64,000 nucleotides of DNA from a bacterium (GTDB lineage Bacteria > UBA10199 > 2-02-FULL-44-16 > JAAZCA01). The position numbers were made by a program, and so were the translations under genes. Shown here in pieces: positions 1 through 64,000 of this stretch (position 1 is the stretch's first letter; every line of letters starts with the position of its first letter). Location: contig CAXXGI010000001.1 in assembly GCA_963674695.2 (NCBI GenBank), positions 608,001-672,000 of the forward strand, read 5' to 3'. The notes beneath the pieces were generated by a model. It was not told the DNA's origin. It searched no databases and saw nothing but the letters and a program-made list of their open reading frames with translations.

Positions 1-12
1 TAGGATTGTGAC

Positions 13-40
13 GCAACAAACGCCCACGCCCTGCCGATAA
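13..40 (+). promoter_or_regulatory. sigma28/FliA-type promoter
   Basis: GCAACAAA-N12-GCCGATAA ahead of the RBS and ATG at 72; perfect sigma28 -10 element. Confidence 0.55.
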
Positions 41-71
41 TGGAGAGAGGGGAACGACACGGGAACTGAAC

Positions 72-635
72 ATGCGCAGTGGCGGTGGTGATGTGGGCAA
101 CGACGTGACGCGATTCTTTCGCGATATGTTCAACCTGCCGACGCGTTCATCCGAGGTCCGATTCGTCAACGAGGCCAGCGCTGCAGAGAAGGCCCCGCTC
201 GATCCGTGTGCATTTCTCAATAAATTTCACGATGTCAGCTCCTTCCAAAAAGCCGTCGAGGAACTCAAAGGAACCATCACGTGGCTCGGCCAACAGCGCG
301 GAACTCCGGGGGTCAAGCTCGCGACGATCGAGAGGGAACTCGTCCATCAGATGACCAGGCTGATCGAATGCGAGGCGATCCTCAACTCAAAACCGACATT
401 CCTCTCGCAGGGCGAGACGGTCAAGAAAACGAAACTGATCCGCGGCCTGCTCAACGACTGTCGCCGGGAGGCATCGCGCATCTCCGCACAGATCGTGAAA
501 CGCGTCACGCGCGAGGAACGCTCGCGCACCTTGAGCTGCGGATCACGGCTGCTGCGGCCGCAGGTCAAGCCCAAGCCGGCCGACTCCCCTGCGGTCAAAC
601 AGGATGCAACCCCTCCTCATAAACCAGAATCGTAG
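72..635 (+). CDS. hypothetical helical/coiled-coil protein, no signal peptide
   Basis: 187-aa ORF, purine-rich upstream region, promoter-like motif upstream. Confidence 0.6.
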   Translation: MRSGGGDVGNDVTRFFRDMFNLPTRSSEVRFVNEASAAEKAPLDPCAFLNKFHDVSSFQKAVEELKGTITWLGQQRGTPGVKLATIERELVHQMTRLIECEAILNSKPTFLSQGETVKKTKLIRGLLNDCRREASRISAQIVKRVTREERSRTLSCGSRLLRPQVKPKPADSPAVKQDATPPHKPES

Positions 636-697
636 AACCCCCTCCCCTTCTCCCCTTGTCTCGCAGGCCCTCTTGCCGCATACTGTCCTCATCACCT

Positions 698-1909
698 ATG
701 GATCCGATCATCATTCATGAACGGCAGCGCCGACGGCGATGGTTTCGCATGCGGGCCTTCACCTGGCTGCTCGTGCTCATCCTCTCGCTGCTGGTGGGGC
801 TGATGCTGTTGGGATGTCTTGCCTTCTCCGCACCGCCGTATGTCGGAGCACCCTCCGATCACTTCAACGGCGAGCAGTTCTTCAACCCGGGCGACGGAAA
901 CGATCGCTCCTTCGGAAGATTCCTCCACTGGATGTGGACGCGCGAGCCTGGTGCCTGGCTCGACTGGGTCGATGTGCCGCAGGGGGAGAAACCGCCGAGC
1001 CACGTGGGGGAAGGGAACCTGCGCGCCACGTTCGTCAACCATTCGACCGTGCTCATCCAGATGGATGGGCTCAACATCCTGACGGATCCGGTCTGGGCCG
1101 AGCGCATCGGACCGCTGCCGTGGCTCGCGGGCCCAAAACGCCACCGGCCGCCGGGGATCGCGTTCGACGATCTCCCGCATATCGATGTGGTACTCATCAG
1201 CCACAACCACTACGACCACCTCAATCTGCCCACGCTCAAACGCTTGGCGCTGGCACACCGTCCGGTCTTCATCGTGCCGCTCGGAAATAAGGCGCTGCTC
1301 GAAGCGGGCGGCATCGCCCCCGCCTTCGACCTCGACTGGTGGGATGAGCGCGCGCTCTCCTCGGAGGTCACCGTCACCGCGGTGCCCGCGCGTCACTTCT
1401 CCTCTCGAGGCTTGTGCGATCGCAACCGTACGCTCTGGGCCGGATTCGTCATTCAGGGACCGTCCGGCGTGGTCTACTTCGCCGGCGACACGGCCTGGGG
1501 CGAGCATATCCCGGAGATCCGTGAACGCTTCGGCCCACCACGACTGGCGCTACTCCCCATCGGCGCATTCATGCCAAAATGGTTCATGTCGCGCGCGCAC
1601 CTCTCGCCCGCTCAGACCATGCGCGCCCATCGCGAACTCGAGGCCGGCACGAGCATCGCGACGCACTTTGGCACCTTTCGCCTGGGCGACGACGGCATGT
1701 TCACGCCGGTCGAGGAGAGCTTCCGTGCGATGGACAAACAGGGGATCTCCCCGGTTCATTTTTGGGTGATGGAAAACGGCCAGGGGCGAGAGATCCCGCC
1801 GCTGGCAAAGGACGATCCCGCATCAGAAACCGCTGGTGACGAGCCCCCCGAGGACGGCGCCGTAAAAACTGGAGATATAGGGGTTGCGCGTGATCGGACA
1901 CGCCCCTGA
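698..1909 (+). CDS. MBL-fold metallo-hydrolase (NAPE-PLD/RomA-like), membrane-anchored
   Basis: SHNHYDHL, TDPVW, PARHFS, YFAGDT motifs; N-terminal TM; start assumed at ATG 698. Confidence 0.9.
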   Translation: MDPIIIHERQRRRRWFRMRAFTWLLVLILSLLVGLMLLGCLAFSAPPYVGAPSDHFNGEQFFNPGDGNDRSFGRFLHWMWTREPGAWLDWVDVPQGEKPPSHVGEGNLRATFVNHSTVLIQMDGLNILTDPVWAERIGPLPWLAGPKRHRPPGIAFDDLPHIDVVLISHNHYDHLNLPTLKRLALAHRPVFIVPLGNKALLEAGGIAPAFDLDWWDERALSSEVTVTAVPARHFSSRGLCDRNRTLWAGFVIQGPSGVVYFAGDTAWGEHIPEIRERFGPPRLALLPIGAFMPKWFMSRAHLSPAQTMRAHRELEAGTSIATHFGTFRLGDDGMFTPVEESFRAMDKQGISPVHFWVMENGQGREIPPLAKDDPASETAGDEPPEDGAVKTGDIGVARDRTRP

Positions 1910-1990
1910 CGCACAGCCGATGATGCGATAGAAGACGACATAGCCGACAACCGCTCCAATGATCACGCCGATGATGGTTTTCCACGGCAT
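1823..1990 (-). CDS. small membrane protein with GCxSGxCPIT motif (DUF6132-like)
   Basis: MPWKTIIGVIIG...GCASGACPITRNP; GGAGG RBS; follows trxA. Confidence 0.75.
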   Translation of the reverse strand: MPWKTIIGVIIGAVVGYVVFYRIIGCASGACPITRNPYISSFYGAVLGGLVTSGF

Positions 1991-2033
1991 ACAAACCTCC
2001 CCTTCAATACAGGGTGTACGTTCGTTCTGACAA

Positions 2034-2399
2034 TCATCCCGCCACGAATGAACTCTTCCCCTCATTCGGAAGATTCGCGATGCGCTCATCGATCCACTGG
2101 GCCAGCGCCGGTTCGGGCACCATTCCCGACATGCGATCGACCATTTGGCCGCGATGAAAGAGGATCATCGTCGGAATCCCCTGGATACCAAAGCGGTCCG
2201 GCGCGGCGTTATTCTCATCGACATTGAGCTTGGCCACGTTCAAACGCCCCTGATAGCTCTCACCGATCCGCTCGAGGATCGGCGCGATCATCCGGCAGGG
2301 CCCGCACCAGGGCGCCCAGAAGTCCACGAGCGTCGGCGTGGCCGAGCCCACCGTCGATTCAAACGATTGATCTGTAATTTCAGCAACATACTGGCTCAT
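2034..2399 (-). CDS. trxA: thioredoxin
   Basis: DFWAPWCGPC and GIPT motifs. Confidence 0.97.
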   Translation of the reverse strand: MSQYVAEITDQSFESTVGSATPTLVDFWAPWCGPCRMIAPILERIGESYQGRLNVAKLNVDENNAAPDRFGIQGIPTMILFHRGQMVDRMSGMVPEPALAQWIDERIANLPNEGKSSFVAG

Positions 2400-2498
2400 C
2401 GCATCCTCCTCATCATGTGGTTTCTACCCGTAGAGAGCCCACCGGGGCCCTTTCGTTACGGACAATTCTACCTGATCGATATTCATTTGGAAAAGGGA

Positions 2499-2525
2499 AC
2501 AACTTTCTGCGCGAACTGCCGATAA
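2499..2525 (+). promoter_or_regulatory. sigma28/FliA-type promoter
   Basis: ACAACTTT-N11-GCCGATAA. Confidence 0.65.
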
Positions 2526-2561
2526 AACTGATAGCTGAAATGCGATGACAAACCTTCGCAT

Positions 2562-2657
2562 GGTCATCCCCGCGAAAGCGGGGATCTCGATGGATCGCGA
2601 TAGTCGAGATTCCCCCGCCACACAACCGGCGGGCAGGCTGCTTTCGCGGAAATGACC
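2562..2657. repeat. REP-like inverted doublet with nested ~25-nt hairpin insertion
   Basis: GTCATCCCCGCGAAAGCGGGGATCTC ... GAGATTCCC[insert]GCTTTCGCGGAAATGAC. Confidence 0.8.
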
Positions 2658-2682
2658 GCATAGAGCTTGAACGACAGTCTGC

Positions 2683-4479
2683 ATGAGGAGATCATTTCCC
2701 CAGATGAATTTCGAAGCCCTGACAGCACGCGCACGCGAGCCGCATTCATCGACGGCCTTCGATCGCCGATCATTCGATCGCACCATTACATCCGTCGCCG
2801 ATGAGAGCGGCATGACCGCGCTGCGGCAGCAGAGCGTCGAAACCGTCGCCGCGGCAAAGGACCTGCTGGGGCTCAACGGATATTGTGCCGAATCCGGAAA
2901 GAATTCCCAGCTGTGCCGACCCATGTTCGGGCAGACGAGCGCCGCCACAATCATTGAAGAAGGCGCGGTCGTGGTCGAAAATATCGCCCTCGCCACCGGC
3001 GTGGCGCTCGTGGCCTGGGGCATGGGCGAGATCCTCGCTGCCGTCGGCGCATGGCTGGCAACGGCATCGACGGTCGAGGCCGGCATCGGCGCCGGAACGG
3101 GAATGATAGCGATCACCGCCGTCGCCTGCGGCGATGCAACCGAACCCTCCGAAGAAGTCATTCCCGATGGCGACATCGACCTGGACTTCCCCCTGCCCGA
3201 CGGCGACCGCGAACACCCCGAGTTTGCCCCCCATACAGACGGCGATGACGATTCCGTCGAGGGAGACGTCGAGATGGATCCCGCACTCTGCGGCAACGGC
3301 GCCATCGATCCGGGCGAGGAGTGCGAATCGAACGAATGGGGGGAATGGATCGGCTGCACCGACTGCCTGCTCGATCCCCAGCTCACCCTGCTCATCTCGC
3401 GCGTCGGCATTCCCGATGCCATCCGACGCGAAGAGGAACGCGCCATCTTTCGCATCGACGATGAGGAATCGCCTGCTATTCTCTGTTCGCTTCCCGAGCG
3501 CGATGCGAGCGGAACCTTTTCTCGCCTCCATCGTTTCGATAGCCGCACGTCGCTGACCACTTCGGTGCTGACCGGATTCTACGGCTCCCCTTGGCGCCAA
3601 GCCGCGGTCGATACCGAGACGAACTGGCTCTTCTACCAGATGCAAGAGTGGCAGGAGACGCGCCCGCGTCTGGTGCATGTTGACGACGGTATCGTCATCC
3701 CGCTGGAAGGGAAAGATGACGTCACGCTCGAAGGAATGGAGCGCGTCTGCGCCTCGCGGGATCTCACGCACCTGGGCGGCATCGCCCTCGTCGACGGCAG
3801 CCCCACCGATCCGGCGCGCACATTCCGGCGCACCTCGCTCAGCGATCTCATGGAGCGCAACGATCCGCCAAACCCCGCAGCGCAGGGCGTTCAGGTATAT
3901 GAAACGCTGCACGGGGAACTCGCCGCGGGCGCACGCGCCACGACCCATTGCATGGACGATAGGGGCAACGCCGCGATCGCCGGCTGGGACAGCGATCGCA
4001 ACGCCATCGGCGCGATCCTGCTCGTCGCGCCCGACAACAGCGTCACGCGCGTCGCACCGGATATCATCGCAAACGCATCAGCTTCGGCACCCGTCATCGC
4101 CCCCGAGGGCACGCTCTGCTTTCTGGCCATGGCAAGCGATGCCACGGAACTGATCTGCACCTCCGCCAACGACCCCGATGCGATCGAACGCAGCCCCGCC
4201 CCGGAGGCCGCGCGGGAGATCATCGGCATCAGCGACGATGGCCGCCAGGTCATCGCGTTCGACGGCGCACGCGCGCTCTCCCTCTTCGACCGCGAGTTAG
4301 GTCGCTGGATCGAACCGGATCTCGGCGGAATCACGCAGGGGGATATCATCGTCGCCGCCGCCGTGGCCGGCCGCTGGCTCTTCGTGCGCTCCGAATACAA
4401 CGACGGCGGTGACATCGCCACCGCCGTCTGGAGAATCTCTCTTGACGAGACGCTTACGGCTGTCCCTGCATCTCGATGA
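2683..4479 (+). CDS. hypothetical protein, module gene X copy 1 (N-terminal extension, Gly/Ala hydrophobic segment ending AVAC, acidic linker, myxococcal Cys repeat, propeller-like C-terminus)
   Basis: 598-aa ORF; paralog of 12726..14369; CGNGAIDPGEEC; start could be 2683 or 2704. Confidence 0.85.
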   Translation: MRRSFPQMNFEALTARAREPHSSTAFDRRSFDRTITSVADESGMTALRQQSVETVAAAKDLLGLNGYCAESGKNSQLCRPMFGQTSAATIIEEGAVVVENIALATGVALVAWGMGEILAAVGAWLATASTVEAGIGAGTGMIAITAVACGDATEPSEEVIPDGDIDLDFPLPDGDREHPEFAPHTDGDDDSVEGDVEMDPALCGNGAIDPGEECESNEWGEWIGCTDCLLDPQLTLLISRVGIPDAIRREEERAIFRIDDEESPAILCSLPERDASGTFSRLHRFDSRTSLTTSVLTGFYGSPWRQAAVDTETNWLFYQMQEWQETRPRLVHVDDGIVIPLEGKDDVTLEGMERVCASRDLTHLGGIALVDGSPTDPARTFRRTSLSDLMERNDPPNPAAQGVQVYETLHGELAAGARATTHCMDDRGNAAIAGWDSDRNAIGAILLVAPDNSVTRVAPDIIANASASAPVIAPEGTLCFLAMASDATELICTSANDPDAIERSPAPEAAREIIGISDDGRQVIAFDGARALSLFDRELGRWIEPDLGGITQGDIIVAAAVAGRWLFVRSEYNDGGDIATAVWRISLDETLTAVPASR

Positions 4480-6379
4480 GATCGAGCTGACACCGCGCAT
4501 CATTCCCGGTAAACGCTGCACACACCCGATATCGGAAGAGATTTATTGGATCCCCATTGATATACGGTTGCTGCATGACTTCAGGGGGTGCAAAGGTGTA
4601 TTCGATGCGATTGCCATTGCGGCAATAGCATAAAGCATGTTCTTCGCGCGCATCGTTACAAGAAGCCATATCAAGGCCAAAGTCATCACGTGGACCGAAT
4701 CGATCATAGAAGAGCTCATCGTATCCAGCCGGTTCAATCTCAAACATGGAGAGAACGCTGATCGACGCCGTATCCAGGTGTACCCCACTCATTTCGGGCT
4801 CAAATGGGCTGAAAAACTCCAAACAATTATCAACCCTATTGCCAGCCACGCGCGCGCACTCCGACTCTACTGCCTCGCGAAATGCCTGAAGCCACTGAAG
4901 CGAAGAACTCGCTTCGGTCGACCCATCATCGCGAGTCGAAATACCCGTTACAGGCACGCAAGCTCCTACATCGCGAAAGAGCATCGGCGTTTCCAACATA
5001 GATTCCATCCCATACTCCATGCGAAGGTCACGCGCCAGGCGCTCGTAGAGACAAACCCCGTTGGCATATTCGTCCGATCCAAAGGCCTCCGTTCGTTTCA
5101 CCATCGAACCACACTGATCTCGAAATGCAGGGATGACATCCGGGCAGTGATTCACAGAATCGACCGCGGGATAGAGCGGACAGCCGAGATCAGTGCCGCT
5201 CGTCACACTGCCGTACCGACATCGCGTTCCGTCCGCCGATGCCGTCATCCACTTGTTCTGACAGCCAACACACTTCTTCACATTGCGATCCCATATCTTG
5301 CCCATCTCCTCACAGCGCACACACCGCCGACCCTCTACCTTTCCCTTACACAGACAGCCCTCATCGGTCATGTCCGCATTTGGAATGCACTCACACTGCC
5401 CAGCACGATAGACCGCCGCAAGGTTCGGATGTGCCGGCACGCTCTCGCCCGCCATGGCACATCCGCATCCAGCTACACCCAGATAATTCCCCGTATCGTC
5501 GAAGTTACCCACCAACCGATAGTTCGGATCACTCGAAACACATGCCGTGCAAGTCATGTCCGCAAGCACAATTCCAGGACCGTCGTCGGGACAATTGCAC
5601 TGACCACCATCCATATAGGTTCCGCCTTCATACAAACCGGACTCCACCGCATCTCCCCGAGCCGTTTCGGGCTGCAACTCGCCCAAACAATTCGGACAAT
5701 GCGAGATATCCGCAAGGGCATTCCAGACATGGTGGATCTCACCATCCTTCTGTATGCGGAAAGAACACCCACACCAGCGCGGTTCATTTTCGGTCGTATA
5801 TCCGAGCAGCATGCGAATAAGCGGATTGAGTCGGAAGACCATGGAACCTGCCGGACAGGAACAGGAGAGGCCACGCGATTCCGCCCCGGTATAACAATCG
5901 CAACGCTCCTTCTCCTCGTTCCAACGACCATCCTCACACGCCACCCGCAGGCGAGCTTTCCCCAGATAGTCGATCGTCCCAAACTGGAACCCCGACCGTG
6001 CAGAAACTTTTCCCTCCGCATCACCGCCCGATACAATCAGATCCGTGCGCGCCTTCATCTGTTTGCCCATCGTCGCCATCGCAAGCGATGGAGATGCAAC
6101 CGGCTCAGCGATCGACACTACTTTTCCATCGATGCGCACGCGATCGGTGCCGACGAACTCCAGATCGAGTTTTTTGATCTGCGGCATGAGCTTCTCGGGC
6201 ATCCGCTGTTCCACCTTCACCATCGGCACCGCCTCTTTCTGCGGTGCTGCTTTCACCGCCGGTGCCGGCTTCGGCTTGCGCCCGAAGAGCTTGCCCCAGT
6301 CGAAGGCGTCGCTTCGGCCGGGCAGGCAGATGAGAACGGCGACGATGATGATGACGACCGATGCGTGTAGGCGTTTCAT
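4454..6379 (-). CDS. secreted Cys-rich protein, module gene Y copy 1
   Basis: Sec signal (MKRLH...SDA), GGAGG RBS, many CxC/CxxC motifs; paralog of 14372..15781. Confidence 0.85.
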   Translation of the reverse strand: MKRLHASVVIIIVAVLICLPGRSDAFDWGKLFGRKPKPAPAVKAAPQKEAVPMVKVEQRMPEKLMPQIKKLDLEFVGTDRVRIDGKVVSIAEPVASPSLAMATMGKQMKARTDLIVSGGDAEGKVSARSGFQFGTIDYLGKARLRVACEDGRWNEEKERCDCYTGAESRGLSCSCPAGSMVFRLNPLIRMLLGYTTENEPRWCGCSFRIQKDGEIHHVWNALADISHCPNCLGELQPETARGDAVESGLYEGGTYMDGGQCNCPDDGPGIVLADMTCTACVSSDPNYRLVGNFDDTGNYLGVAGCGCAMAGESVPAHPNLAAVYRAGQCECIPNADMTDEGCLCKGKVEGRRCVRCEEMGKIWDRNVKKCVGCQNKWMTASADGTRCRYGSVTSGTDLGCPLYPAVDSVNHCPDVIPAFRDQCGSMVKRTEAFGSDEYANGVCLYERLARDLRMEYGMESMLETPMLFRDVGACVPVTGISTRDDGSTEASSSLQWLQAFREAVESECARVAGNRVDNCLEFFSPFEPEMSGVHLDTASISVLSMFEIEPAGYDELFYDRFGPRDDFGLDMASCNDAREEHALCYCRNGNRIEYTFAPPEVMQQPYINGDPINLFRYRVCAAFTGNDARCQLDLIEMQGQP

Positions 6380-6418
6380 GGTGTCCTCCCGTGGGATGAT
6401 GCAGCGTCATCTATATGT

Positions 6419-6434
6419 AGCAAATTTCGTTCCA
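6419..6434 (-). promoter_or_regulatory. sigma54 (-24/-12) promoter
   Basis: minus strand TGGAACGAAATTTGCT, GG-N10-GC. Confidence 0.7.
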
Positions 6435-6569
6435 GGGATCGATAGGGTTCTGACAAAGAGAGGTGTTTTCGTTTTATGAGTGATAACGGAACCTTCCGGC
6501 AATCATGCCAATTCTATCGAGCAAGAAAGCAAGGCGAGGACGTCAATTCCGTAAAATTGGACGAATTGC

Positions 6570-6583
6570 GACGATTTTTTGAC
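6570..6583. promoter_or_regulatory. putative enhancer-binding protein site (FleQ-box-like)
   Basis: GTCAAAAAATCGTC on minus strand, ~140 bp upstream of the sigma54 promoter. Confidence 0.45.
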
Positions 6584-6599
6584 GATAACAGAGGATGAA

Positions 6600-7175
6600 C
6601 TACCGACACCGCGCGCCCTCGCGCAGTTTGGCCCGCCCACGATGGAGGCGCACGCGCAGGGCTTCCGCGGTCAATCCCAGCATCTCGGCTGCTTCCTCAT
6701 GCGTATGCCCTTCGAAGTCGACGAGCGTGACCGCACGGCGCATGCCGTCGGGAAGTGAGGCCAGGGCCCTTTCCAGACAGGTGCGCAGCTGATCGCTCTC
6801 GATCAACTCCTCGGGCAACGAAACGCGACGATCGCCCGTGGGCGAAGGAAGATGCGCATGGCGCTCATGGACATCATGCGCATCGTGTCCGGACTCCTCC
6901 TGTTTGCGTCGCCGTTTCTTGATGCAAAGCGATTGCGCCACCTTATAGAACCAGTTCTTGACGGAAGCCTCATGGCGAAAACCAGGGAGTGCATCGATGG
7001 CCACGGCGAAGGTCTCCTGCAAGACCTCCTCGGCATCCTCGCGATTGCCACAGACGCGATGGCCATAGCGTTCCATCCGATCGAAATAGCGATGCACGAG
7101 CTCGGCCAATGCGTCGCGATCGCCCCCACGATAGGCCGCCACCAGGTCTCCATCATTTTTCTCGATGCCGGTCAT
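6600..7175 (-). CDS. ECF RNA polymerase sigma factor
   Basis: DAEEVLQETF region 2; region 4 HTH (EEAAEMLGLT...RVRLHRGR); GAGGAG RBS. Confidence 0.92.
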   Translation of the reverse strand: MTGIEKNDGDLVAAYRGGDRDALAELVHRYFDRMERYGHRVCGNREDAEEVLQETFAVAIDALPGFRHEASVKNWFYKVAQSLCIKKRRRKQEESGHDAHDVHERHAHLPSPTGDRRVSLPEELIESDQLRTCLERALASLPDGMRRAVTLVDFEGHTHEEAAEMLGLTAEALRVRLHRGRAKLREGARCR

Positions 7176-7256
7176 ATCACTCCTCATACAAAAGCCGGGC
7201 ATGTGGATCACAACTGAACACTGGGGTCAATGGAATCGCCGCACCATTTATAGAGG

Positions 7257-7295
7257 TTGACAATGCAGGGAATTGTTAGTAACATATGTTCATAA
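7257..7295 (+). promoter_or_regulatory. sigma70 promoter with overlapping palindrome AACATATGTT
   Basis: TTGACA-N17-TAACAT; palindrome 7281-7290; ATG at 7295 near the predicted transcription start. Confidence 0.6.
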
Positions 7296-7651
7296 TGGTG
7301 AGACCGACACTCCAACGCCGTGTAGCCGCCCAACCGAGGGTGCGTCACTTCAAACCGCAGGGGATCCCGCTGGCCGATCTGGCGGAGGTCCAATTGGCCG
7401 AAGACGGCCTGGAAGCCCTGCGGCTCGCCGATGTGGAGGGGCTCTACCACGATGAGGCGGCCCGACGCATGAACGTCTCGCGCCCCACCTTCGGACGCAT
7501 CCTGGCCACGGCCCGACGCACGGTCGCCGAGGCGATCACGATGGGGCACGCGATTCGCATCGAGGGGGGCAGCGTCGAACAGGTCGCCCCACCGCGCGGC
7601 GGCGGGCGCGGCCGAGGTCGCGGACGATGCCGACGTGGGTGGCAACGATAA
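7295..7651 (+). CDS. DUF134 family DNA-binding protein
   Basis: FKPQGIP...LEALRLADVEGL...AARRMNVSRPTF...IRIEGG. Confidence 0.9.
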   Translation: MVRPTLQRRVAAQPRVRHFKPQGIPLADLAEVQLAEDGLEALRLADVEGLYHDEAARRMNVSRPTFGRILATARRTVAEAITMGHAIRIEGGSVEQVAPPRGGGRGRGRGRCRRGWQR

Positions 7652-7678
7652 CGGATGTATACAACGAGGAGGTGGATC

Positions 7679-8032
7679 ATGCCGGGATTCGATAGGACAG
7701 GACCGAGAGGCGAAGGACCCATGACGGGCGGTGGACGAGGGATGTGCAATCCTGCAGGCGGTACGGGTGGATACGGAGGCTACGGTCTCGGCCGCGGCGG
7801 CATGCCCTGGGGTGGCGGGCGCGGACGCGGCTTTGGCGGTGGACGCGGCTGGGGACGCGGTTTCGGCCGAGGATGGTTCGGCGCTGGTGCAGCTGCGCCG
7901 ATCGCAGCACCGACTGCGGATGACGAGCGCCGGTATCTCGCCGATCAACTGAGCCACCTCGAAAATGAGGTACGTGCAATCAAGGATCGCCTCTCCCAGC
8001 TCGACAAGCCGGATGAAAAGGAGCCCACATGA
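7679..8032 (+). CDS. DUF5320 family Gly/Arg-rich protein
   Basis: MPGFDRTGPRGEGPMTGGGRGMC plus C-terminal coiled coil. Confidence 0.88.
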   Translation: MPGFDRTGPRGEGPMTGGGRGMCNPAGGTGGYGGYGLGRGGMPWGGGRGRGFGGGRGWGRGFGRGWFGAGAAAPIAAPTADDERRYLADQLSHLENEVRAIKDRLSQLDKPDEKEPT

Positions 8033-8388
8033 AAATTCTTGTTACCGCAACAGCACCCGACGCGGATGCCGAAGTCGATCCGCGTTTCGGACGCGCCAAA
8101 CACTTCGCGATCTATGACACCGAGGAGAAGTCGTTCTCGTTTGTCGACAACGCGCAGAACTTGAACGCCCCGAGCGGCGCGGGCGTACAGGCAGCCGCCA
8201 ACGTCGCACGCGCCGGGGCCGAGGTGGTCATCACGGGCAACTGCGGTCCGAAGGCATTTCACACGCTCACCGCGGCGAAGATCAAGATCGCCATCGGGGC
8301 GACGGGCACGGTGCGCGAAGCGATCAAGAAATTCGAAGGAGATGAACTCGACATCGCCACCGAAGCGAATGTCGAAGGACATTGGTAG
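8029..8388 (+). CDS. NifB/NifX family (orange-protein-like) cofactor-binding protein
   Basis: VDPRFGRA, GAGVQAA, ITGNCGPKAF, NVEGHW. Confidence 0.92.
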   Translation: MKILVTATAPDADAEVDPRFGRAKHFAIYDTEEKSFSFVDNAQNLNAPSGAGVQAAANVARAGAEVVITGNCGPKAFHTLTAAKIKIAIGATGTVREAIKKFEGDELDIATEANVEGHW

Positions 8389-8406
8389 GATACCGAGGAG
8401 GTTCAT

Positions 8407-8634
8407 ATGCCACGAGGTGACGGAACAGGACCGATGGGCGGCGGAGGTGGCCGCGGTGGACGAGGTGGCGGTGGAATGGGCGGAGGTCGCGGGCGCATGG
8501 GCGGAACGGCTGCCGGGCTGGGTGGAGAGTGCGTCTGCCCCAAGTGCGGCAAGCGCATTCCGCACGGACGCGGCGCCCCTTGCAATCAGATACCATGCCC
8601 TGACTGCGGCACAACGATGACACGCGCCTCATGA
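8407..8634 (+). CDS. small Gly-rich protein with Zn-ribbon-like CxCPxCG...CPxCG
   Basis: MPRGDGTGPMG...CVCPKCG...PC...CPDCG; GGAGG RBS. Confidence 0.8.
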   Translation: MPRGDGTGPMGGGGGRGGRGGGGMGGGRGRMGGTAAGLGGECVCPKCGKRIPHGRGAPCNQIPCPDCGTTMTRAS

Positions 8635-9485
8635 GAATCGCCATCGCCAGCGGCAAGGGGGGAACGGGGAAGACGACCATCGCCACGAGCGTGGCGCTCG
8701 CACTCGTTCGCGCAGGGCGCGCCGCGCAACTCATCGATTGCGATGTCGAGGAACCCAACTCCCATCTCTACATCCATCCCGCCATCGAGAAAACCATCGC
8801 GGTGGACGTGATGGCCCCGATGGTCGATCAAACCACATGTACGCACTGCGGCGCTTGTGCCGAGTTCTGCCGTTTCAATGCGCTGGCCTCGCTCCCCGAT
8901 CAGACGCTCGTCTTTCCGGAACTCTGTCACAGCTGCACCGGATGTGTGCACGTCTGCCCGGAAAAGGCCATCGCAGCGATCCAGCGCACCATCGGTTCGA
9001 TCGAAATCGGTCACGATGGAAAGCTCATCTATGCCGCAGGACGCCTCAATGTCGGCGAAGCGCGCGCTACACCGATCATCGCTGCGCTCGACGCCCACAT
9101 CGATGCCGATCGCGTGACCATCCTCGACGCCCCGCCGGGCTCCTCCTGTCCGGTCGTCGAAACGCTGCGCATCAGCGACTTCTGTCTGCTTGTCGCTGAG
9201 CCCACGCCGTTTGGTCTGGCCGATCTCGAACACGTCGCGGCCGTCGCAGAAGCGATGAAGATTCCCCGCGCAGCCCTCATCAACCGCGACGGCATGGGGG
9301 ATGATCGCGTCGAACGATTCCTGGAGGAGAAAGGGGTGCCGCTCCTCATGAAGATCCCCAACGATCGCCGCATCGCCGAACGCATGGCCGGCGGCACGGC
9401 CCTCATCGATGTACGACCTGAGCTGGCCCCACCCCTGCTCGACCTGGTCGAAAAAATCGAACGACTCTCTCGTGAGGCATCATGA
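8631..9485 (+). CDS. MinD-superfamily P-loop ATPase with inserted 2x[4Fe-4S] ferredoxin
   Basis: SGKGGTGKT, DCDVEEPN, CTHCGAC, CHSCTGC. Confidence 0.93.
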   Translation: MRIAIASGKGGTGKTTIATSVALALVRAGRAAQLIDCDVEEPNSHLYIHPAIEKTIAVDVMAPMVDQTTCTHCGACAEFCRFNALASLPDQTLVFPELCHSCTGCVHVCPEKAIAAIQRTIGSIEIGHDGKLIYAAGRLNVGEARATPIIAALDAHIDADRVTILDAPPGSSCPVVETLRISDFCLLVAEPTPFGLADLEHVAAVAEAMKIPRAALINRDGMGDDRVERFLEEKGVPLLMKIPNDRRIAERMAGGTALIDVRPELAPPLLDLVEKIERLSREAS

Positions 9486-10345
9486 CCAAGACCCTCGTCG
9501 TCATCAGCGGAAAGGGAGGCACGGGAAAGACCAGTGTCACCGCATCGTTCGCACTGCTCGCCTCGAACGCCGTCATCGCCGATGGCGATGTCGACGCCGC
9601 CGACCTGCACCTGATCCTCGATCCGACGACACGCGAAAAGGCCCCCTTCACCGCAGGCGTCATCGCATCGATCGATCGTGAGCGCTGCACCGCATGCGGC
9701 GCATGCCGCGAAGCATGCGTCTATCACGCCATCGACGAATCGTTCGTCATCGATCCGATCGCCTGCGAGGGCTGCGGACTCTGCCAGTGGATCTGTCCCG
9801 CCGATGCCGTCGTCCTCACACCAAACGCATGCGGGCGCTCATTCATCTCCGACACGCGCGCCGGTCCTTTCGTACACGCGCGCCTCGATCCCGGCGCGGA
9901 GAACTCCGGCAAACTCGTCTCCTTCGTGCGCGGAAAGGCCGCCGAATTGGCCGAGGAGAAGAAACTCGTCATCGTCGATGGACCACCGGGGATCGGCTGT
10001 CCGGTCATCGCCGCCATCGGGGGAACGGATCTCGCGCTCATCGTCACCGAACCCTCGGCCGCCGCCTTTGAGGACTTGAAGCGCATCGCCGACACCGCCG
10101 CTCACTTCGACGTTCCGGTCGTCTGCGCGATCAATCGCTATGACATCAGCACAGAGCTGACCGCACGCATCGAGGCGTATCTGGCCGAACGCAGCATCCC
10201 GCTCATCGGCCGCATCCCCTATGACGAGGCCTTTTTCGCCGCACAGCTAGCGGGAAAAGCGATCGTGGAGGCGGACAAAGGCCCTGCCGCAACGGAGATT
10301 CGGCGCATGTGGAAAAACATTGAAGATCGGCTCGGAATGGAATAG
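9482..10345 (+). CDS. MinD-superfamily P-loop ATPase with inserted ferredoxin (second subunit)
   Basis: SGKGGTGKT, CTACGAC, CEGCGLC, ENSGKLV, DGPPGIGCP. Confidence 0.93.
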   Translation: MTKTLVVISGKGGTGKTSVTASFALLASNAVIADGDVDAADLHLILDPTTREKAPFTAGVIASIDRERCTACGACREACVYHAIDESFVIDPIACEGCGLCQWICPADAVVLTPNACGRSFISDTRAGPFVHARLDPGAENSGKLVSFVRGKAAELAEEKKLVIVDGPPGIGCPVIAAIGGTDLALIVTEPSAAAFEDLKRIADTAAHFDVPVVCAINRYDISTELTARIEAYLAERSIPLIGRIPYDEAFFAAQLAGKAIVEADKGPAATEIRRMWKNIEDRLGME

Positions 10346-10357
10346 AGATCGCCCGCT

Positions 10358-10789
10358 ATGATCGAATATACGGACATCCTGCGGGATCACTTCCTCACAC
10401 CGCGCAACGCCGGCGAGATCGAATCACCCGATGGCGTGGGGTTCATCGGCGATCCGGGTTGCGGCGACATGCTCAAGGTGACCATCCGCGTCGAGAACGA
10501 TCGCCTCACCGATATCCGCTTTCTCTGCAAGGGGTGCGCGGCGGCCATCGGCACCGCCAGCATGATGACGGAGATGGCCCGAGGCAAGACGCTCGACGAG
10601 GCGATCGAGATCACCGACGAGGCGATCGAAGCGGCGGTCGGCGGGCTGCCGGAAGCCAAGCGCCACTGTTCCAACCTGGGCGCGAGTGCCCTGCACGAAG
10701 CGGTCTACGACTACACGCACAAAAGCATCGAACACGAGACGTACGCCGCTCGCGCGATGGACGTCTTTTCCCCCAACGAAGGAGGATGA
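10358..10789 (+). CDS. IscU/NifU-type Fe-S scaffold
   Basis: HFLTPRNAG, PGCGD, KGCAAA, KRHCSNL. Confidence 0.9.
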   Translation: MIEYTDILRDHFLTPRNAGEIESPDGVGFIGDPGCGDMLKVTIRVENDRLTDIRFLCKGCAAAIGTASMMTEMARGKTLDEAIEITDEAIEAAVGGLPEAKRHCSNLGASALHEAVYDYTHKSIEHETYAARAMDVFSPNEGG

Positions 10790-10791
10790 TC

Positions 10792-11130
10792 ATGAAGGTT
10801 GCCATACCGATTGCCAACGGAGCGCTCTGCATGCACTTCGGTCACTGCGAACAGTTCGCCCTCGTGGAGGTCGACGAAACCACGAAGACGATCACCCAGA
10901 CGACGATGGTCACCCCGCCGCCGCACGAACCCGGCATGCTCCCGCCGTGGTTGGCCAAACAAGGCGCCACGCACATCATCGCCGGCGGCATGGGCAGCCG
11001 CGCGCAGGACCTCTTCGCGGCACAGAGCATCGCGGTCATCGTCGGCGCCCCGGCAGACGAACCGGAAGCGTTGGTGAAGTTGTATCTTTCCGGAACGCTC
11101 AAGACGGGCACGAATACGTGTGATCACTGA
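10792..11130 (+). CDS. NifB/NifX family protein
   Basis: MKVAIP...HFGHC...PPPHEPG...IAGGMG...CDH; GGAGG RBS. Confidence 0.9.
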   Translation: MKVAIPIANGALCMHFGHCEQFALVEVDETTKTITQTTMVTPPPHEPGMLPPWLAKQGATHIIAGGMGSRAQDLFAAQSIAVIVGAPADEPEALVKLYLSGTLKTGTNTCDH

Positions 11131-11159
11131 TCGGACACTGATGTCACCGCGAGGGAGAC

Positions 11160-12119
11160 ATGAACCCTTCTACTCGCCATGTCTTCGGCCCCGTCCCGTC
11201 GCGTCGCCTCGGCCGATCGCTGGGCGTCGATCTCGTTCCGTTCAAGACCTGCACCTATGATTGCATCTACTGCCAGCTCGGACCGACACCCCAGCAAACG
11301 GTTACGCGCCATTCATTCATTTCGGTCGAAGGAGTACTCGACGAGGTGAAAGCGCTTCTGAGCGAAGGCGTCCTCGCGGACTTCATCACCCTCTCCGGCT
11401 CAGGGGAACCGACCCTCAACAGCGACATCGGGCGTATCGTCGAGGAACTCAAGGCCCGTTTTTCCATCCCCGTAGCGGTATTGACCAACGGCTCGCTGCT
11501 GTGGATGCCCGAGGTGCGTCGTTCGCTCCTCGCCGCCAATCTCGTCATCCCGTCGCTCGACGCGAGCAACCCGGATATTTTTCGCCGCATCAATCGTCCG
11601 CACGATGACATCGATTTCTCCCGCATGCTCGATGGCCTCATCACCTTCCGCGAGGAATACCGCGGCCAAATCTGGCTCGAAGTCTTCCTCGTTCGCGGCA
11701 TCAACGACGGCGACCACGAGATCGAAGCGCTCGCAGAGGCTGCACGCCGAATCCGTCCGGACCGCATTCAGCTCAACACCGTAGACCGCCCTCCGGCTGA
11801 GACAGGCGTGCACCCGGTGCCACGCGAAGTCCTCGATGCGATCTGCGATCGTTTCCAACCGCATGCGGAGATCATCGCTTCATTCAAGCACCGCGGCGAA
11901 GTCGTGCGCACGTCAACGGCCAAAGAGATCGTCACCCTCTGCCAAAGGCGTCCCTGCACGCTCTCGGATATCGCCGAAGCATTGGGCCTGCATCGAAACG
12001 AAGTCGTCAAGTTGACGAGGGAACTCACACAACGCGGCCGACTTCAGATCAAACGCGCGGAACGCGGGGTGTTCTACACGGCGATGGGCAAAGGCGAAGC
12101 GCCCGAAGCCGAGGAATAA
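11160..12119 (+). CDS. radical SAM protein with C-terminal HTH
   Basis: FGPVPSRRLGRSLG, CTYDCIYC, SGSGEPTL. Confidence 0.93.
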   Translation: MNPSTRHVFGPVPSRRLGRSLGVDLVPFKTCTYDCIYCQLGPTPQQTVTRHSFISVEGVLDEVKALLSEGVLADFITLSGSGEPTLNSDIGRIVEELKARFSIPVAVLTNGSLLWMPEVRRSLLAANLVIPSLDASNPDIFRRINRPHDDIDFSRMLDGLITFREEYRGQIWLEVFLVRGINDGDHEIEALAEAARRIRPDRIQLNTVDRPPAETGVHPVPREVLDAICDRFQPHAEIIASFKHRGEVVRTSTAKEIVTLCQRRPCTLSDIAEALGLHRNEVVKLTRELTQRGRLQIKRAERGVFYTAMGKGEAPEAEE

Positions 12120-12158
12120 CCCTTTCCGCTTTTTCCCGTTGAAAAAAGACCCGATGCC

Positions 12159-12503
12159 TTATCGACTGCGACCCGAGCGACGATGTTGAAGCAGGAGAAC
12201 CCCGGTCACGATGAGGGCGATGGGCAGAAGCGGGAGATCGAGCCCCATCATTTCGCTCCCTCCCGCCGCGAGGAAGAGCACGCCGATGATCACCCAGTAC
12301 CAACTGATGGTCTGACGCAGGAGCAGGCGCACGAGCGTTCCGAAGAGCGAGATAATGCCCACGCCGAGCGCGCCGACACCGCGCGGGATCTGCGGCAGGA
12401 CGAGCACCGCGCCGATCCAGACGAAGAAGAGGACCCAGCCGAAGGCATCGAGGCCCTTGGAGAGCCGGCCGCGCCCCTGTCTTCCGATCGTCATGCCGTT
12501 CAT
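12159..12503 (-). CDS. small 4-TM membrane protein
   Basis: 114-aa hydrophobic ORF. Confidence 0.7.
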   Translation of the reverse strand: MNGMTIGRQGRGRLSKGLDAFGWVLFFVWIGAVLVLPQIPRGVGALGVGIISLFGTLVRLLLRQTISWYWVIIGVLFLAAGGSEMMGLDLPLLPIALIVTGVLLLQHRRSGRSR

Positions 12504-12656
12504 GGGACCCCCGTAACCAGCAGTGCAAAAACAACACAGTGGGGCGCATCCCGCAAGCCGTTTTGAGGGTCACTCCGAAATTCGCGTTGCGCTTCAGCAC
12601 GTTGCCCGATAAGTCCCCGGTAACGCAATCGCTGGAGAAACACCAAACCACTTGAA
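12483..12656. repeat. conserved leader element, copy 1
   Basis: 42/44-nt core 12576-12619 matches 16074-16117; identical 17-mer GCAGTGCAAAAACAACA; shared AAACACCAAACC. Confidence 0.85.
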
Positions 12657-12674
12657 GAGCACGGGAAAAAGATC

Positions 12675-12701
12675 ACAACTTTCCGCGATCATGACCGATA
12701 A
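12675..12701 (+). promoter_or_regulatory. sigma28/FliA-type promoter
   Basis: ACAACTTT-N11-ACCGATAA, 25 nt upstream of ATG 12726. Confidence 0.6.
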
Positions 12702-12725
12702 TCATGTTGACTACCTCCGGAAGGA

Positions 12726-14369
12726 ATGGACCTGGGAACGATCAACGCCATGGGAATGCCTCTGAACGTACACACGCTCTCGCGACGGAACGACGCCACC
12801 GGCGCCGCTTGGCTACACGAGCGAAGCGTTGAGACCATCGCTTCCGGAAAACACCTCCTGGGGATCGATGGTTACTGCGCCGCACCAACAGCGAGCAGCA
12901 CATCTCACCTGCTGTGCACTCCTCTCATCGGACAAACCAGCCTCGCGGACATCTTCGAAGAAGCGGCCGTTCTCGTAGAGAACACCGCGCTGGCAATCGC
13001 CGGCACCATGGCCGTTGCCGGCGCCATCGCGGCAGCGGGCACGACGACGACCATCGGGGCCGCCGTAAGCGCCCTCCTCCTCATTGGCTGCACCGACGAT
13101 CACGCGACCGACGACAAGATCAACACCATCATCCATCCAGACGGCGACCGCGATCGCCCGGAGTTTGCCCCGCACACCGACGGCGATGAAGAAGTCGCGC
13201 AGGAGGAAGAGTGGGAGGAGGTGGACCCCGCGCTCTGCAGCAACGGCGAGCTCGACCCGGGCGAGGAGTGCGAGGCCAATTCGTATGGAGTCTGGATCGG
13301 TTGCACCGACTGCCTCCTCGATCCAAGCCTCACCAAGATCTTCTCGCACAGCATGGCGACCGCCGACTATCCCGAAACGACGGCCCCCAACCTGCAAGCC
13401 AAGGGGGACGACGGCATAATTGCCGTCTTCAGCGTTCCGAAGATCGACAGCGTCTCCCTCTATTCTTCCGTCCATGCCTTCGACGGCCGCACGGGGGAGA
13501 ACCCGCGCCTGGCGTCCGGCTACTACGGCATTCCCTGGCGCCAATCGGCCGTGAGCGACAACCTGGAACTCTTCGCCTATCAGATGGGGGGATGGGAGTT
13601 CACAACGCCGCGCGTCTTCGATCGCAATGGCGACGTCGATTATCTCCCGATCAGCGGCGTCGAGACGATGTGCACCTCCTCCGACCTCAGCTGGATCGGC
13701 GGCGTCACGCTCGCGAACGACCCGGACGATACACCGAGGGCGTTCTCCGTCGCGAAAATCTCCTTCGGTCGTAACGAGAATGATGTGCAGATCGTCGAGG
13801 GGATTGAACTCGCCCACGATGGGCTTCGCGACGAGCTTGCCGGCGGTGCCGTCGCCACGCGCCACTGTCTGGACGACGAGGGCTTCGGCGTCGTCGCCGC
13901 GCGAACGATGGACGGCATCGGCGCGCTCTATCTCGTCTCGCCGACGGGAGCATCACAGCGCATCGCCGATGAACTCACGCTCGCGAGCGCAGCGGTCATA
14001 TCGAGCGGCGGCATCATCGCCTTCCTCGCCCACAACGGTGACGCAAAGGACCTCGTCACCATCGATCGGCGCGACCCGGATACATGTATGCGCATCAGCG
14101 CACCACCGGGGGTCTCGCGCATCCACGACATCTCGCACGACGGCGCGAGCATCATCACCGACAGCGGCAGCGATGAAAGCGTTTACATCCGCCTGGCCGA
14201 AACGGACGAGTGGCGACTGACGAACACGGAATCGATCTCCGAGGACGAGCAGATCACGGCCGCCGTCATTCGCGGCACATGGATCTATCTGCAGACGAAG
14301 GATACGACCGGCGATCTCACGCGAACAAACATCTGGCGTTTGGCGCGCGAAGGGGAAACAACGAGGTGA
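12726..14369 (+). CDS. hypothetical protein, module gene X copy 2
   Basis: 547-aa paralog of 2683..4479 (DGDRxxPEFAPHTDGD, DPALCxNG...GEEC...WIGCTDCLLDP, YGxPWRQxAV). Confidence 0.85.
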   Translation: MDLGTINAMGMPLNVHTLSRRNDATGAAWLHERSVETIASGKHLLGIDGYCAAPTASSTSHLLCTPLIGQTSLADIFEEAAVLVENTALAIAGTMAVAGAIAAAGTTTTIGAAVSALLLIGCTDDHATDDKINTIIHPDGDRDRPEFAPHTDGDEEVAQEEEWEEVDPALCSNGELDPGEECEANSYGVWIGCTDCLLDPSLTKIFSHSMATADYPETTAPNLQAKGDDGIIAVFSVPKIDSVSLYSSVHAFDGRTGENPRLASGYYGIPWRQSAVSDNLELFAYQMGGWEFTTPRVFDRNGDVDYLPISGVETMCTSSDLSWIGGVTLANDPDDTPRAFSVAKISFGRNENDVQIVEGIELAHDGLRDELAGGAVATRHCLDDEGFGVVAARTMDGIGALYLVSPTGASQRIADELTLASAAVISSGGIIAFLAHNGDAKDLVTIDRRDPDTCMRISAPPGVSRIHDISHDGASIITDSGSDESVYIRLAETDEWRLTNTESISEDEQITAAVIRGTWIYLQTKDTTGDLTRTNIWRLAREGETTR

Positions 14370-14371
14370 GG

Positions 14372-15781
14372 TCACGGACAGATCGTACTGTCCTCCATCA
14401 GGTCCGAAAACTGCACCCGCAACTGCTCGCAGACAAGCCCCTGAATATCCACGGCACTCCCGACGAACGAATAATTGAGACGGGCATCTTCCCCGTCATG
14501 GTTCGCGCGACAATAACAGGAATCCGTGAAGGCATTCGAATTGTCGCAGTAGAATATCCTTCCCTGAGAGGGGATATCATCCGGCCCAAACGCAGTCATC
14601 CCCTCGTAGAACCATGCACCACTGATGTTGACCGGCAGGTAAGCGTCGTCCCCTTCCACGTGCGTCCACAGGAAGTCATTATTGGACATGCACGCGCCGT
14701 ACCGTTCAGTTCCAAACCCGAACAGGGCAAGGCATCCAACGTGGAGGGCCTCGCGATACTCATACAGCCATCGCGGGGAGATCAACGGCTCGCCGTCGGC
14801 ACTCACCTCTTCGATGACCGGCAGACAGAGCTTGCCGATCGATCCAGAGGTCTTCCCGAAGATCCCCTTCGCCTCCCAGTCCATAGAATTCGTCATCTGC
14901 TCATACAGGCAGGAGGTTTTTCCTTTATCCTGGACCATCTTTCCGCACGAGCTGAACTCCGGGCAACGATCATCACTATCCGGCACCACGCGAAGCGGAC
15001 AACCCAGCTCCGCTCCCGCCGTCTCCGGGTAGAGACATTTTCTGCCGACGCGAGCCATCCACCTGTTGGGGCACTCCTGGTGAACGGTGACGCCGAAACC
15101 GACATCCTTGCAATGCCCCCCGTTGCGCATCCTTTCCGGGTTCGCGGGGGTAAAACCGGACAAGCAGACACATCCCTCGGACGTCCCCGAATCGACGGCG
15201 TTGTCGCCACACCCGCAAGTCCGCGTCGAGGGATCGGGAATGCCCAGGGGATCCACATACGTGCCGCCCTCATCTCTCGCGCAGTAGCATTCGCCGGTGC
15301 GCGCATTCCGCTTGTAGAGGGGATCGTCGGATTTGCAGAGATTGCACTTCCCCAAACGGGCATCGATCATGGGGGAGTCTTTCGGGCAGCGACACTCCGA
15401 CATCCCGGCGTAGGTTCTCGAACTGCGCTCGCTGACCTTCTTGCCGGTGAGATTCTCCCGTTCCGTATCCCCCATGCACGCGCACCCGGCCGTCGGTGCC
15501 GCGAAGATATCCGGAAGCTGCACCTCCTTCACCAGGTTGCCTCCCTGAGGTTCGTACACCGTATAGCTGCACATGCAACGCGATAAGAACCACATCTGAC
15601 CATCGGGACACCGACGCCTGATCTCCCCCGTCATCCGTTTCTTCAGGCTCGGGGGACGCTGCACTCCCGATGGCTTTGCACGCATGCTCGATCCGGTCCG
15701 CAACTGCGCATCGCTCGTCGCGGATATCAGGAGACCGGTGGCGATGAGAACGACTCCGAGGGCAATCGATGCACGTTTCAT
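14372..15781 (-). CDS. secreted Cys-rich protein, module gene Y copy 2
   Basis: Sec signal MKRASIAL...SDA; shares CxCPxDxP, CxNxWM, LGCPL, CGxMV, CLYE, REA, FGPxD, CYCR with 4454..6379. Confidence 0.85.
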   Translation of the reverse strand: MKRASIALGVVLIATGLLISATSDAQLRTGSSMRAKPSGVQRPPSLKKRMTGEIRRRCPDGQMWFLSRCMCSYTVYEPQGGNLVKEVQLPDIFAAPTAGCACMGDTERENLTGKKVSERSSRTYAGMSECRCPKDSPMIDARLGKCNLCKSDDPLYKRNARTGECYCARDEGGTYVDPLGIPDPSTRTCGCGDNAVDSGTSEGCVCLSGFTPANPERMRNGGHCKDVGFGVTVHQECPNRWMARVGRKCLYPETAGAELGCPLRVVPDSDDRCPEFSSCGKMVQDKGKTSCLYEQMTNSMDWEAKGIFGKTSGSIGKLCLPVIEEVSADGEPLISPRWLYEYREALHVGCLALFGFGTERYGACMSNNDFLWTHVEGDDAYLPVNISGAWFYEGMTAFGPDDIPSQGRIFYCDNSNAFTDSCYCRANHDGEDARLNYSFVGSAVDIQGLVCEQLRVQFSDLMEDSTICP

Positions 15782-15816
15782 GACGCCTCCCCGTTGAACC
15801 AACAGGGCATTATATA

Positions 15817-15832
15817 AGCAAGAGGCATGCCA
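15817..15832 (-). promoter_or_regulatory. sigma54 (-24/-12) promoter
   Basis: minus strand TGGCATGCCTCTTGCT, GG-N10-GC. Confidence 0.75.
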
Positions 15833-15954
15833 TCATGAGGACGCGATGGCGCATGCGCCTCCGCAAAAAAAGTCGTTCTTTCAATAGGTTGCAAGGCCGA
15901 CGGCAGCGGTCATCGGGAGCGAAGGCCTCATATCGAGAAAGGGAGGGATCGAGA

Positions 15955-15968
15955 GTCAATATATCGTC
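15955..15968. promoter_or_regulatory. putative enhancer-binding protein site (FleQ-box-like)
   Basis: GTCAATATATCGTC ~125 bp upstream of the sigma54 promoter; IHF-like TTTCAATAGGTTG lies between them. Confidence 0.45.
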
Positions 15969-15980
15969 ATGTCGCGACCA

Positions 15981-16188
15981 TCCGATCGTCATGTCATTCA
16001 TGCCGCATCCGTGAATTGCAGTGCAAAAACAACATGGTAGCGACAATCCTGGAAGCCGTTTCGAGCCTCCATTCGAAATTCGCGTTGCGTTTCAGCACGT
16101 TGCCCGATAGGTCCCCGTCTCCGAATCTCAGCGGCTCGTCCTCGGGGGAGGCGAACGCAACCTGTGGATAAACACCAAACCGATTGAA
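15981..16188. repeat. conserved leader element, copy 2 (extra ~33-nt hairpin-like insert)
   Basis: matches 12483..12656 including the first codons MNxMTIG on the minus strand. Confidence 0.85.
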
Positions 16189-16194
16189 TATCAC

Positions 16195-16221
16195 GCAACT
16201 TTTCCCCCGAACGAACGATAC
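16195..16221 (+). promoter_or_regulatory. sigma28-type promoter (degenerate)
   Basis: GCAACTTT-N11-AACGATAC. Confidence 0.4.
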
Positions 16222-16279
16222 TTCGACGATTGTATTGAGCGGCCGCTTTCCGCGCCGCCCCGTGTAAGGAGAAGACCCC

Positions 16280-19200
16280 ATGACCAAGACACGCATCGCC
16301 CTCATCCTCACCCTCATCCTGATGATTTTCCTGGCCCTTCCCGAAAGCGCCTTCGCTGCCGATGGCGATGGCGACGGGTGGCAGGATGCCGCGGAAATCC
16401 TCTGCGGCACCGATGAAACCAATGTCGCCGACATGCCGACCGATACCGACGGTGATGGCGTTTGCGACGTCCTGGAAGATTCCGACCTCGACGGCGATGG
16501 GTTCTCCGCCGGCGTCGAAATGCTGTGCGGATCGGATCCGGCCGATGCGGGCGATGTGCCGACCGATACCGATGGCGATGGCGACTGCGACACGATCGAC
16601 GCCGATCGCGACGGCGATGGCTGGTACGATGCGATCGAAGACGGCTGCGGCACCGACCCGGCCGATGCGGGCGATGTGCCGACCGATACCGACGGCGATT
16701 CGATCTGCGACGCGATGGAAGTCTCCGACCGCGATGGCGACGGCGTCGTCGATGCGATCGAAACGCTCTGCGGTTCGAATCCGGCCGATGCCGGTTCGAT
16801 CCCGACCGACACCGATGCCGACGGCGACTGCGATGCCATCGACGCCGACCGCGACGGCGATGCGTGGGCCAATACGATGGAGACCGCTTGCGGCACCGAT
16901 GCGGACAACGCCGCCGACGTGCCGACCGACACTGACGGTGACAACGTCTGCGATGCGATGGAAGACGGCGACACCGACGGCGATGGGGTGGAAAACGCGG
17001 TCGAGACCGTCTGCGGGTCGGACCCCGCCAATGCGGCATCAACCCCGACCGACACCGATGGTGACGGCGACTGCGACGCGATCGACGATGACGACGATGC
17101 CGATGGATGGATCGACGCGCTCGAGACAGCCTGCGGAAACGATCCTGTCGATGCAGGGGACATACCGACCGACACGGATACCGACGGCATCTGCGACCTG
17201 ATGGAGACGGCCGATCTCGACGGCGACACCTATGCCAACGCGCATGAAACGCTGTGTAACTCCAACCCAAGCGATGCGGGGTCAACGCCGCCGGACACGG
17301 ACGGCGACGGCACCTGCGATGCGATCGACCCCGACATCGATGCGGACGGCTGGATCAACGAACTGGAGACGCTCTGCGCGACGGATCCGAGCGACAACGC
17401 CTCGATCCCGGTCGACACCGACGGCGATGGCCTCTGCGATGCGATGGAGACGGCCGACATCGACGGCGACGGTTTTGAAAATGCGATCGAGACGATGTGC
17501 GGATCCGACCCGGCCGATGCGGGTTCGACGCCGGCCGATGCGGATGGCGACGGCACCTGCGATACGCTCGACGCCGACACCGACGGCGATGGCTTCGGCA
17601 ACGACATCGAGACCGTCTGTGATTCCGATCCCAATGATGCGGGCGACACCCCGACCGACACCGATGGCGATGGCACCTGCGATGCCCTCGAAGATGACGA
17701 CCTCGACGGCGACGGTTTTGCCTCGGCCATCGAAGCGCTCTGCGGATCCGACCCCGCCGATGCGGGCGACACCCCTGCGGATGCCGATGGCGACGGCGAC
17801 TGCGATGCCATCGATGCCGACATCGACGGCGACACCTGGGCGAACACGATGGAAACCGCTTGCGGCACCGATCCGAACAACGCCGCCGACGTGCCGACCG
17901 ACACCGATGGCGATCTGATCTGCGATGCGATGGAGCAGGATGACATCGACGGCGACGGCGTGGCCAATGTCATCGAGGATCTCTGCGACTCGGATCCGGC
18001 CGACGCGGGTTCGACGCCGACCGACAGCGATGCCGACGGCACCTGCGACACGCTCGACGCCGACCGCGATGGCGACGGGTGGAGCAATGCTATCGAAGCC
18101 CCCTGCGGCACGAGTGCGGACAACGCCGCGGACATCCCGCTCGACCTGGACGCCGACGGCGTCTGTGACGCGATGGAGGATGCTGATACCGACGGCGACG
18201 GCTCCACCGACGCCGAAGAAAACCTGTGTGGATCAGATGCGAACAACGCGGCCGTTACGCCCATCGATGCCGCACACGACGCGGACGGCGATGGAACGTG
18301 CGACGCCCTCGACGCCGATCGCGATGGCGACGGCTGGGACGACACGATCGAGACCGGCTGCGGCACCGACCCCGCCGATGGAGCGGACGTCCCCGCCGAC
18401 ACCGACGGCGATCTGATCTGCGATGCGATGGAGGTCGCCGACATCGATGGCGACGGATTCTCCAATGCCTTGGAAACCATCTGCGGATCCTCCACGACCG
18501 ACGCGTTGGAAACGCCCACGGACATCACGCGCGACATCGACGGCGACGGCACCTGTAACGAACTCGACGCCGACCGCGATGGCGACGGATGGGACGACAC
18601 GATCGAAGCTCCCTGTGGCACCGACCCGGCCGACGGAGGCGACACGCCTGCCGACACCGACGGCGATTCGATCTGCGACGCGATGGAGATCGCCGACACC
18701 GACGGCGACGGATTCTCCAACACCTTAGAGACGATCTGCGGATCCTCCACGACCGTTGCCGGGCAGACGCCGATCGATGCCACGCGCGACATCGACAGCG
18801 ACGGCACCTGTAATGCCCTGGACAACGATCAGGATGGCGACGGCTGGATCAACGATATCGAAACCCTCTGCGGATTCGACGCGGCCGATGCCGCCTCGAT
18901 TCCGGCCGATGTGGATGGCAACGGCATCTGCGATGCCCTGCAGGATCCGGCTCGTCCGGTGATCACCGCACTCACGATCGACGGCGTTGCGGGCCCCGCC
19001 ACCAAGGATGAAGGCACGGTGGTCACCTTGGGCGTCACCGCCAGCGATCCGCTGAACGACACGCTCACCTATCTCTATACGCGCGTGAGCGGACCGGCCG
19101 TCGTTTTGCCGGGCGGCGATGGAACCAATACCCTCGCCGTCACGCTTCCGAGCGTGGCCGGTGACGAACAGCTTATCATCCGCGTGGCCGTTCAGAATGA

Positions 19201-21775
19201 ACGCGGGCTCATCTCTCTCCCCGAGACGGCGACGATCACCGTGAATGCCATCAACCAGGCGCCCGTCGCGCGCATCGGCGGCAACTTCACCGTCGGCGAA
19301 CAGGAGGATATCTTCCTCTCGGGAGCGGAAAGCTCTGATGCGGACGGCAATGCGCTCACCTACGCCTGGGTGCTCACCGATAACGGCGGCGGCACCTGCA
19401 ACTTGACCGTCGCGAATCAGATGGAGACGCGCGTGACAACGAATATCGTCAACGCCGCGACGAACTGCACGATTCAACTGGTCGTCAACGACGGCATCAC
19501 CAATTCAGTCGCAGCCATCGAAACGCTCACGGTCCTCAACACCGACAATACCGAGCCGGAGGTGACGACCGTGCGCCTGACCGACACCGGTGGCGGGGAC
19601 ACGACCTACAACCTCCCAGCCTCTATCGGCCCCTATGCGATGAACGAAAACGAAACGCTCACGATTGCGGTGACCGCCACCGACGACGATGGCGATCCGC
19701 TGGTCTATCGCTATACGCAGATCGCGGGGGCGAGCCTCAACCTCCCTGCGGAGGATGACGATTCCGTCGATGTGGGCATCCCCGAGATTGCCGGCATCGC
19801 GAATGACACGATCGTCATCCGCATCGACGTCGATGATGATCAGGGCGGCACGAGCACGCCGGTCTTCGCGATCATCACCGCCGCACAGGTGGATCGCGCA
19901 CCGGTGGCGAACGCCGGCCCCGATCACGCGGCCAACGAGGGCGACCTGGTGACGCTCGATGGAACGGAGAGTGCCGACCCGGACACCGACGCCCTCACGC
20001 TCACCTGGGAGCAGATCGACGCCAACCCGGCGCTGCCGGAATTTGTCGCCGGCGGCGGCACACTCGTCGGCATGCGCGTGCAATTCACCGCACCGAGCAC
20101 GCTCACCGCGGATACGACCTACAGCTTCCGCGTGACTGCTGATGACGGCCGCGGACAAACCGCAACCGATGATGTCGACGTCATCGTGCGCAACAGCCAG
20201 AACGCTGTGCCGACGATCGTGCTCGGCGATCAGACCGTCGATGAAGGCGACATCGTCACCGTCACCGCGATAGTGACCGAACCCGACACGATCGGAGGTG
20301 GGAACGAACAGCAGGTCCACACCTCCACCTGGATGCAGACCGGCGGTCCAGACGTCGATATCACCGTCAACGGGGTCGATCAGGACGAGTTCAGCTTCGA
20401 TGCCCCGACCGTGAATGCACAGACCGACTTCACTTTCCGCCTGATGGTCTCCGATGGTCGTGGCGGAGTCGCGATGGGCACTGCGGTGATCACGGTGCGC
20501 AACAACGTCAACGAAGCGCCGGTGGCAAAGGCGGGCGTGGATCGCACGGTCTCCGAGCAGACCACCGTCGTCCTCGACGGCACGCGTTCGTATGATGACA
20601 ACGATCCGAATAAAGAGAATCTCACCTTCGCGTGGACGCAGACGGCCGGAACCGCGGTGACGATCGATGCGGCCAACGCTCAGGTCGCCACCTTCGTCTC
20701 GCCGAAGGTCGTCGAGGCGGGCCAGACGCTCACCTTCGAACTCACCGTCAGCGACAACGACGCCACCGATCCGAAGACAGCGACCGATACGGTGACGATC
20801 ACGATCACCAACGACGTGAATGAAATGCCCACCGTCGACGCCGGCGACGACGTCATCACCGGCGAGGGTCAGGCCGTCACGCTCACCGCGGTCGGCACCG
20901 ATGAGAACGAGGCCGATGACTCAACGCTCACCTATTCCTGGGTGCAGATATCCGGAACGACGGTGACGCTCGAGGATGCCGATACGGCCGCGATGAGTTT
21001 CACCACGCCCACGGGAGAGCGCAACACGACGCTCGTCTTCGCGGTCACCGTCACCGATCCGGAGGGCGACTCGGCAACCGACACGATCACCGTCGATGTG
21101 CGCGATCTGTTTCTGTCGTGCGCACAGACCGAGATCATCGCCGCGAACGGCGAGGAGGTGACCATCGAGTGCACCGCCCAGACGGGTGAGGATGCAGCGG
21201 CTATCTTCTATGAGATCGTCGCGATCAATGGCCAGAGCACAGGCGGAGTGGCGCGTGCAGCCGAAGAGGAGTACATCACACCGGTGGAATTCTCCGTCGC
21301 CACCGATCCGACGGCGCCGATGTTCGACCTCACCGCGCCGGCAACAATCGATTTCTCCGCAGCGGCCGCGCCATCATCACAAACCTACAACGTGGCCCTT
21401 CCCTCGCAGGACTTCGAGATCACGCTCGCGATCGGAGAGAATCAGCAGACGACCTACGAGGCGCGGCAGACCTGGATCCGCACCGCCGTGCTGCCGACGA
21501 TCGATTCGCTCGACGGCATACGCTACACGATCCGCGCAACGGCTGTGAGCCAATACGGCAGCGAGGATGCCGCCGACGTGGTCATCACCACCGAGCCCCC
21601 CTTCTCTATCGGCGGAGGCGGTGGCCGTGGCATGTTTGGTCTGGGTATGATGGGATGCCAGCTCAACGCCCGCGCGAACGAACACCCCAGCCGCAATTCG
21701 TTCATCGCGTTCCTGTTCCTCCTCATGAGCACGTTCGGCGCCATCCTCATCTTCCGCCGCGCACGGTCGCAGTGA
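16280..21775 (+). CDS. giant surface protein: signal peptide, 21 TSP3-like Cys-paired repeats, PKD/cadherin-like Ig repeats, GC-TM-RR C-terminal sorting tail
   Basis: 1831 aa; DxDGDG..E..CGxDP..PxDxDGDGxCD units; PVANAGPD/LTFAWTQTAG units; tail GGGG..GCQL..TM..RRARSQ. Confidence 0.92.
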   Translation: MTKTRIALILTLILMIFLALPESAFAADGDGDGWQDAAEILCGTDETNVADMPTDTDGDGVCDVLEDSDLDGDGFSAGVEMLCGSDPADAGDVPTDTDGDGDCDTIDADRDGDGWYDAIEDGCGTDPADAGDVPTDTDGDSICDAMEVSDRDGDGVVDAIETLCGSNPADAGSIPTDTDADGDCDAIDADRDGDAWANTMETACGTDADNAADVPTDTDGDNVCDAMEDGDTDGDGVENAVETVCGSDPANAASTPTDTDGDGDCDAIDDDDDADGWIDALETACGNDPVDAGDIPTDTDTDGICDLMETADLDGDTYANAHETLCNSNPSDAGSTPPDTDGDGTCDAIDPDIDADGWINELETLCATDPSDNASIPVDTDGDGLCDAMETADIDGDGFENAIETMCGSDPADAGSTPADADGDGTCDTLDADTDGDGFGNDIETVCDSDPNDAGDTPTDTDGDGTCDALEDDDLDGDGFASAIEALCGSDPADAGDTPADADGDGDCDAIDADIDGDTWANTMETACGTDPNNAADVPTDTDGDLICDAMEQDDIDGDGVANVIEDLCDSDPADAGSTPTDSDADGTCDTLDADRDGDGWSNAIEAPCGTSADNAADIPLDLDADGVCDAMEDADTDGDGSTDAEENLCGSDANNAAVTPIDAAHDADGDGTCDALDADRDGDGWDDTIETGCGTDPADGADVPADTDGDLICDAMEVADIDGDGFSNALETICGSSTTDALETPTDITRDIDGDGTCNELDADRDGDGWDDTIEAPCGTDPADGGDTPADTDGDSICDAMEIADTDGDGFSNTLETICGSSTTVAGQTPIDATRDIDSDGTCNALDNDQDGDGWINDIETLCGFDAADAASIPADVDGNGICDALQDPARPVITALTIDGVAGPATKDEGTVVTLGVTASDPLNDTLTYLYTRVSGPAVVLPGGDGTNTLAVTLPSVAGDEQLIIRVAVQNERGLISLPETATITVNAINQAPVARIGGNFTVGEQEDIFLSGAESSDADGNALTYAWVLTDNGGGTCNLTVANQMETRVTTNIVNAATNCTIQLVVNDGITNSVAAIETLTVLNTDNTEPEVTTVRLTDTGGGDTTYNLPASIGPYAMNENETLTIAVTATDDDGDPLVYRYTQIAGASLNLPAEDDDSVDVGIPEIAGIANDTIVIRIDVDDDQGGTSTPVFAIITAAQVDRAPVANAGPDHAANEGDLVTLDGTESADPDTDALTLTWEQIDANPALPEFVAGGGTLVGMRVQFTAPSTLTADTTYSFRVTADDGRGQTATDDVDVIVRNSQNAVPTIVLGDQTVDEGDIVTVTAIVTEPDTIGGGNEQQVHTSTWMQTGGPDVDITVNGVDQDEFSFDAPTVNAQTDFTFRLMVSDGRGGVAMGTAVITVRNNVNEAPVAKAGVDRTVSEQTTVVLDGTRSYDDNDPNKENLTFAWTQTAGTAVTIDAANAQVATFVSPKVVEAGQTLTFELTVSDNDATDPKTATDTVTITITNDVNEMPTVDAGDDVITGEGQAVTLTAVGTDENEADDSTLTYSWVQISGTTVTLEDADTAAMSFTTPTGERNTTLVFAVTVTDPEGDSATDTITVDVRDLFLSCAQTEIIAANGEEVTIECTAQTGEDAAAIFYEIVAINGQSTGGVARAAEEEYITPVEFSVATDPTAPMFDLTAPATIDFSAAAAPSSQTYNVALPSQDFEITLAIGENQQTTYEARQTWIRTAVLPTIDSLDGIRYTIRATAVSQYGSEDAADVVITTEPPFSIGGGGGRGMFGLGMMGCQLNARANEHPSRNSFIAFLFLLMSTFGAILIFRRARSQ
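16361..18946 (+). repeat. intragenic tandem repeat, 21 units of ~120-132 bp in alternating A/B types
   Basis: counted from the translation. Confidence 0.9.
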
Positions 21776-21797
21776 TCGTCGTGGCACACCGAAACAC

Positions 21798-21835
21798 AAA
21801 CCCCCTTCCGCGATCCCATGTGGAAGGGGGTTTTT
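21798..21835. terminator. intrinsic (probably bidirectional) terminator
   Basis: AAACCCCCTTCC...GGAAGGGGGTTTTT between convergent genes. Confidence 0.8.
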
Positions 21836-21857
21836 CAATCGTTCAACCGAACGTCGT

Positions 21858-22046
21858 CTATGAACAGCAGTTCTTCTTCTCCTTGCTCTCGCCGCAGCAG
21901 CAGCGGTTGATGAACCCGCGGATGATGACGAGCGCACCCAGGACGGTGAGCGCAATCGGCGCCCAGCTGAGATTCCACCACGCAAAGACGATGACACCGA
22001 TCCCTAAGATGATCGTGCAAAAACACGGCAGCCATTTCTTTTCCAT
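21858..22046 (-). CDS. small 2-TM protein with Cys-rich tail
   Basis: 62 aa, AAAGGGGGG RBS, tail RCCCG...NCCS. Confidence 0.65.
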   Translation of the reverse strand: MEKKWLPCFCTIILGIGVIVFAWWNLSWAPIALTVLGALVIIRGFINRCCCGESKEKKNCCS

Positions 22047-22145
22047 CGTATCCCCCCTTTCGTGAATGGTGTGACCGAAATCTATCAGGATTGATCTCCG
22101 ATCTCAAGCCCGCTCCTGACAGATCTAATGCGCGGAAAATACCAC

Positions 22146-22172
22146 GAAACTTCCTCAGAAAACTGCCGATAA
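22146..22172 (+). promoter_or_regulatory. sigma28/FliA-type promoter
   Basis: GAAACTTC-N11-GCCGATAA. Confidence 0.6.
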
Positions 22173-22212
22173 TTCTACCAGTGCTACAATCCCTTTTTTA
22201 CAGGAGGTCCCC

Positions 22213-22578
22213 ATGTCTGAAATACAGCTCGGCATTCGTTTTCACATCCCTGACACATTCGGCTTTCAACCGATAGAATCCCTGCCAAAGAAATCGCTCT
22301 TTACCAATGAATCGTCCAAGGAAATGATGCGTTCGCTGAAGCAGAAACCCCTGCGCCTGCAGCTCACACTCAACGGCATCATGAGCAGACCGCAAGGACA
22401 TCGCATCAGCGGAGGGCTGAACCTGCGCAAATTCCTGAACTCGCTCTGGATGCAGGAGCAGCACCTACCTCCGCACATGGATGTGCCTATGGATGTGCCT
22501 TTTTCTGAGCTTGACGGATTCGAGCTGGGCCTGGAGAACCTCCTGCACGGGTCGTCCCCATTTCCCCGGCTCGACTGA
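22213..22578 (+). CDS. hypothetical protein, no signal peptide
   Basis: AGGAGGT RBS; promoter upstream. Confidence 0.65.
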   Translation: MSEIQLGIRFHIPDTFGFQPIESLPKKSLFTNESSKEMMRSLKQKPLRLQLTLNGIMSRPQGHRISGGLNLRKFLNSLWMQEQHLPPHMDVPMDVPFSELDGFELGLENLLHGSSPFPRLD

Positions 22579-22628
22579 CGTCGGCCTGGCCGCTTGCACG
22601 ACCCTCACGCACGCGCTAGAAGATCATC

Positions 22629-23300
22629 ATGTTTCGTCTGCGCCTGCCCATCCTCATCTCGCTTGCCATTCACCTGACCCTCATCGGCGCAGTGGTTCTG
22701 GGTGCGCTCTTCATCGTGCACGATGAAGCGCCCCAACTCGGCGGCATCGGCGGTGCGGGGGGCGAGGTCGTCGATGTCTGGCTTGCCGGGCCACGCGGCG
22801 AGACGTTCGGTGAGAGGGCGGCGCTCAGGGGCACAGAGGAGCGAGCGCGCGCGAAGGCGCGGCGACGAATTCTTCGGCGAAAGACAACCAAACGGGAAGA
22901 GGGGGAAACAACGCGTCGAACGGTCGTGCACGCCGGCGCGGGCACGAGCGCGGGAGTGGGCAGCGGTCTCGGCACGGGCGTGGGCAGCGGCGCGGGCGTG
23001 GGAACGGGATCGAGCGTGGGCGCAGGCAGCGGCGGCCCGAGCGTCCTGGCCGAGATCTGGAAGCGCATCAACCGAAACAAATACTATCCCTCGATGGCGC
23101 GGCGCCAGGGGCTCGAGGGGAAACCCAAGGTGACCTTCGTCATCGACGGCGATGGCTCGATCGCGCGCGTCCACCTGGCTCAGTCCTGCGGTTCGAGCGT
23201 TCTGGACAACGCCGCCATCGAAACGATCCGGCGCGCCGCCCCGCTCCCCTTCTATGCGGGGCCGATCACGGTGACGGTGCGCTATTCGCTTGAGGAGTAA
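22629..23300 (+). CDS. TonB family protein
   Basis: N-terminal TM with SxxxH; YPSMARRQGLEG; SCGSSVLDNAA...AAPLP. Confidence 0.88.
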   Translation: MFRLRLPILISLAIHLTLIGAVVLGALFIVHDEAPQLGGIGGAGGEVVDVWLAGPRGETFGERAALRGTEERARAKARRRILRRKTTKREEGETTRRTVVHAGAGTSAGVGSGLGTGVGSGAGVGTGSSVGAGSGGPSVLAEIWKRINRNKYYPSMARRQGLEGKPKVTFVIDGDGSIARVHLAQSCGSSVLDNAAIETIRRAAPLPFYAGPITVTVRYSLEE

Positions 23301-23305
23301 ACGGC

Positions 23306-24205
23306 ATGATCCAGATTCGTCGCAAAAAGGAGAAACCGAAGGGCCAGGCGCTCGGCTCTATCAAGGAGTCTCCCAAAAAGGAATCGGGCGGCACGTATGT
23401 CGGCGCCTTTCCGGGAAAGCCGTGGGAACGACTCACCGAACGCTTTCACCGCCGCGGATCGAGACTGCTCACCCTCTCCGATGAGGAGCAGCGCGAGGTC
23501 GTTGAGCTGGCCCGACGATTCTTCGGCTGTGTGAACGACGATTTCCCTCGCGCGCGCATCGCGATCCAGACGGCGCTGGACGCGCCGACGGAGAAGGCGG
23601 CGCGACACTTCTTCGAAGTGACGCTCTTTCCGGAGAAGCGGCTCGTCGTGCGCGCCTACCTCACCAACGCCTCGGGGCGCTTCATCGAGCATGAGAACGC
23701 GCTCGCGCTGCTCACCCATATCGCCAATGCCGGGCTCGACTTCGAGGTCGGCGCCATCGACCATGTCATCGATACGGAACTTCGCACGGAGCTGATCGTC
23801 GGCGACGGGACGGAGGTGATCTCGGCCACCGGCTACTGGTTCGCGCACACCCATCCGGCGCGCGCCGGGGTCACCGAGAACATCCTGCCCTCGACGCAGG
23901 ACATCGACGTGATGGTGCTGACCGCACACGCCTGGGCGCAGCATGGTCATCGATGGGAGACGGAGTATTATGTCCTGCGCGATATCGGGGGGACGCGCGT
24001 GAGGATCGAAACGAACAAACCGGAGGGGCCGGCGCCCGCGACGATCGAGGGCGTCGCCATCGCCTACTGGTTCGACGGCGACGACGCCTCCGCCGTCGAC
24101 CGACACCGCCGTGCCCTCGAGGCCCACCTGCGCATGCGCCATCATATCACCGCAGATCAACTCACAGTCCGCCGCGAGTCCTCGCGCGAGAGCATCTCTC
24201 CGTAG
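23306..24205 (+). CDS. hypothetical protein with JAB/MPN-like metal motif
   Basis: FAHTHP...ILPSTQD; upstream Glu in IEHE. Confidence 0.65.
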   Translation: MIQIRRKKEKPKGQALGSIKESPKKESGGTYVGAFPGKPWERLTERFHRRGSRLLTLSDEEQREVVELARRFFGCVNDDFPRARIAIQTALDAPTEKAARHFFEVTLFPEKRLVVRAYLTNASGRFIEHENALALLTHIANAGLDFEVGAIDHVIDTELRTELIVGDGTEVISATGYWFAHTHPARAGVTENILPSTQDIDVMVLTAHAWAQHGHRWETEYYVLRDIGGTRVRIETNKPEGPAPATIEGVAIAYWFDGDDASAVDRHRRALEAHLRMRHHITADQLTVRRESSRESISP

Positions 24206-24221
24206 AGTTTGTCGTTTTTGA

Positions 24222-24292
24222 TGTCATTCCCGAGGAATCGGGAATCTCGACGTACGTGAAAAATCGAGATTCCCGATTCCTCGGGAATGACA
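24222..24292. repeat. REP-like inverted doublet (ATTCCC-N8-GGGAAT)
   Basis: TGTCATTCCCGAGGAATCGGGAATCTCG ... CGAGATTCCCGATTCCTCGGGAATGACA. Confidence 0.9.
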
Positions 24293-24307
24293 AAAAAAGG
24301 ATAAAAG

Positions 24308-26149
24308 CTAAGGATGTGCAGGCAAGGCGCAAATCTGTCGTTCGTCGTCGTAGTAAGGATCGCCGAAGACGGGGCCGATGGGTTCATCGATGTGGATGGT
24401 GAATTTGGCCAGCCCCCCGGATTCGCCTTCGGGATTCTCGCCGTAGGGACCGATCGGGATCGCGCCACCATCCATGCGCGCCAACTGCGGCATCGAATCC
24501 CGGTACGGCTCCGGGTTCCAGAAACAGTCGGTCAGCATCTGCGCGATCACGATCCCTCCGACAACGAAGGCGAGCTTGGTGCCCACGGTGATCGCCGCAC
24601 CCGGAACGATGAATGGGCCACCGATGATGAGAACCAGAGCTGCACCGACACCGATGAGCGCGACGGTTCCATATTTCCACTGCTCTTCACGTGAATAGGG
24701 GATGATTTTGTCCTCTTTATCGACACGCTTCACCGTATATCCGACAACGGCATCGCTCAGCTGGTTCAAATTATGGCGCAGCATAAAGCCACCCCCAGCA
24801 GTATTGAACACCATGGCCACCGCCATGATCGGCACCGGCGGCAACTTCGCTCCGATGAGCGCGATATCGGTGGCCATGATGACGCTGCCGCCACGACGGG
24901 CCATCTCGGCTGCAGATGCAAAAAACCAATAGGCGTGCTGTATCAATCGGAAGGCATTGTCGCCGATGTCGACGCAGGCATCGCCGAGGGCAAAGACATC
25001 ATAATTCTCGGGATCGTTCTTATAGTTGTCGATCTCGCGGTCGATCTTGACCACACTGGCCGCGATCCCCGCGCCGTAGGCGAGCTGCGAAAAAACCTTT
25101 CCCCACCGCGCCAGCTTCAATGCCTTCTCCTGCAGGCGCCAATACTTGCTCGCCTCCTTGCCATGCACCTTTTCAAACGCGGCAAGGGCCTTTGCCCCTC
25201 CCTCACGCGCCTCGCGAAAGGCGTGATAGGTCTTGATGTCGGAAACATTCTTCGCCGCGCCGTTGCCCAAGGCCTTGAGGATGTCGCCCGCCGCGCGCTG
25301 CACCGCCCCTGCACCACCGTTGAACTTCTGGACGCCGACGAAGATCGTGGAGGTCCCCGTATCCGAACCGATCATCGCCCAGGTCTTGCCATCGCATCCT
25401 TCATCGGAGGCCAGACACACGCCCCCCGCGACCATGTTGCCCGCGATGCGCATGTAGTTGGCGCGGTTGAACCACTTGCCCGCATCCTTGCCCATCGCAC
25501 CGCCGGCCGCGCGGACCTCGTTGCGATGCTCGCGCAGCTGGGCCTGGCTCTTTCCCCGCAGCTCTTTGGGCATGAAGACGCGGTCGTAGGCCTTGCCCAC
25601 CCTGGTGTCGCTGTCGAAGATGCGCGAGAGCGTCGACGTCTTGGTGAAGATCGGCTGGTTCGGATTGTCGAGGTATTGAAATTTGTTCCCCCGCCCGAAG
25701 CGCTGGCCATAGGAATACATCCCGCGGGTGAAGGCCATGCGCCAGGCCGCCTTGCCGGACTTGTGGATGCCGTAGGCGAACTCGCTGTTGATCTTTTCCT
25801 CTTCCTTGGCCGAATCGAAGATCGTCCCGTCCGGATTGCGGATGGGTGAGAGCTCTTCGGTCATCGGCCCGGGAAGGGTCGAGAGGAGATTGTTCTCGAT
25901 CCCCTGAAAGAAGGCGTCGAGCTGCACCTCGCTCGCGGCCATGATCTGGATCGAACCGGATGCAGGGTCGAAGAAGGCGCCCGCACCGCCGGGGATGTCG
26001 ACCGCCTCATCGGTGATCGTGATCGTAACAGGGGTTTCCGGCGTGAAGGGACCGAACGCCGCGCTCAGCGGCGCCATGGCCGGCGCCATCGCGAACGGAT
26101 CTTGGCTCACTTCGGGAAGAGCATGTGTGGATTCGATCCGATCGCCCAT
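24308..26149 (-). CDS. hypothetical protein with several Gly/Ala-rich hydrophobic helices, no signal peptide
   Basis: 613-aa ORF; GGGGAG RBS. Confidence 0.8.
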   Translation of the reverse strand: MGDRIESTHALPEVSQDPFAMAPAMAPLSAAFGPFTPETPVTITITDEAVDIPGGAGAFFDPASGSIQIMAASEVQLDAFFQGIENNLLSTLPGPMTEELSPIRNPDGTIFDSAKEEEKINSEFAYGIHKSGKAAWRMAFTRGMYSYGQRFGRGNKFQYLDNPNQPIFTKTSTLSRIFDSDTRVGKAYDRVFMPKELRGKSQAQLREHRNEVRAAGGAMGKDAGKWFNRANYMRIAGNMVAGGVCLASDEGCDGKTWAMIGSDTGTSTIFVGVQKFNGGAGAVQRAAGDILKALGNGAAKNVSDIKTYHAFREAREGGAKALAAFEKVHGKEASKYWRLQEKALKLARWGKVFSQLAYGAGIAASVVKIDREIDNYKNDPENYDVFALGDACVDIGDNAFRLIQHAYWFFASAAEMARRGGSVIMATDIALIGAKLPPVPIMAVAMVFNTAGGGFMLRHNLNQLSDAVVGYTVKRVDKEDKIIPYSREEQWKYGTVALIGVGAALVLIIGGPFIVPGAAITVGTKLAFVVGGIVIAQMLTDCFWNPEPYRDSMPQLARMDGGAIPIGPYGENPEGESGGLAKFTIHIDEPIGPVFGDPYYDDERQICALPAHP

Positions 26150-26179
26150 GGGAATAATCTCCCCTTTCAGAAAACGTCT

Positions 26180-26749
26180 TTACGGCGCGGGAATCGCGGA
26201 CGATCCCCCATCGAGCACCTCCCAGACCGCCGGCGTCGTGGAGTGGGAGACCTTGCAGTCTTCCGCATTGGTATAGAGCGCGGCCGAATCGATGATGTGA
26301 TCTCGATCGGCGCTGAGCCCGCCGACGACTTCCTTCAGAAATGACTGATGCTGCGCGGCTACATCGGCGTCATTCGCGATACAACCCAGTCCCACAATCA
26401 TCATGTCGATAACGACATTGGCCGAGCAGAAAGTCCACTCGCTCCCATCCGCCTTCTTCGCCGTCATGCTCCAGAGTTTGGTCGCATTGTCATAGATCAG
26501 CACCGTGCGCCCGCCGTCGAAGAGACCGATGTCCACTTCACTATCGACCGCAATCTCCAGGCGATAACCGGAAGACGTCGCCTGCCCCTCGATGTCGAAG
26601 CTGTCGACGAAGAGGTCGTTTCTGCCGCAGGCAGCCGTCACACACTTTTCGTTGTGCCCGCTCTCGCAGCGATCGACCGGCTCAAAATCGACGCCGCTAT
26701 AATTCAGGGAAAAGGACTCCGGAAACCTGCTCATTTCCATATCCGACAT
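26180..26749 (-). CDS. hypothetical acidic Cys-containing protein
   Basis: 189 aa; AGGAGG RBS; co-oriented with 24308..26149. Confidence 0.75.
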   Translation of the reverse strand: MSDMEMSRFPESFSLNYSGVDFEPVDRCESGHNEKCVTAACGRNDLFVDSFDIEGQATSSGYRLEIAVDSEVDIGLFDGGRTVLIYDNATKLWSMTAKKADGSEWTFCSANVVIDMMIVGLGCIANDADVAAQHQSFLKEVVGGLSADRDHIIDSAALYTNAEDCKVSHSTTPAVWEVLDGGSSAIPAP

Positions 26750-26893
26750 AACCGCCTCCTTGGACGTGTGGGCGCCGGTTTGCGCCGTTTGCGGAGGGGG
26801 GGTACCATAGGTTGCGTCGGATAATCAAGTGGAGAATTGCCAAAATTGAACTGTCACCGCCGTGGGAAGCGATCTTGCAACCTACTGATAATA

Positions 26894-27901
26894 CTACATA
26901 TTATTGACAACCGAACCGTCCTCGATCGGGAAAAAGGCCTCGATATGGGCCTGTATCTGAGCGGGCGTGGTCGCTGTGTGGAGATCGCGCAGGAAAAGCT
27001 TCACGCCGGGAATCCCCTTGGCATACCAGGGAAGCATCTGGCGCATCTGCAGGACGGCGTAGTGTTCGCCGAGAAAGTCGATCAACAGGTTCATATGACG
27101 CAGCGCCATCGCGCCGCGCTCGGCGAGCGTCGGCGGCGCGGCATCCGGATCGAGGATCTGCTGGAAGATCCAGGGATTGCCCACCGCCGCGCGACCGATC
27201 ATGACGCCGTCGCAAGCGGTCTCCTGCATCAGGCGCAGCGCATCGGCGCGCGAACGAACATCGCCGTTGCCGATCACCGGGATGGAGAGTGCCGTCTTGA
27301 CGGCGGCGATGACCGACCAGTCGGCCGTGCCGGAAAAACCCTGCATGCGGGTGCGGCCATGCACCGCGACCGCATCGGCCCCCTCCTCCTGCGCGATGCG
27401 CGCGATCAGGGCGGCGTTGATCGAATCCGCATCCCATCCGGAACGGATCTTCACCATCAGCGGAAGCCTGGTCGCCGCGCGCACCGCCGCGACGATGGCG
27501 CGCACGAGATCCGGCGTCTTCATCAGCGCCGCGCCCGCCCCCTTCTTGCAGACCTTCGGCACGGGGCACCCCATGTTGATGTCGATACAGTCGATCGGTT
27601 CATCCGCGATGATTCTCGCCGCCTCGGCGATCGCCGCCGCCTCGTTCCCAAAGAGCTGTACGCCAAAGGGGCGCACCGCTGCATCGTTGGAAAAATAGCG
27701 CCGCGTTCGCTCCTGCGCCTGCAAGACCCCCTTGGCCGCGACCATCTCCGAGATCGCCAGGGCACAGCCCTGCTCCATCGCGAGCAGACGATACGGAAGG
27801 GAGGAGAGCCCCGCCAGGGGTGCCGCAATCAGGTTGTTGCGCAATTGAAGCGAGCCGATGGCGATCGAGGGAAAATCGCATTGTTCGGATGTCGATGACA
27901 T
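26894..27901 (-). CDS. dusB: tRNA-dihydrouridine synthase B
   Basis: IDINMGCPV, VHGRTR, GNGDV, GVMIGRAA.GNPW. Confidence 0.95.
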   Translation of the reverse strand: MSSTSEQCDFPSIAIGSLQLRNNLIAAPLAGLSSLPYRLLAMEQGCALAISEMVAAKGVLQAQERTRRYFSNDAAVRPFGVQLFGNEAAAIAEAARIIADEPIDCIDINMGCPVPKVCKKGAGAALMKTPDLVRAIVAAVRAATRLPLMVKIRSGWDADSINAALIARIAQEEGADAVAVHGRTRMQGFSGTADWSVIAAVKTALSIPVIGNGDVRSRADALRLMQETACDGVMIGRAAVGNPWIFQQILDPDAAPPTLAERGAMALRHMNLLIDFLGEHYAVLQMRQMLPWYAKGIPGVKLFLRDLHTATTPAQIQAHIEAFFPIEDGSVVNNM

Positions 27902-27909
27902 GGCGTTTC

Positions 27910-28052
27910 CTATAGAGTTCCTGTCCAGAAAAGGGCTTTTGTTGTCATTCCCGCGAAGGCGGGAATCCCGAAGCACTTGAAAAATCGAGATTCCCGCCTT
28001 CGCGGGAATGACAAAAATCGGAAAAATCGCCTTTTCCGAGCAGGAACTATAG
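27910..28052. repeat. MITE-like element: imperfect outer inverted repeats around a REP-like doublet (27943-28013)
   Basis: CTATAGAGTTCCTG..AAAAGG / CCTTTT..CAGGAACTATAG flanking GTCATTCCCGCGAAGGCGGGAATCC and its inverse. Confidence 0.65.
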
Positions 28053-28106
28053 GAGATGCGGACGCGAGGCGCAACCCCGAGCAAATTCAACGCATGTTTC
28101 TTGAAA

Positions 28107-28253
28107 GCGTGGCCTTCCCGCCAGCTCTCCGAGCGGCTTCTTCGAGCGCCGCCTTCACAAGCCTCCAATCCCGCGGCGCGAAGAAGAGCAGGCGACGAGC
28201 CGGCGTTTGAGGCGAGGAGCCGTAAGCGAGGAGAGCTGGCGGGAAGGCCATGC
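28107..28253. repeat. branched palindromic element with a 21-bp perfect terminal stem
   Basis: TGGCCTTCCCGCCAGCTCTCC ... GGAGAGCTGGCGGGAAGGCCA; inner CTTCTTCG/CGAAGAAG stem. Confidence 0.7.
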
Positions 28254-28265
28254 CGTACGACGACT

Positions 28266-28850
28266 TCACGCAGAAGCTGCGCGAAGCATGCGCAGGAGGG
28301 TGGGGATCGAGATGCCGATGACGTTGGTGAAGCAGCCGCGCACCTCATCGATGAGCGCCGCGCCCTTGCCCTGAATGGCATAGGCGCCGGCGCGCCCCTT
28401 CCATTCGCCGGTGGCGAGATACCAATCGATCATGCCGTCATCGAGCGAGGAAAAACGCACCGTCGTCGCGGTCACCTCGACATCGATCGTAGCCGAAGCG
28501 ATATCGCGCAGGGCGATGGCGCTGGCGACCTGATGCTCGCAACCGGAGAGGCGTTTCAGGATGGCGCGCGCATCCTCGCGGTCGCGCGGTTTACCGATGA
28601 TGGCGCCATCGATCCCGATGGCGGTGTCGACGGCGATGATGACCGCATCGAGCGCGGGCGGCACGATCGCCTCGGCCTTCTGACGTGCCAGTCGCTCGAC
28701 ATAGGCGGCAACCTTCTCGTCATCCTGCGGCGATTCATCGATAGAGGCGACATCGGGAATGAAAGAAAAGCCCGCCTCGGCCACGAGCCGTCGTCGTGCC
28801 GGAGAAGCGGTGGCAAGGACCAAGGGACGCGTGAAAGGAATGATGGCCAT
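28266..28850 (-). CDS. maf: Maf family nucleoside triphosphate pyrophosphatase
   Basis: LATASPARR, IIGKP, GRAGAYAIQG, NVIG. Confidence 0.93.
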   Translation of the reverse strand: MAIIPFTRPLVLATASPARRRLVAEAGFSFIPDVASIDESPQDDEKVAAYVERLARQKAEAIVPPALDAVIIAVDTAIGIDGAIIGKPRDREDARAILKRLSGCEHQVASAIALRDIASATIDVEVTATTVRFSSLDDGMIDWYLATGEWKGRAGAYAIQGKGAALIDEVRGCFTNVIGISIPTLLRMLRAASA

Positions 28851-28973
28851 GGGCGCACCATGCCGCGAGCGCGGAGGAAACGCAAGATGCTCAAGGAGTT
28901 CGTTTTTATTGTCGTTTCGACCTGTTCGCGCTACACTGCATATGGTTCACGGTTCACGGTTCACGGAGGATCT

Positions 28974-29195
28974 ATGTCTCATGAAATCGACGCGAAGGGG
29001 CTGCGCTGCCCTCGCCCCATCATCGAACTGGCAAAAGCCAAGCGCACGCTGCCCAAGGGCGAAGAAATCCACATCATCGCCGACGATCCCGCCTTCGACA
29101 GCGACGTCCGCGCCTGGTGCGACACCACCGGATGCACCATCGTCTCGCTCGAGAAAGAGGGCGACGTCGTCACCGCTGTCATCACGCTGAAGTGA
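28974..29195 (+). CDS. tusA: TusA family sulfur carrier
   Basis: IDAKGLRCPRP, IADDP; GGAGG RBS. Confidence 0.92.
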   Translation: MSHEIDAKGLRCPRPIIELAKAKRTLPKGEEIHIIADDPAFDSDVRAWCDTTGCTIVSLEKEGDVVTAVITLK

Positions 29196-29205
29196 AAGGC
29201 CCTCC

Positions 29206-29751
29206 ATGACCTCGGTCGACACCACATCGCTCGAATCGCGACTCGCCGCAGTGGAAGAGCGCCTAAAAAAATGCTCTCCCTCAAAACGCTCGGTGAGCAT
29301 CGTCTGCTTCTCGGGCGAATTCGACCGGCTCTACGCCGCCTTCACCATCGCCGTGGGCGCGGCCAGCATGGATGCACGCGTACGGATGTTCTTCACCTTC
29401 TGGGGCTCGCAAGCGATGTGCCCCGTCATCGGCACCTGGAAACCCAATACCCTCCTGCAACGCCTCTTCGGGTGGGTGATGCCCCACGGCATCAAGAGCC
29501 TGCCGCTTTCACGCATGAACTTCTGGGGACTGGGCCCGTGGCTGATGCGCCGCATGATGAACAAGAAGGGCATCGAGAGCCTTGAAACGCTCATTCAGAG
29601 CACGCGTGAGATGGGCGTTGAGTTCCGTCTCTGCGACACCTCCGCCGATATGCTCGGGCTGTCCACCTGTGCGGGGGGTGAAACCAGCAGCTGCGGGGTC
29701 GCCACCTTCGTCACCGACGCCATGAGCGACGACCTCGTCCTCTTCATCTGA
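29206..29751 (+). CDS. DsrE/DsrF/DrsH-like (DsrE2-type) protein
   Basis: FSGEFDR, MFFTFWG, LPLSRMNF.GLG, RLCDTS, GVATF. Confidence 0.9.
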   Translation: MTSVDTTSLESRLAAVEERLKKCSPSKRSVSIVCFSGEFDRLYAAFTIAVGAASMDARVRMFFTFWGSQAMCPVIGTWKPNTLLQRLFGWVMPHGIKSLPLSRMNFWGLGPWLMRRMMNKKGIESLETLIQSTREMGVEFRLCDTSADMLGLSTCAGGETSSCGVATFVTDAMSDDLVLFI

Positions 29752-29771
29752 CACCGAAAAAGGAGATCGCC

Positions 29772-30161
29772 ATGACTGCCACAAACGACCGCCTGCTCAT
29801 CATCCTCAGCACGGGCAAACAGGACCACGGCGCCAAAGCCACGCTCGCGTTTGCATTCGCCTGTTCGGCCCTCTCCATGGGATCAGAGGTGGCACTCTAT
29901 GTCACGATGGATGGCACGATCTGGGGCCTCAAGGAATCGACGCGCGGAATCCAACTTCCTGGATTCGACTCGTTGGAAACCTATGTCGAACAATTCGAGG
30001 AACTCGGCGGAAAGATCTTCGTCTGTCCGCCCTGCATGGAGTACTACTGCAGCATCAGCGAAGACGATGCGAAGAAGGGCATGCGCGACGGGGCGAAGAT
30101 CACCGGCATGGCGACGGCCTATCACTTCATCTCGGACCACGGTCGCGTCGTGACGTTCTGA
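29772..30161 (+). CDS. DsrE family protein with CxxC
   Basis: ATLAFAFA, DGTIW, FVCPPC, VVTF. Confidence 0.88.
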   Translation: MTATNDRLLIILSTGKQDHGAKATLAFAFACSALSMGSEVALYVTMDGTIWGLKESTRGIQLPGFDSLETYVEQFEELGGKIFVCPPCMEYYCSISEDDAKKGMRDGAKITGMATAYHFISDHGRVVTF

Positions 30162-30195
30162 CGAAACAACCGTTTTCCAGGAGAAGCCTTTTTCC

Positions 30196-31191
30196 ATGGA
30201 TACGAACGAACGACTCCAACAAGACGTGAAAGAACTGAAACGCCGCATCACGGAAATGGCCACCACCAATGCCCATGCGGCGGAGATCGTGGCCGAGCTC
30301 GAACAGAGCAAGGCCAAGATCCAGACGCTCAACGAACGGATGGCACAGACCACCGCCGAGGGCGCGGAACTCCTGGCGGAGATCGAGCAGAAGAACAAGG
30401 AGCTCGCCCGCGCCGCGGCCATGGGCGCGGAACTCACCGCAGAAGTCGAACTCCAGCAGGAACAGCTCGAGCAGCAAAACGAACGCCTCCAAGAACTCAA
30501 CGATGAGAAAAATCGGTTTCTTGGAATCGCCGCGCACGACATCCGCAACGGCATCGCCATCATCGACATGCAGACCGACTTGGTCCTCAAGATCTATAAA
30601 GATCTGGAGCCAAAAGCGATTGAAGCCCTCACCAAGGTGCGCAAGCACTGCAAGACGCTGACCAGTCTCGTCAACGATACACTCGACGTCTCGCGCATCG
30701 ACGAGGGGAAGATGGATCCAAATTTTCGGGAAGAGTCGCTGGCCGCACTCGCCATGGAAATCGCCGAGCTCTTTCGCATCGCGGCTGAGAGTAAAGGACA
30801 GACATTTATTACCGATATCCCGAAGGATCTGCCCCCCGTCCTGATGGACCACGGGATGATCGGTCAGGTCATCAGCAACTTCATCTCGAACGCCATCAAG
30901 TTTACGCCCGCGGATGGGCGCATCACCGTGCGCACGGGGCAAAAAGACGACCAGCTCTTCGTCGCCGTGAGCGACACGGGTCCGGGACTGACGGAAGAAG
31001 ATCTGCGGATGGCCTTCGGTACCTTCTGCAAACTCTCGGCGCAACCGACGGCCGGAGAAAAGAGTCATGGCCTGGGATTGGCGATCACCAAGAAACTCAT
31101 CACGATTCACAACGGCACCATCGGCGCCGAGAACAACGCCGACGGCGGCGCCACCTTTCAGTTCTCCATCCCGCTGAAGCAACCGGGGTGA
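30196..31191 (+). CDS. soluble histidine kinase with repeated coiled-coil N-terminus, no recognisable sensor domain
   Basis: AAHDIRN H-box, NAIKFT, DTGPG, GLGLAI. Confidence 0.92.
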   Translation: MDTNERLQQDVKELKRRITEMATTNAHAAEIVAELEQSKAKIQTLNERMAQTTAEGAELLAEIEQKNKELARAAAMGAELTAEVELQQEQLEQQNERLQELNDEKNRFLGIAAHDIRNGIAIIDMQTDLVLKIYKDLEPKAIEALTKVRKHCKTLTSLVNDTLDVSRIDEGKMDPNFREESLAALAMEIAELFRIAAESKGQTFITDIPKDLPPVLMDHGMIGQVISNFISNAIKFTPADGRITVRTGQKDDQLFVAVSDTGPGLTEEDLRMAFGTFCKLSAQPTAGEKSHGLGLAITKKLITIHNGTIGAENNADGGATFQFSIPLKQPG

Positions 31192-31226
31192 AGGGCTCTC
31201 CCTCTCAAACGGAAACAGGCGTCATC

Positions 31227-31625
31227 CTACAGGACCTTGCGCGGAGGGGGTGCACCTGTGGGGCCGGGCAGATGCTTCCGGATGAGCTTGAGCAGCTGAT
31301 CTTGATCGATCGGTTTTTCCAGATAGGCCGCCGCCCCCAAACCCTGCATCATCCGCTCACCGCGATCCGAGGCGATCGCCGTCACCACGATGATGGGAAT
31401 ATCCCAAAACGCGGCGTCGGCCTTGAGCGTTCGGCAAAACTGATAGCCGTCCATGGTCGGCATCATGATGTCGAGGAGGATCAGATCGGGCTTCTCATAG
31501 CGCATCTGCTTGATGGCCTCATCCCCATCCTTGGCCGTGGAGACCTCGAACCCCTTGAATCGGAGATAGTCCTGCATCAACTCCAAATAGGTCGGTTCAT
31601 CGTCGATGATCAGGATGCGCGTCAT
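31227..31625 (-). CDS. single-domain response regulator
   Basis: ILIIDDE, LLDIMMP.MDG, YLEKP. Confidence 0.92.
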   Translation of the reverse strand: MTRILIIDDEPTYLELMQDYLRFKGFEVSTAKDGDEAIKQMRYEKPDLILLDIMMPTMDGYQFCRTLKADAAFWDIPIIVVTAIASDRGERMMQGLGAAAYLEKPIDQDQLLKLIRKHLPGPTGAPPPRKVL

Positions 31626-31791
31626 GTGCCGTCCCCCCGTTGCTGTGGCCTGCCTCACGTCGTTATTCCCCTTCTGAAAAAAATATCAACCCCTTCTTCA
31701 GTTTATCGAAGCAGGCGTGGCCGGAAACGGCAAAATACTTGATTTTGCACGCGTTTGCCCCTACATTCGGCACACACACAAGGAGAAGAAA

Positions 31792-32448
31792 ATGACACTC
31801 AAAGCCGCGATATTCGACCTGGACGGCGTAGTCGTCGACACGGTCCCCATTCACTTCAAGGCATGGAAGCGCATGTTCAATGAATACGGCGTCGACTTTT
31901 CCTTCGATGACTACAAACAAAAGGTCGATGGCATCCCGCGCATGGATGGAGCGCGGGCGGTGCTCACCGATCTCGATCAGGAGGAGTTGGAAGAAGCAGC
32001 CACACGCAAGCAGGGCTATTTTCTCGACGCCCTCGGCACCGAAGCCATTCCCACCTACGACACGACCATCACTCTCATCGACGGGCTCCAGAAGGCGGGC
32101 ATCAAGGTCGCGGTCATCTCCAGTTCGAAGAATTGCCCGTCGATCCTCAAACGCATCGGCCTCTATGAGAAACTCGACACCGTCATCGCCGGCAGCGACA
32201 TCACCAAGGGAAAACCCGACCCGCAGATCTTTCAGATGGCGGCCGAGCGCCTCAATGCTAAGCCCTCCGAGTGCGTCGTCTTCGAAGATGCCGTGTTGGG
32301 CGTCGAAGCGGCAAAGCGCGGGAAGATGCACTGCATCGGCATCGACCGCTATGACAGTCCAGAACGCCTCGCCGGCGCAGATCGGATCGTGAGCGATCTC
32401 GGTGAAGTCGACGTGAATGCGGTCCAAGCCCTCTGTAAGGAGAACTGA
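31792..32448 (+). CDS. pgmB: beta-phosphoglucomutase family HAD enzyme
   Basis: FDLDGVVVDT, SSSKN, GKPDP, VFEDA; next to GH65. Confidence 0.85.
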   Translation: MTLKAAIFDLDGVVVDTVPIHFKAWKRMFNEYGVDFSFDDYKQKVDGIPRMDGARAVLTDLDQEELEEAATRKQGYFLDALGTEAIPTYDTTITLIDGLQKAGIKVAVISSSKNCPSILKRIGLYEKLDTVIAGSDITKGKPDPQIFQMAAERLNAKPSECVVFEDAVLGVEAAKRGKMHCIGIDRYDSPERLAGADRIVSDLGEVDVNAVQALCKEN

Positions 32449-32453
32449 TCACC

Positions 32454-34874
32454 ATGGCAAAAAAGCAGCATCCCTATGCCTACGACAACCTGCTCTCACC
32501 GAAGTCGTGGCTCGTCGAACAAAAGGGGTTCGACCGCTCCATGCAAGCCCTGCGCGAAACGCAGTTCACCCAGGGCAACGGCTACCTCTGCTGCCGCGGC
32601 ATCTTAGAGGAATTGCCCTACGACGCCAACGCCGGAACCTATATCGGCGGCATCTACGATCGTACCGGCGCGCAGATCACGGAGCTGGTGAACCTGCCCA
32701 ACCCGATCGTCTTTCGCATCGACACGCATGGCGAAAAACTCGATCCGGTGGCGATGGACATCGTGCACCATCGGCGCACGCTCGACATGCACAAGGCCAT
32801 CGTCTATCGCCACACGACCTTTCGCAGCGCCTACAAAAAGCATATCGACCTCACCTCGCGCCGTTTTGTAAGTTTGGCCAACAAAAACCTCATCGTCATG
32901 GAGGTGGAGGTGACACCCCTCGATGAGGACATGACGTTCAACTTCCAGACCATGATCGACGCGGGGGTCTCCAACCGCGGCGCGCTCACCGAGGGGCGCA
33001 AGCGACACTTCGAGCCACACGAGGTGGAACAAGCCAAGGATCACGTCTACCTCTGCGTGGAAACCTTTGAGAAAAAAGTCCTCATCGCCTATGCCTCGGC
33101 GCTCGAAGTCTGCCGCGGAAACAGGTGCCACACCGTGGGCGAGCGCGCGATGAACCTGCGCGTGAAGAAGAACGAGACAATCACCTTCCGGAAATACATC
33201 GTCGTCAAATCGTCGCGCCACGTCCGCCCATCGGAGCTCAAGCGCACGACAGTGGGAATTCTCAAGAGCGCACGCCGCAAAGGGTTCACGCGCCTTTTGG
33301 ACGAACACGAGAAGGCGTGGCTCAAGCGCTGGCAGCTGGCCAACGTCGACATCGAGGGCGACCCCGAGGCCGCGCGCGCGCTGCGGTTTAACACCTATCA
33401 TCTCATCATCGCGGGCAATACCGACGACGACGACGTTTCCATCGGCGCCCGCACGCTCTCCGGGGAGGGCTACCGCGGTCACATCTTCTGGGACACGGAA
33501 CTCTTCCTCCTCCCCTTCTTCATCTACAACGAGCCCCAGGTCGCCCGAAACCTCCTGATGTACCGCGTACATCGATTGACAGCGGCGCGTAACAATGCGG
33601 CCGCACGCGGCTACAAGGGCGCGCTCTATCCGTGGGAGTCGGCCGATACGGGAGAGGAGTGCACCCCCTCCTGGGCGAAGAACTTCGACGGCAAGATCAT
33701 CCGCATCGTCACCATGGATGAGGAACACCACATCAACGCCGACATCGCCTACGCCATCAACAACTACGTCGATGCCACGGGCGATATCGATTTCATGTGG
33801 TCGGGTGGTCTTGAGGTGCTGCTCGAGACGGCGCGCTTCTGGGCCTCGCGCGTGATCTACAACACCAAGCAGGCGCGCTATGAGATCGACCATGTGATGG
33901 GACCGGATGAATTTCATGAGGACGTCAACAACAACGCCTATACCAACGCGATGGCGGCCTTCAACCTCGAGATCGCCGTAACGTGGGCCGCACGTCTCCG
34001 GCGCGAACGCCCGGCGCAGTGGAACCGCATCGCTGGCCGAATCAAGCTCGCACCAAAAGAGGTGCTGCACTGGCGCCAAATCGCCGAACGCATGTACTTC
34101 CCCTATTCCAAGAAGCGACGGCTGATCGAACCGTTCGACGGCTTCTTCCGTCTGCGCGATCACCGCATCTGCCAACTCAACGAACACTTCATGCCGGTGC
34201 TCCCCTCCACGGTCGAATGGGAGGAGATCGGAAAAACCCAGTTCATCAAACAGGCCGATGTCGTCATGCTGCTCTATCTGCAGAACGACCGCTTCAGCCA
34301 AGAGGAAAAGAAGCGCGACTACTACTTCAACGAGCGGCATACGCTCCACAAATCGTCACTCTCACCGGCCATCCACTCGATCGTGGGCTTGGAGGTCGGC
34401 GACGAGGAGAAGGCACTGCACTATTTTGCACACGCGCTCTCCAGCGATCTTCAGAATATCCACGGCAATACGCCCGAGGGCATTCATGCGGCGAGCGCGG
34501 GTGCAACGTGGCAGGCGGCCATCATGGGCTTTGCCGGCATGCGCCGCCGGGGCGGCATCCTCTCCTTCACCCCGCACCTGCCGCTGCACTGGAAGGGAAT
34601 GCACTTCTGTGTGGTCTGGCACGGCTGCCGCCTGCGCGTTTCCATGACGCATGCGCGCACCGAGATCTGCCTCGAGGACCGCTCCAAACGCGGACCGATC
34701 GCCGTGGAAGTCTATGGCGAACTCAAGGAACTGACCTATCAGTCCTTCGTTCAGTTCCTCGCCCCCAAGAGGGCATCGCGAAAATCGACAAAGGTTCGCA
34801 CCGCAAAGAAAACACCGAAGAAGAAAGCGGTTCGGAAGAAAAAAACAGCCTTGAAAAAGAGGAGGACACGATGA
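32454..34874 (+). CDS. GH65 glycoside phosphorylase (trehalose/kojibiose/maltose type) with Lys-rich tail
   Basis: GEGYRGHIFWDTE, GPDEFHE, KQADV, SSLS. Confidence 0.95.
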   Translation: MAKKQHPYAYDNLLSPKSWLVEQKGFDRSMQALRETQFTQGNGYLCCRGILEELPYDANAGTYIGGIYDRTGAQITELVNLPNPIVFRIDTHGEKLDPVAMDIVHHRRTLDMHKAIVYRHTTFRSAYKKHIDLTSRRFVSLANKNLIVMEVEVTPLDEDMTFNFQTMIDAGVSNRGALTEGRKRHFEPHEVEQAKDHVYLCVETFEKKVLIAYASALEVCRGNRCHTVGERAMNLRVKKNETITFRKYIVVKSSRHVRPSELKRTTVGILKSARRKGFTRLLDEHEKAWLKRWQLANVDIEGDPEAARALRFNTYHLIIAGNTDDDDVSIGARTLSGEGYRGHIFWDTELFLLPFFIYNEPQVARNLLMYRVHRLTAARNNAAARGYKGALYPWESADTGEECTPSWAKNFDGKIIRIVTMDEEHHINADIAYAINNYVDATGDIDFMWSGGLEVLLETARFWASRVIYNTKQARYEIDHVMGPDEFHEDVNNNAYTNAMAAFNLEIAVTWAARLRRERPAQWNRIAGRIKLAPKEVLHWRQIAERMYFPYSKKRRLIEPFDGFFRLRDHRICQLNEHFMPVLPSTVEWEEIGKTQFIKQADVVMLLYLQNDRFSQEEKKRDYYFNERHTLHKSSLSPAIHSIVGLEVGDEEKALHYFAHALSSDLQNIHGNTPEGIHAASAGATWQAAIMGFAGMRRRGGILSFTPHLPLHWKGMHFCVVWHGCRLRVSMTHARTEICLEDRSKRGPIAVEVYGELKELTYQSFVQFLAPKRASRKSTKVRTAKKTPKKKAVRKKKTALKKRRTR

Positions 34875-35251
34875 GTACCATTCGCGACGTCATGATCAAA
34901 AAAGTCCACACGGTTCAAGAAAACGACGATGTAAAAAAGGTCTGCCGCATCCTCACCAAGCACAAGATCAGCGGCACTCCGGTGATCAATGCAAAGGGAA
35001 AGCTCGTCGGCTTCGTCTCCGAGCGCGACATCATCGCCGCCGTCCCGCGTGCGGGGTTCCTGGAGAACACCGCTGGCCGTCTCATGACGCGCAAGGTCGC
35101 CACCGTCTGTCCCGATGACCCGATCACACATGCCTCGAAGATATTCTCCCAGCGCAACTTTCGGCTGCTGCCCGTGATCAAGGCAGGAAAGATCGTCGGC
35201 ATGGTCGCCCGCAAGGGGCTGATCGAGCACATCCTCGGCGATTACTATTGA
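34871..35251 (+). CDS. CBS-domain protein
   Basis: IRDVM, ISGTPVIN..GKLVGFVSERD; ATGA overlap with GH65. Confidence 0.9.
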   Translation: MSTIRDVMIKKVHTVQENDDVKKVCRILTKHKISGTPVINAKGKLVGFVSERDIIAAVPRAGFLENTAGRLMTRKVATVCPDDPITHASKIFSQRNFRLLPVIKAGKIVGMVARKGLIEHILGDYY

Positions 35252-35364
35252 TTCGAAAAAGCGCGAGATGGCTGGATCGCTAAATCATGAGATGGCAAAA
35301 CACAAGAGCTCTTTGCTATCTCACCATTAAGCCATCTCACAATCTTACTACCGTGGAGCACACA

Positions 35365-36594
35365 ATGGCCAAGAAAAAAATCGCAAAGAAAACACCTCAG
35401 AAATCACCCTCAAAGAAAAAAAGAAAGCTGCGCATCGCCCAGATGCACTGGGGCTATCCCCCGATCATCGGCGGTGTGGAGACGCATCTTGCCCTCATGT
35501 TGCCCGAGATGGCTCGCTATGGGCATGAGGTGCATCTGCTGACGGGTTCCGTCGAGGGCTGCAAGGTGCACTACCTCGATAGAGGCGTCCACATCCGGCG
35601 CACGCCGCTGATGGACTTGAACTGGCTTTTCAAGCGCGGGCTACACGGTCTGGAAGAGGAGATCGAGCACCGTTTCACGCAATACATTCAGAACACCCGC
35701 CCCGACGTGATGCACGTGCACAACATGCACTACTTCAGCCGCGAACACACCGAGATCCTCGAAACCCTCTGCAAAACAAAGGGAATTCCGCTCGTGCTCA
35801 CCGCGCACAACGTCTGGGACGACGTGCTCTACCTGGAGATGGCGCACAACATCGGATGGGATCACATCATCGCCGTGTCGCACTTCATCCGCAAGGAGCT
35901 CATCGGAATAGGGCTTCCCGACGCGAAGGTCACGACCATCCACCACGGCGTGGACACCAACGTCTTCCACCCGAAGGTCGATACGCGGCGCGCCTACCGA
36001 GACTATCCGCAGCTGAGGGATAAGCAGATCATCTTCCATCCCGCGCGCATGGGCATGGCCAAGGGCTGCGACGTCTCGATCAAGGCCTTCAATATCATCC
36101 ACAAACATTTTCCGGATGCAATGCTGGTGCTGGCCGGCACGAAGAACATCATCGATTGGGGTTCCACGCAGCAGAAGGACATCGCCTACTTCGTCAACCT
36201 CATCCGTTACTTCAAGCTCGAGAAGAGGATCATGGTCGACTCCTATGCGCTCGACCAGATGCCGGGGCTCTACGGCGTCGCCGATGTCGTCATCTATCCC
36301 TCCACCGCGCAGGAGCCGTTTGGGCTTACGATGCTGGAGGCGATGGCGACGGCAAAGCCCATGGTCGTCACGCGCGCCGGCGGCATGCCCGAGATCATCA
36401 GCGACGGCATCAACGGCTTTGTTATTCCGCCCAAGGACTTCGAAGAACTCGCCGGCGTCATCATGCGCCTCTTGGGCGATGCCGAACTGCGACAGCGCTT
36501 CGGCAACACCGGCAAGCGAATGGTCGATGCCTCCTATACGAAGGAAGTGATGACGCAGAACAACATCGATATCTACGAACAGTTGCTCCGCTAG
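35365..36594 (+). CDS. GT4 glycosyltransferase with Lys-rich N-terminus
   Basis: PPIIGGVE, EPFGLTMLEAMA, GGMPEII. Confidence 0.93.
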   Translation: MAKKKIAKKTPQKSPSKKKRKLRIAQMHWGYPPIIGGVETHLALMLPEMARYGHEVHLLTGSVEGCKVHYLDRGVHIRRTPLMDLNWLFKRGLHGLEEEIEHRFTQYIQNTRPDVMHVHNMHYFSREHTEILETLCKTKGIPLVLTAHNVWDDVLYLEMAHNIGWDHIIAVSHFIRKELIGIGLPDAKVTTIHHGVDTNVFHPKVDTRRAYRDYPQLRDKQIIFHPARMGMAKGCDVSIKAFNIIHKHFPDAMLVLAGTKNIIDWGSTQQKDIAYFVNLIRYFKLEKRIMVDSYALDQMPGLYGVADVVIYPSTAQEPFGLTMLEAMATAKPMVVTRAGGMPEIISDGINGFVIPPKDFEELAGVIMRLLGDAELRQRFGNTGKRMVDASYTKEVMTQNNIDIYEQLLR

Positions 36595-36614
36595 AGAGCA
36601 TCGCGTCGCATACC

Positions 36615-36645
36615 AAAAAATGGCCTCCTCGAGGCCATTTTTTTT
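36615..36645 (+). terminator. intrinsic terminator
   Basis: AAAAAATGGCCTC-CTC-GAGGCCATTTTTTTT. Confidence 0.85.
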
Positions 36646-36708
36646 GGACCGAATCCAGCGACAATCCATGCCAATGTCAATATGACGCCTCGCCGAATGA
36701 AATACCGC

Positions 36709-36735
36709 GAAACATTGTCGCGCCTTTGCCGATAC
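36709..36735 (+). promoter_or_regulatory. sigma28/FliA-type promoter
   Basis: GAAACATT-N11-GCCGATAC. Confidence 0.55.
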
Positions 36736-36764
36736 GGTATCGGGAAACAGATGAGGAGGCAGCG

Positions 36765-37400
36765 ATGGGCAATGCATACGGCTATCGTCTTGATGTACAG
36801 GGTGGCGGCGGTGCGAGCGTCGGACGACACAGCATTCAATACGGACCTGAATCCAGCGGATCCGGATCGATTCGCCTGTTTCCGGCAAAAACGGAGACGG
36901 AACTGGCCTTCGCCGCAGATGCAAAGCTGCAGGCACCGTTCGGCGACGGAGACAGCACCGCCGTCGGTCATGGCAAAGCCCGTTTTTCCGTTCTGCAACC
37001 GATCCCCCACTCGGGCAAGGACTTCAATTTTTTCTCACACCTCGCCTCCGGCTTCTACGGCATTCGCTCCTCTTACTTTTCTGCACGTCCACGCGTGGGA
37101 AACGACACTGGATTCTCGCTCGGAAAGACTATCTCAATAGGCAGAACTGCAGGTGGCATCAAAATGGATGCACGCATTCAATATGATGCCCTCATCTCGC
37201 TGAGCACGCCGCTGACGGAGCCGGCAGCCGAAGTGGAGGGAAACGTCGTCGGAAACTATATCATGCACTTTATCTTCAACCCCAAGCAGGTCATGACGCT
37301 ATCGCTCTCCCACTTCGTCGGCATCAACAACGCCACGCAAGGACACGGACACATCGGCGCCTTTCTGAACCTCGGCTATGAGTATGGAAGTGATTGGTGA
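36765..37400 (+). CDS. hypothetical beta-strand-rich protein without signal peptide
   Basis: GAGGAGG RBS; amphipathic strands ending FLNLGYEYGSDW. Confidence 0.7.
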   Translation: MGNAYGYRLDVQGGGGASVGRHSIQYGPESSGSGSIRLFPAKTETELAFAADAKLQAPFGDGDSTAVGHGKARFSVLQPIPHSGKDFNFFSHLASGFYGIRSSYFSARPRVGNDTGFSLGKTISIGRTAGGIKMDARIQYDALISLSTPLTEPAAEVEGNVVGNYIMHFIFNPKQVMTLSLSHFVGINNATQGHGHIGAFLNLGYEYGSDW

Positions 37401-37420
37401 TGAAAGCTGAAGAAATTGCG

Positions 37421-38200
37421 TTACCACTCACATAAGATCCACTCCACCAACGGAACGATCTCTTCGATATCGCGCACGACGTACTGGGCGGCGCTGTCTT
37501 TGCGGCGACCGACGCGAACGGTGATACCCCTGCGTCCCAAGGCGCGAAACGCATCCTCGTCGGTGGTGTCATCGCCGACATAAAACGGAAGCGCACCGGA
37601 GGCCAGGTGATCCCTGATCCAGAGGGCGGCATGCCCCTTATTCCAGTCGTCATTCGAACGCAGCTCGAGCACCTGTTTTCCGCGCAGGAGCTGACCACCA
37701 TGGTGTTCCACAAATGGCGCTGCCAGTTGCATCGTCGTGCGACGCACCGCCGCTTTCTCTCCTGACGCCACCATCCGATAGTGCACGGCAACCGAATACG
37801 CCTTGTTCTCGATCACCACCCCGTGGACGTTCTTGAGCGCTGCCGTGACGATGCGCCTATAGGCCTTCATGGCCTTCCGAAAGCGAACGCCGCGACGCAG
37901 CAGACAGCGATTCCCGCGCCAGATTTCAAAACCGTGATTGACTGACAGCACGAGCCCCGGCACGGATACGCGCCGACGGATATCGGCGATGACGCGCCCG
38001 GTGACGATGCCCGCGGTGATGCGACGATGGCGCACAAGCGCGGCAAGACGATCGCGCCAACCCGGTGCCATACGAGCATCGTTCGGATGCTCCACGATCG
38101 GCGCGAGCGTCCCATCGAAATCGAAGAGCATCAGCAGACGATCACATCGCCGCACGCGCCGCTCGATGGATTCGATATTTTTTGAGAATGATTGCATCAT
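37421..38200 (-). CDS. otsB: trehalose-6-phosphate phosphatase
   Basis: FDFDGTLAPI, VHYR, NKG, VGDDTTDEDAF. Confidence 0.95.
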   Translation of the reverse strand: MMQSFSKNIESIERRVRRCDRLLMLFDFDGTLAPIVEHPNDARMAPGWRDRLAALVRHRRITAGIVTGRVIADIRRRVSVPGLVLSVNHGFEIWRGNRCLLRRGVRFRKAMKAYRRIVTAALKNVHGVVIENKAYSVAVHYRMVASGEKAAVRRTTMQLAAPFVEHHGGQLLRGKQVLELRSNDDWNKGHAALWIRDHLASGALPFYVGDDTTDEDAFRALGRRGITVRVGRRKDSAAQYVVRDIEEIVPLVEWILCEW

Positions 38201-38298
38201 AAATAGGTACGAAGGACGATGGACGATGGACGCAAGGGCCTTTTCGTCCCTCGCCCCTCGTCCGAGATTCCGGAGGAATCGGTCGTCCTTCAAGATCT

Positions 38299-39774
38299 TT
38301 ACGCCAATCGCGCCAGCTGCTCGATGAAATTCTCGCCCCAGCGATAAATATTGTGCTCGGCCACGACCTCGCGCATGCGCTTCATGCGCTCGCGACACTC
38401 CTCCTCGGTCATCGTGGAAGCAGCGAAGAGCGCGTCGGCAAACTGTTCCCGATCGAACGGATTGAAGATGATCGCCCCCTCCTCGAGCTCGCGCGCCGCG
38501 CCCGTGAACTGCGAGAGCAACAACACGCCATCCTCGTCCGTCTTGCTCGAGACGAACTCCTTGGCGACCAGGTTCATGCCGTCGTGCACGGAGCTGACCA
38601 CGCAGATCTGGGCCATGCGATAAAGGGCGAGCACCTCCGGATAGGTCAGATTTCGGCGCAACAGGACGATGGGCTGCCAGGAATCAGTGGCATACCGCCA
38701 GTTGATGTCGTCGACGAGCGAATTGATCTCGTCGTTGAGATCCTTATAGAGGCGAATGCGAATGCGCGAGAGCGCTCCGAGCTGCACGAAGATGAACTGC
38801 TCGATCATCTGCGGATACTTCTCCAAAAACCGATCGATCGCGCGCAGCCGCTCGGGAATCCCCTTCGTATAGTCGAGACGATCGACGCCGATGGCCATGA
38901 TGGAATACGTCTCCGGAAGCGCCTCCGTGGCCGCGCGCACCACCTCGTTATCCGTAAAATCCTGCTGCGCATCCTTCCCGATCTGCTCAAAATCGACGCT
39001 GATCGGAAAGGGCAACACCTTGGTCCCCACGCCGCCGTGATGATAGATCGTGGAGCGCTCGCGATCGATGCGCACCTCGATCGACTGATCGACCGTATTG
39101 AGAAAATTGTCGGCATGCATCTGGATGTGAAACCCGATCAGGTCGCTGCCCAAGAGCCCTTCGAGGATTTCGCGCACCCAGGGACAGATACGAAAGATCT
39201 CCGGGTTGGGCCAGGGGATGTGCCAAAAATGCGCAACCATCAGATCGGGGCGTTTTTCTTTCAGCATGCGCGGCAGGAGCGCGAAGTGAAAGTCCTGCAC
39301 CCAGATAAACGCGCGGCGATCGCCCACCTCGTCGAGGATGGCGTCGGCAAAGCGCTGATTGACCCGCCGATACATCTCCCAATCGTGAACATCGAACGTG
39401 GGCCGCGCGAACGCCACATGACAGAGCGGCCACAAGGTCCCGTTGGCAAAGCCGAGATAGTAGCCGCGTTCCTCCTCCTTGGAGAGCCAAACGCGCTTGA
39501 GCGTATAGAGATCCTCGCCCGGCGGAACCGGCACGCAGTCATTGCCATCGACCACCTTGCGATCGGCGTTGCCCGCGCCGTGGGCCACCCACAGACCGTG
39601 GCTCGCGCGCAGCATCGGATCCATGGCGGTCACCAACCCCGAGGCCGGCTTGTTGACGATCACCTTCCCCTCGCGCCAGATGTGCATATAGGGCTCGCGG
39701 TTGGAGACCACGACGAACAGGTCGTCGCCAATCTTCTCCTTGATCGCCTTCTGAATCGTCTTTTCGGTGAACAT
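38299..39774 (-). CDS. otsA: trehalose-6-phosphate synthase (GT20)
   Basis: VSNREP, LWPLCH, HIPWP, VDRLDYTKGI, DGMNLVAKE. Confidence 0.96.
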   Translation of the reverse strand: MFTEKTIQKAIKEKIGDDLFVVVSNREPYMHIWREGKVIVNKPASGLVTAMDPMLRASHGLWVAHGAGNADRKVVDGNDCVPVPPGEDLYTLKRVWLSKEEERGYYLGFANGTLWPLCHVAFARPTFDVHDWEMYRRVNQRFADAILDEVGDRRAFIWVQDFHFALLPRMLKEKRPDLMVAHFWHIPWPNPEIFRICPWVREILEGLLGSDLIGFHIQMHADNFLNTVDQSIEVRIDRERSTIYHHGGVGTKVLPFPISVDFEQIGKDAQQDFTDNEVVRAATEALPETYSIMAIGVDRLDYTKGIPERLRAIDRFLEKYPQMIEQFIFVQLGALSRIRIRLYKDLNDEINSLVDDINWRYATDSWQPIVLLRRNLTYPEVLALYRMAQICVVSSVHDGMNLVAKEFVSSKTDEDGVLLLSQFTGAARELEEGAIIFNPFDREQFADALFAASTMTEEECRERMKRMREVVAEHNIYRWGENFIEQLARLA

Positions 39775-40018
39775 AGGGGACACCTCTGAGTTCGGTAAAC
39801 GGCGGGATCAATCCAAACGCGCGCGCAGTGTACGGGAAAACCCACCCATGGTCAAGGAGGCCATCCCCTTAAACCGTTGCGGAATCAAGCTGTTAGCCCA
39901 TCACCATCCGCCGATGCCCTGCATGCGGAAAGCGCGCAAAAGAGAGATCCACAACAATTGACGGCGTGCCCCCGCTTCGTTAGAAAGACGTACCACACCT
40001 ACTCAGGAGGCCAACGCC

Positions 40019-41317
40019 ATGACGCTCTATTCCGATCGCACCGGACGCATCGATACCGAAAACGCCTTCAAGGTCGGCCCCTACATTGTCGAAGTCGAGA
40101 AAGCCGGAAAACGCGTAATCAAGTGCAACCTGGGCGAACCCGACTTTGCGCTGCCCCGCCATATCGCCGAGGCAGTGAAGAAAGCGATCGACGAGGACAT
40201 GACCCACTACTGCGATCCGCAGGGCATCCTGCCGCTGCGCGAGGCGATCGCCAAGGATGTGGGCGAGCGACGGGGACTCAACATCACGCCCGACCGCGTG
40301 GTCGTCTTTCCCGGCGGAAAACCGCCGATCGGGCTCTGCCAGCAGACCTACTGCAATCCGGGCGACGAGATCATCTATCCGAGCCCAGGCTTTCCGATCT
40401 ACGAATCGTTCATCCCCTACCTCGAGGCCACACCCGTGCCGCTGCACCTGAAAGAGGAATCCGGTTTCTCCTTCACCGGCGCCGAACTCGAACCGCTGCT
40501 CTCCAACAAGACCAAACTCATCTACATCAACTTCCCTTCGAACCCGACCGGCGGTGTGGCCACACGCGAACAGCTCGAGGGAATCGCCGAAGTCATCCGG
40601 AAGAAGGCGCAGCAGAACGTGCGCATCTATGCCGACGAGATCTACGAGAACATCCTCTTTGACGGCAGCCAGCACCACTCGATCGCTTCGCTCCCCGACA
40701 TGGAGGAGCGAACGGTCATCGTCTCGGGCGTGTCGAAGAGCTATTCCTGGACGGGCGGGCGCGTCGGCTGGGCCGTCTTTCCGACCGCCGCTGAAGCTCA
40801 AGTTTTCAAGAACCTCAACATCAACTACTTCTCCTGCATCCCGGCCTACAACCAGATGGGAGCCAAGACCGCCATCGAGTCGCCTGAGAGCAAACCCGCG
40901 ATCGCCAAGATGGTCGCCGCCTTTCAGGAACGCCGTGATGTGGTCGTGGCCGCGCTCAACGCAATCGACGGCATCACCTGCCAATTGCCGAAGGGCGCCT
41001 TCTACGTCTTCCCGAACATCGGGGGCGTCTGTGAATCGCTCGGCGCCGTCGAAGCCTACATGAACCTCCCCCAAGAGGTGAAAGCGAAGACGAGCCCCTC
41101 CACGCTCTTCCAGATGTTTCTGCTCTTCCGGTATCAGGTCGCCACGATGGACCGCAAGTCGTTCGGCCGCATCGGCACGGAAGGCAAACATTTCCTGCGC
41201 ATCTCGATCGCCACGGGGATCGATGATCTCAAGGCCGGCATGGAGCAGATCGCAAAGGCCGCCAAAGATCGCGAAGGCTTCGCCGCGTTTGTGAAGGAAG
41301 GAAAGCGGCTCAACTAA
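40019..41317 (+). CDS. PLP-dependent aminotransferase class I/II
   Basis: LGEPDF, NFPSNPTG, DEIYE, SKSYSWTGGRVG. Confidence 0.93.
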   Translation: MTLYSDRTGRIDTENAFKVGPYIVEVEKAGKRVIKCNLGEPDFALPRHIAEAVKKAIDEDMTHYCDPQGILPLREAIAKDVGERRGLNITPDRVVVFPGGKPPIGLCQQTYCNPGDEIIYPSPGFPIYESFIPYLEATPVPLHLKEESGFSFTGAELEPLLSNKTKLIYINFPSNPTGGVATREQLEGIAEVIRKKAQQNVRIYADEIYENILFDGSQHHSIASLPDMEERTVIVSGVSKSYSWTGGRVGWAVFPTAAEAQVFKNLNINYFSCIPAYNQMGAKTAIESPESKPAIAKMVAAFQERRDVVVAALNAIDGITCQLPKGAFYVFPNIGGVCESLGAVEAYMNLPQEVKAKTSPSTLFQMFLLFRYQVATMDRKSFGRIGTEGKHFLRISIATGIDDLKAGMEQIAKAAKDREGFAAFVKEGKRLN

Positions 41318-41333
41318 ACGAAACTACCGAAAT

Positions 41334-41403
41334 TTGTCATCCTGAGCGAAGCGAAGGATCTCCAGAAAAACCAAGGGATCCTTCGCTTCGCTCAGGATGA
41401 CAA
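41334..41403. repeat. REP-like inverted doublet (GTCATCCTGAGCGAAGCGAAGGATC type)
   Basis: near-perfect inverted arms between two co-oriented genes. Confidence 0.88.
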
Positions 41404-41423
41404 TGCGAAAAAAGGAGAACCCC

Positions 41424-43778
41424 ATGGCATTCACGTTTGGACCACGACGCGGCACCTACACCGACATCACCACCGAGATGAAACAGGACCCGCTGTCCAA
41501 GGAGGAACTGGCCGCTTTTGAGACGCTCGACCGCGTCTACCGCTCGCTCTGTGCGGTGATGTATAACTACGTCCCGACCTCGGGCCATCCGGGCGGTTCG
41601 ATCAGCTCGGGTCGGTTCGTATCGGCACTCCTCTTCGACACGATGGACTATGACGCCTCCGACCCCGATCGCGTAGACGCCGACATCATCTCCTACGGAG
41701 CCGGACACAAGGCGCTCGGGCTCTATGCGATGTGGGCCCTGCGCAACGAAATCATGCGCATCGCCGAACCCGATCTCCTGCCCAAGAACGAACACCTGCA
41801 GCTGCGGCTCGAAGATCTGCTCGGTTTTCGGCGCAACCCCGTGACCGACACGCCGCTCTTTACGAAGTTCCACGCCAAGCCGCTCGACGGACATCCCACA
41901 CCGGCCACGCCGTTTGTGAAACTCTCCACCGGTGCCTCGGGCGTGGGGGTCGCCGCATCGCTCGGGCTCGCCTTCGGCGCGCACGACACCTTCGGCGCCG
42001 CCGCTCCGCGCGTGCACATCGTCGAGGGCGAAGGCGGCATGACGCCCGGACGCGTGGCGGAAGCCATGGCCTCGGCGGGCACCACCTCGCTCGGCAATGC
42101 CCTGATGCACATCGACTGGAACCAGGCCTCGATCGATTCCAACCAGGTCTGCCGCGACGGCAACACCCCCGGCGACTACGTCCAGTGGACCCCCGCGGAG
42201 CTCGCCTACTTGAACGACTGGAACGTCGTCTTCGTCCCCGACGGCAAGGACTTCCAGCAGGTCGTGGCCGCTCAACGCTACGCCGCGTCCCTGCACAACG
42301 GCCAGCCGACCGCCATCGTCTACCGCACGATCAAGGGATGGCAGTACGGCATCGAAGGACGCTTGAGTCACGGCGCCGGCCACAAGATGTGTTCGGGCGG
42401 TTTCTATGAAGCAATCGCCCCGCTGGTGAAGGATGTCTCGAAGGCGATGCCGAAGTGCAAAGCCAATGCCACCCGGTGCAAGAACGGCACGAACATGGCC
42501 GTCGTCGAAGAGTGTTTCTGGGAAGCATTGCAGATCGTGCGCAATGCCCTCGAAGAGAACCGCACCGCCGTGGATCTGATCGCGGGGCGCATCGCGAAAT
42601 CGCGCGAGCGGTTGAGCGCCCTGCAGCGCACCCCGCGCGATGGCGCCCCCACGATCGAGGCAATCTACGATACGGTGAAGGCAGAGGCCAAAACAACACC
42701 CAAGGAATTGCATCTCGAACCGGGCACGAAGGAGACGCTGCGCGGCGCACTGGGCAAGGCCCTCAATTATCTCAACGCAAAATCCGGCGGGGCAATCCTC
42801 TCCGCATCGGCCGACCTCCTCGGTTCGACGAGTGTGAACACCGTAGCGGCGGGATTCCCTGAGGGGTTCTACAACGCCGAGTTAAACCCCAAGGCACGTC
42901 TGCTCTCCATCGGCGGCATCTGCGAAGACGCCATCTGCGGCGTGCTCGCGGGGCTGTCCACCTACGGCCATCACATCGGCGTTGGTTCCTCCTACGGCGC
43001 CTTTATCGCGCCACTGGGCCACATCGCCGCACGCCTGCATGCCATCGGCAACCAGGCGCGACAGGAGATCGCCAAGGATCCGTACAAACCCTTCATCATG
43101 ATCTGCGCGCACGCGGGGCTCAAAACCGGCGAGGATGGTCCGACGCACGCCGACCCGCAGGCGCTGCAACTGTTGCAGGAGGATTTTCCGCTCGGAACCG
43201 CCATCACGCTCACGCCGTGGGATCCGCAGGAGGTCTGGCCACTCATTGCCACCGCGATTGCAAAACGCCCCGCCGTGATCGCGCCGTTTGTCACGCGTCC
43301 GAGTGAACCGATCCTCGACCGCAAGGCGATGGGGCTCCCCGATGCACACGCCGCCATCACCGGCGTCTATGCCCTACGCACCGCCAAGGGCAAAGGCGAC
43401 GGAACGGTGGTCCTGCAGGGTTCGGGCGTCACCTACGACTTCCTCCAGACCGCACTGCCCTCATTGGAGAAAGCCGGCGTGGACTTAAACCTCTACTATG
43501 TCGCCAGCGCGGAAATCTTCGATCTGCTCCCCGCCTCCGAACGCGAGAAGATCTTCCCGGAGGCGCATGCGATGGAGGCGATGGGGATCACGGGGTTTAC
43601 GCTGCCGACGATGTTTCGGTGGATTCGCTCCGACTATGGACGCGAAATGACGCTCTCGCCCTTCAAGAAGAACCACTACCTGGGTTCAGGTCAAGCCGAA
43701 GCGGTCCTCACCCAGGCGGGCCTCGACGGCGAAAGCCAGTTCAAGTCGATCATGCGGTATGTGCAGGAAAAGAAATAA
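41424..43778 (+). CDS. transketolase-like TPP enzyme (long, atypical)
   Basis: SGHPGGS, GHPTP, STGASG, EGEGG in place of GDG, SADL..S, GEDGPTH. Confidence 0.88.
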   Translation: MAFTFGPRRGTYTDITTEMKQDPLSKEELAAFETLDRVYRSLCAVMYNYVPTSGHPGGSISSGRFVSALLFDTMDYDASDPDRVDADIISYGAGHKALGLYAMWALRNEIMRIAEPDLLPKNEHLQLRLEDLLGFRRNPVTDTPLFTKFHAKPLDGHPTPATPFVKLSTGASGVGVAASLGLAFGAHDTFGAAAPRVHIVEGEGGMTPGRVAEAMASAGTTSLGNALMHIDWNQASIDSNQVCRDGNTPGDYVQWTPAELAYLNDWNVVFVPDGKDFQQVVAAQRYAASLHNGQPTAIVYRTIKGWQYGIEGRLSHGAGHKMCSGGFYEAIAPLVKDVSKAMPKCKANATRCKNGTNMAVVEECFWEALQIVRNALEENRTAVDLIAGRIAKSRERLSALQRTPRDGAPTIEAIYDTVKAEAKTTPKELHLEPGTKETLRGALGKALNYLNAKSGGAILSASADLLGSTSVNTVAAGFPEGFYNAELNPKARLLSIGGICEDAICGVLAGLSTYGHHIGVGSSYGAFIAPLGHIAARLHAIGNQARQEIAKDPYKPFIMICAHAGLKTGEDGPTHADPQALQLLQEDFPLGTAITLTPWDPQEVWPLIATAIAKRPAVIAPFVTRPSEPILDRKAMGLPDAHAAITGVYALRTAKGKGDGTVVLQGSGVTYDFLQTALPSLEKAGVDLNLYYVASAEIFDLLPASEREKIFPEAHAMEAMGITGFTLPTMFRWIRSDYGREMTLSPFKKNHYLGSGQAEAVLTQAGLDGESQFKSIMRYVQEKK

Positions 43779-43806
43779 GAGGGAGAAATAAGGAACGTGA
43801 ACGACG

Positions 43807-43835
43807 ACGGGCTGCCACACGGCAGCCCGTTTTTT
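43807..43835 (+). terminator. intrinsic terminator
   Basis: ACGGGCTGCC-ACAC-GGCAGCCCGTTTTTT. Confidence 0.85.
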
Positions 43836-43854
43836 ATATATGCTCTTTACCGAT

Positions 43855-45657
43855 TCAAACCGAAGCGCGTCGACGAACCCGCATCACAAAGAGGACCTGC
43901 AGGGCGATGAGGAGAAAGAACCATGCGGGAATGGCATCGGCTCGATGCGCGGATGAAACCGGCACCATCTGATTCCGACAGCCCCCGCCACCCATGGACC
44001 AGTTGGAACCGTAGGCAATCACATCCATCGAAGGGGCTTCCGCGTCATCGCCATCGGAGGGGGCATCGCCCTCCCCCGCCTCGGATGCCGCCGTGCTGTC
44101 ATCATCATCGCCGCCGGACGCCGAAGCGGTTGTCTCGCCAAAGATGACGACCGGACCCAAAAGTGGTTCAGCCAGCGCCACGACCAGATCGCCCGAATAG
44201 GCCCCGACGCCAACGACATCCGCTTCATCCGCCAGTGCCGCGATGATCGTGTCATCAGCAGCGACATTTGCGGCCGGTTCGGCGACGACGATCCAGATGG
44301 CGGAGGAGGAGGCCGCGATCGTCTCGGCGAAACCGTCGAATGCAACCGCCGACCCCGCGACGATCTCCTGCGCGATGAGCACATCGTCCGCGCCGAGCAG
44401 GCCGTCGGGCGTTCCCTCCCGATAGAGCGACAGTTGTCGAATTTTGTCCGAAGCCGCCGAACCTCCGAGCCGAATCGTCATCTCCTGTATCGTCACCGCT
44501 TCGATCGCATCGACATCGAGTGCCAACTGCATCAGTACGATCGCGTCCGCATCCAGCGCGACGCGCCGTGATGCGGGCATCGCGGGCCCAGCGACGACCG
44601 CGACGGTCCCCGCCACGTCATCGCCATAGTACCCCAGATGAAAATCCCCGGCATCATCGCGGCCAGCGAACCAGAGTTTGAACTGTGAAGTCTGGCCATG
44701 GCCCGAATAGCGACCTTCATCATAGAGCACCGCCGGTGTATAGGCGCGCTGCGAATGCCACGTGCCCGCATCGAGGGCGATGAAGGGATTGGCGGCATCT
44801 TTGACCCAGACAATGCCGTCGTCAGAGGTGGCATAGCCGACCCCCTCGTCCATGCTCGCCACACCGCCGCTGTACCAGAAGTGAAAGACACCGTCGGCAT
44901 CGCGCACGACATCGCCGAAGCCGGCATAGTCCTCATCCCAGTCGCCCGGGGCACCGCCGCAGGCGAGCACCGGATCGTCGCCGTAGCGCACCCAGTGCAG
45001 ACCGTCGACGGAGTAGCCCAGGCCCACCTGTTCCAGGCCGCCGGTCGTGCCATCATAATACATCACATATTCGTAGCCGAAGGGATCGACACCCGCATTG
45101 GCAGCGCCCGGCTGATAGATCAGATGCACCGGCCCGTAGCTGCCGCGGTTCCAATCGCCCCCGCCGCCGGTAATGATGGGTTTGGCGCCATCCTGCGTCA
45201 GGACCTGATCGTTCACCCAGGTGATGCCGTCGTCGGACTCGGCGGTGCGGATGGCATTGATGCTGTAGAGCTGCGCGGTGTCCCAATACCAGATGCGATA
45301 GAAGGGACCCGCCGCGCCGTCGCCGAAGCCATCGGCATCATAGAGGAGCGTTGCGTGATGGGGATTTGTCAGCCCCACGCAATCGGCACCATCGGTCCAG
45401 GCAATGCCGTCCGATGATGTGGCGCCTCCGATGCCCGTGCCGTCGGAATACCATAAGCGATAGAAGGGACCGGCATCGCCGTTGCCAAAACCATCGGCGT
45501 CGAAAAGGACGGTGGGGTAATAGACACGATCGCCCGGCGGCGCTTCGAAGATGGGATTCGCGGGATCATCCTGCAGATCATCTTGCCAATCGGCACTCGC
45601 CGAAGAGGCGAACAGGAGGATCATCGCGATAAGCGCTATGGATCCAAAACGCTTCAT
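43855..45657 (-). CDS. secreted beta-propeller (glycosidase-like, SxDGxxW repeats) protein with GGGGC-TM-RRR tail
   Basis: signal peptide; repeated SSDGIAW/SDDGITW/SVDGLHW; tail MGGGGC...TM...RRR. Confidence 0.85.
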   Translation of the reverse strand: MKRFGSIALIAMILLFASSASADWQDDLQDDPANPIFEAPPGDRVYYPTVLFDADGFGNGDAGPFYRLWYSDGTGIGGATSSDGIAWTDGADCVGLTNPHHATLLYDADGFGDGAAGPFYRIWYWDTAQLYSINAIRTAESDDGITWVNDQVLTQDGAKPIITGGGGDWNRGSYGPVHLIYQPGAANAGVDPFGYEYVMYYDGTTGGLEQVGLGYSVDGLHWVRYGDDPVLACGGAPGDWDEDYAGFGDVVRDADGVFHFWYSGGVASMDEGVGYATSDDGIVWVKDAANPFIALDAGTWHSQRAYTPAVLYDEGRYSGHGQTSQFKLWFAGRDDAGDFHLGYYGDDVAGTVAVVAGPAMPASRRVALDADAIVLMQLALDVDAIEAVTIQEMTIRLGGSAASDKIRQLSLYREGTPDGLLGADDVLIAQEIVAGSAVAFDGFAETIAASSSAIWIVVAEPAANVAADDTIIAALADEADVVGVGAYSGDLVVALAEPLLGPVVIFGETTASASGGDDDDSTAASEAGEGDAPSDGDDAEAPSMDVIAYGSNWSMGGGGCRNQMVPVSSAHRADAIPAWFFLLIALQVLFVMRVRRRASV

Positions 45658-45855
45658 GCCCAAAGGCATAGTCCGAGTTGACCCCCATCCGCAATCACTT
45701 TATCCACAGGCTGCACAAAAGTTGGTCACATAAGGACGCCACGGAGAATAAATCGAATCATTTCAATGGACTTCTGTCGTCACCCCATCCGATGGCAATA
45801 ACGAATTCCGCCGGGCCACCTTGACGAACCCTCTGGGATCCATAGAGTGAGGCCT

Positions 45856-46800
45856 ATGCTCAATAACCCCCTTCTGGCCGCGACCTTCATCCTGCTGCTG
45901 CTCACCGCTTCCGCGCAAGCAGCCTCACCCCCACCGACGGTGCGTTACGTCCACCATGGCGATGGGCAGCTCACGCTTTCGACGAACAAGTCGAAGGCGA
46001 CCTTCGATGGGCGATTTCGAAATCCCGATGGCACCTATGATGAAGCGGCGTTGGGGAGGATCCACGCCGTCTTCGGGGCGAAATTCACGCCGAAGGATCC
46101 CGTCATCTCACACCGCCTCATCGAATTTTTAGATTTCATCCAGGATCGTTTCGGCCCGAAAAAACGCGTCACGATCGCCTCGGGTTATCGGAGTCCCACG
46201 TACAACACGAACCTGCGCAACCGGGGAAAACTTGCCGCCAAGGCCAGCCTGCATCAATACGGCATGGCCGCCGACATCGTCATGAAAGGCGTCCCCTCGA
46301 AACGCATCTGGGAATTCGTTCAGGAGATCGGCTTCGGAGGCGCGGGCTACTACGGTGGCTCGCTCGTGCATGTCGATGTCGGACCCGCGCGATCCTGGAC
46401 GGCGGCGACCTCCGGAGTCGGCACCGGCATTTCGGATGACAACAAGCTGATCCGGTTCGTGACCGATCGCGACATCTATCTTCCCGGCGAAGGCATTCAG
46501 ATGCGCTTCATCCGGATGACGGCATTCCCGATCGGCGTCGACGCCACCTTCATCCTGGAACGACAGCACAAAGAGGGTGAGTGGAAAGAGGTGAAGGCGT
46601 TCGATCCAACATTTGCCATCGGGACCAATGGCGCGAAGTGCCCACAGTTCGGCAACATCGATGAAATGCGATCCATCCGTTGGATCATCCCGAGCAAACT
46701 CAAGGGCGGCACCTACCGCGTACGCGCGACCTTCTGCGACAGCCCCTGGCCCGAGATGCCCGAGGCGATTGAAACACCTCCATTCGAGGTCCAATCGTGA
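45856..46800 (+). CDS. YcbK/DUF882 (peptidase M15A-like) protein
   Basis: SGYRSP..N, SLHQYGMAAD, VHVDVG. Confidence 0.88.
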   Translation: MLNNPLLAATFILLLLTASAQAASPPPTVRYVHHGDGQLTLSTNKSKATFDGRFRNPDGTYDEAALGRIHAVFGAKFTPKDPVISHRLIEFLDFIQDRFGPKKRVTIASGYRSPTYNTNLRNRGKLAAKASLHQYGMAADIVMKGVPSKRIWEFVQEIGFGGAGYYGGSLVHVDVGPARSWTAATSGVGTGISDDNKLIRFVTDRDIYLPGEGIQMRFIRMTAFPIGVDATFILERQHKEGEWKEVKAFDPTFAIGTNGAKCPQFGNIDEMRSIRWIIPSKLKGGTYRVRATFCDSPWPEMPEAIETPPFEVQS

Positions 46801-47687
46801 AGAGACCGCGCCGCACCACGACCGGCATCATCCTGATGTGTCTGTCGCAGATCCTCTTCGTCTGCAGCTGGACGACAATCAAGATCGTAGGCCAGCGCCT
46901 GCCGCTCTTTGAGATCATCCTCTTCCGCGCCCTCTTTTCGCTCATCATCCTCGCGCCGCTCACGCACTGGCACATGGGGACCTTTCGCGGCGTCGGATGG
47001 ATCACGATCTTCCTGCGAAGCCTGACCGGCATGGCCGCCATGATTCTGGCCTTCTATGCCATCATCCACATTGAAATCGGCAATGCCTCAACCCTCTTCA
47101 ACACGCTGCCGATCTTCGTGGCGATCCTGGCACCGGCGCTGCTGGGCGAATCCTTCCGATGGATTCAGTTTGCGCTCGTACTCGTCGCGTTCGGCGGCAT
47201 CGCGCTCATCCTCAAGCCCGACGCCGACGTCTTTCAGGGCATATCGCTTTATGCCCTGTTGGCCGGATTTCTCGCTGCGCTCTCCATGATCTGCATCCGA
47301 AGGCTGCGCCGCACCGATTCGGTCCTCACGATCACCTTGCACTTTACGCTCTTCACGTTCGTCGTGAGCCTTCCCTTTGCGATTTCTCATTTCATCTGGC
47401 CGACGCCGAAAGAGTGGGCGCTGCTCATCCTCATCGGCGTCGTCGTCACCTTCGCCCAGATCATGCTCACCCGCGCCTATCATTTCGGGCGCGCCGCGAC
47501 GATCGCGCCATTCAGCTACGTCTCGGTCATCGGCGCCTATGTCGCGGGGCTCCTCTTCTTCAGCGAAATTCCGGACTGGCTCTCGCTCGTCGGCGCCGTA
47601 ATCGTCGTGATCGCCGGCATCGGCGTCATGCTCGCCGCCCCGGCCGAGCAGAAGGTCCCGGGATCCACGCCGGGGGCACGAACATAG
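46797..47687 (+). CDS. DMT/EamA family transporter
   Basis: ~10 TM; FEIILFR, LLGE, IAPFSY. Confidence 0.92.
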   Translation: MKRPRRTTTGIILMCLSQILFVCSWTTIKIVGQRLPLFEIILFRALFSLIILAPLTHWHMGTFRGVGWITIFLRSLTGMAAMILAFYAIIHIEIGNASTLFNTLPIFVAILAPALLGESFRWIQFALVLVAFGGIALILKPDADVFQGISLYALLAGFLAALSMICIRRLRRTDSVLTITLHFTLFTFVVSLPFAISHFIWPTPKEWALLILIGVVVTFAQIMLTRAYHFGRAATIAPFSYVSVIGAYVAGLLFFSEIPDWLSLVGAVIVVIAGIGVMLAAPAEQKVPGSTPGART

Positions 47688-47751
47688 CCCCCTCTCGATC
47701 AACGGCAAAAAAGGCATTGCTTCAGAGACCGATTGTCGTATCCTCAGAGCC

Positions 47752-48330
47752 ATGGACACAGAGAATATACCCCCCTCCGAAACGACACCTGAGGAAACAG
47801 CGCTCAATGCGAGCCGCGAATGTTTTTCTACCCTCATGGAGTATATGCCCATCGGCGTTCAGGGCTACGATAGCGATGGCGTGGTCTTCTTCTGGAATAG
47901 GGCCAGTGAAAAGATCTACGGCTATACGGCTGAGGAAGCTATTGGGCGCAACCTCGGAGACCTGATCATACCGGATGCAATTCAGCCACTTTTTCGGAAA
48001 GGGCTGGCGCTAGGCAAAACACTGACGAAATCAGGCGAGTTTGCACCGGCTGGGGAAGTTGAGCTGAAACGAAAAGATGGCTCGACGGTCTGCATCCATT
48101 CGATTCACACAATCATCTGCCCCGAAGGAGAACCACCACAATTCTACTGCATCGATGTCGACCTCTCCGATCGCAAGAAGGCGGAGGAGACGTTGCGCAG
48201 CAACTTGGAGCAGATCGAAAAACTCAACCAACACATGATCGGCCGTGAGATGCGCATGATCGAACTCAAGCATGAAGTAAACGAACTGCTCAAAAAGCTG
48301 GGGGAAAAATCACGATATATCGATCTATAG
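47752..48330 (+). CDS. stand-alone PAS protein with C-terminal coiled coil
   Basis: FWNRASEKIYGYTAEEAIG, RKDG, DLSDRK, GRExRMIELK.EVN. Confidence 0.85.
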   Translation: MDTENIPPSETTPEETALNASRECFSTLMEYMPIGVQGYDSDGVVFFWNRASEKIYGYTAEEAIGRNLGDLIIPDAIQPLFRKGLALGKTLTKSGEFAPAGEVELKRKDGSTVCIHSIHTIICPEGEPPQFYCIDVDLSDRKKAEETLRSNLEQIEKLNQHMIGREMRMIELKHEVNELLKKLGEKSRYIDL

Positions 48331-48341
48331 AGAGATCCTTC

Positions 48342-49511
48342 ATGAAGGAACATTCCAAACTCCTCCTCCTCATCGCGGCCTTCCTGACCTGCTATTTCCT
48401 GCCGGTCGGCTGGATCCGTTTCGATCACTCGATCATCGAAGCACTGGCGCTGGTCAAGTGGTATGCGCAGGAGCATGTGCTCCTCTGCCTCATCCCCGCC
48501 TTTTTCATTGCGGGCGCGATCTCGGCCTTTGTGAGCCAAGCCTCGGTCATCAAATACTTCGGCGCCAACGCCAATAAGATTGTGGCCTACTCCATCGCCT
48601 CCATCTCCGGCACGATCCTGGCCGTCTGCTCCTGCACGGTCTTGCCGCTGTTCATGGGGATCTACCGCCGCGGCGCCGGGCTCGGGCCCGCGGTCGCCTT
48701 CCTCTACTCGGGCCCGGCGATCAACGTGCTGGCGATCATCCTCACCGCGCGCGTGCTGGGGCTCGAACTCGGCATCGCCCGGGCCGTCGGAGCCGTCGTC
48801 TTCAGCGTCGTCATCGGACTTTTGATGCACCTGATCTTCCTCAAGGAAGAGCGCGCCCGTCACGAACAGGGCGGGTTGAACGAAATCCCGCAGAAAACCG
48901 TTCGACCGCTATGGCAGGAGATCGTTTTTATCACATCCATGGTTTCGTTTCTCATCTTCGCCAACTGGGGCACACCTCAAAACAATTCCTCGGGGTTGTG
49001 GCACACAATATTTGCCCTTAAGTGGTATCTGGCCGTCGCCTCTCTCGTCGTATTGTGCGTCGCCCTGATCAGCTGGTTCAAGCGACAAGAGCTCGGCAAC
49101 TGGGTGATGCTCTCGTGGGAGTTCGCCAAACAGATTTTACCGCTCCTGCTCATCGGCGTCCTCATCGCCGGTTTTCTGCTGGGCCGTCCGGGGCATGAAG
49201 GGCTCATTCCCCCTCATTATATAGAGGGCCTCGTGGGCGGCAATTCCTTTGGGGCCAACCTCTTCGCCTCGATCGCGGGCGCGTTCATGTATTTTGCCAC
49301 GCTCACCGAGGTGCCGATCCTGCAGGGGCTCATCGGCAGCGGCATGGGCAAGGGACCGGCGCTCGCACTCCTGCTGGCCGGGCCAGCGCTCTCGCTCCCC
49401 AACATGCTCGTCATCCGCAAAGTGATGGGGACAAAGCGAACCATCGTCTACGTGGGACTCGTCGTCATCATGGCGACGATCAGCGGGATGGCATACGGAC
49501 ATCTCTTTTAG
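48342..49511 (+). CDS. DUF318/ArsP-type permease
   Basis: LAVCSCTVLPLF, SGPAIN, MYFATLTEVPI, GPALSLP. Confidence 0.92.
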   Translation: MKEHSKLLLLIAAFLTCYFLPVGWIRFDHSIIEALALVKWYAQEHVLLCLIPAFFIAGAISAFVSQASVIKYFGANANKIVAYSIASISGTILAVCSCTVLPLFMGIYRRGAGLGPAVAFLYSGPAINVLAIILTARVLGLELGIARAVGAVVFSVVIGLLMHLIFLKEERARHEQGGLNEIPQKTVRPLWQEIVFITSMVSFLIFANWGTPQNNSSGLWHTIFALKWYLAVASLVVLCVALISWFKRQELGNWVMLSWEFAKQILPLLLIGVLIAGFLLGRPGHEGLIPPHYIEGLVGGNSFGANLFASIAGAFMYFATLTEVPILQGLIGSGMGKGPALALLLAGPALSLPNMLVIRKVMGTKRTIVYVGLVVIMATISGMAYGHLF

Positions 49512-49522
49512 GAGCGAAACCC

Positions 49523-49792
49523 ATGAAACATATCCAAATCCTCGGAGCCGGATGCCCCAAGTGCACGCAACTGGCCGAAAACACGACGGCCGCAGCGCAG
49601 CACCTTGGAATCGAATACACCATCGAGAAGGTCACGGAGATCGACCGTATCATCGAATTCGGCGTGATGATGACCCCGGCGCTCGTCGTTGATGGAAAAG
49701 TTGTCGCCTCCGGAGGCGTGCCATCGGTCGATGAGATCGCCGAACTTCTCAGCGCACCTTCTCCCTCGACCGAGAAGGGGTCGCGTCCATGA
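49523..49792 (+). CDS. small redox-active disulfide protein (thioredoxin-like, ArsE-like)
   Basis: ILGAGCPKC, GVMMTPALVVDG. Confidence 0.9.
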   Translation: MKHIQILGAGCPKCTQLAENTTAAAQHLGIEYTIEKVTEIDRIIEFGVMMTPALVVDGKVVASGGVPSVDEIAELLSAPSPSTEKGSRP

Positions 49793-50283
49793 TGATCAAA
49801 AGAACACTTCAAATCGTACTGCTCCTCTTCGTCGCGGCGAGCGTCTCCTTCCTCATCGCCAAGGAGTATGCTGGACCGAACGCCTTCCGCAGCGACCAAC
49901 CCGCTGCCCTGGAATCGGCAGCAGCGGAAGGCCCCGATCGAATCGTGCTCTACTACTTTCACGGCTCCCGACGCTGTCATACCTGCAAGACGATCGAGGC
50001 CTATCTGGGTGAGACGCTCACGACTGACTTTTCCCGTGAGCTCGAAGACGGCACGATCGCGTGGCTCCCCGTCAACATCGAGGAACCACAGAACCAACAC
50101 TTCATCGCGCTCTTCAACCTCACCTCCAGCTCTGCGATCATCGCCGAAATCAAGAAGGGGAAAATCGAGCGATCAAAGAACCTCGATCTCGTCTGGGAAC
50201 TCGTCCGCAACAAACCCGTCTTCATGGAATACGTCCGGAACGCGATGAAGGAATTTCTCAAAAAAGAGGACGGCGATGGGTGA
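49789..50283 (+). CDS. ArsF-like periplasmic thioredoxin-fold protein
   Basis: YYFHGSRRCHTCKTIE. Confidence 0.85.
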   Translation: MMIKRTLQIVLLLFVAASVSFLIAKEYAGPNAFRSDQPAALESAAAEGPDRIVLYYFHGSRRCHTCKTIEAYLGETLTTDFSRELEDGTIAWLPVNIEEPQNQHFIALFNLTSSSAIIAEIKKGKIERSKNLDLVWELVRNKPVFMEYVRNAMKEFLKKEDGDG

Positions 50284-50965
50284 TCTTCTCTTCGCCTCAG
50301 CAACGGCCTTCTGGCTTGGCATCCTCACCGCAATCAGCCCCTGTCCGCTGGCGACCACTGTCGCCGCAATCTCCTATGTCGGGCGAAGGGCCGAGCATCC
50401 GCGACTGGTTCTTCTGGCAGGCCTGCTCTATTCCGCCGGCAGGGTTCTGATGTATGTCGCGCTCGCGGGAGCCCTCATCGGGAGCGTTCTGTCCATCTCC
50501 CAGATCTCGTTTTTTCTCCAGCACCACCTCAACAAGATCCTCGGACCGCTGCTCATCGTGGTCGGCATGTTCCTCCTGGATTTGCTCACGATCCGCCGGG
50601 GAGGACCTGGAATGAGCGCAGCGACGCAGAAGCGGATCGAGCGTCTGGGTCTCTTCGGCGCGCTACCGCTCGGGATGCTCTTCGCCGTCTCGTTCTGCCC
50701 CATCTCCGCAGTCATCTTCTTTGGAAGCCTTATCCCGCTGGCGATGAACTATCAGTCCACCTTCGCGCTGCCGATCTTCTACGGCATCGGAACGGCGCTG
50801 CCCGTCCTGATCTTTGCGCTCCTGCTCGCCTTTGGTGCGCACTGGATCGCGAAGGTCTTTCACCGGATATCGAAGGCCGAGCTGTGGCTGCGCCGGGCAA
50901 CGGGATGCATCTTTGTCGGCATCGGCATATACTTCTCGATCATTTTCATCTTTTTGGCACGGTGA
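50276..50965 (+). CDS. ArsG/DsbD-like membrane protein
   Basis: LTAISPCPLAT, SFCP. Confidence 0.88.
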   Translation: MGDLLFASATAFWLGILTAISPCPLATTVAAISYVGRRAEHPRLVLLAGLLYSAGRVLMYVALAGALIGSVLSISQISFFLQHHLNKILGPLLIVVGMFLLDLLTIRRGGPGMSAATQKRIERLGLFGALPLGMLFAVSFCPISAVIFFGSLIPLAMNYQSTFALPIFYGIGTALPVLIFALLLAFGAHWIAKVFHRISKAELWLRRATGCIFVGIGIYFSIIFIFLAR

Positions 50966-51012
50966 ACCCCGTACCCGAAGGGCGTGCTCATCGAGGTGAT
51001 CATGATGCTCAT

Positions 51013-51258
51013 GAGGGTGAACAACGCGACGGCCCGATCTTCTCCATCGAAAAGGAATTGGACAAGAGGTGGTACACGAGCCTCTTCGCCGTCGTCACGA
51101 TCTTCGGTGTCGGCTCTTTCCTCCCCCGCGTGCAGTCCAACAATATCGCCACAAGCCTCAACCCTATCTTCGGCGTTCCCTCTTTCGCCATAGACCTCTT
51201 GCTCATCGCGCTCCGTGAATTCATCCTCTTCTGCGACATCCAGCGCATCGGGCATATG
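51013..51258 (+). pseudogene. remnant of an alanine/glycine:cation symporter (AgcS/AlsT family)
   Basis: EGEQRDGPIFSIEKELDKRW...VQSNNIA..L...FGVP...IQRIG resembles an internal AgcS segment; no proper start. Confidence 0.6.
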
Positions 51259-51322
51259 CCGCAAAAACGCAGACCGCGTGGAAGCATGACTGAACGCTGT
51301 CCACTGACATGACCGAAAATAT

Positions 51323-51336
51323 GCCAACAAATTGAC
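51323..51336. promoter_or_regulatory. putative enhancer-binding protein site (FleQ-box-like)
   Basis: GCCAACAAATTGAC ~110 bp upstream of the sigma54 promoter. Confidence 0.45.
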
Positions 51337-51441
51337 ACCTGCATGTTAGAAATGACCCATTCATTCCCCAACGCGACATCCCTCACATGAAATAACCGAA
51401 TCATTTCAATGCTTCTTCGTAGACTCCCATTTACGCACCAT

Positions 51442-51457
51442 TGGTACGGCATATGCA
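51442..51457 (+). promoter_or_regulatory. sigma54 (-24/-12) promoter
   Basis: TGGTACGGCATATGCA, GG-N10-GC. Confidence 0.6.
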
Positions 51458-51513
51458 TTTCAATCCGGTGACATGCAATTTATTGACGCTATTGGTAAAT
51501 CAGGGGGTAGGCC

Positions 51514-53550
51514 ATGAAACATTCCTATCATCAGAGAGGCGCGTTCACCCTTGTGGTCATGATGGCCAGCTGCATCCTCTTCTGGCTCTCCTGCGGAGGG
51601 GGGAGCAGCGCAACCAGTCCCGCAGCTGCGGAGCCCGCAGACGAACCCACCGAAATCACGGAAACAGCGACCGTCGAGATGACGGTCGGCGGCACGGCGG
51701 TTCTGCCCGTGGCAGCGGCGGCATCGGTGAGCACCAAAACCTTCGGCTTCAGTGACATCATGATGTCGGTCCTCGACGGCGAGACCGAGCTCGCCTCCTG
51801 TGCAATCGCCTCCGATGGCGTCTTTGCCTGCGACATCACCGATGCGTCGCTCGTGCCGGCAGCGGGAACCGTCCTCTGTCTCTCCGCGAGGGACACCGCC
51901 GGAAGTGGCGTCCTCGAGGCGCGCTGCACCATGACGGCGGAGGCGAGCACACTCGACTGCGGAGAAGTCAACGCCGCAACGACGCTGTCGCTTTGGAGTC
52001 TTGAGCGTGCCGAAACGGTTGCCGCGGCCTCAATCGCTCCATCGCTGAGCAGCGCCAATCAGGATCAACTCTACGATGCCCTGATTACCATCTTCGGCAT
52101 GGAGCTCACCGACCTGAGCAATGTCAATCCCGACATGTTCGCGGTCGATCTCTTCACGATCTATCAGGCCTATGTCGCCGCCGTCGAGGCGGGATCGGTC
52201 GATGGCAGCACCATCATCGCCAATACCGATCTCGATGTGCTCATGTCGTTTCTCGCGACAAACTTCGAGGCGATCGCCGAAGGGGCCGATGACGTCGATG
52301 GGATCATGATCGCGCTGATCGGTCTGGAACCGGATCTACTCGGCACAGACGGTGCGGAATTCTTTCTCCAAATCATCGCCGAAACGAAAGCCGCCGGCGG
52401 TGACGTTCCGAGCACCATCATGGGAATTGGAGGGATGATCCCCCTCAGCCTCGGGATGGGACTCTCGTCAACGGCAAGCGAGCTGTTCGGTCAATTCTCC
52501 GACACCCTGCGGCCAAAGATTATTCGCGGGCTCTCGCGCTGCGATGACACCTGTACGCTGACGGCGAATGCAACCTTTTCCGACTTCGAGACCTGCATCC
52601 GTGGCACACGCGTTCTGGGCATGATCAGTTTCGTGATGTTCGGGATATCAATGGAGGACTATGAATACGATGCTGTGTACGCCGATCAAATGGCGGACAT
52701 CGGTGACGATGTGCTCCTGTGCACCCTCCAGAACTGTGGGGACATTGATCTCGCTGCTCTATTTCAAGGAGGACAGGGTATCAGCTCCATATCTGCACCT
52801 GTCGGAGTCAATTTCAGCAGCAGCCCTGGCGGCGGCATATCGGATATCGTCGATTCGGCTGGGGACATCGGGGCCCTTGTGCCCGTGGCCTGTGCCGCTT
52901 GCTTCGACGCCTGCATGGAAATCAACCCGGATGGCGAAGATGAATGCGGGACCCTCTGGATCTACGGCATGATGGAAGTCACCGACTGGATCATCATAGA
53001 TTATCTCGGCCAGCAAGAATACAGCGAAGGTGGCGACGACGACGATGACGATGGCATCGCAAACCTCTCCGGAAACTGGGGGGCACGCACGGGAGAAAAC
53101 AATACTTCCTGGAGCGAATGTGGAGTCTCAAACACCCCCAGCTCAGACACGTACCCCCTTCCGACATATTTGGGCACCGAAATTGTCGTCGTACACAATG
53201 AGACGGGCAACGGAACGCTCGCTATGACTGCAGGCGGGACCAATATCTGGGCGGACACCTTCATGTCCAATGATGTGATGGAGCTCTACCCAATCCAAGA
53301 CAACGATTCAAAACCCCTTGCCTCGGAACCGAACGATGGCCAGGATCCTACATACGACTCGAGACACATCATCGCCTGTGGTGACGGTGACGATGCCTGC
53401 AGTACACTGAATTTGGGGATAGGGGAAAAAGGTTGTCGACTGGAAGTTGTCGTCGACAACGATACCCCATTTCTCAAGATCGGCTGTGAAGTCGATGTCG
53501 GAAGTGGCACCGAGAATTGCGTGAAATACTTGGAGCAATCATCCTCGTGA
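51514..53550 (+). CDS. large acidic Cys-containing lipoprotein
   Basis: lipobox WLSC-GGG; 678 aa. Confidence 0.82.
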   Translation: MKHSYHQRGAFTLVVMMASCILFWLSCGGGSSATSPAAAEPADEPTEITETATVEMTVGGTAVLPVAAAASVSTKTFGFSDIMMSVLDGETELASCAIASDGVFACDITDASLVPAAGTVLCLSARDTAGSGVLEARCTMTAEASTLDCGEVNAATTLSLWSLERAETVAAASIAPSLSSANQDQLYDALITIFGMELTDLSNVNPDMFAVDLFTIYQAYVAAVEAGSVDGSTIIANTDLDVLMSFLATNFEAIAEGADDVDGIMIALIGLEPDLLGTDGAEFFLQIIAETKAAGGDVPSTIMGIGGMIPLSLGMGLSSTASELFGQFSDTLRPKIIRGLSRCDDTCTLTANATFSDFETCIRGTRVLGMISFVMFGISMEDYEYDAVYADQMADIGDDVLLCTLQNCGDIDLAALFQGGQGISSISAPVGVNFSSSPGGGISDIVDSAGDIGALVPVACAACFDACMEINPDGEDECGTLWIYGMMEVTDWIIIDYLGQQEYSEGGDDDDDDGIANLSGNWGARTGENNTSWSECGVSNTPSSDTYPLPTYLGTEIVVVHNETGNGTLAMTAGGTNIWADTFMSNDVMELYPIQDNDSKPLASEPNDGQDPTYDSRHIIACGDGDDACSTLNLGIGEKGCRLEVVVDNDTPFLKIGCEVDVGSGTENCVKYLEQSSS

Positions 53551-53564
53551 TCCTTTGCCCCAAC

Positions 53565-53598
53565 AAAAAACGCCCCGCAGATGCGGGGCGTTTTTTTT
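53565..53598. terminator. bidirectional intrinsic terminator
   Basis: AAAAAACGCCCCGCA-GA-TGCGGGGCGTTTTTTTT. Confidence 0.9.
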
Positions 53599-53614
53599 GC
53601 ATCACCAATGACGA

Positions 53615-54070
53615 TCAGTTCTCCTTCAAAAACATCTCGTCGTAGTCCACCTCGAAGCGCAGCTTGTGCCGGGCCTCCTCCTGCGCGAGTTCCCGGAAGA
53701 GCTTCTGCACCGCTGCATCCTCGGCGCGTGCAGCGAGGTCGGAGTAGAGGCGAAAGGCAGCCTTCTCCTTCTTCATCGCGACGATATAGACATCCTGCAG
53801 GTCCATGTTGTCGGAGACCTCAGCCTCGATGAGATAGTCGGCAAGGTTGATCGCAGGCCCCTTTGCAGCAGAGAGCGTGAAAGCACCCCCCTGTTTCACC
53901 CCTTCGAGTCGACGCTTGTGCCCTTCCTCCTCAGCGGCGAACCCCAGAATCACCTCACCGATCGCTTTGTTCTGCACGCGATCCGCCAAGGCTTGGTAGA
54001 AATAAACTGCGGCAGCCTCCTCGCGAATAGCGAAGTCGAGGACCGCGTCGATTGAATTCGATGGAGCCAT
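53615..54070 (-). CDS. rubrerythrin/ferritin-like di-iron protein
   Basis: AIREE, EEEGHK, AMKKE, EEARHK. Confidence 0.92.
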   Translation of the reverse strand: MAPSNSIDAVLDFAIREEAAAVYFYQALADRVQNKAIGEVILGFAAEEEGHKRRLEGVKQGGAFTLSAAKGPAINLADYLIEAEVSDNMDLQDVYIVAMKKEKAAFRLYSDLAARAEDAAVQKLFRELAQEEARHKLRFEVDYDEMFLKEN

Positions 54071-54082
54071 AATCTTCCTCCT

Positions 54083-55777
54083 TCATTCGGCATTGAGCTT
54101 CCAGGAATAGGCAAACTTCTGGATCAAATCGACGGGGATCCCTTCGAGTTTTTCGAGCACCACCTTCATCTCCGGGCGAATCTCCTCGTAGCGTTCGACG
54201 AAGGCCTTGGCCGCCTTGTAGTCACCGGTTGCCTCGATCGCGAGGAGTTCTCCAGCAAGGTCGCGCGCGGCGTCGGTGATGCGGTCGCGATCGATGCCGA
54301 AGGTCTTCGTCTTGGCATCATAAATGATGGCCCCCTTGTCGAACAGGTAATTGAACTGAATGATATTGGCCTTGCCATGCGCCCCGTGCACGCCAAAGCG
54401 CACCGAGCGAAAGATCGAGGCGAGATAGGTCGGCCAGAGCACCCGCTCGAAGTTCTCCGGATAGATGCCAATCTTGGCCAGATAGGAACGCAGATACGCC
54501 CCGAGCGTGTCGGCCTTGCACTCTTCGATAAAGGAGTAGACCTCCTTGAGCTGTCGGCGCACGTCGGTCTTTCGCCCATGTACGACGATCTCGCCCGGGC
54601 CTAAGCCGTGACTCACCTCATGCATCACCGTGTGCGAAAAGAAGGCATCGGGATCGATGTCCTTGGCGTCCGCAGCGTTCAGCACGCGTTTGGCGATCGG
54701 CGTGAGGATCTTGTCGAACTTCGCCGTCATCACGTTCTTCATCATGACGTTCTTGCTGCCGGCGGTCTTGCGCAAAAACTCCTGATTGGGCAGGTTGAAC
54801 GCCATGGTCTTGATGCCGGAATTGCCATCGCCGGTCGCATAGAGCAGGTGCGCGATGACCAGTTGCGACTTGAGCTTCTTCTCCTTGCCCCGATACTTCT
54901 CCGGAACCGGCAGCTGCTGCTGCATCGCCTTGAGGTTCTCCGCCGACGTAATCTTGGCCAAACGCGCGCTCTCCTCCGGATCGACGTAGAGCACATAGGA
55001 TTGATAGGAGGCCTTATAGCCGAAGAGCTCGTCCTCATAGGTCTCGATCGGACCGATCACGACGTCGATCCCTTCGTGATCGAGGCCCAACCAATCGGTC
55101 TGGCTGGGCACATAGTAGTTCGTGCGAAAGGCCTGCGCGCGACTCTTGAGATATTTTTTTAGCTTCGCATTCGTCGCCAAATCGGAAGCCCGATCGAGAT
55201 GCGCCGCCGCCGGTTCGAGAAACGCCTTGTACGCCTCGGTAAAGGGAATGGACTCGAGCGACTTTCCATCCGTGCCATAACGGATGATGCTGTATTCGCT
55301 CTCGAAGGCATCGCGATCCTTCGGATGTTTTTTGACCCAACGCTCGAACGCCTCCTTGCTCATCGCTTCCGGATAGAAGTTGGCCCCCTTCGGACGCGGA
55401 CCGACCCCATCGATGAACGGTTTATTCTCATCGAGTTGATCGAACGGCCCAAAATTCAATGTAAAATAGTCCAGCAGCGCCCGATCCTTCCCCTTCGCCT
55501 TCTGCAAGCGCTCGTAGAGATCGACGTTTCTGGCCCAGATCTGCCGGAGCAGAATCGGATTCATATAGCGCGCAGCAGCGATCAATTCATTGAGGACCGC
55601 CTTCTCTTCAGCGGTGACCAATTTTTTAAGCCTCGCCGGCAACGCGATCGTGACGGGAACGAACTTCTTCATCTGCATCTTGGCCTCCTTGGTATCGCCC
55701 GTGGGGGCAGCGGCGCCGGCACTGCTCGCCGCGATGATTATCGCTCCAGCGCATACAAATAAGAATAGTCGTTTCAT
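54083..55777 (-). CDS. secreted dipeptidyl peptidase III-like (M49, HExxH type)
   Basis: signal peptide; GPIETYED, AFNLPN, MHEVSHGLG, EECKAD. Confidence 0.9.
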   Translation of the reverse strand: MKRLFLFVCAGAIIIAASSAGAAAPTGDTKEAKMQMKKFVPVTIALPARLKKLVTAEEKAVLNELIAAARYMNPILLRQIWARNVDLYERLQKAKGKDRALLDYFTLNFGPFDQLDENKPFIDGVGPRPKGANFYPEAMSKEAFERWVKKHPKDRDAFESEYSIIRYGTDGKSLESIPFTEAYKAFLEPAAAHLDRASDLATNAKLKKYLKSRAQAFRTNYYVPSQTDWLGLDHEGIDVVIGPIETYEDELFGYKASYQSYVLYVDPEESARLAKITSAENLKAMQQQLPVPEKYRGKEKKLKSQLVIAHLLYATGDGNSGIKTMAFNLPNQEFLRKTAGSKNVMMKNVMTAKFDKILTPIAKRVLNAADAKDIDPDAFFSHTVMHEVSHGLGPGEIVVHGRKTDVRRQLKEVYSFIEECKADTLGAYLRSYLAKIGIYPENFERVLWPTYLASIFRSVRFGVHGAHGKANIIQFNYLFDKGAIIYDAKTKTFGIDRDRITDAARDLAGELLAIEATGDYKAAKAFVERYEEIRPEMKVVLEKLEGIPVDLIQKFAYSWKLNAE

Positions 55778-55960
55778 CTCGAACCTCCGCAGTCGAAAGA
55801 AAGGTTTGCTACCGTATCCCCAGAGGATGGGCAAAATCAAGGACTTTGGTCTGAATCTCACCTCTATCATCTTCGACCGCAGACAGCTATTTTTCGGGCG
55901 CTTCCCCTTGATTTCCAATGCGATCGATGGCAGGTAAGCGCCCAACGAAAAGGAGATCTC

Positions 55961-56410
55961 ATGAAGCGTCGAATCGTACCTATCTTTCTCTTGGCCGCGC
56001 TGCTGGCCATCGCCTCCATTGGCTGTTCCCGCGAATTCTGTTCCCGCTGCGGAACCGTGGTGAGAACCGTCACCTTGCGCGACGTCACCTTCGCCTTCAA
56101 CAAAGCGACACTCAAGCCGGAGGCGAAGCACATCCTCGATTCAAACCTCGGGCTCATCGCCGATGATCCCACGCTCGACCTCTCGATTGAAGGCCATACC
56201 GACATCGTGGGATCGGATGTCTACAATATGAAGCTTTCGGAGCGCCGAGCCCAGTCGGTCTACAATTACCTCCTGTCCAAGGGGGTTGCGGCGAAACGTA
56301 TGCGCACCGTCGGATTCGGCCGCACCCGCCCGCTCGTTCCGAACGATACGCCGGCCAACCGCTCGCTCAATCGCCGGGTCGAGATCAAGTTTATCAAGGC
56401 CAGACCGTGA
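55961..56410 (+). CDS. OmpA-domain lipoprotein
   Basis: lipobox SIGC; IEGHTD..G...YN..LSERRA, NRRVEI. Confidence 0.92.
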   Translation: MKRRIVPIFLLAALLAIASIGCSREFCSRCGTVVRTVTLRDVTFAFNKATLKPEAKHILDSNLGLIADDPTLDLSIEGHTDIVGSDVYNMKLSERRAQSVYNYLLSKGVAAKRMRTVGFGRTRPLVPNDTPANRSLNRRVEIKFIKARP

Positions 56411-56483
56411 TCCGTAATCCGTAATCCGTGAACAGCAATCAAAACCGTGCTATAGTTCCGCTTCACCGTTTACGGGGGTCACC

Positions 56484-57989
56484 ATGAACAAGCACTACGA
56501 AGAGCTCGCCGCGCGTATGCGCGAGACCATGATGCTGGCGAGCGCGGCGGGCGTGCTCGCCTGGGATCAGGAGACCAAGATGCCCGAGCGCGCATCGGGC
56601 ATGCGCGCCGAACAGATGGCTACGCTCTCCGGCATCATTCACGACAAACTGATCGATCCTCAAAACGACAAACTACTGGCCGCCCTGGAACGAACCCGGA
56701 AGGGGCTCACCCCTTCGCAGCGCATCTGCGTGCGCGAGTGGCGTCACGACTACGACCGCAGCACGAAGCTCCCCCGCGACCTCATCGAGGAGCTCGCGCG
56801 CACGTCGACGCTCGCACAGAGCGCATGGATCAAGGCGCGCGCAGCCGACGACTTCTCGCTCTTCGCACCGTGGTTGAAAAAGACCTTCGCCCTCAAGCGC
56901 CGACAGGCCGAGGCAGTCGGCTACAGCGGGCATCCCTACGACGCCCTGCTCGACGACTATGAACCGGGCATGACGGTGGCCGCACTCGATCCGGTGATCG
57001 CAAACCTGCGCGAAGGACTCGTTCCGATCGTCGAGCGCATCCGCCGATCCAAGACACGCGTCGACGCCTCCTGCCTGACCCGACGTTATCCGGAGGATGA
57101 GCAAGAGGCCCTCTGCACGGAGGTCGCACAGGCCCTCGGCGTTGATTTCACCGCAAGCCGGCTGGATCGATCGGCGCACCCCTTCATGATCGGCATCGCG
57201 CCTACCGATGTGCGGATCACGACGCGTTTCAACGAACGCTTCCTGCCGCAGGCGCTCTTCGGCGTCATCCACGAATCGGGGCACGCCCTCTATGAACAGG
57301 GGCTTCCGGAAAAGGCCTTCGGCACGCCGCTGGGCGAGGCGGTCTCCACCAGCATGCACGAATCGCAGTCGCGCTTTTGGGAGAACATGGTCGGACGCAC
57401 ACGACCCTTCGCCGGATGGCTCCTGCCGAAGCTGCGACGACACTTCCCCCAATCGCTCAAGGGGGTCTCCGCCGATGCGTTCTATCGCGCGCTCAGTCGA
57501 GTGCGCGCGACCCCCATCCGCGTGGAAGCGGACGAGGTCACCTATAACCTGCACATCTGCCTGCGCTATGAGATCGAGAAGGAACTCGTCGCCGACACCA
57601 TCCGCGTCAGCGATCTGCCGCGCATCTGGAACGAGCGCATGCAGGCGATGGTCGGGGTCCGCCCGAAGAACGATGCGCAAGGGGTCTTGCAGGACATCCA
57701 CTGGGCGCATGGAATGATCGGCTATTTCCCGACCTATCTGCTCGGCAACCTCTACAGCGCGCAGCTGCGCCATACGATACGGCGCACCATCCCGGAGATG
57801 GACGCGCTCGTCGCCAAGGGCGAGTTCGCCCCGATCCTTCAATGGCTGCGCACAAAGATCCATCGCCACGCCCGGCGCTTTCCGGCCGCCGAACTCATCC
57901 GACGCGCAACCGGCAAACCGCTTGATGCCCGCTTCTTTCTGGAGTACGTGAAGGAGAAGTACGGCCCGATCTACAAGATCACGTGGTAG
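56484..57989 (+). CDS. carboxypeptidase M32
   Basis: HPF, DVRITT, HESGH, HESQ, IRVEADE, QDIHW. Confidence 0.95.
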   Translation: MNKHYEELAARMRETMMLASAAGVLAWDQETKMPERASGMRAEQMATLSGIIHDKLIDPQNDKLLAALERTRKGLTPSQRICVREWRHDYDRSTKLPRDLIEELARTSTLAQSAWIKARAADDFSLFAPWLKKTFALKRRQAEAVGYSGHPYDALLDDYEPGMTVAALDPVIANLREGLVPIVERIRRSKTRVDASCLTRRYPEDEQEALCTEVAQALGVDFTASRLDRSAHPFMIGIAPTDVRITTRFNERFLPQALFGVIHESGHALYEQGLPEKAFGTPLGEAVSTSMHESQSRFWENMVGRTRPFAGWLLPKLRRHFPQSLKGVSADAFYRALSRVRATPIRVEADEVTYNLHICLRYEIEKELVADTIRVSDLPRIWNERMQAMVGVRPKNDAQGVLQDIHWAHGMIGYFPTYLLGNLYSAQLRHTIRRTIPEMDALVAKGEFAPILQWLRTKIHRHARRFPAAELIRRATGKPLDARFFLEYVKEKYGPIYKITW

Positions 57990-57998
57990 GAGGTCGCT

Positions 57999-58757
57999 AT
58001 GCGTCGACCCATCTCGCTCCTCGTCGCTTCCTTTTTTTTCGCCTCGATCTTCCTCTGTTTTTTCAACGGCGGCTACGGCAGCCGCGGCCCTTCGCGCCAA
58101 AAGTTCAGACGCCTGGGCGAGAGCACGGAGGAGATCACCGAGATCGAGCAGGTAAAACGAACCGATCATCTCGCCGACATTCGCACCGACAAACGCCTGA
58201 TCGCGTGGGAGGCCTGGTGGAAGCGCTGTGAACCACGATTTTCCCTGGCCACCCTGGAAGAGATCGTTCGCGTCACCTTGGACGACGAGATGCTGCCGCC
58301 CCTGCCGGAAGGCGAATCCCGAAAAGGCGTGGGCAAAATCTTCTATCAGCGCGCGCCGGGCGGAAAACACTATCTCAACCCCTACTGGGGTCGCCTGCGC
58401 TACACCAAGGTTCCCGATGGCTGGCAGCCGCGCATCGAGGTCTCCTGCGGCGCACTTCTGGAGACACCCGCGAAAAAAACACGCCAGGTGATCCTGCGCT
58501 GCACGGCCACCGATGGCATCGACGGCGCCTTCTGGATCGACAAAAATCGCGCCGCAATCATGGGATATGAAACGGTGAGTCTACCGGGCGATGAGGAGTG
58601 CGGAGAAGAAGAGGGCTGCATCGCCCCCACCGTCTGGGTCGCCGACATCTCCACCGGATTTCTCACGCAGTATCGCGGACTCGCCTTCGACCGCACAAAG
58701 TGCCGCCTCAGCGATTACCTGAAAAAATCCCTGCCGAAGTTTTTTGGGGAAAAATAA
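57999..58757 (+). CDS. hypothetical exported protein
   Basis: N-terminal hydrophobic segment; AGGAGGT RBS. Confidence 0.7.
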   Translation: MRRPISLLVASFFFASIFLCFFNGGYGSRGPSRQKFRRLGESTEEITEIEQVKRTDHLADIRTDKRLIAWEAWWKRCEPRFSLATLEEIVRVTLDDEMLPPLPEGESRKGVGKIFYQRAPGGKHYLNPYWGRLRYTKVPDGWQPRIEVSCGALLETPAKKTRQVILRCTATDGIDGAFWIDKNRAAIMGYETVSLPGDEECGEEEGCIAPTVWVADISTGFLTQYRGLAFDRTKCRLSDYLKKSLPKFFGEK

Positions 58758-58796
58758 CGACCGGAAACCATTGCCACGGCCGTTGCGCCGCGAGGC

Positions 58797-58847
58797 GATC
58801 ATCGGAACCATTTTTACAGGATCATCGGAAAAATGGTTCCGATGATC
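58797..58847. terminator. 19-bp perfect inverted repeat between convergent genes
   Basis: GATCATCGGAACCATTTTT-N13-AAAAATGGTTCCGATGATC. Confidence 0.55.
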
Positions 58848-58875
58848 CCCGGGAGGCGCCATGGCCGTTGCTGGT

Positions 58876-59133
58876 TTACTTTCCACAACGTGATTTGAGG
58901 TATCCTTCGATGATCTCGCGACCCTTGGGCGTGTCGATCAGGTCGGTAAAACCTTGCAGGCGGAGATCGCACATCAGCGCGTTCCATTCCCCTTCGTTCC
59001 AGCCCTCGCGTCCATTCACCCAGCGGTCGAGCTCGCGCTTGAGCGCCTCGTTGTCGGAGGCGGCCACGCGAATCGGCGCTCCGCGTTTGACGCGCCGCCG
59101 CGCCATGATGCTTGTCGGTCGATCCGCACTCAT
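58876..59133 (-). CDS. small hypothetical protein coupled to ParA
   Basis: ATGA overlap with the parA stop; GGAGGG RBS. Confidence 0.7.
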   Translation of the reverse strand: MSADRPTSIMARRRVKRGAPIRVAASDNEALKRELDRWVNGREGWNEGEWNALMCDLRLQGFTDLIDTPKGREIIEGYLKSRCGK

Positions 59134-59954
59134 CCGATGCTCCCTCCATCCGGGTTGGTCGCCAACGCGAGATTCTTGAGCTGATCGATGCCCCCCACGA
59201 TGCGGGTGAGCATCTCCTCGGTGAGCGCCTTGTAATCAGCTGCGCCGTTCGAGTTGCACGCATAGCTGAAGATCGGTTCGCCGTGGCTGGCCGACTCCTT
59301 GAGCCGCACGTTCTGCCGGATGACCGTATCGAGCATCATCTCATCGAAGTACCCGCGCATGTCCTCGAGGACCTCGCGCGAGAAGGTCGTGCGGCCATCA
59401 TACATCGTGGCCACGGCAAAGACGCGCAGTGCGTGCTGCATGCGGACCTCCTGCACGATTTCCAACATGCGACTCACGCCGTGCAATGCCAGAAAGCTCG
59501 TCTCGATAGTGAGCAGCACCGCGTTGGCCGCCATGAGCGCATTGCGCGTGAGCACGCCGAGGGTGGGAGGACAGTCGATGACGGCAAAATCGTATGCGTT
59601 GCTGCACTGCTCGAGCGTCGCCTGCAACCGCCCGTATCGATTGGGCTGAACGGAGAGGCGGGCTTCATCTTCGTGCGAAATGCCCTCGCCCGGAAGGAGC
59701 GAGAGGTTCGTGAAGATCGGAACGAGCAGGTCCTTGACCGAGCCCGACGGCGTACGCGTCTCGAGCATCGTGTCGAGAACGGAACCGACCGCGTTGCGGT
59801 CTTCGATCCGCAGGAAGGTAGAAGCCTGCGCCTGCGGATCCAGGTCGATGAGCAACACCCGGAACCCCTTCATCGTCAGCCCTGCCGAGAAGTTCACCGC
59901 CGTCGTCGTCTTGCCCGACCCGCCCTTCTGATTGGCTACGGCTATCGTGTACAT
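59130..59954 (-). CDS. ParA/Soj family ATPase
   Basis: NQKGGSGKTT, DLDPQA, IDCPP. Confidence 0.93.
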   Translation of the reverse strand: MYTIAVANQKGGSGKTTTAVNFSAGLTMKGFRVLLIDLDPQAQASTFLRIEDRNAVGSVLDTMLETRTPSGSVKDLLVPIFTNLSLLPGEGISHEDEARLSVQPNRYGRLQATLEQCSNAYDFAVIDCPPTLGVLTRNALMAANAVLLTIETSFLALHGVSRMLEIVQEVRMQHALRVFAVATMYDGRTTFSREVLEDMRGYFDEMMLDTVIRQNVRLKESASHGEPIFSYACNSNGAADYKALTEEMLTRIVGGIDQLKNLALATNPDGGSIG

Positions 59955-59976
59955 GGGTTCCTCCTTCTGCGGTTCC

Positions 59977-60648
59977 TCAATCGAACGCGCTGGCGTGGGC
60001 GATCTCCGTCACATCGTCCTCGTCCACAAACCCCTCGGGGGTTGGACGAAAGAAATCAGCGATCTCCTCTTCGGTCAACACCGAACGCATGACCCGCTGA
60101 GGTGCCGCCATTTCGGGCATGAGCGCGCCCTCCCCCTTCGGCGCACCCCCATCGCCCAGCCGATCGACGACCAGCCAGGGTTCTCCCTGCAGCTCGACCG
60201 CCGTATAGGTAAAGACCGCGATCCCCGGCGTACGCACGCGCATGAGGATGGCGCGGGCCTCGGCCGTGACCGTCTCCGTGACATGCCAGATCTGGGGGCT
60301 GAGCTCGGGTTTGTCGTGCCGATAGAGATGCGCGAGCAGGCGAAGATTTGCACACGCCCAATCCTGCTGCAGAAAGGAGTGACTCATCCCCTGCGCATCG
60401 AGTCGTTTATGAACGGCGATGAAGTGGAGCTGGCCGGCAGCATCGATGGCGACCGCATCGACTTCGCCCGCATCGCCGATGGGCAGCCGCTCATCCAGGA
60501 TGCGCAGCCCTCCCCCGAGGGATTCGATCTGCTCGGCGATGACCGCGCGAACCTCATCGATGGTCGGAGCGATGGAAACGTGAGACGCACAGAGATGCCA
60601 AGCGTGTCTCTGCTGGAGATTCATGCGCTGGGGATGAACGAGCCGCAT
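59977..60648 (-). CDS. hypothetical protein, degenerate NucS/PD-(D/E)XK-like fold with acidic tail
   Basis: IESLGGGLRILD...GEVDAVAIDAAGQLHFI; tail LTEEEIADFF. Confidence 0.6.
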   Translation of the reverse strand: MRLVHPQRMNLQQRHAWHLCASHVSIAPTIDEVRAVIAEQIESLGGGLRILDERLPIGDAGEVDAVAIDAAGQLHFIAVHKRLDAQGMSHSFLQQDWACANLRLLAHLYRHDKPELSPQIWHVTETVTAEARAILMRVRTPGIAVFTYTAVELQGEPWLVVDRLGDGGAPKGEGALMPEMAAPQRVMRSVLTEEEIADFFRPTPEGFVDEDDVTEIAHASAFD

Positions 60649-60660
60649 GCTCTGGTCCTA

Positions 60661-61635
60661 TCAATGAAAGACCGCACGTGAAAGCTGTGCGAAGTACGAC
60701 CGATCGCGCACGACGGACGGATCGTTTCGCGCCGCCGCTTCGCGCTGTCGCCGCAGCCACCGTTGATGCGACGCCGAAATGCGCCCCGCCATCGTCTGAA
60801 AACAGCGCGTCACAAAGCTGCGCGGATGCAAGAGCACCACCGGCTGCTGACATGCAACCGAGCGCTGAATATACCAATTCATCGGCAACCAGCTAAAGAG
60901 CGAGACCGCAATACCCTGCAGGTGTTTGGCCACGGCAGCTTCGATCTTGTCGAAGGCCGCATAGGCATCCTTCTCATCCCGCGCGCGATTGATGATGACG
61001 CGCACTTCTTTCACCACGCCGTGCTGGGCCAGCGTCTTGATCGTGGCATAGGCGTCCAGGAGAGCCGTGGCATCGGGAGTGGTGACGAGCAGGAGCTTGT
61101 GCGACGCATTCATGAAGCGCATGACCTGCGGGCTGATGCCGGCGGCCAGATCGACGAGCAGGATCGAACCCTCCTCCTCGAATCCCTGCATCTCGGAGGC
61201 GAGATAGCGAAACTGCCCGTCATTTAAGTCGGAGAGCTCGGAGAAACCGGAGCCACCGGCGATGAGGCGCACGCCCGCCGGACAGTCGACGACGATGTCG
61301 CGCAGGCGCATCTCGCCGGAGAGCACGGAGCTGATGTCATGTTTTGGATGCACGCCCATGAGGATGTGGGCATTGGCCAACCCCAAGTCCGCATCGAGGA
61401 GAAAGACGTTTGTCCCCTCCTGTGCGAGCGCCACGGCGAGGTTGGAGGTGACCACACTCTTGCCCGTGCCGCCCTTTCCGCTGGCGACACAAATGACCTG
61501 ACAGGTTGCGGCGGGAAGCGCATCGGAGTCGGGCTGCGCGCTCACGGCGGTGGCATTTTTCTCGGTGCGCAGATCCTGCGCCTGAACGCGCGTCATCTCC
61601 GAAAGCGTCCGTCCCAGCGTCTTGCGATCGATCAT
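60661..61635 (-). CDS. FlhG/FleN-like MinD family ATPase
   Basis: SGKGGTGKS, DADLGLAN, DLAAGI, TTPD.TA..DAYA.IK; C-terminal amphipathic helix. Confidence 0.88.
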   Translation of the reverse strand: MIDRKTLGRTLSEMTRVQAQDLRTEKNATAVSAQPDSDALPAATCQVICVASGKGGTGKSVVTSNLAVALAQEGTNVFLLDADLGLANAHILMGVHPKHDISSVLSGEMRLRDIVVDCPAGVRLIAGGSGFSELSDLNDGQFRYLASEMQGFEEEGSILLVDLAAGISPQVMRFMNASHKLLLVTTPDATALLDAYATIKTLAQHGVVKEVRVIINRARDEKDAYAAFDKIEAAVAKHLQGIAVSLFSWLPMNWYIQRSVACQQPVVLLHPRSFVTRCFQTMAGRISASHQRWLRRQREAAARNDPSVVRDRSYFAQLSRAVFH

Positions 61636-61735
61636 TCCGCACCCCCGTCCGGATGGAGGATGAAGCGTTTCCCCCAATAATTTCAATGTCCTTAGCACGC
61701 GCGGACCTGAAAAACAAGATCTTATCCGTCGCTTA

Positions 61736-63043
61736 TCAGATCAGATGCATGTCCTCGGCCTGGCGCAGGAGATCGTCGCGGTACTTCGGATGCGCGATGC
61801 TGATGATGTCGAGGGCGCGCTCGCGCGTCGACTTTCCCTTTAGGTTGATCACGCCGTATTCGGTGGCGACAATGTGCGTGTCCATGCGCGGCGAGGTGAC
61901 GATGGTCCCCTCGGAAAAACGCGGCACCACGCGCGTGATCTCATCCCCCTTGGCGGTGGAATAGAAGACGTGGATCGACTTGCCCCCCTTGGACTTGAAC
62001 GCCCCACGAACATAATCGAGCTGGCCGCCGGTGCCGCTGTACTGCGCGCCCGCGAGGTACTCGGCGTTGCACTGACCGAGCAGATCGATTTCAAGGATTG
62101 CGTTGACCGCGATCATATTGTCGTTGCGCGCAATAATGTCGGGATCGACCGCGTAGGACGACGGATAGCTCTCCATCGACGGGTTGTCGTTGAGAAAGTC
62201 GTAGAGGCGCTTCGTCCCCTGCGCGACCGAGAAGACGTGTTTGCGCGGGTGGAGATTCTTGAGGCGCCCCGTGACGACTCCACGCTCGATGAGCTCGACC
62301 ATCCCCTCGACGAAGAGCTCGGAATGAATGCCTAAGTCCTTATGGTTCGTCAGATACCGCGCGATCGTATCGGGCAACGCGCCGATGCCGAGCTGAATGG
62401 TCGCGCCGTCGGGAATGAGCTCGGCCACGGACTTGCCGATCTCATCCGCACCCGCCTTGGGCGCAGGCGTGGGAACCTCCACGAGCGGCACGTGGTTCTC
62501 CACCACCGCGTCGACCTCGGAGATGTGCACGAGCGAATCGCCGAAGACGCGCGGCATGTTCTCGTTCACCTCGACGATGAGGCGCTTGCAATGACGCGCC
62601 GCGGTCGAGGTGAAGTCGTTCGAGGTGCCGAAGCTGAAGTAGCCCGCCCGGTCCATGGGCGAGACGGTCGTGACGGTGGTGTCGATCTCCATGAAGTCGC
62701 TGCAGAAACGCGGCACCTGATGAAAGTAGTTGGGGACGAAATAATTGAGCCCCACCTTCACGAGACTGCGATCCTGGGGACCGACAAACCAGGAATAGGC
62801 CTGGATGCAGTCGGACAGATCCGGCGAGAGAACCGTTTCGCGCGCGTGCTTCTGCGGCAGATAGGTATAGACCTTGAGCGATGTAAACCCGTCGGCGCGC
62901 GCGCGATCGGCGATGGCGGTGAGCAGCGCTGGCGGCTCGGCTACACCAAAGCCGTAGACCACGGTGCCCCCGTCGGCGATGCGTTCGACAGCCTTGGGCG
63001 GCGTCATGAGTTTTTTTGCATACGCCTCGGTATACATAGACAT
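61736..63043 (-). CDS. acetyl-CoA hydrolase/CoA-transferase (4-hydroxybutyrate CoA-transferase-like)
   Basis: VEVNENMPR, TIQLGIG, LGIHSE, SGTGGQLDY, ATEYG. Confidence 0.94.
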   Translation of the reverse strand: MSMYTEAYAKKLMTPPKAVERIADGGTVVYGFGVAEPPALLTAIADRARADGFTSLKVYTYLPQKHARETVLSPDLSDCIQAYSWFVGPQDRSLVKVGLNYFVPNYFHQVPRFCSDFMEIDTTVTTVSPMDRAGYFSFGTSNDFTSTAARHCKRLIVEVNENMPRVFGDSLVHISEVDAVVENHVPLVEVPTPAPKAGADEIGKSVAELIPDGATIQLGIGALPDTIARYLTNHKDLGIHSELFVEGMVELIERGVVTGRLKNLHPRKHVFSVAQGTKRLYDFLNDNPSMESYPSSYAVDPDIIARNDNMIAVNAILEIDLLGQCNAEYLAGAQYSGTGGQLDYVRGAFKSKGGKSIHVFYSTAKGDEITRVVPRFSEGTIVTSPRMDTHIVATEYGVINLKGKSTRERALDIISIAHPKYRDDLLRQAEDMHLI

Positions 63044-63061
63044 GGGTTTCTCCTCGAATGA

Positions 63062-63394
63062 TCAGTCGGAAAGGGCGGTCATCGCCTCTTCCTTCGAGTC
63101 GAAGCGCTCGAAGAGGGGCAGAAATCCCGCGGAGTCGAAGACATCATGGACGTAGGGCTTGAACCCACAGAGGACGAGCCTCCCGCCGCGACGCTTCATC
63201 TCCTTGGCGGTCGCGAGCAAGACGCGCAGACCCGAGCTCGAGATATAGTCGCACGCTGAAAAATCACAGAGGATCGTTCCTCCGTCCCCTTCCATCGCCT
63301 GTGCCAGTGCTGCCTCCGCCTCCTTCGATGTCACCATATCCAGTCGCGCAGGAATAATCGCCACCTGCATCTTGCCCTCGCTTTGAATCTCCAT
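63062..63394 (-). CDS. STAS-domain anti-anti-sigma factor
   Basis: DFSACDYISSSGLRVLL; GGAGG RBS. Confidence 0.92.
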   Translation of the reverse strand: MEIQSEGKMQVAIIPARLDMVTSKEAEAALAQAMEGDGGTILCDFSACDYISSSGLRVLLATAKEMKRRGGRLVLCGFKPYVHDVFDSAGFLPLFERFDSKEEAMTALSD

Positions 63395-63458
63395 GTTCAT
63401 CCTCCCTTTTGAATGATAGCCGTCTCCATACAATCTATGAATGGTTTGTTCTCGTCTG

Positions 63459-64000
63459 TCATCCCACCACTTTGCGCATGGTAAGCACGTTTTTCCCTCC
63501 GTCGCGCCGATACTCCAGCACATCCATCAGACGCCGGACGAAAAAGATGCCCAACCCTCCGATCTTGCGCTCCTCGAGGGACGCGTCCACATCCGGCTCG
63601 GGCGCCTCAAGGGGATTGAAGGCCATGGCGTCGTCGATCACGGTGATGGAAAGCTCATGATCGCGCAGGGCAAAGCGCACCCGGATTTGATGCGCGCCGG
63701 TGTCCTCGTATCCATACCGGATGACGTTCGAGACGATCTCCTCGAGCGACAGATTCACATCGTGGATCATCCGCTCCGAGAAGGCATGCGTCGCACCAAA
63801 AGCCTGCACCGCATCGGCCAGACGCTGCAGCTCTTCATCCTCATTGGAGAGAACGATCTCATCGCCCACCATCTCCGTCTGCGGTCCTCGTCCCTCGGCA
63901 CCGAAGGACCGCAACGCCAGCATCGCGATGTCGTCGAACTGTTTGGTGTTACGAGCGAAAAGATGAATCTTTTTCAACGTGCGCAATACCAGCTCCGGCA
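63459..64000 (-). CDS. partial SpoIIE/PP2C phosphatase fused to an RsbW-like HATPase (5' end outside window)
   Basis: QFDDIAML, then LEEIVSNVIRYGY, DDAMAFNP, GGLGIFFV. Confidence 0.88.
   Translation of the reverse strand, partial: PELVLRTLKKIHLFARNTKQFDDIAMLALRSFGAEGRGPQTEMVGDEIVLSNEDEELQRLADAVQAFGATHAFSERMIHDVNLSLEEIVSNVIRYGYEDTGAHQIRVRFALRDHELSITVIDDAMAFNPLEAPEPDVDASLEERKIGGLGIFFVRRLMDVLEYRRDGGKNVLTMRKVVG

Follow-up and report, generated by a model that had tools for sequence, protein, structure and literature searches.

Promoters of sigma28 (FliA) factors are described as having a -10 element of consensus GCCGATAA, whose GC pair acts as an extended -10 (PMC12784957, PMC8325347), and a -35 element in which the positions TCTAAAG are read specifically (PMC12784957). 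In Bdellovibrio, the related motif TTAAG-N16-CCGATA is reported for 92 of 140 attack-phase promoters (PMC3627812), and pilus genes are reported to be under WhiG control (PMC8325347). For promoters of ECF sigma factors, AAC followed by a run of T's is given as the defining feature of the -35 element (PMC5758882). The motif of the ECF factor SigD of M. abscessus, derived from 72 ChIP-seq sites, is given as GTAAC(A/G)-N16-CGAT (PMC13537577).

The window analysed here (the whole stretch of 64 kb, on a contig of about 1.03 Mb) comes from an uncultured Myxococcota-like bacterium, and its initial annotation listed six sigma28-type promoters upstream of mostly orphan genes. The pattern RMAACWTY-N11-RMCGATAM matches exactly at five of these positions (the strict sites, Table 1), all on the + strand, and nowhere else on either strand of the window, with 0.01 matches expected by chance (100 shuffles). 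These five positions are therefore confirmed. Because this pattern was fitted to the five sites, less circular tests were added. The core AAC-N16-CGATA, scanned over 128 kb (both strands), has six matches compared to 1.01 expected, and six were reached in none of 100 shuffles. Five of them are the strict sites, which are intergenic and aimed at the next gene, intergenic DNA amounting to only 5.3 kb; the sixth, at 24843, lies within a gene on the opposite strand. With matrices built from four sites, the fifth scored 18.8 to 24.2. The maxima of the shuffles, of which 10 were made per matrix, did not exceed 18.3, and the held-out site was outscored by none of the non-site positions of the window. 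The looser sixth copy, at position 13, is present as described, but its score of 13.9 cannot be distinguished from chance (in shuffled DNA about 4 positions exceed 12, and maxima are 15-19), so that it is a plausible but unproven member of the set. Unbiased counts of spaced word pairs (3+4 upstream of genes, 4+4 in intergenic DNA) did not exceed the shuffles, such short words being without power to settle the matter; pairs derived from the motif ranked near the top (CTTT-N13-CGAT in 5 segments and ACTT-N14-CGAT in 4, shuffle maximum 4-5). The two-block motif is real, and its placement and orientation are non-random.

Table 1. Coordinates of motif copies and genes in the window. Scores are matrix scores; for strict sites they are leave-one-out values.
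Feature	Position	Strand	Description
Looser site	13..40	+	GCAACAAA-N12-GCCGATAA; 32 nt 5′ of 72-635; score 13.9
Strict site	2499..2525	+	ACAACTTT-N11-GCCGATAA; before orphan membrane-protein gene 2683/2704-4479; score 24.2 (shuffle maximum 18.3)
Strict site	12675..12701	+	ACAACTTT-N11-ACCGATAA; 25 nt 5′ of 12726-14369; score 23.8
Strict site	16195..16221	+	GCAACTTT-N11-AACGATAC; 59 nt 5′ of surface repeat protein gene; score 19.4
Strict site	22146..22172	+	GAAACTTC-N11-GCCGATAA; 41 nt 5′ of 22213-22578; score 20.2
Strict site	36709..36735	+	GAAACATT-N11-GCCGATAC; 30 nt 5′ of 36765-37400; score 18.8
Candidate degenerate seventh site	45700..45725	-	CCAACTTT-N10-GTGGATAA; 31 nt 5′ of ATG 45669; score 13.4, chance range
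Weak candidate self-regulating promoter	7233..7260	-	TCAACCTC-N12-GGCGATTC, i.e. AAC-N17-CGAT
ECF (group 4) sigma gene	6600..7211	-	Pfam Sigma70_r2, r4_2, Sigma70_ECF; likely start ATG 7174 behind AGGAG
Putative target of looser site	72..635	+	Singleton orphan, 187 aa
Orphan gene	2683..4479	+	Conserved N-terminal region, hydrophobic segment, Cys-rich CxNGxxDPGEECE motif, beta-rich C-terminal domain
Orphan gene	12726..14369	+	Paralog of 2683 gene
Surface protein gene	16280..21775	+	1831 aa; signal peptide, TSP3, PKD and cadherin-like repeats, C-terminal Gly/Cys + membrane-helix + basic tail
Gene group	22213..24205	+	Singleton orphan 22213-22578, TonB_C gene 22629-23300, unknown gene 23306-24205; closely spaced
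Orphan gene	36765..37400	+	211 aa; AGGAGG before ATG; between glycosyltransferase gene and trehalose genes

The -35 block contains AAC at all six window sites (the strict sites and the looser copy) and at an orthologous site in a related genome. The tetramers at this block are ACAA, ACAA, GCAA, GAAA, GAAA and GCAA, with C as the next base in every case. The -10 block contains CGATA at six of six sites and GCCGATA at four, and AAC is separated from CGATA by N16 at five sites and by N17 at site 13. Two described ECF promoter types come close to this arrangement. M. abscessus SigD promoters are nearly identical to the window motif in their AAC -35 element, CGAT core and N16 gap, and B. subtilis SigW/SigV-type promoters (tGAAACnTTTt ... 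CGTA/CGTC) have both AAC with the T-run and a -10 element starting with CG 16-17 nt after AAC. The window -10 block differs from those of ECF systems in extending to a sigma28-looking (GC)CGATA(A/C); a literature search for ECF promoters with CGATA found nothing relevant. The -10 sequence GCCGATAA is a textbook sigma28 element, which speaks against an ECF assignment, and the geometry of the sites suits sigma28 and ECF factors equally.

Conservation of the motif was examined in 20.5 kb of L001, the sole related genome found. At position 4724 of its - strand, GCAACTTT-N11-CGCGATAA precedes an ortholog of the 16280 gene (66% identical). Comparison with the site at 16195 shows that the -35 block and CGATA have been preserved, whereas the flanks have diverged and only 4 of 11 spacer bases are retained; the L001 site also passed the matrix test across genomes. 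The same locus encodes an ortholog of the window's ECF sigma factor (68% identical), in conserved gene order with the 16280 ortholog and its promoter-like site. Within the window, the 2683 and 12726 proteins are only 35% identical, yet both genes carry the motif, which is therefore not a residue of recent duplication.

The placement upstream of uncharacterised orphan genes was borne out. Strict sites lie 25-60 nt from the start codons in the same orientation, except at 2499, where alignment with relatives makes a start at 2704 more likely than at 2683 and the leader would be about 175 nt long. At least four unrelated genes carry the motif. The genes downstream are true orphans and lineage-specific. 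Pfam and NCBIfam gave no match for five targets; concerning function, the protein atlas held no usable match and the solved-structure search no credible one. A near-length search (328-1047 aa, 5.8 billion sequences) with the 2683 protein returned three proteins in total, namely itself, its paralog and one relative at 64% identity. The 36765 protein retrieved itself and three weak matches, which were rejected as repeat or low-complexity similarity to unrelated large proteins. AlphaFold models were unreliable for this protein (pLDDT 36) and of low confidence for the 2683 family (12726 protein, pLDDT 41, from 3 sequences), and both were too poor for a fold search. The internal hydrophobic segment suggests that the 2683 and 12726 paralogs are membrane proteins, and the 16280 protein ends in an anchor-like tail. 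Translations inspected by eye, without a predictor, reveal a Sec-type signal peptide in the 16280 protein alone, in agreement with the statement that five of the six targets lack one. Thus three targets look like Sec-exported, membrane or envelope proteins, and the idea that effectors leave through a flagellar or type III system is unsupported. The 22213-22578, TonB_C and 23306-24205 genes probably form one operon.

An ECF sigma gene, 6600-7211(-), is located among the sites. Its product scores 92.9 bits with the superfamily model NCBIfam TIGR02937 (cut-off 42.9), the only model above its cut-off, and matches no curated equivalog or subfamily model; among solved structures, SigE, SigW and RpoE are its best relatives. 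Five of the six sites lie at most 16 kb from this gene and strict sites are absent from 36.8-64 kb of the window, a clustering that is weak evidence since the window was picked for its sites and L001 via the sigma gene. No convincing motif copy precedes the sigma gene beyond the weak candidate at 7233-7260(-), which coincides in part with a sigma70-like TTGACA of the + strand (as reverse complement) and is absent from L001. Neither genome has an anti-sigma domain in the neighbours of the sigma gene (Pfam, NCBIfam), the L001 gene after it being a thioredoxin. Self-regulation and an adjacent anti-sigma gene are common in ECF systems, although not universal; here there is a weak candidate for the first, and none was recognised for the second. 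The window resembles such systems in having envelope-rich targets and an ECF sigma gene nearby.

From these sequence features we infer that the motif is a promoter, probably read by an ordinary, stress-type ECF (group 4) alternative sigma factor. The explanation that we favour, and consider fairly likely, is that the five strict sites are ECF-type promoters with the sigma of 6600-7211(-) as their most likely reader; the identification of this particular factor as the reader is offered tentatively. The intergenic placement of the sites, their cross-validation, the conservation in L001, the likeness to the SigD motif and the presence of an ECF gene among the sites all argue for this explanation, as do the retention of the motif by the old paralogs and the three envelope-like targets, envelope proteins being the usual cargo of ECF factors. 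The five strict sites, and perhaps those at 13 and 45725(-), would then be promoters for one ECF (group 4) sigma factor, with a -35 element (C)AC G/A M AAC TTT and a -10 element (GC)CGATA(A/C) starting 16 nt after AAC. Once active, the sigma factor would induce a limited number of lineage-specific genes, most of them local. They are proposed to comprise those of the giant anchored, adhesin-like repeat protein and of the two paralogous membrane proteins, the operon with the TonB-like gene and two or three small orphans. If confirmed, this would give access to one regulon of a lineage that has hardly been sampled, consisting of a sigma factor, its promoter and co-switched surface and orphan genes that cannot otherwise be annotated. 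The finding opens no new kind of biology. It does call for caution in promoter scans, as searching with the -10 element of sigma28 catches these sites even though their -35 element points to an ECF factor.

The initial annotation had proposed that a FliA-like sigma factor with a shifted -35 element runs a life-stage regulon. What stands of this is an alternative-sigma-type promoter common to unrelated lineage-specific genes, with a matching -10 block; the -35 block is ECF-like. A FliA/WhiG-family (sigma28, group 3) factor that accepts AAC in place of TAAAG and runs a broad non-flagellar life-stage regulon would account for the -10 block, which is GCCGATAA at three of the six sites (13, 2499 and 22146) and GCCGATAC, ACCGATAA and AACGATAC at 36709, 12675 and 16195. 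It would also account for the spacing between blocks, the same as in E. coli TAAAGTTT-N11-GCCGATAA and equivalent to 15 nt from TAAA to GCCGATAA at five of six sites (one base longer at site 13). A published search rule for sigma28 promoters (TAAA and GCCGATAA, up to 2 mismatches; PMC8325347) is passed by four of the six sites; these four are among the 8 window matches to TAAA-N15-GCCGATAA with at most 2 mismatches, compared to 1.81 expected. Bdellovibrio FliA and the WhiG factors of Streptomyces and Rubrobacter provide precedents for the control of non-flagellar, surface and uncharacterised genes, flagellar assembly is reported to be encoded in some uncultured anaerobic Myxococcota genomes (bioRxiv 10.1101/2021.07.06.451402), and the density of strong sites (6 in 84.5 kb of window and L001) would suit an extensive regulon were it to apply across the genome. 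However, TAAA is found at none of the six window sites nor at the conserved L001 site, and the positions of TCTAAAG that sigma28 reads specifically vary here whereas AAC, which with its T-run is the ECF hallmark, is invariant. Moreover, the 64-kb window and the 20.5 kb of L001 contain no flagellar, chemotaxis, type III, FlgM or sigma28-type gene according to Pfam (69 and 15 ORFs). None of the sites precedes a flagellar or chemotaxis gene or a comparable developmental one, nor does such a gene occur elsewhere in either locus. An AAC -35 element is not known to us from any sigma28-family member, our literature searches not having been designed to exclude one, and ECF factors vastly outnumber sigma28 factors in Myxococcota. 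A sigma28-family reader is thus unlikely. Also rather unlikely is a true hybrid promoter class that joins an ECF-style -35 element (AAC and T-run) to the full sigma28-style extended -10 GCCGATAA. Its reader might be a sigma28/WhiG-family factor whose -35 specificity has changed and which now serves a non-flagellar programme, for a life stage or the cell surface, in uncultured, probably anaerobic Myxococcota. It might also be an ECF factor whose -10 element has become like that of sigma28 by convergence.

The arguments for the promoter type apply equally if the reader is an ECF factor encoded elsewhere in the genome, with the ECF gene of the window as a bystander. Dozens of ECF factors per genome are usual in the phylum, and the local factor has neither a clear self-regulating motif copy nor an adjacent anti-sigma gene. 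Nevertheless, in L001 the sigma gene is again accompanied by a 16280 ortholog with the motif, and the sites cluster on the sigma gene's side of the window, so that a distant reader appears somewhat improbable. The motif might, alternatively, be no promoter but a transcription-factor binding site or a remnant of duplicated or mobile sequence. The sites at 12675 and 16195 lie inside a duplicated upstream region that starts with a module of about 140 nt (family D15), the genes behind those at 2499 and 12675 are paralogs, some extra likeness is seen 5′ of the -35 block (GGAAAA and CAC boxes), and the 4+4 word pairs in intergenic DNA stayed within the shuffles. Such a reading is very improbable, as the motif consists of two conserved blocks that match known sigma elements, separated by an unconserved spacer of fixed length, in fixed orientation and at a constrained distance from start codons; it is found before unrelated genes and diverged paralogs, and the L001 site keeps the two blocks only.

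Scans of the window for Rfam families and tRNAs gave no match. The promoters of two minus-strand Cys-rich genes have a common CTCGATA stretch, but AAC is absent at the right distance and the pair was rejected as an instance of the motif. The gene behind the 45725(-) candidate encodes a secreted protein whose C-terminal tail is like that of the 16280 protein. Finally, site 13 and a borderline L001 site, (+)19865, have the 11-mer GCAACAAACGC in common.

The initial annotation had described the pattern RMAACWTY-N11-RMCGATAM at 2499, 12675, 16195, 22146 and 36709. A scan of both strands of the window recovered exactly these five matches, all on the + strand, with none elsewhere and 0.01 expected. 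Because this pattern had been fitted to its own sites, plainer tests were run. The eight fixed bases AAC-N16-CGATA occur six times compared to 1.01 expected, and none of 100 shuffles attained six. Five of these matches are the sites themselves, all of them intergenic (by our gene map, just about 5.3 kb out of 64 kb is intergenic), and the sixth, at 24843, lies within a gene on the opposite strand. Leave-one-out scoring was also applied: any four sites gave a two-block matrix that was used to score the fifth, with 10 shuffles each. The left-out sites scored 18.8–24.2, whereas the shuffle maxima did not exceed 18.3, and across the whole window no position other than the sites outscored them. Apart from that at 2499, the sites lie 25–60 nt ahead of start codons, and all have the same orientation. 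With two kept blocks, a free spacer of fixed length, and this orientation and placement, a putative sigma-type promoter is by far the best reading of the motif.

The looser copy with a 12-nt spacer at 13 is present as described, but its score (13.9) falls in the chance range, and only its placement, 32 nt ahead of the ATG at 72, makes it plausible. At 45725-45700(-), another copy precedes the ATG of a secreted protein by 31 nt; it is plausibly positioned and statistically unsupported.

Genes were called from Pfam and NCBIfam scans together with a codon-usage score. The genes behind the sites are indeed mostly orphans, as originally proposed, according to relative searches of their proteins. 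A near-length search of 5.8 billion sequences with the 2683 and 12726 proteins returned both paralogs and one relative at 64%, and a search of 1.84 billion representatives gave no credible relative of the 36765 protein. The motif is carried by no fewer than four unrelated genes. The 2683 and 12726 proteins are conserved in their N-terminal region and beta-rich in their C-terminal part, and both also contain a hydrophobic stretch and a Cys-rich motif. The C-terminal tail of the 16280 protein resembles that of the protein encoded at 43855-45669(-). We take the Cys-rich CxNGxxDPGEECE repeat and the MYXO-CTERM-like tails to point to Myxococcota.

Features of the window and of the related locus L001
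Feature	Coordinates	Strand	Description
Gene 72	from 72		187 aa; relatives: itself alone
Gene 2683	from 2683, more likely 2704	+	paralog of gene 12726, 35% identical
Gene 12726	from 12726	+	paralog of gene 2683, 35% identical
Gene 16280	from 16280		1831 aa; signal peptide, TSP3/PKD/cadherin-like repeats, C-terminal Gly/Cys, helix, basic tail
Tandem repeats of gene 16280	16353-18943		about ten units of 243-255 nt (81-85 aa), Asp-rich, TSP3-like
Gene 22213	from 22213		121 aa; relatives: itself alone
Gene 36765	from 36765		211 aa
ECF sigma gene	6600-7211	-	group 4
Cys-rich secreted protein genes	4454-6379; 14372-15802	-	facing genes 2683 and 12726
Convergent two-gene module	2683-6379; 12726-15802		duplicated
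Small membrane gene	12159-12503	-	
Module of about 140 nt	12483-12619; 15981-16117		two copies, 80% identical
REP/MITE-like element	2563-2660; 24223-24274; 27944-28012		palindromic, core GTCATTCCCGCGAAGGCGGGAATC; perfect inverted pair at 27944/28012
Gene cluster typical of anaerobes	7286-12119		DUF134-like regulator, NifX-like proteins, two MinD/ParA-type 4Fe-4S ATPases, NifU, radical SAM enzyme
Sigma70-like TTGACA-17-TAACAT	7257-7285		
TAAAG...ACCGATAT	30792-30818		two mismatches to sigma28 consensus
STAS-domain protein	63062-63523	-	anti-sigma-antagonist type
L001 tandem duplication	9891-9925 (L001)		CATGGGAACCTCCTG x2, immediately upstream of sigma ortholog
L001 masked stretch	12204-12213 (L001)		10 N, start of metallo-beta-lactamase-fold gene

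A single genome scan with the sigma protein identified one close relative, the 20.5-kb locus L001 of a metagenome-assembled genome titled "uncultured Myxococcales bacterium", whose sigma is 68% identical. The window and L001 (67.5% G+C vs about 60% in the window) have in common the order of the 16280 ortholog (66% identical), the small membrane gene, the Fe-S gene cluster (kept except for the radical SAM gene), the sigma gene and the genes for a thioredoxin and a metallo-beta-lactamase-fold protein. Ahead of the 16280 ortholog stands GCAACTTT-N11-CGCGATAA, the top match in L001 (19.0, where 40 shuffles peaked at 15.7). At this one locus compared, neither the -35 block and its CAC prefix nor the CGATA shows any difference; the spacers agree at only 4 of 11 bases and the flanks are unalignable. 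The motif is likewise kept in both promoters of the old paralogs 2683 and 12726. The second L001 match, before a uridine-kinase-like gene, is not significant (11.4); it has GCAACAAACGC in common with the site at 13.

The spacing of the blocks is compatible with both the sigma28 and the ECF class. AAC followed by T's, invariant across the sites, is described as a hallmark of the -35 element of ECF promoters (PMC5758882), and AAC-N16-CGATA resembles the ChIP-seq motif GTAAC(A/G)-N16-CGAT reported for promoters of the ECF sigma SigD of M. abscessus (PMC13537577). Judged from sequence, the motif is probably read by an ECF-type sigma. The initial annotation had proposed a FliA regulon; a putative alternative-sigma regulon of lineage-specific genes stands, with an ECF-type sigma more likely than a FliA-type one. 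Its background statement on Bdellovibrio is right, TTAAG-N16-CCGATA being reported in 92 of 140 attack-phase promoters (PMC3627812). Here the -10 block does fit the sigma28 consensus GCCGATAA (PMC12784957, PMC8325347), four of the six sites pass a published sigma28 search rule (PMC8325347), and a preprint reports genes for flagellar assembly from some anaerobic Myxococcota (10.1101/2021.07.06.451402). However, none of the six sites has the -35 core TAAA, and Pfam and NCBIfam scans found no flagellar, chemotaxis or type III genes in the window or L001; a sigma28-family reader is unlikely. Export of effectors by a flagellar or type III route found no support, and fits poorly with the Sec signal peptide on one target and the membrane-protein features on two. 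The one unusual point is that an ECF-style -35 element is joined to a full sigma28-style -10 element. The sole window match with an intact TAAA, probably due to chance, sits within a histidine kinase gene.

Among the sites lies a genuine ECF sigma gene; five of the six are no more than 16 kb away from it, and the last 27 kb contain none. This local sigma may be the reader of the motif, though that assignment is somewhat doubtful. It is weakened by the upstream region of the gene, which contains just a looser AAC-N17-CGAT that coincides in part with a sigma70-like box of the opposite strand and is not kept in L001, and by the lack of a recognisable anti-sigma gene beside it. The STAS-domain protein suggests that the genome may encode a partner-switching sigma system at another locus.

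The module of about 140 nt takes in the small membrane gene's 5′ end and the divergent intergenic DNA, and its similarity runs on into the sites at 12675 and 16195. Since the 16280 ortholog of L001 directly adjoins that of the small membrane gene, gene 12726 and its partner look to have been inserted along with a copy of the promoter region. Each convergent module pairs an orphan membrane protein (+ strand) with a Cys-rich secreted protein (- strand). A diverged REP/MITE-like copy lies inside the leader of gene 2683, a strongly folding stretch (-70.2 kcal/mol, z -4.4). On visual comparison the Cys-rich pair appears paralogous; the upstream regions of the two genes have a CTCGATA stretch in common but lack the motif. 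The 641-aa ORF at 4454-6379 has low coding potential in all six frames and atypical codon usage, and may be a recently acquired or fast-evolving gene.

Follow-up and report, generated by a model that had tools for sequence, protein, structure and literature searches.

The window, i.e., the whole 64,000-nucleotide stretch of bacterial DNA analysed here, carries two diverged copies of a convergent gene pair, X and Y (Table 1). X encodes a protein with a predicted seven-bladed beta-propeller and follows a sigma-28-like promoter motif, and Y encodes a cysteine-rich protein with a Sec signal and follows a sigma-54 motif. A third pair, consisting of X3 and a Y-like gene (Y3), is located on another contig of the same genome. 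Our tentative interpretation is that X and Y constitute a lineage-specific envelope pair under dual sigma control, with X as an anchored receptor and Y as its secreted partner, and that the pair was duplicated as a unit at least twice.

Table 1. Positions of the X/Y genes, protein segments and regulatory elements in the window
Feature	Position	Strand	Basis or remark
Sigma-28-like promoter of X1, AACTTT-N11-GCCGATAA	2501..2525	+	sequence read; genome-wide motif scan
Copy of dispersed ~94-nt repeat in X1 leader	2563..2656	.	blastn against genome: many copies, 88-100% identity
X1 CDS, 598 aa	2683..4479	+	ORF; ortholog P0006 64% identical, alignment starts at first Met
X1 N-terminal domain, ~residues 45-100, SVET..GYC..LC..GQTS..EEGAV	2815..2982	+	
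X1 Ala/Gly-rich hydrophobic segment, ends in lipobox-like AVAC (Cys149)	2959..3129	+	hydropathy
X1 acidic linker (DGDRxxPEFAPHTDGD) and single cysteine module CGNGxxDPGEEC...GCxDC	3130..3372	+	
X1 predicted seven-bladed beta-propeller, residues 250-595	3430..4467	+	AF2 model, Foldseek, VIA-align
12-bp GC-rich hairpin in X1 3' end, just past Y1 stop	4402..4428	.	likely common terminator of convergent pair
Y1 CDS, 641 aa, Sec signal ...GRSDA, 37 Cys	4454..6379	-	ortholog P0007 52% identical
Sigma-54 promoter of Y1, TGGAACGAAATTTGCT	6419..6434	-	sequence; motif scan
Three TCGTC words, 10-11 bp apart, 130-151 bp before Y1 sigma-54 promoter	6560..6585	-	candidate activator site
Sigma-28-like promoter of X2, AACTTT-N11-ACCGATAA	12677..12701	+	sequence; motif scan
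X2 CDS, 547 aa, architecture as X1, lipobox-like LIGC at Cys122	12726..14369	+	
Y2 CDS (P0008), 469 aa, Sec signal ...ATSDA, 30 Cys	14372..15781	-	
Sigma-54 promoter of Y2, TGGCATGCCTCTTGCT	15817..15832	-	sequence; motif scan
Two CATGACGAT boxes, 22 bp apart, 136-161 bp before Y2 promoter	15963..15993	-	

An ORF check recovered X1, X2, Y1 and Y2 with the boundaries proposed in the first-pass annotation. For Y2, the ATG at 15781, which is preceded by a GGAGG site, is the assigned start rather than the TTG at 15802, because the latter lies too near the predicted transcript start. The genes are paralogous pairs, as had been proposed: X1 and X2 align with E 4e-97 (35% identity, 562 columns), and Y1 and Y2 with E 1e-15 (26% identity, 451 columns). 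All motifs originally quoted are present, both in X (SVET..LLG..GYC..LC.P..GQTS, DGDRxxPEFAPHTDGD and CxNGxxDPGEEC) and in Y (a signal ending in SDA, CxCPxDxP, CxNxWM, LGCPL, CGxMV, CLYE and CYCR). The genome holds three X paralogs (E 0, 9e-95 and 8e-29), and beside each lies one of its most cysteine-rich long open frames (ranks 4, 9 and 13 among stop-to-stop frames of at least 250 aa, spurious frames included). An HMM built on Y1, Y2 and the Y1 ortholog does not detect Y3 (E 110), which is assigned to the family by a BLAST match of 41 residues (E 0.001) together with a similar N-terminus, and by 19 of 25 cysteine columns in common, compared with 10-16 for 20 shuffled sequences and 14 for the reversed sequence. 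Across the 16,998 open frames that make up the whole genome set, the same HMM found no further Y copies.

Pair 3 is arranged in tandem on one strand, and its 67-bp X3-Y3 spacer contains Y3's own sigma-54 promoter. The adjacency of X and Y thus extends to all three paralogous pairs, but the convergent orientation does not. Adjacency has outlasted a change of orientation in pair 3, which favours the pairing of X and Y. The orthologs P0006 and P0007 from a relative are each recorded from one contig of 10,831 bases, probably the same 10.8-kb contig for both members of this orthologous X1/Y1 pair. The order of divergence is the same for X and Y (64%/52% identity for the ortholog, 35%/26% for copy 2, and 29%/barely detectable for copy 3), which supports inheritance of X and Y as a pair, and with four pairs in all a test of tree congruence has little power.

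A promoter of the AACTTT-N11-NCCGATAA type precedes each of the three X genes, and a sigma-54 motif each of the three Y genes. In the former, the -10 element CCGATAA (GTCGATAA in X3) follows AACTTT by 11-12 nt, and the -35 element AACTTT differs from that of E. coli flagellar sigma-28, which is of TAAA type. The genome contains 13 strict AACTTT-N12-CCGATAA sites against 0.03 expected and none for the reversed motif, and the two elements are paired at spacers of 12, 13 and 14 only. The motif TGG[CA]A[CT]-N5-TTGC[AT] occurs at 64 sites against 8.6 expected; any wrong spacer gives 6-9 sites, and the reversed motif gives 4. The predicted sigma-54 sites of Y1, Y2 and Y3 carry the GG and GC elements in the TGGCAC-N5-TTGCW register, and rpoN is present in the genome (448 bits, over the cut-off). 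The proposed division, with sigma-28-type promoters on X and sigma-54 promoters on Y, agrees with motif frequencies far above chance. The distance from promoter to ATG is 157 nt for X1, 24 nt for X2 and 13 nt for X3 (the last counted from the sequence), and the long distance in X1 is accounted for by the dispersed repeat copy in its leader. The upstream box ascribed to the Y genes is found at equal offset before Y2 and Y3 (CATGACGATC, GACGA at -158), where Y3 has the CATGACGAT word in the same position as Y2, but Y1 instead has three TCGTC words at -151, -140 and -130 in the opposite orientation.

The best FliA-family sigma factor of the genome is a FliA/WhiG-like protein (132 bits, under the 189.6 cut-off) encoded within a cluster of FliF/SctJ, FliG, FliH, FliI, FliJ, FliM, FliN and FliP homologs; FlhA is encoded elsewhere in the genome, outside this export-core cluster. 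Flagellin and rod/hook domains have no matches in the 100%-complete genome, and the ~30 genes behind the sigma-28-like motif encode mostly unknown, non-flagellar proteins, most of them without Sec signals. Sigma-54/sigma-28 cascades are known from the flagella of Vibrio, Pseudomonas and Campylobacter. The likeness to these lies in the coexistence of sigma-54 and FliA-type gene sets, and in the position of the FliA-like gene among fliF/G/H/I/J/M/N/P homologs. Unlike in the flagellar cascades, the regulon consists of unknown proteins with no flagellin, rod or hook among them, and a placement of sigma-54 upstream of the FliA-like sigma factor is not evidenced here. Of the flagellar-like hierarchy originally envisaged, the part that stands is therefore a FliA-like sigma factor inside a flagellar-type export core, and the flagellar content of the regulon does not.

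The N-domain of X1 recurs in X2, in the ortholog of X1 and in X4c, a protein of the OmpA family, and is missing from X3. X4c matches the X profile with E 2e-20 at profile positions 19-127, and its OmpA domain (PF00691, E 5e-9) is of the peptidoglycan-binding kind. In X1, the N-domain is modelled at pLDDT about 30. X1, its ortholog, X2 and X3 all have an aligned cysteine at the close of the subsequent hydrophobic segment, and X4c has AMAGC at the equivalent place. A bacterial lipobox, as in Lgt/LspA substrates, is [LVI][ASTVI][GAS]C after a hydrophobic stretch, and the segment ends are lipobox-like as judged by eye (TAVAC in X1, LASAC in the ortholog, LLLIGC in X2, AMAGC in X4c and ...VALQGC in X3). 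In X3, this cysteine is residue 32 after an MR N-terminus, so that a lipoprotein-type signal is located right at the start. The hydrophobic stretch in X1, X2 and X4c is 90-150 residues from the N-terminus, which is atypical for a lipoprotein, and a Sec signal at the very N-terminus is missing from X1 and X2. Their segment is also weak (Kyte-Doolittle maximum 1.7) and long. It could form two helices and place the propeller on the cytoplasmic side, which counts against the envelope reading. Since this N-domain and anchor are followed in X4c by an OmpA domain of peptidoglycan-binding type, the C-terminal side of X is more readily placed in the periplasm. The export and anchor signals and the cysteine scaffolds fit a location of both X and Y outside the cytoplasm, as far as this can be inferred from sequence.

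A propeller-like C-terminus of X had been suspected, and is corroborated by the X1 model, in which residues 250-595 align with the seven-bladed propeller 3c5m_A (Z 18.9, rmsd 3.9, 294 residues; VIA-align); the model is confident (pLDDT 76-91) for residues 420-570 only. Many WD40 domains align to the same region with Z 16-18, and propellers of TolB and of S9 peptidases are among the Foldseek matches (E about 1e-7). For Y, Sec signals are present in Y1, Y2 and Y3. As many as 25 cysteine columns (of the 30 cysteines in Y2) are aligned across Y1, its ortholog and Y2, and the ortholog keeps all 37 of the Y1 cysteines. Identity between orthologs is 57-77% in the cysteine half compared with 17-47% in the C-terminal half, and the rapid divergence of the latter fits a specificity-bearing surface. 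The AlphaFold2 model of Y2, based on a 4-row alignment, has a mean pLDDT of 33 and was left out of the fold searches.

A possible relationship of X or Y to known, unrelated families finds no backing above cut-off in Pfam, NCBIfam, PADLOC or PHROGs. X1, X2, Y1 and Y2 match no family in Pfam or NCBIfam at E up to 1; in Pfam alone, no family exceeds the cut-off for X3 and none matches Y3. In PADLOC and PHROGs, none of the six proteins (X1-X3 and Y1-Y3) has a match at E up to 0.01. Among PDB sequence profiles, X retrieves only 1l0q at E 0.42 and Y nothing, and the ESM Atlas gives no usable match for Y2 and Y1, with low recognition values of 1774 and 1725. The X alignment has no relatives among 180 candidate stretches of metagenome contigs, and residues 30-150 of X1 as sole query find only the window's own protein among 1,491 candidates. 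Of 93 species genomes from the phylum, one contains whole-length X, and the X family is confined to one genus-level lineage. A search of sequencing runs yielded three positive runs, all from one study and none listed as RNA. Judged by this lack of relatives in sequence searches, the X and Y families appear to be undescribed.

According to the explanation that we tentatively favour, X would be held at the membrane by its Ala/Gly-rich segment with the lipobox-like terminal cysteine, in X3 by way of a plain lipoprotein signal peptide and in X1 and X2 with a ~90-residue N-domain added before the anchor. X would display an acidic linker, one disulfide-knotted DUF4215-like module and the seven-bladed propeller outside the cytoplasm. 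Y, of 470-640 residues, would be exported by Sec, with a CxC-type cysteine scaffold in its N-terminal half and the fastest-evolving part in its C-terminal half. Each Y may dock on the propeller of its cognate X, as the secreted ligand or adhesin part of an anchored receptor. The complex would form only when both genes are on, X through the FliA-like sigma factor, and Y through sigma-54 and an enhancer-binding activator. On the other hand, separate promoters could mean that X and Y are made at different times and never meet, which speaks against docking. An effector-immunity or toxin function, one of the options raised initially, was set aside: no toxin, nuclease, peptidase or immunity-like domain is present, and both partners bear export signals.

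Similarities to several known systems are noted. The X module CxxGxx[DE]xGEEC...GCxxDC resembles the DUF4215/Myxococcus cysteine-rich repeat, but is single rather than part of a tandem array. X3 scores 22.3 bits against DUF4215 (PF13948; E 1.6e-4), below the 27-bit gathering score, and X1 and X2 do not match. The 13 loci that match X1 in tblastn, mostly from Myxococcota and Bdellovibrionota, do so over residues 144-266 only. DUF4215 is reportedly named in a paper on diatom adhesive proteins. TraA/TraB of Myxococcus xanthus is a two-gene envelope module for outer-membrane exchange and kin recognition, in which one partner combines a cysteine-rich region (thought to be disulfide-bonded) with a variable recognition part, the other has an OmpA-like domain, and the receptor is polymorphic (PMC3325183; see also PMC6372800). 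The myxobacterial-type cysteine module of X and the OmpA domain of X4c are reminiscent of this. The TraA hallmarks PA14, TIGR04201 and MYXO-CTERM TIGR03901 are absent from X1, X2, Y1 and Y2 at E up to 1, and neither X nor Y has a hydrophobic C-terminal tail. Furthermore, traAB forms a single operon, whereas X and Y each have a promoter of their own and the two belong to different sigma classes, and the recognition domain of X would be a propeller.

The X1 propeller also matches TolB chains at a Foldseek E of about 1e-6, 2hqs_A among them (6.7e-7). BamB is another beta-propeller of the periplasmic or lipoprotein kind. As in TolB-Pal, X would be a propeller anchored in the envelope, with a protein as its plausible binding partner, and X4c has a Pal-type OmpA domain. 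X nevertheless lacks a PD40/TolB Pfam match and the TolB N-terminal domain, and seven-bladed WD40-like enzymes and scaffolds score equally well or better, so that the TolB-class match is generic for a fold shared by many proteins.

The most serious competing explanation, which we still regard as unlikely, takes the Y proteins to be disulfide-cross-linked structural proteins of the envelope, made at one life stage under sigma-54 like chlamydial OmcB/OmcA, and X to be an anchored protein that acts on its own at that stage; co-location would then reflect common envelope remodelling rather than one-to-one binding. Y fits this with 30-37 cysteines, and with a Sec signal and a sigma-54 promoter in all three copies. 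In C. trachomatis, omcA and omcB, which specify cysteine-rich proteins of the envelope, lie behind sigma-54 promoters; they encode, side by side, a lipoprotein and a ~60-kDa Sec-exported cysteine-rich protein, in a non-flagellate organism that possesses sigma-28 and type III export as well (PMC7482065). The present genome has the same sigma toolkit as Chlamydia, with sigma-54 and a sigma-28-like factor, together with a type III export core and no flagellin. However, there is no sequence relation, Y matches no Pfam or NCBIfam model, and X is large, has a predicted propeller and follows a sigma-28-like promoter, with three diverged pairs instead of one. A structural role also leaves unexplained why an X copy accompanies each Y through three duplications and a reorientation, and the fast C-terminal divergence would be unusual for a purely structural protein. 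Somewhat less probable is the lack of any functional coupling, such that two neighbouring, fast-evolving orphans were copied by segmental duplication and their adjacency is a relic. The restriction to one genus-level lineage, with one holder of whole-length X among the 93 genomes, accords with this, as do loci whose flanks share nothing, not even a third conserved gene. Yet the copies are old (26-35% identity, lower in pair 3) and have kept open frames, cysteine scaffolds, signals and both promoter classes, and pair 3, despite its rearrangement, is still adjacent and has acquired or kept a sigma-54 promoter in its short spacer.

In another explanation, which we consider improbable, X is an anti-sigma-like transmembrane signal transducer, with the N-domain in the cytoplasm, the anchor in between and the propeller as a sensor outside, and Y is an extracytoplasmic signal or modulator. 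The target of the N-domain would be a cytoplasmic partner, for example the FliA-like sigma factor that would also transcribe X, by analogy with FlgM in flagellar systems. The ~60-residue N-domain that X1, its ortholog, X2 and X4c conserve ahead of the anchor is compatible with this, as are the sigma-28-like motif before the X genes and an ECF sigma operon directly upstream of Y1. X3, however, has a promoter and a Y partner but no N-domain, and the N-domain, poorly modelled as noted, has no counterpart among anti-sigma or FlgM models (E up to 1). Still less probable is that X1 and X2 are cargo of a flagellum-derived type III export apparatus with the N-terminal ~90 residues as signal. X would then appear on or inside another cell, where Y at the surface would bind it, for which Tir-intimin is a precedent. 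The missing extreme N-terminal Sec signal and weakly hydrophobic segment of X1 and X2 point in this direction, together with a regulon of ~30 genes mostly without Sec signals whose promoter type is matched by the sigma factor of the export-core cluster. Against it are the ordinary lipoprotein signal of X3, the joining of the N-domain to a periplasmic OmpA domain in X4c, the poor suitability of a folded disulfide module and propeller as cargo, and the lack of any sign that the apparatus exports anything. We give least credence to an extension of this scheme, in which X/Y is the working end of a filament-less, flagellum-derived secretion system: the FliA-like sigma factor would turn on ~30 orphans including X, and X1 and X2, exported via the N-domain, would become planted receptors for sigma-54-controlled Y adhesins, copy by copy, as a Tir/intimin-like system with three specificities in an uncultured phylum.

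Should X and Y bind copy by copy, as the anchored-receptor explanation implies, this little-known uncultured phylum would offer a small natural collection of three orthogonal receptor-ligand pairs, each made from a propeller and a disulfide scaffold, with the two halves wired to different sigma factors. Binding would further provide a handle on a surface activity of the bacterium (attachment, recognition or a life-stage change), and on the use of a flagellar-type export core and FliA-like regulon in an organism that lacks a flagellum. Otherwise, the pairs are an ordinary lineage-specific expansion of orphan envelope genes. With one genome and one related contig as the only known sources of the module, its reach is limited either way. 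The hairpin at the X1 3' end is also coding sequence: X1 residues 574-582, which it encodes, are identical in the ortholog, and the neighbouring residues 541-570 are identical at 30 of 30 positions.

The gene pair formed by a putative membrane-anchored beta-propeller protein (X) and a secreted cysteine-rich protein (Y) is present twice in the window and probably once more in the same genome. The first-pass annotation had described the window copies as paralogous, and a reading of the frames confirmed all four genes, with X1 and X2 sharing 35% identity over 562 columns (E 4e-97) and Y1 and Y2 26% over 451 columns (E 1e-15); the sequence motifs quoted for both families were all found in the alignments. 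The 3' ends of X1 and Y1 overlap by 26 bases, and 2 bases separate the stop codons of X2 and Y2. A tandem duplication of two modules is ruled out, as about 6 kb of unrelated genes lie between the pairs (an ECF sigma operon, two MinD/ferredoxin-like genes, NifU, a NifB/X-like gene and a radical-SAM gene).

When the source genome (3.03 Mb, 100%-complete, three contigs) was searched with X1, X2, Y1 and Y2, the X queries identified two additional relatives, X3 and X4c, and the Y queries gave no match except Y1 and Y2 themselves. Past its shared N-terminal part, X4c carries TSP3-like repeats and then an OmpA domain (PF00691, E 5e-9). The frame adjoining X3, Y3, has a mature N-terminus (AFDFFGLFK) that resembles that of Y1 (AFDWGKLFG), and BLAST aligns 41 residues of the two proteins with E 0.001, but with an HMM of Y1, its ortholog and Y2 it scores no better than E 110. 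Those three proteins have 25 Cys columns in common; once added to their alignment, Y3 has Cys in 19 of them, compared with 10-16 for 20 shuffles, 14 for reversed Y3 and 10-14 for five cysteine-rich frames (21-30 Cys), and this count is in the same range as the 16-19 columns filled by segments with 51-77 Cys. Y3, Y2 and Y1 rank 4th, 9th and 13th by Cys content among stop-to-stop frames of at least 250 aa, spurious frames included, and that each of the three stands beside an X copy is very unlikely to be accidental. Y3 is called Y-like here, and its homology to Y is likely. Convergent gene order, described for the module, holds for pairs 1 and 2 but not for pair 3.

Genes, predicted promoters and export-core loci (C1 and C3, contigs of the source genome; other coordinates refer to the window)
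Feature	Position	Strand	Description
X1	2683-4479	+	598 aa
Y1	4454-6379	-	641 aa
X2	12726-14369	+	547 aa
Y2	14372-15781	-	469 aa, counted from the ATG at 15781
X3	C3:202722-204059	minus	445 aa; E 8e-29 to 5e-32; E 5e-40 against X profile
Y3	directly downstream of X3, C3	same as X3	493-aa frame, 36 Cys, Sec signal
X4c	C1:3-1883	minus	only N-terminal ~100 residues common with X, E 2e-20
sigma-28-like promoter of X1	2501-2525	+	AACTTT-N11-NCCGATAA
sigma-28-like promoter of X2	12677-12701	+	AACTTT-N11-NCCGATAA
sigma-28-like promoter of X3	13 nt before X3 start	minus	AACTTT-N11-GTCGATAA
CATGACGAT/TCGTC boxes	upstream of Y promoters		candidate elements
flagellar-type export core and FliA/WhiG-like sigma gene	C3:5658-17797 and C1:140901-143066

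The AF2 model of X1 has a mean pLDDT of 50: values lie at 76-91 in residues 420-570 and under 50 in residues 1-254. Residues 250-595 are predicted to form a seven-bladed beta-propeller. Structure alignment of this region gives Z scores of 18.9 to 3c5m_A, 18.2 to Sec12 and 16-18 to many WD40 domains, and the Foldseek matches include propellers of TolB and of S9 peptidases (E about 1e-7). The propeller is preceded by an acidic linker and one DUF4215-like cysteine module, for which X3 scores 22.3 bits, below the 27-bit cut-off. Ahead of the linker is an Ala/Gly-rich hydrophobic stretch that ends in an invariant Cys (C149); the X3 protein starts at this stretch, with a lipoprotein-type signal (...VALQGC), and in X1, X2, the X1 ortholog and X4c the anchor is preceded by a further conserved domain. 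In X4c, whose frame reaches the contig start, this domain and the anchor are as in X1 and X2. Since the OmpA domain of X4c must act in the periplasm, we infer that the segment C-terminal to the anchor would be extracytoplasmic in the whole X family. Compared with its ortholog, X1 is 63-83% identical over residues 181-540 and identical at 30 of 30 positions in residues 541-570, after which a 12-bp hairpin, just past the Y1 stop, encodes residues 574-582.

Y consists of a Sec signal, a run of CxC-type modules and a C-terminal half predicted as mixed helix and strand (mean pLDDT 33 for the Y2 model). No model matched among Pfam, NCBIfam, PDB profiles, PADLOC and PHROGs (for Y3, Pfam, PADLOC and PHROGs), and an ESM Atlas search with Y1 and Y2 gave no lead. 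In 30-residue windows, Y1 and its ortholog are 57-77% identical in the cysteine half and 17-47% in the C-terminal 190 residues.

The strict sigma-28-like motif (AACTTT-N12-CCGATAA) occurs at 13 sites in the genome, where 0.03 would be expected, and its reversal at none; the motif is found only with spacers of 12, 13 and 14 (13, 3 and 9 sites). About 32 sites of the form (C)GCAACTTT-N11-13-CCGATA[AT], those of X1 and X2 included, each stand directly ahead of a gene, and a weaker word, CTCTTT-N11-TGCCGATCA, is located upstream of X4c. That the X1 promoter stands 157 nt ahead of its ATG is explained by insertion in the leader (window 2563-2656) of a dispersed repeat of ~94 nt that contains two hairpins; dozens of full or partial copies of this repeat (88-100% identity) are spread across the genome. 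For Y, the sigma-54 pattern reported upstream of Y1 and Y2 was verified and also precedes Y3; 64 sites have the canonical spacer, where 8.6 would be expected; wrong spacers give 6-9 sites and the reversed pattern 4. In pair 3 the predicted promoter falls inside the 67-bp X3-Y3 spacer, so Y would keep its own promoter even where co-transcription is possible. A common upstream box for the Y genes was only partly borne out: CATGACGATC lies at -161 upstream of both Y2 and Y3 (inside the X3 coding sequence for the latter), with a second copy 22 bp further for Y2, and upstream of Y1 there are three TCGTC words at intervals of 10-11 bp, from -151 to -130. Given 102 occurrences of the 9-mer CATGACGATC in the whole genome, its common offset before Y2 and Y3 is unlikely to have arisen by chance.

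Of the two sigma factors, rpoN is present in the genome (448 bits), and the best FliA candidate is a 289-aa sigma factor (C3:8530-9399) whose top NCBIfam match is FliA/WhiG (132 bits, below the 189.6 cut-off). The FliA-like gene lies within a cluster of YscJ/FliF, FliG, FliH/SctL, FliI/SctN ATPase, FliJ/YscO, FliM, FliN and FliP homologs, and FlhA/SctV is found apart from it, beside secA and FHA/YscD-like genes. Flagellin (PF00669) and rod/hook domains (PF00460, PF06429) gave 0 matches in this complete genome, with control genomes positive, and hence there is no sign of a flagellum. The proposed flagellar-like hierarchy is thus half right, the genome having a flagellar-type export core and a FliA-like regulon; the core resembles a secretion machine of flagellar origin that lacks the filament. 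The ~30 genes behind the sigma-28-like motif encode mostly uncharacterised proteins without Sec signals, several with cysteine-rich helical N-termini, and may be cargo of the export core or its regulon. One protein behind a sigma-28-like site (C1:~998860-999621, minus strand) has TSP3 repeats and a C-terminus of Gly-Cys, hydrophobic helix and RRRT, which by eye we take to be a MYXO-CTERM-like sorting tag.

The host range is very narrow. X1 gave three matches among 7,999 scored candidates from 5.8 billion clustered proteins, namely X1, X2 and the ortholog P0006, the sole foreign one (64% identity); Y1, compared by HMMER with every protein of 1.84 billion representatives, matched Y2 and P0007 (52% identity, full length). 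The record of each ortholog names one contig, 10,831 bases long, and for this reason P0006 and P0007 are very probably on the same contig, which would bring the pairs to four. None of 40 relatives' genomes contained X2 (family 0/12, order 0/9, class 0/19), and among 93 species genomes of the phylum whole-length X profile matches occur in the source genome alone, those in seven others being limited to profile positions 88-216 (linker and cysteine module). No X relatives appeared among 180 candidate stretches from 241 million metagenome records, and species-representative genomes gave 13 loci among at least 606 candidate stretches, all limited to X1 residues 144-266 and mostly from Myxococcota and Bdellovibrionota.

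We tentatively propose that X is an anchored propeller receptor and Y its cognate secreted, disulfide-rich partner, which would bind it; the pair would have been duplicated as one unit, with X and Y placed, and perhaps timed, under two different sigma factors. That X and Y have no functional coupling at all seems quite improbable to us. That Y plays a structural part like that of OmcB and does not bind X one to one is unlikely. Chlamydia offers a precedent in which sigma-54 and sigma-28 operate without flagella; there omcA and omcB, genes for cysteine-rich envelope proteins, belong to the sigma-54 regulon along with type III effectors (PMC7482065).

Two further explanations concern X itself. 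That X would be cargo of the export core is the reading to which we give least credence. X acting as an anti-sigma-like transducer we consider very doubtful.

Of the described envelope modules that consist of two genes and include a cysteine-rich partner, the nearest to the proposed receptor and partner are OmcA/OmcB and TraA/TraB of Myxococcus (the latter as described in PMC3325183), and the nearest propeller-partner pair is TolB-Pal; sequence-based tests with Pfam and NCBIfam place X and Y outside all three. The ingredients (propeller, cysteine module, cysteine scaffold) are ordinary. What is unusual is that both families appear to be orphans, that all three duplicated pairs keep X and Y behind promoters of different sigma classes, and that a FliA-like regulon without flagellum surrounds them.

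The neighbourhoods of the pairs differ. Directly upstream of Y1, a three-gene operon (window 6600-8565, minus strand) ends with an ECF sigma gene preceded by genes for 206 and 249 aa without Pfam match, an order atypical for ECF/anti-sigma pairs. Divergent from Y2 (16280-21775, plus strand) is the gene for a large surface protein of 1,831 aa with PKD, cadherin-like and Big_9 repeats. Beside pair 3 are two paralogous ~220-aa genes without assigned function (C3:204273-205619), and past these the gene for a lysine-rich protein of 361 aa, cysteine-rich at its N-terminus, stands behind a perfect sigma-28-like site (C3:205690-206775).
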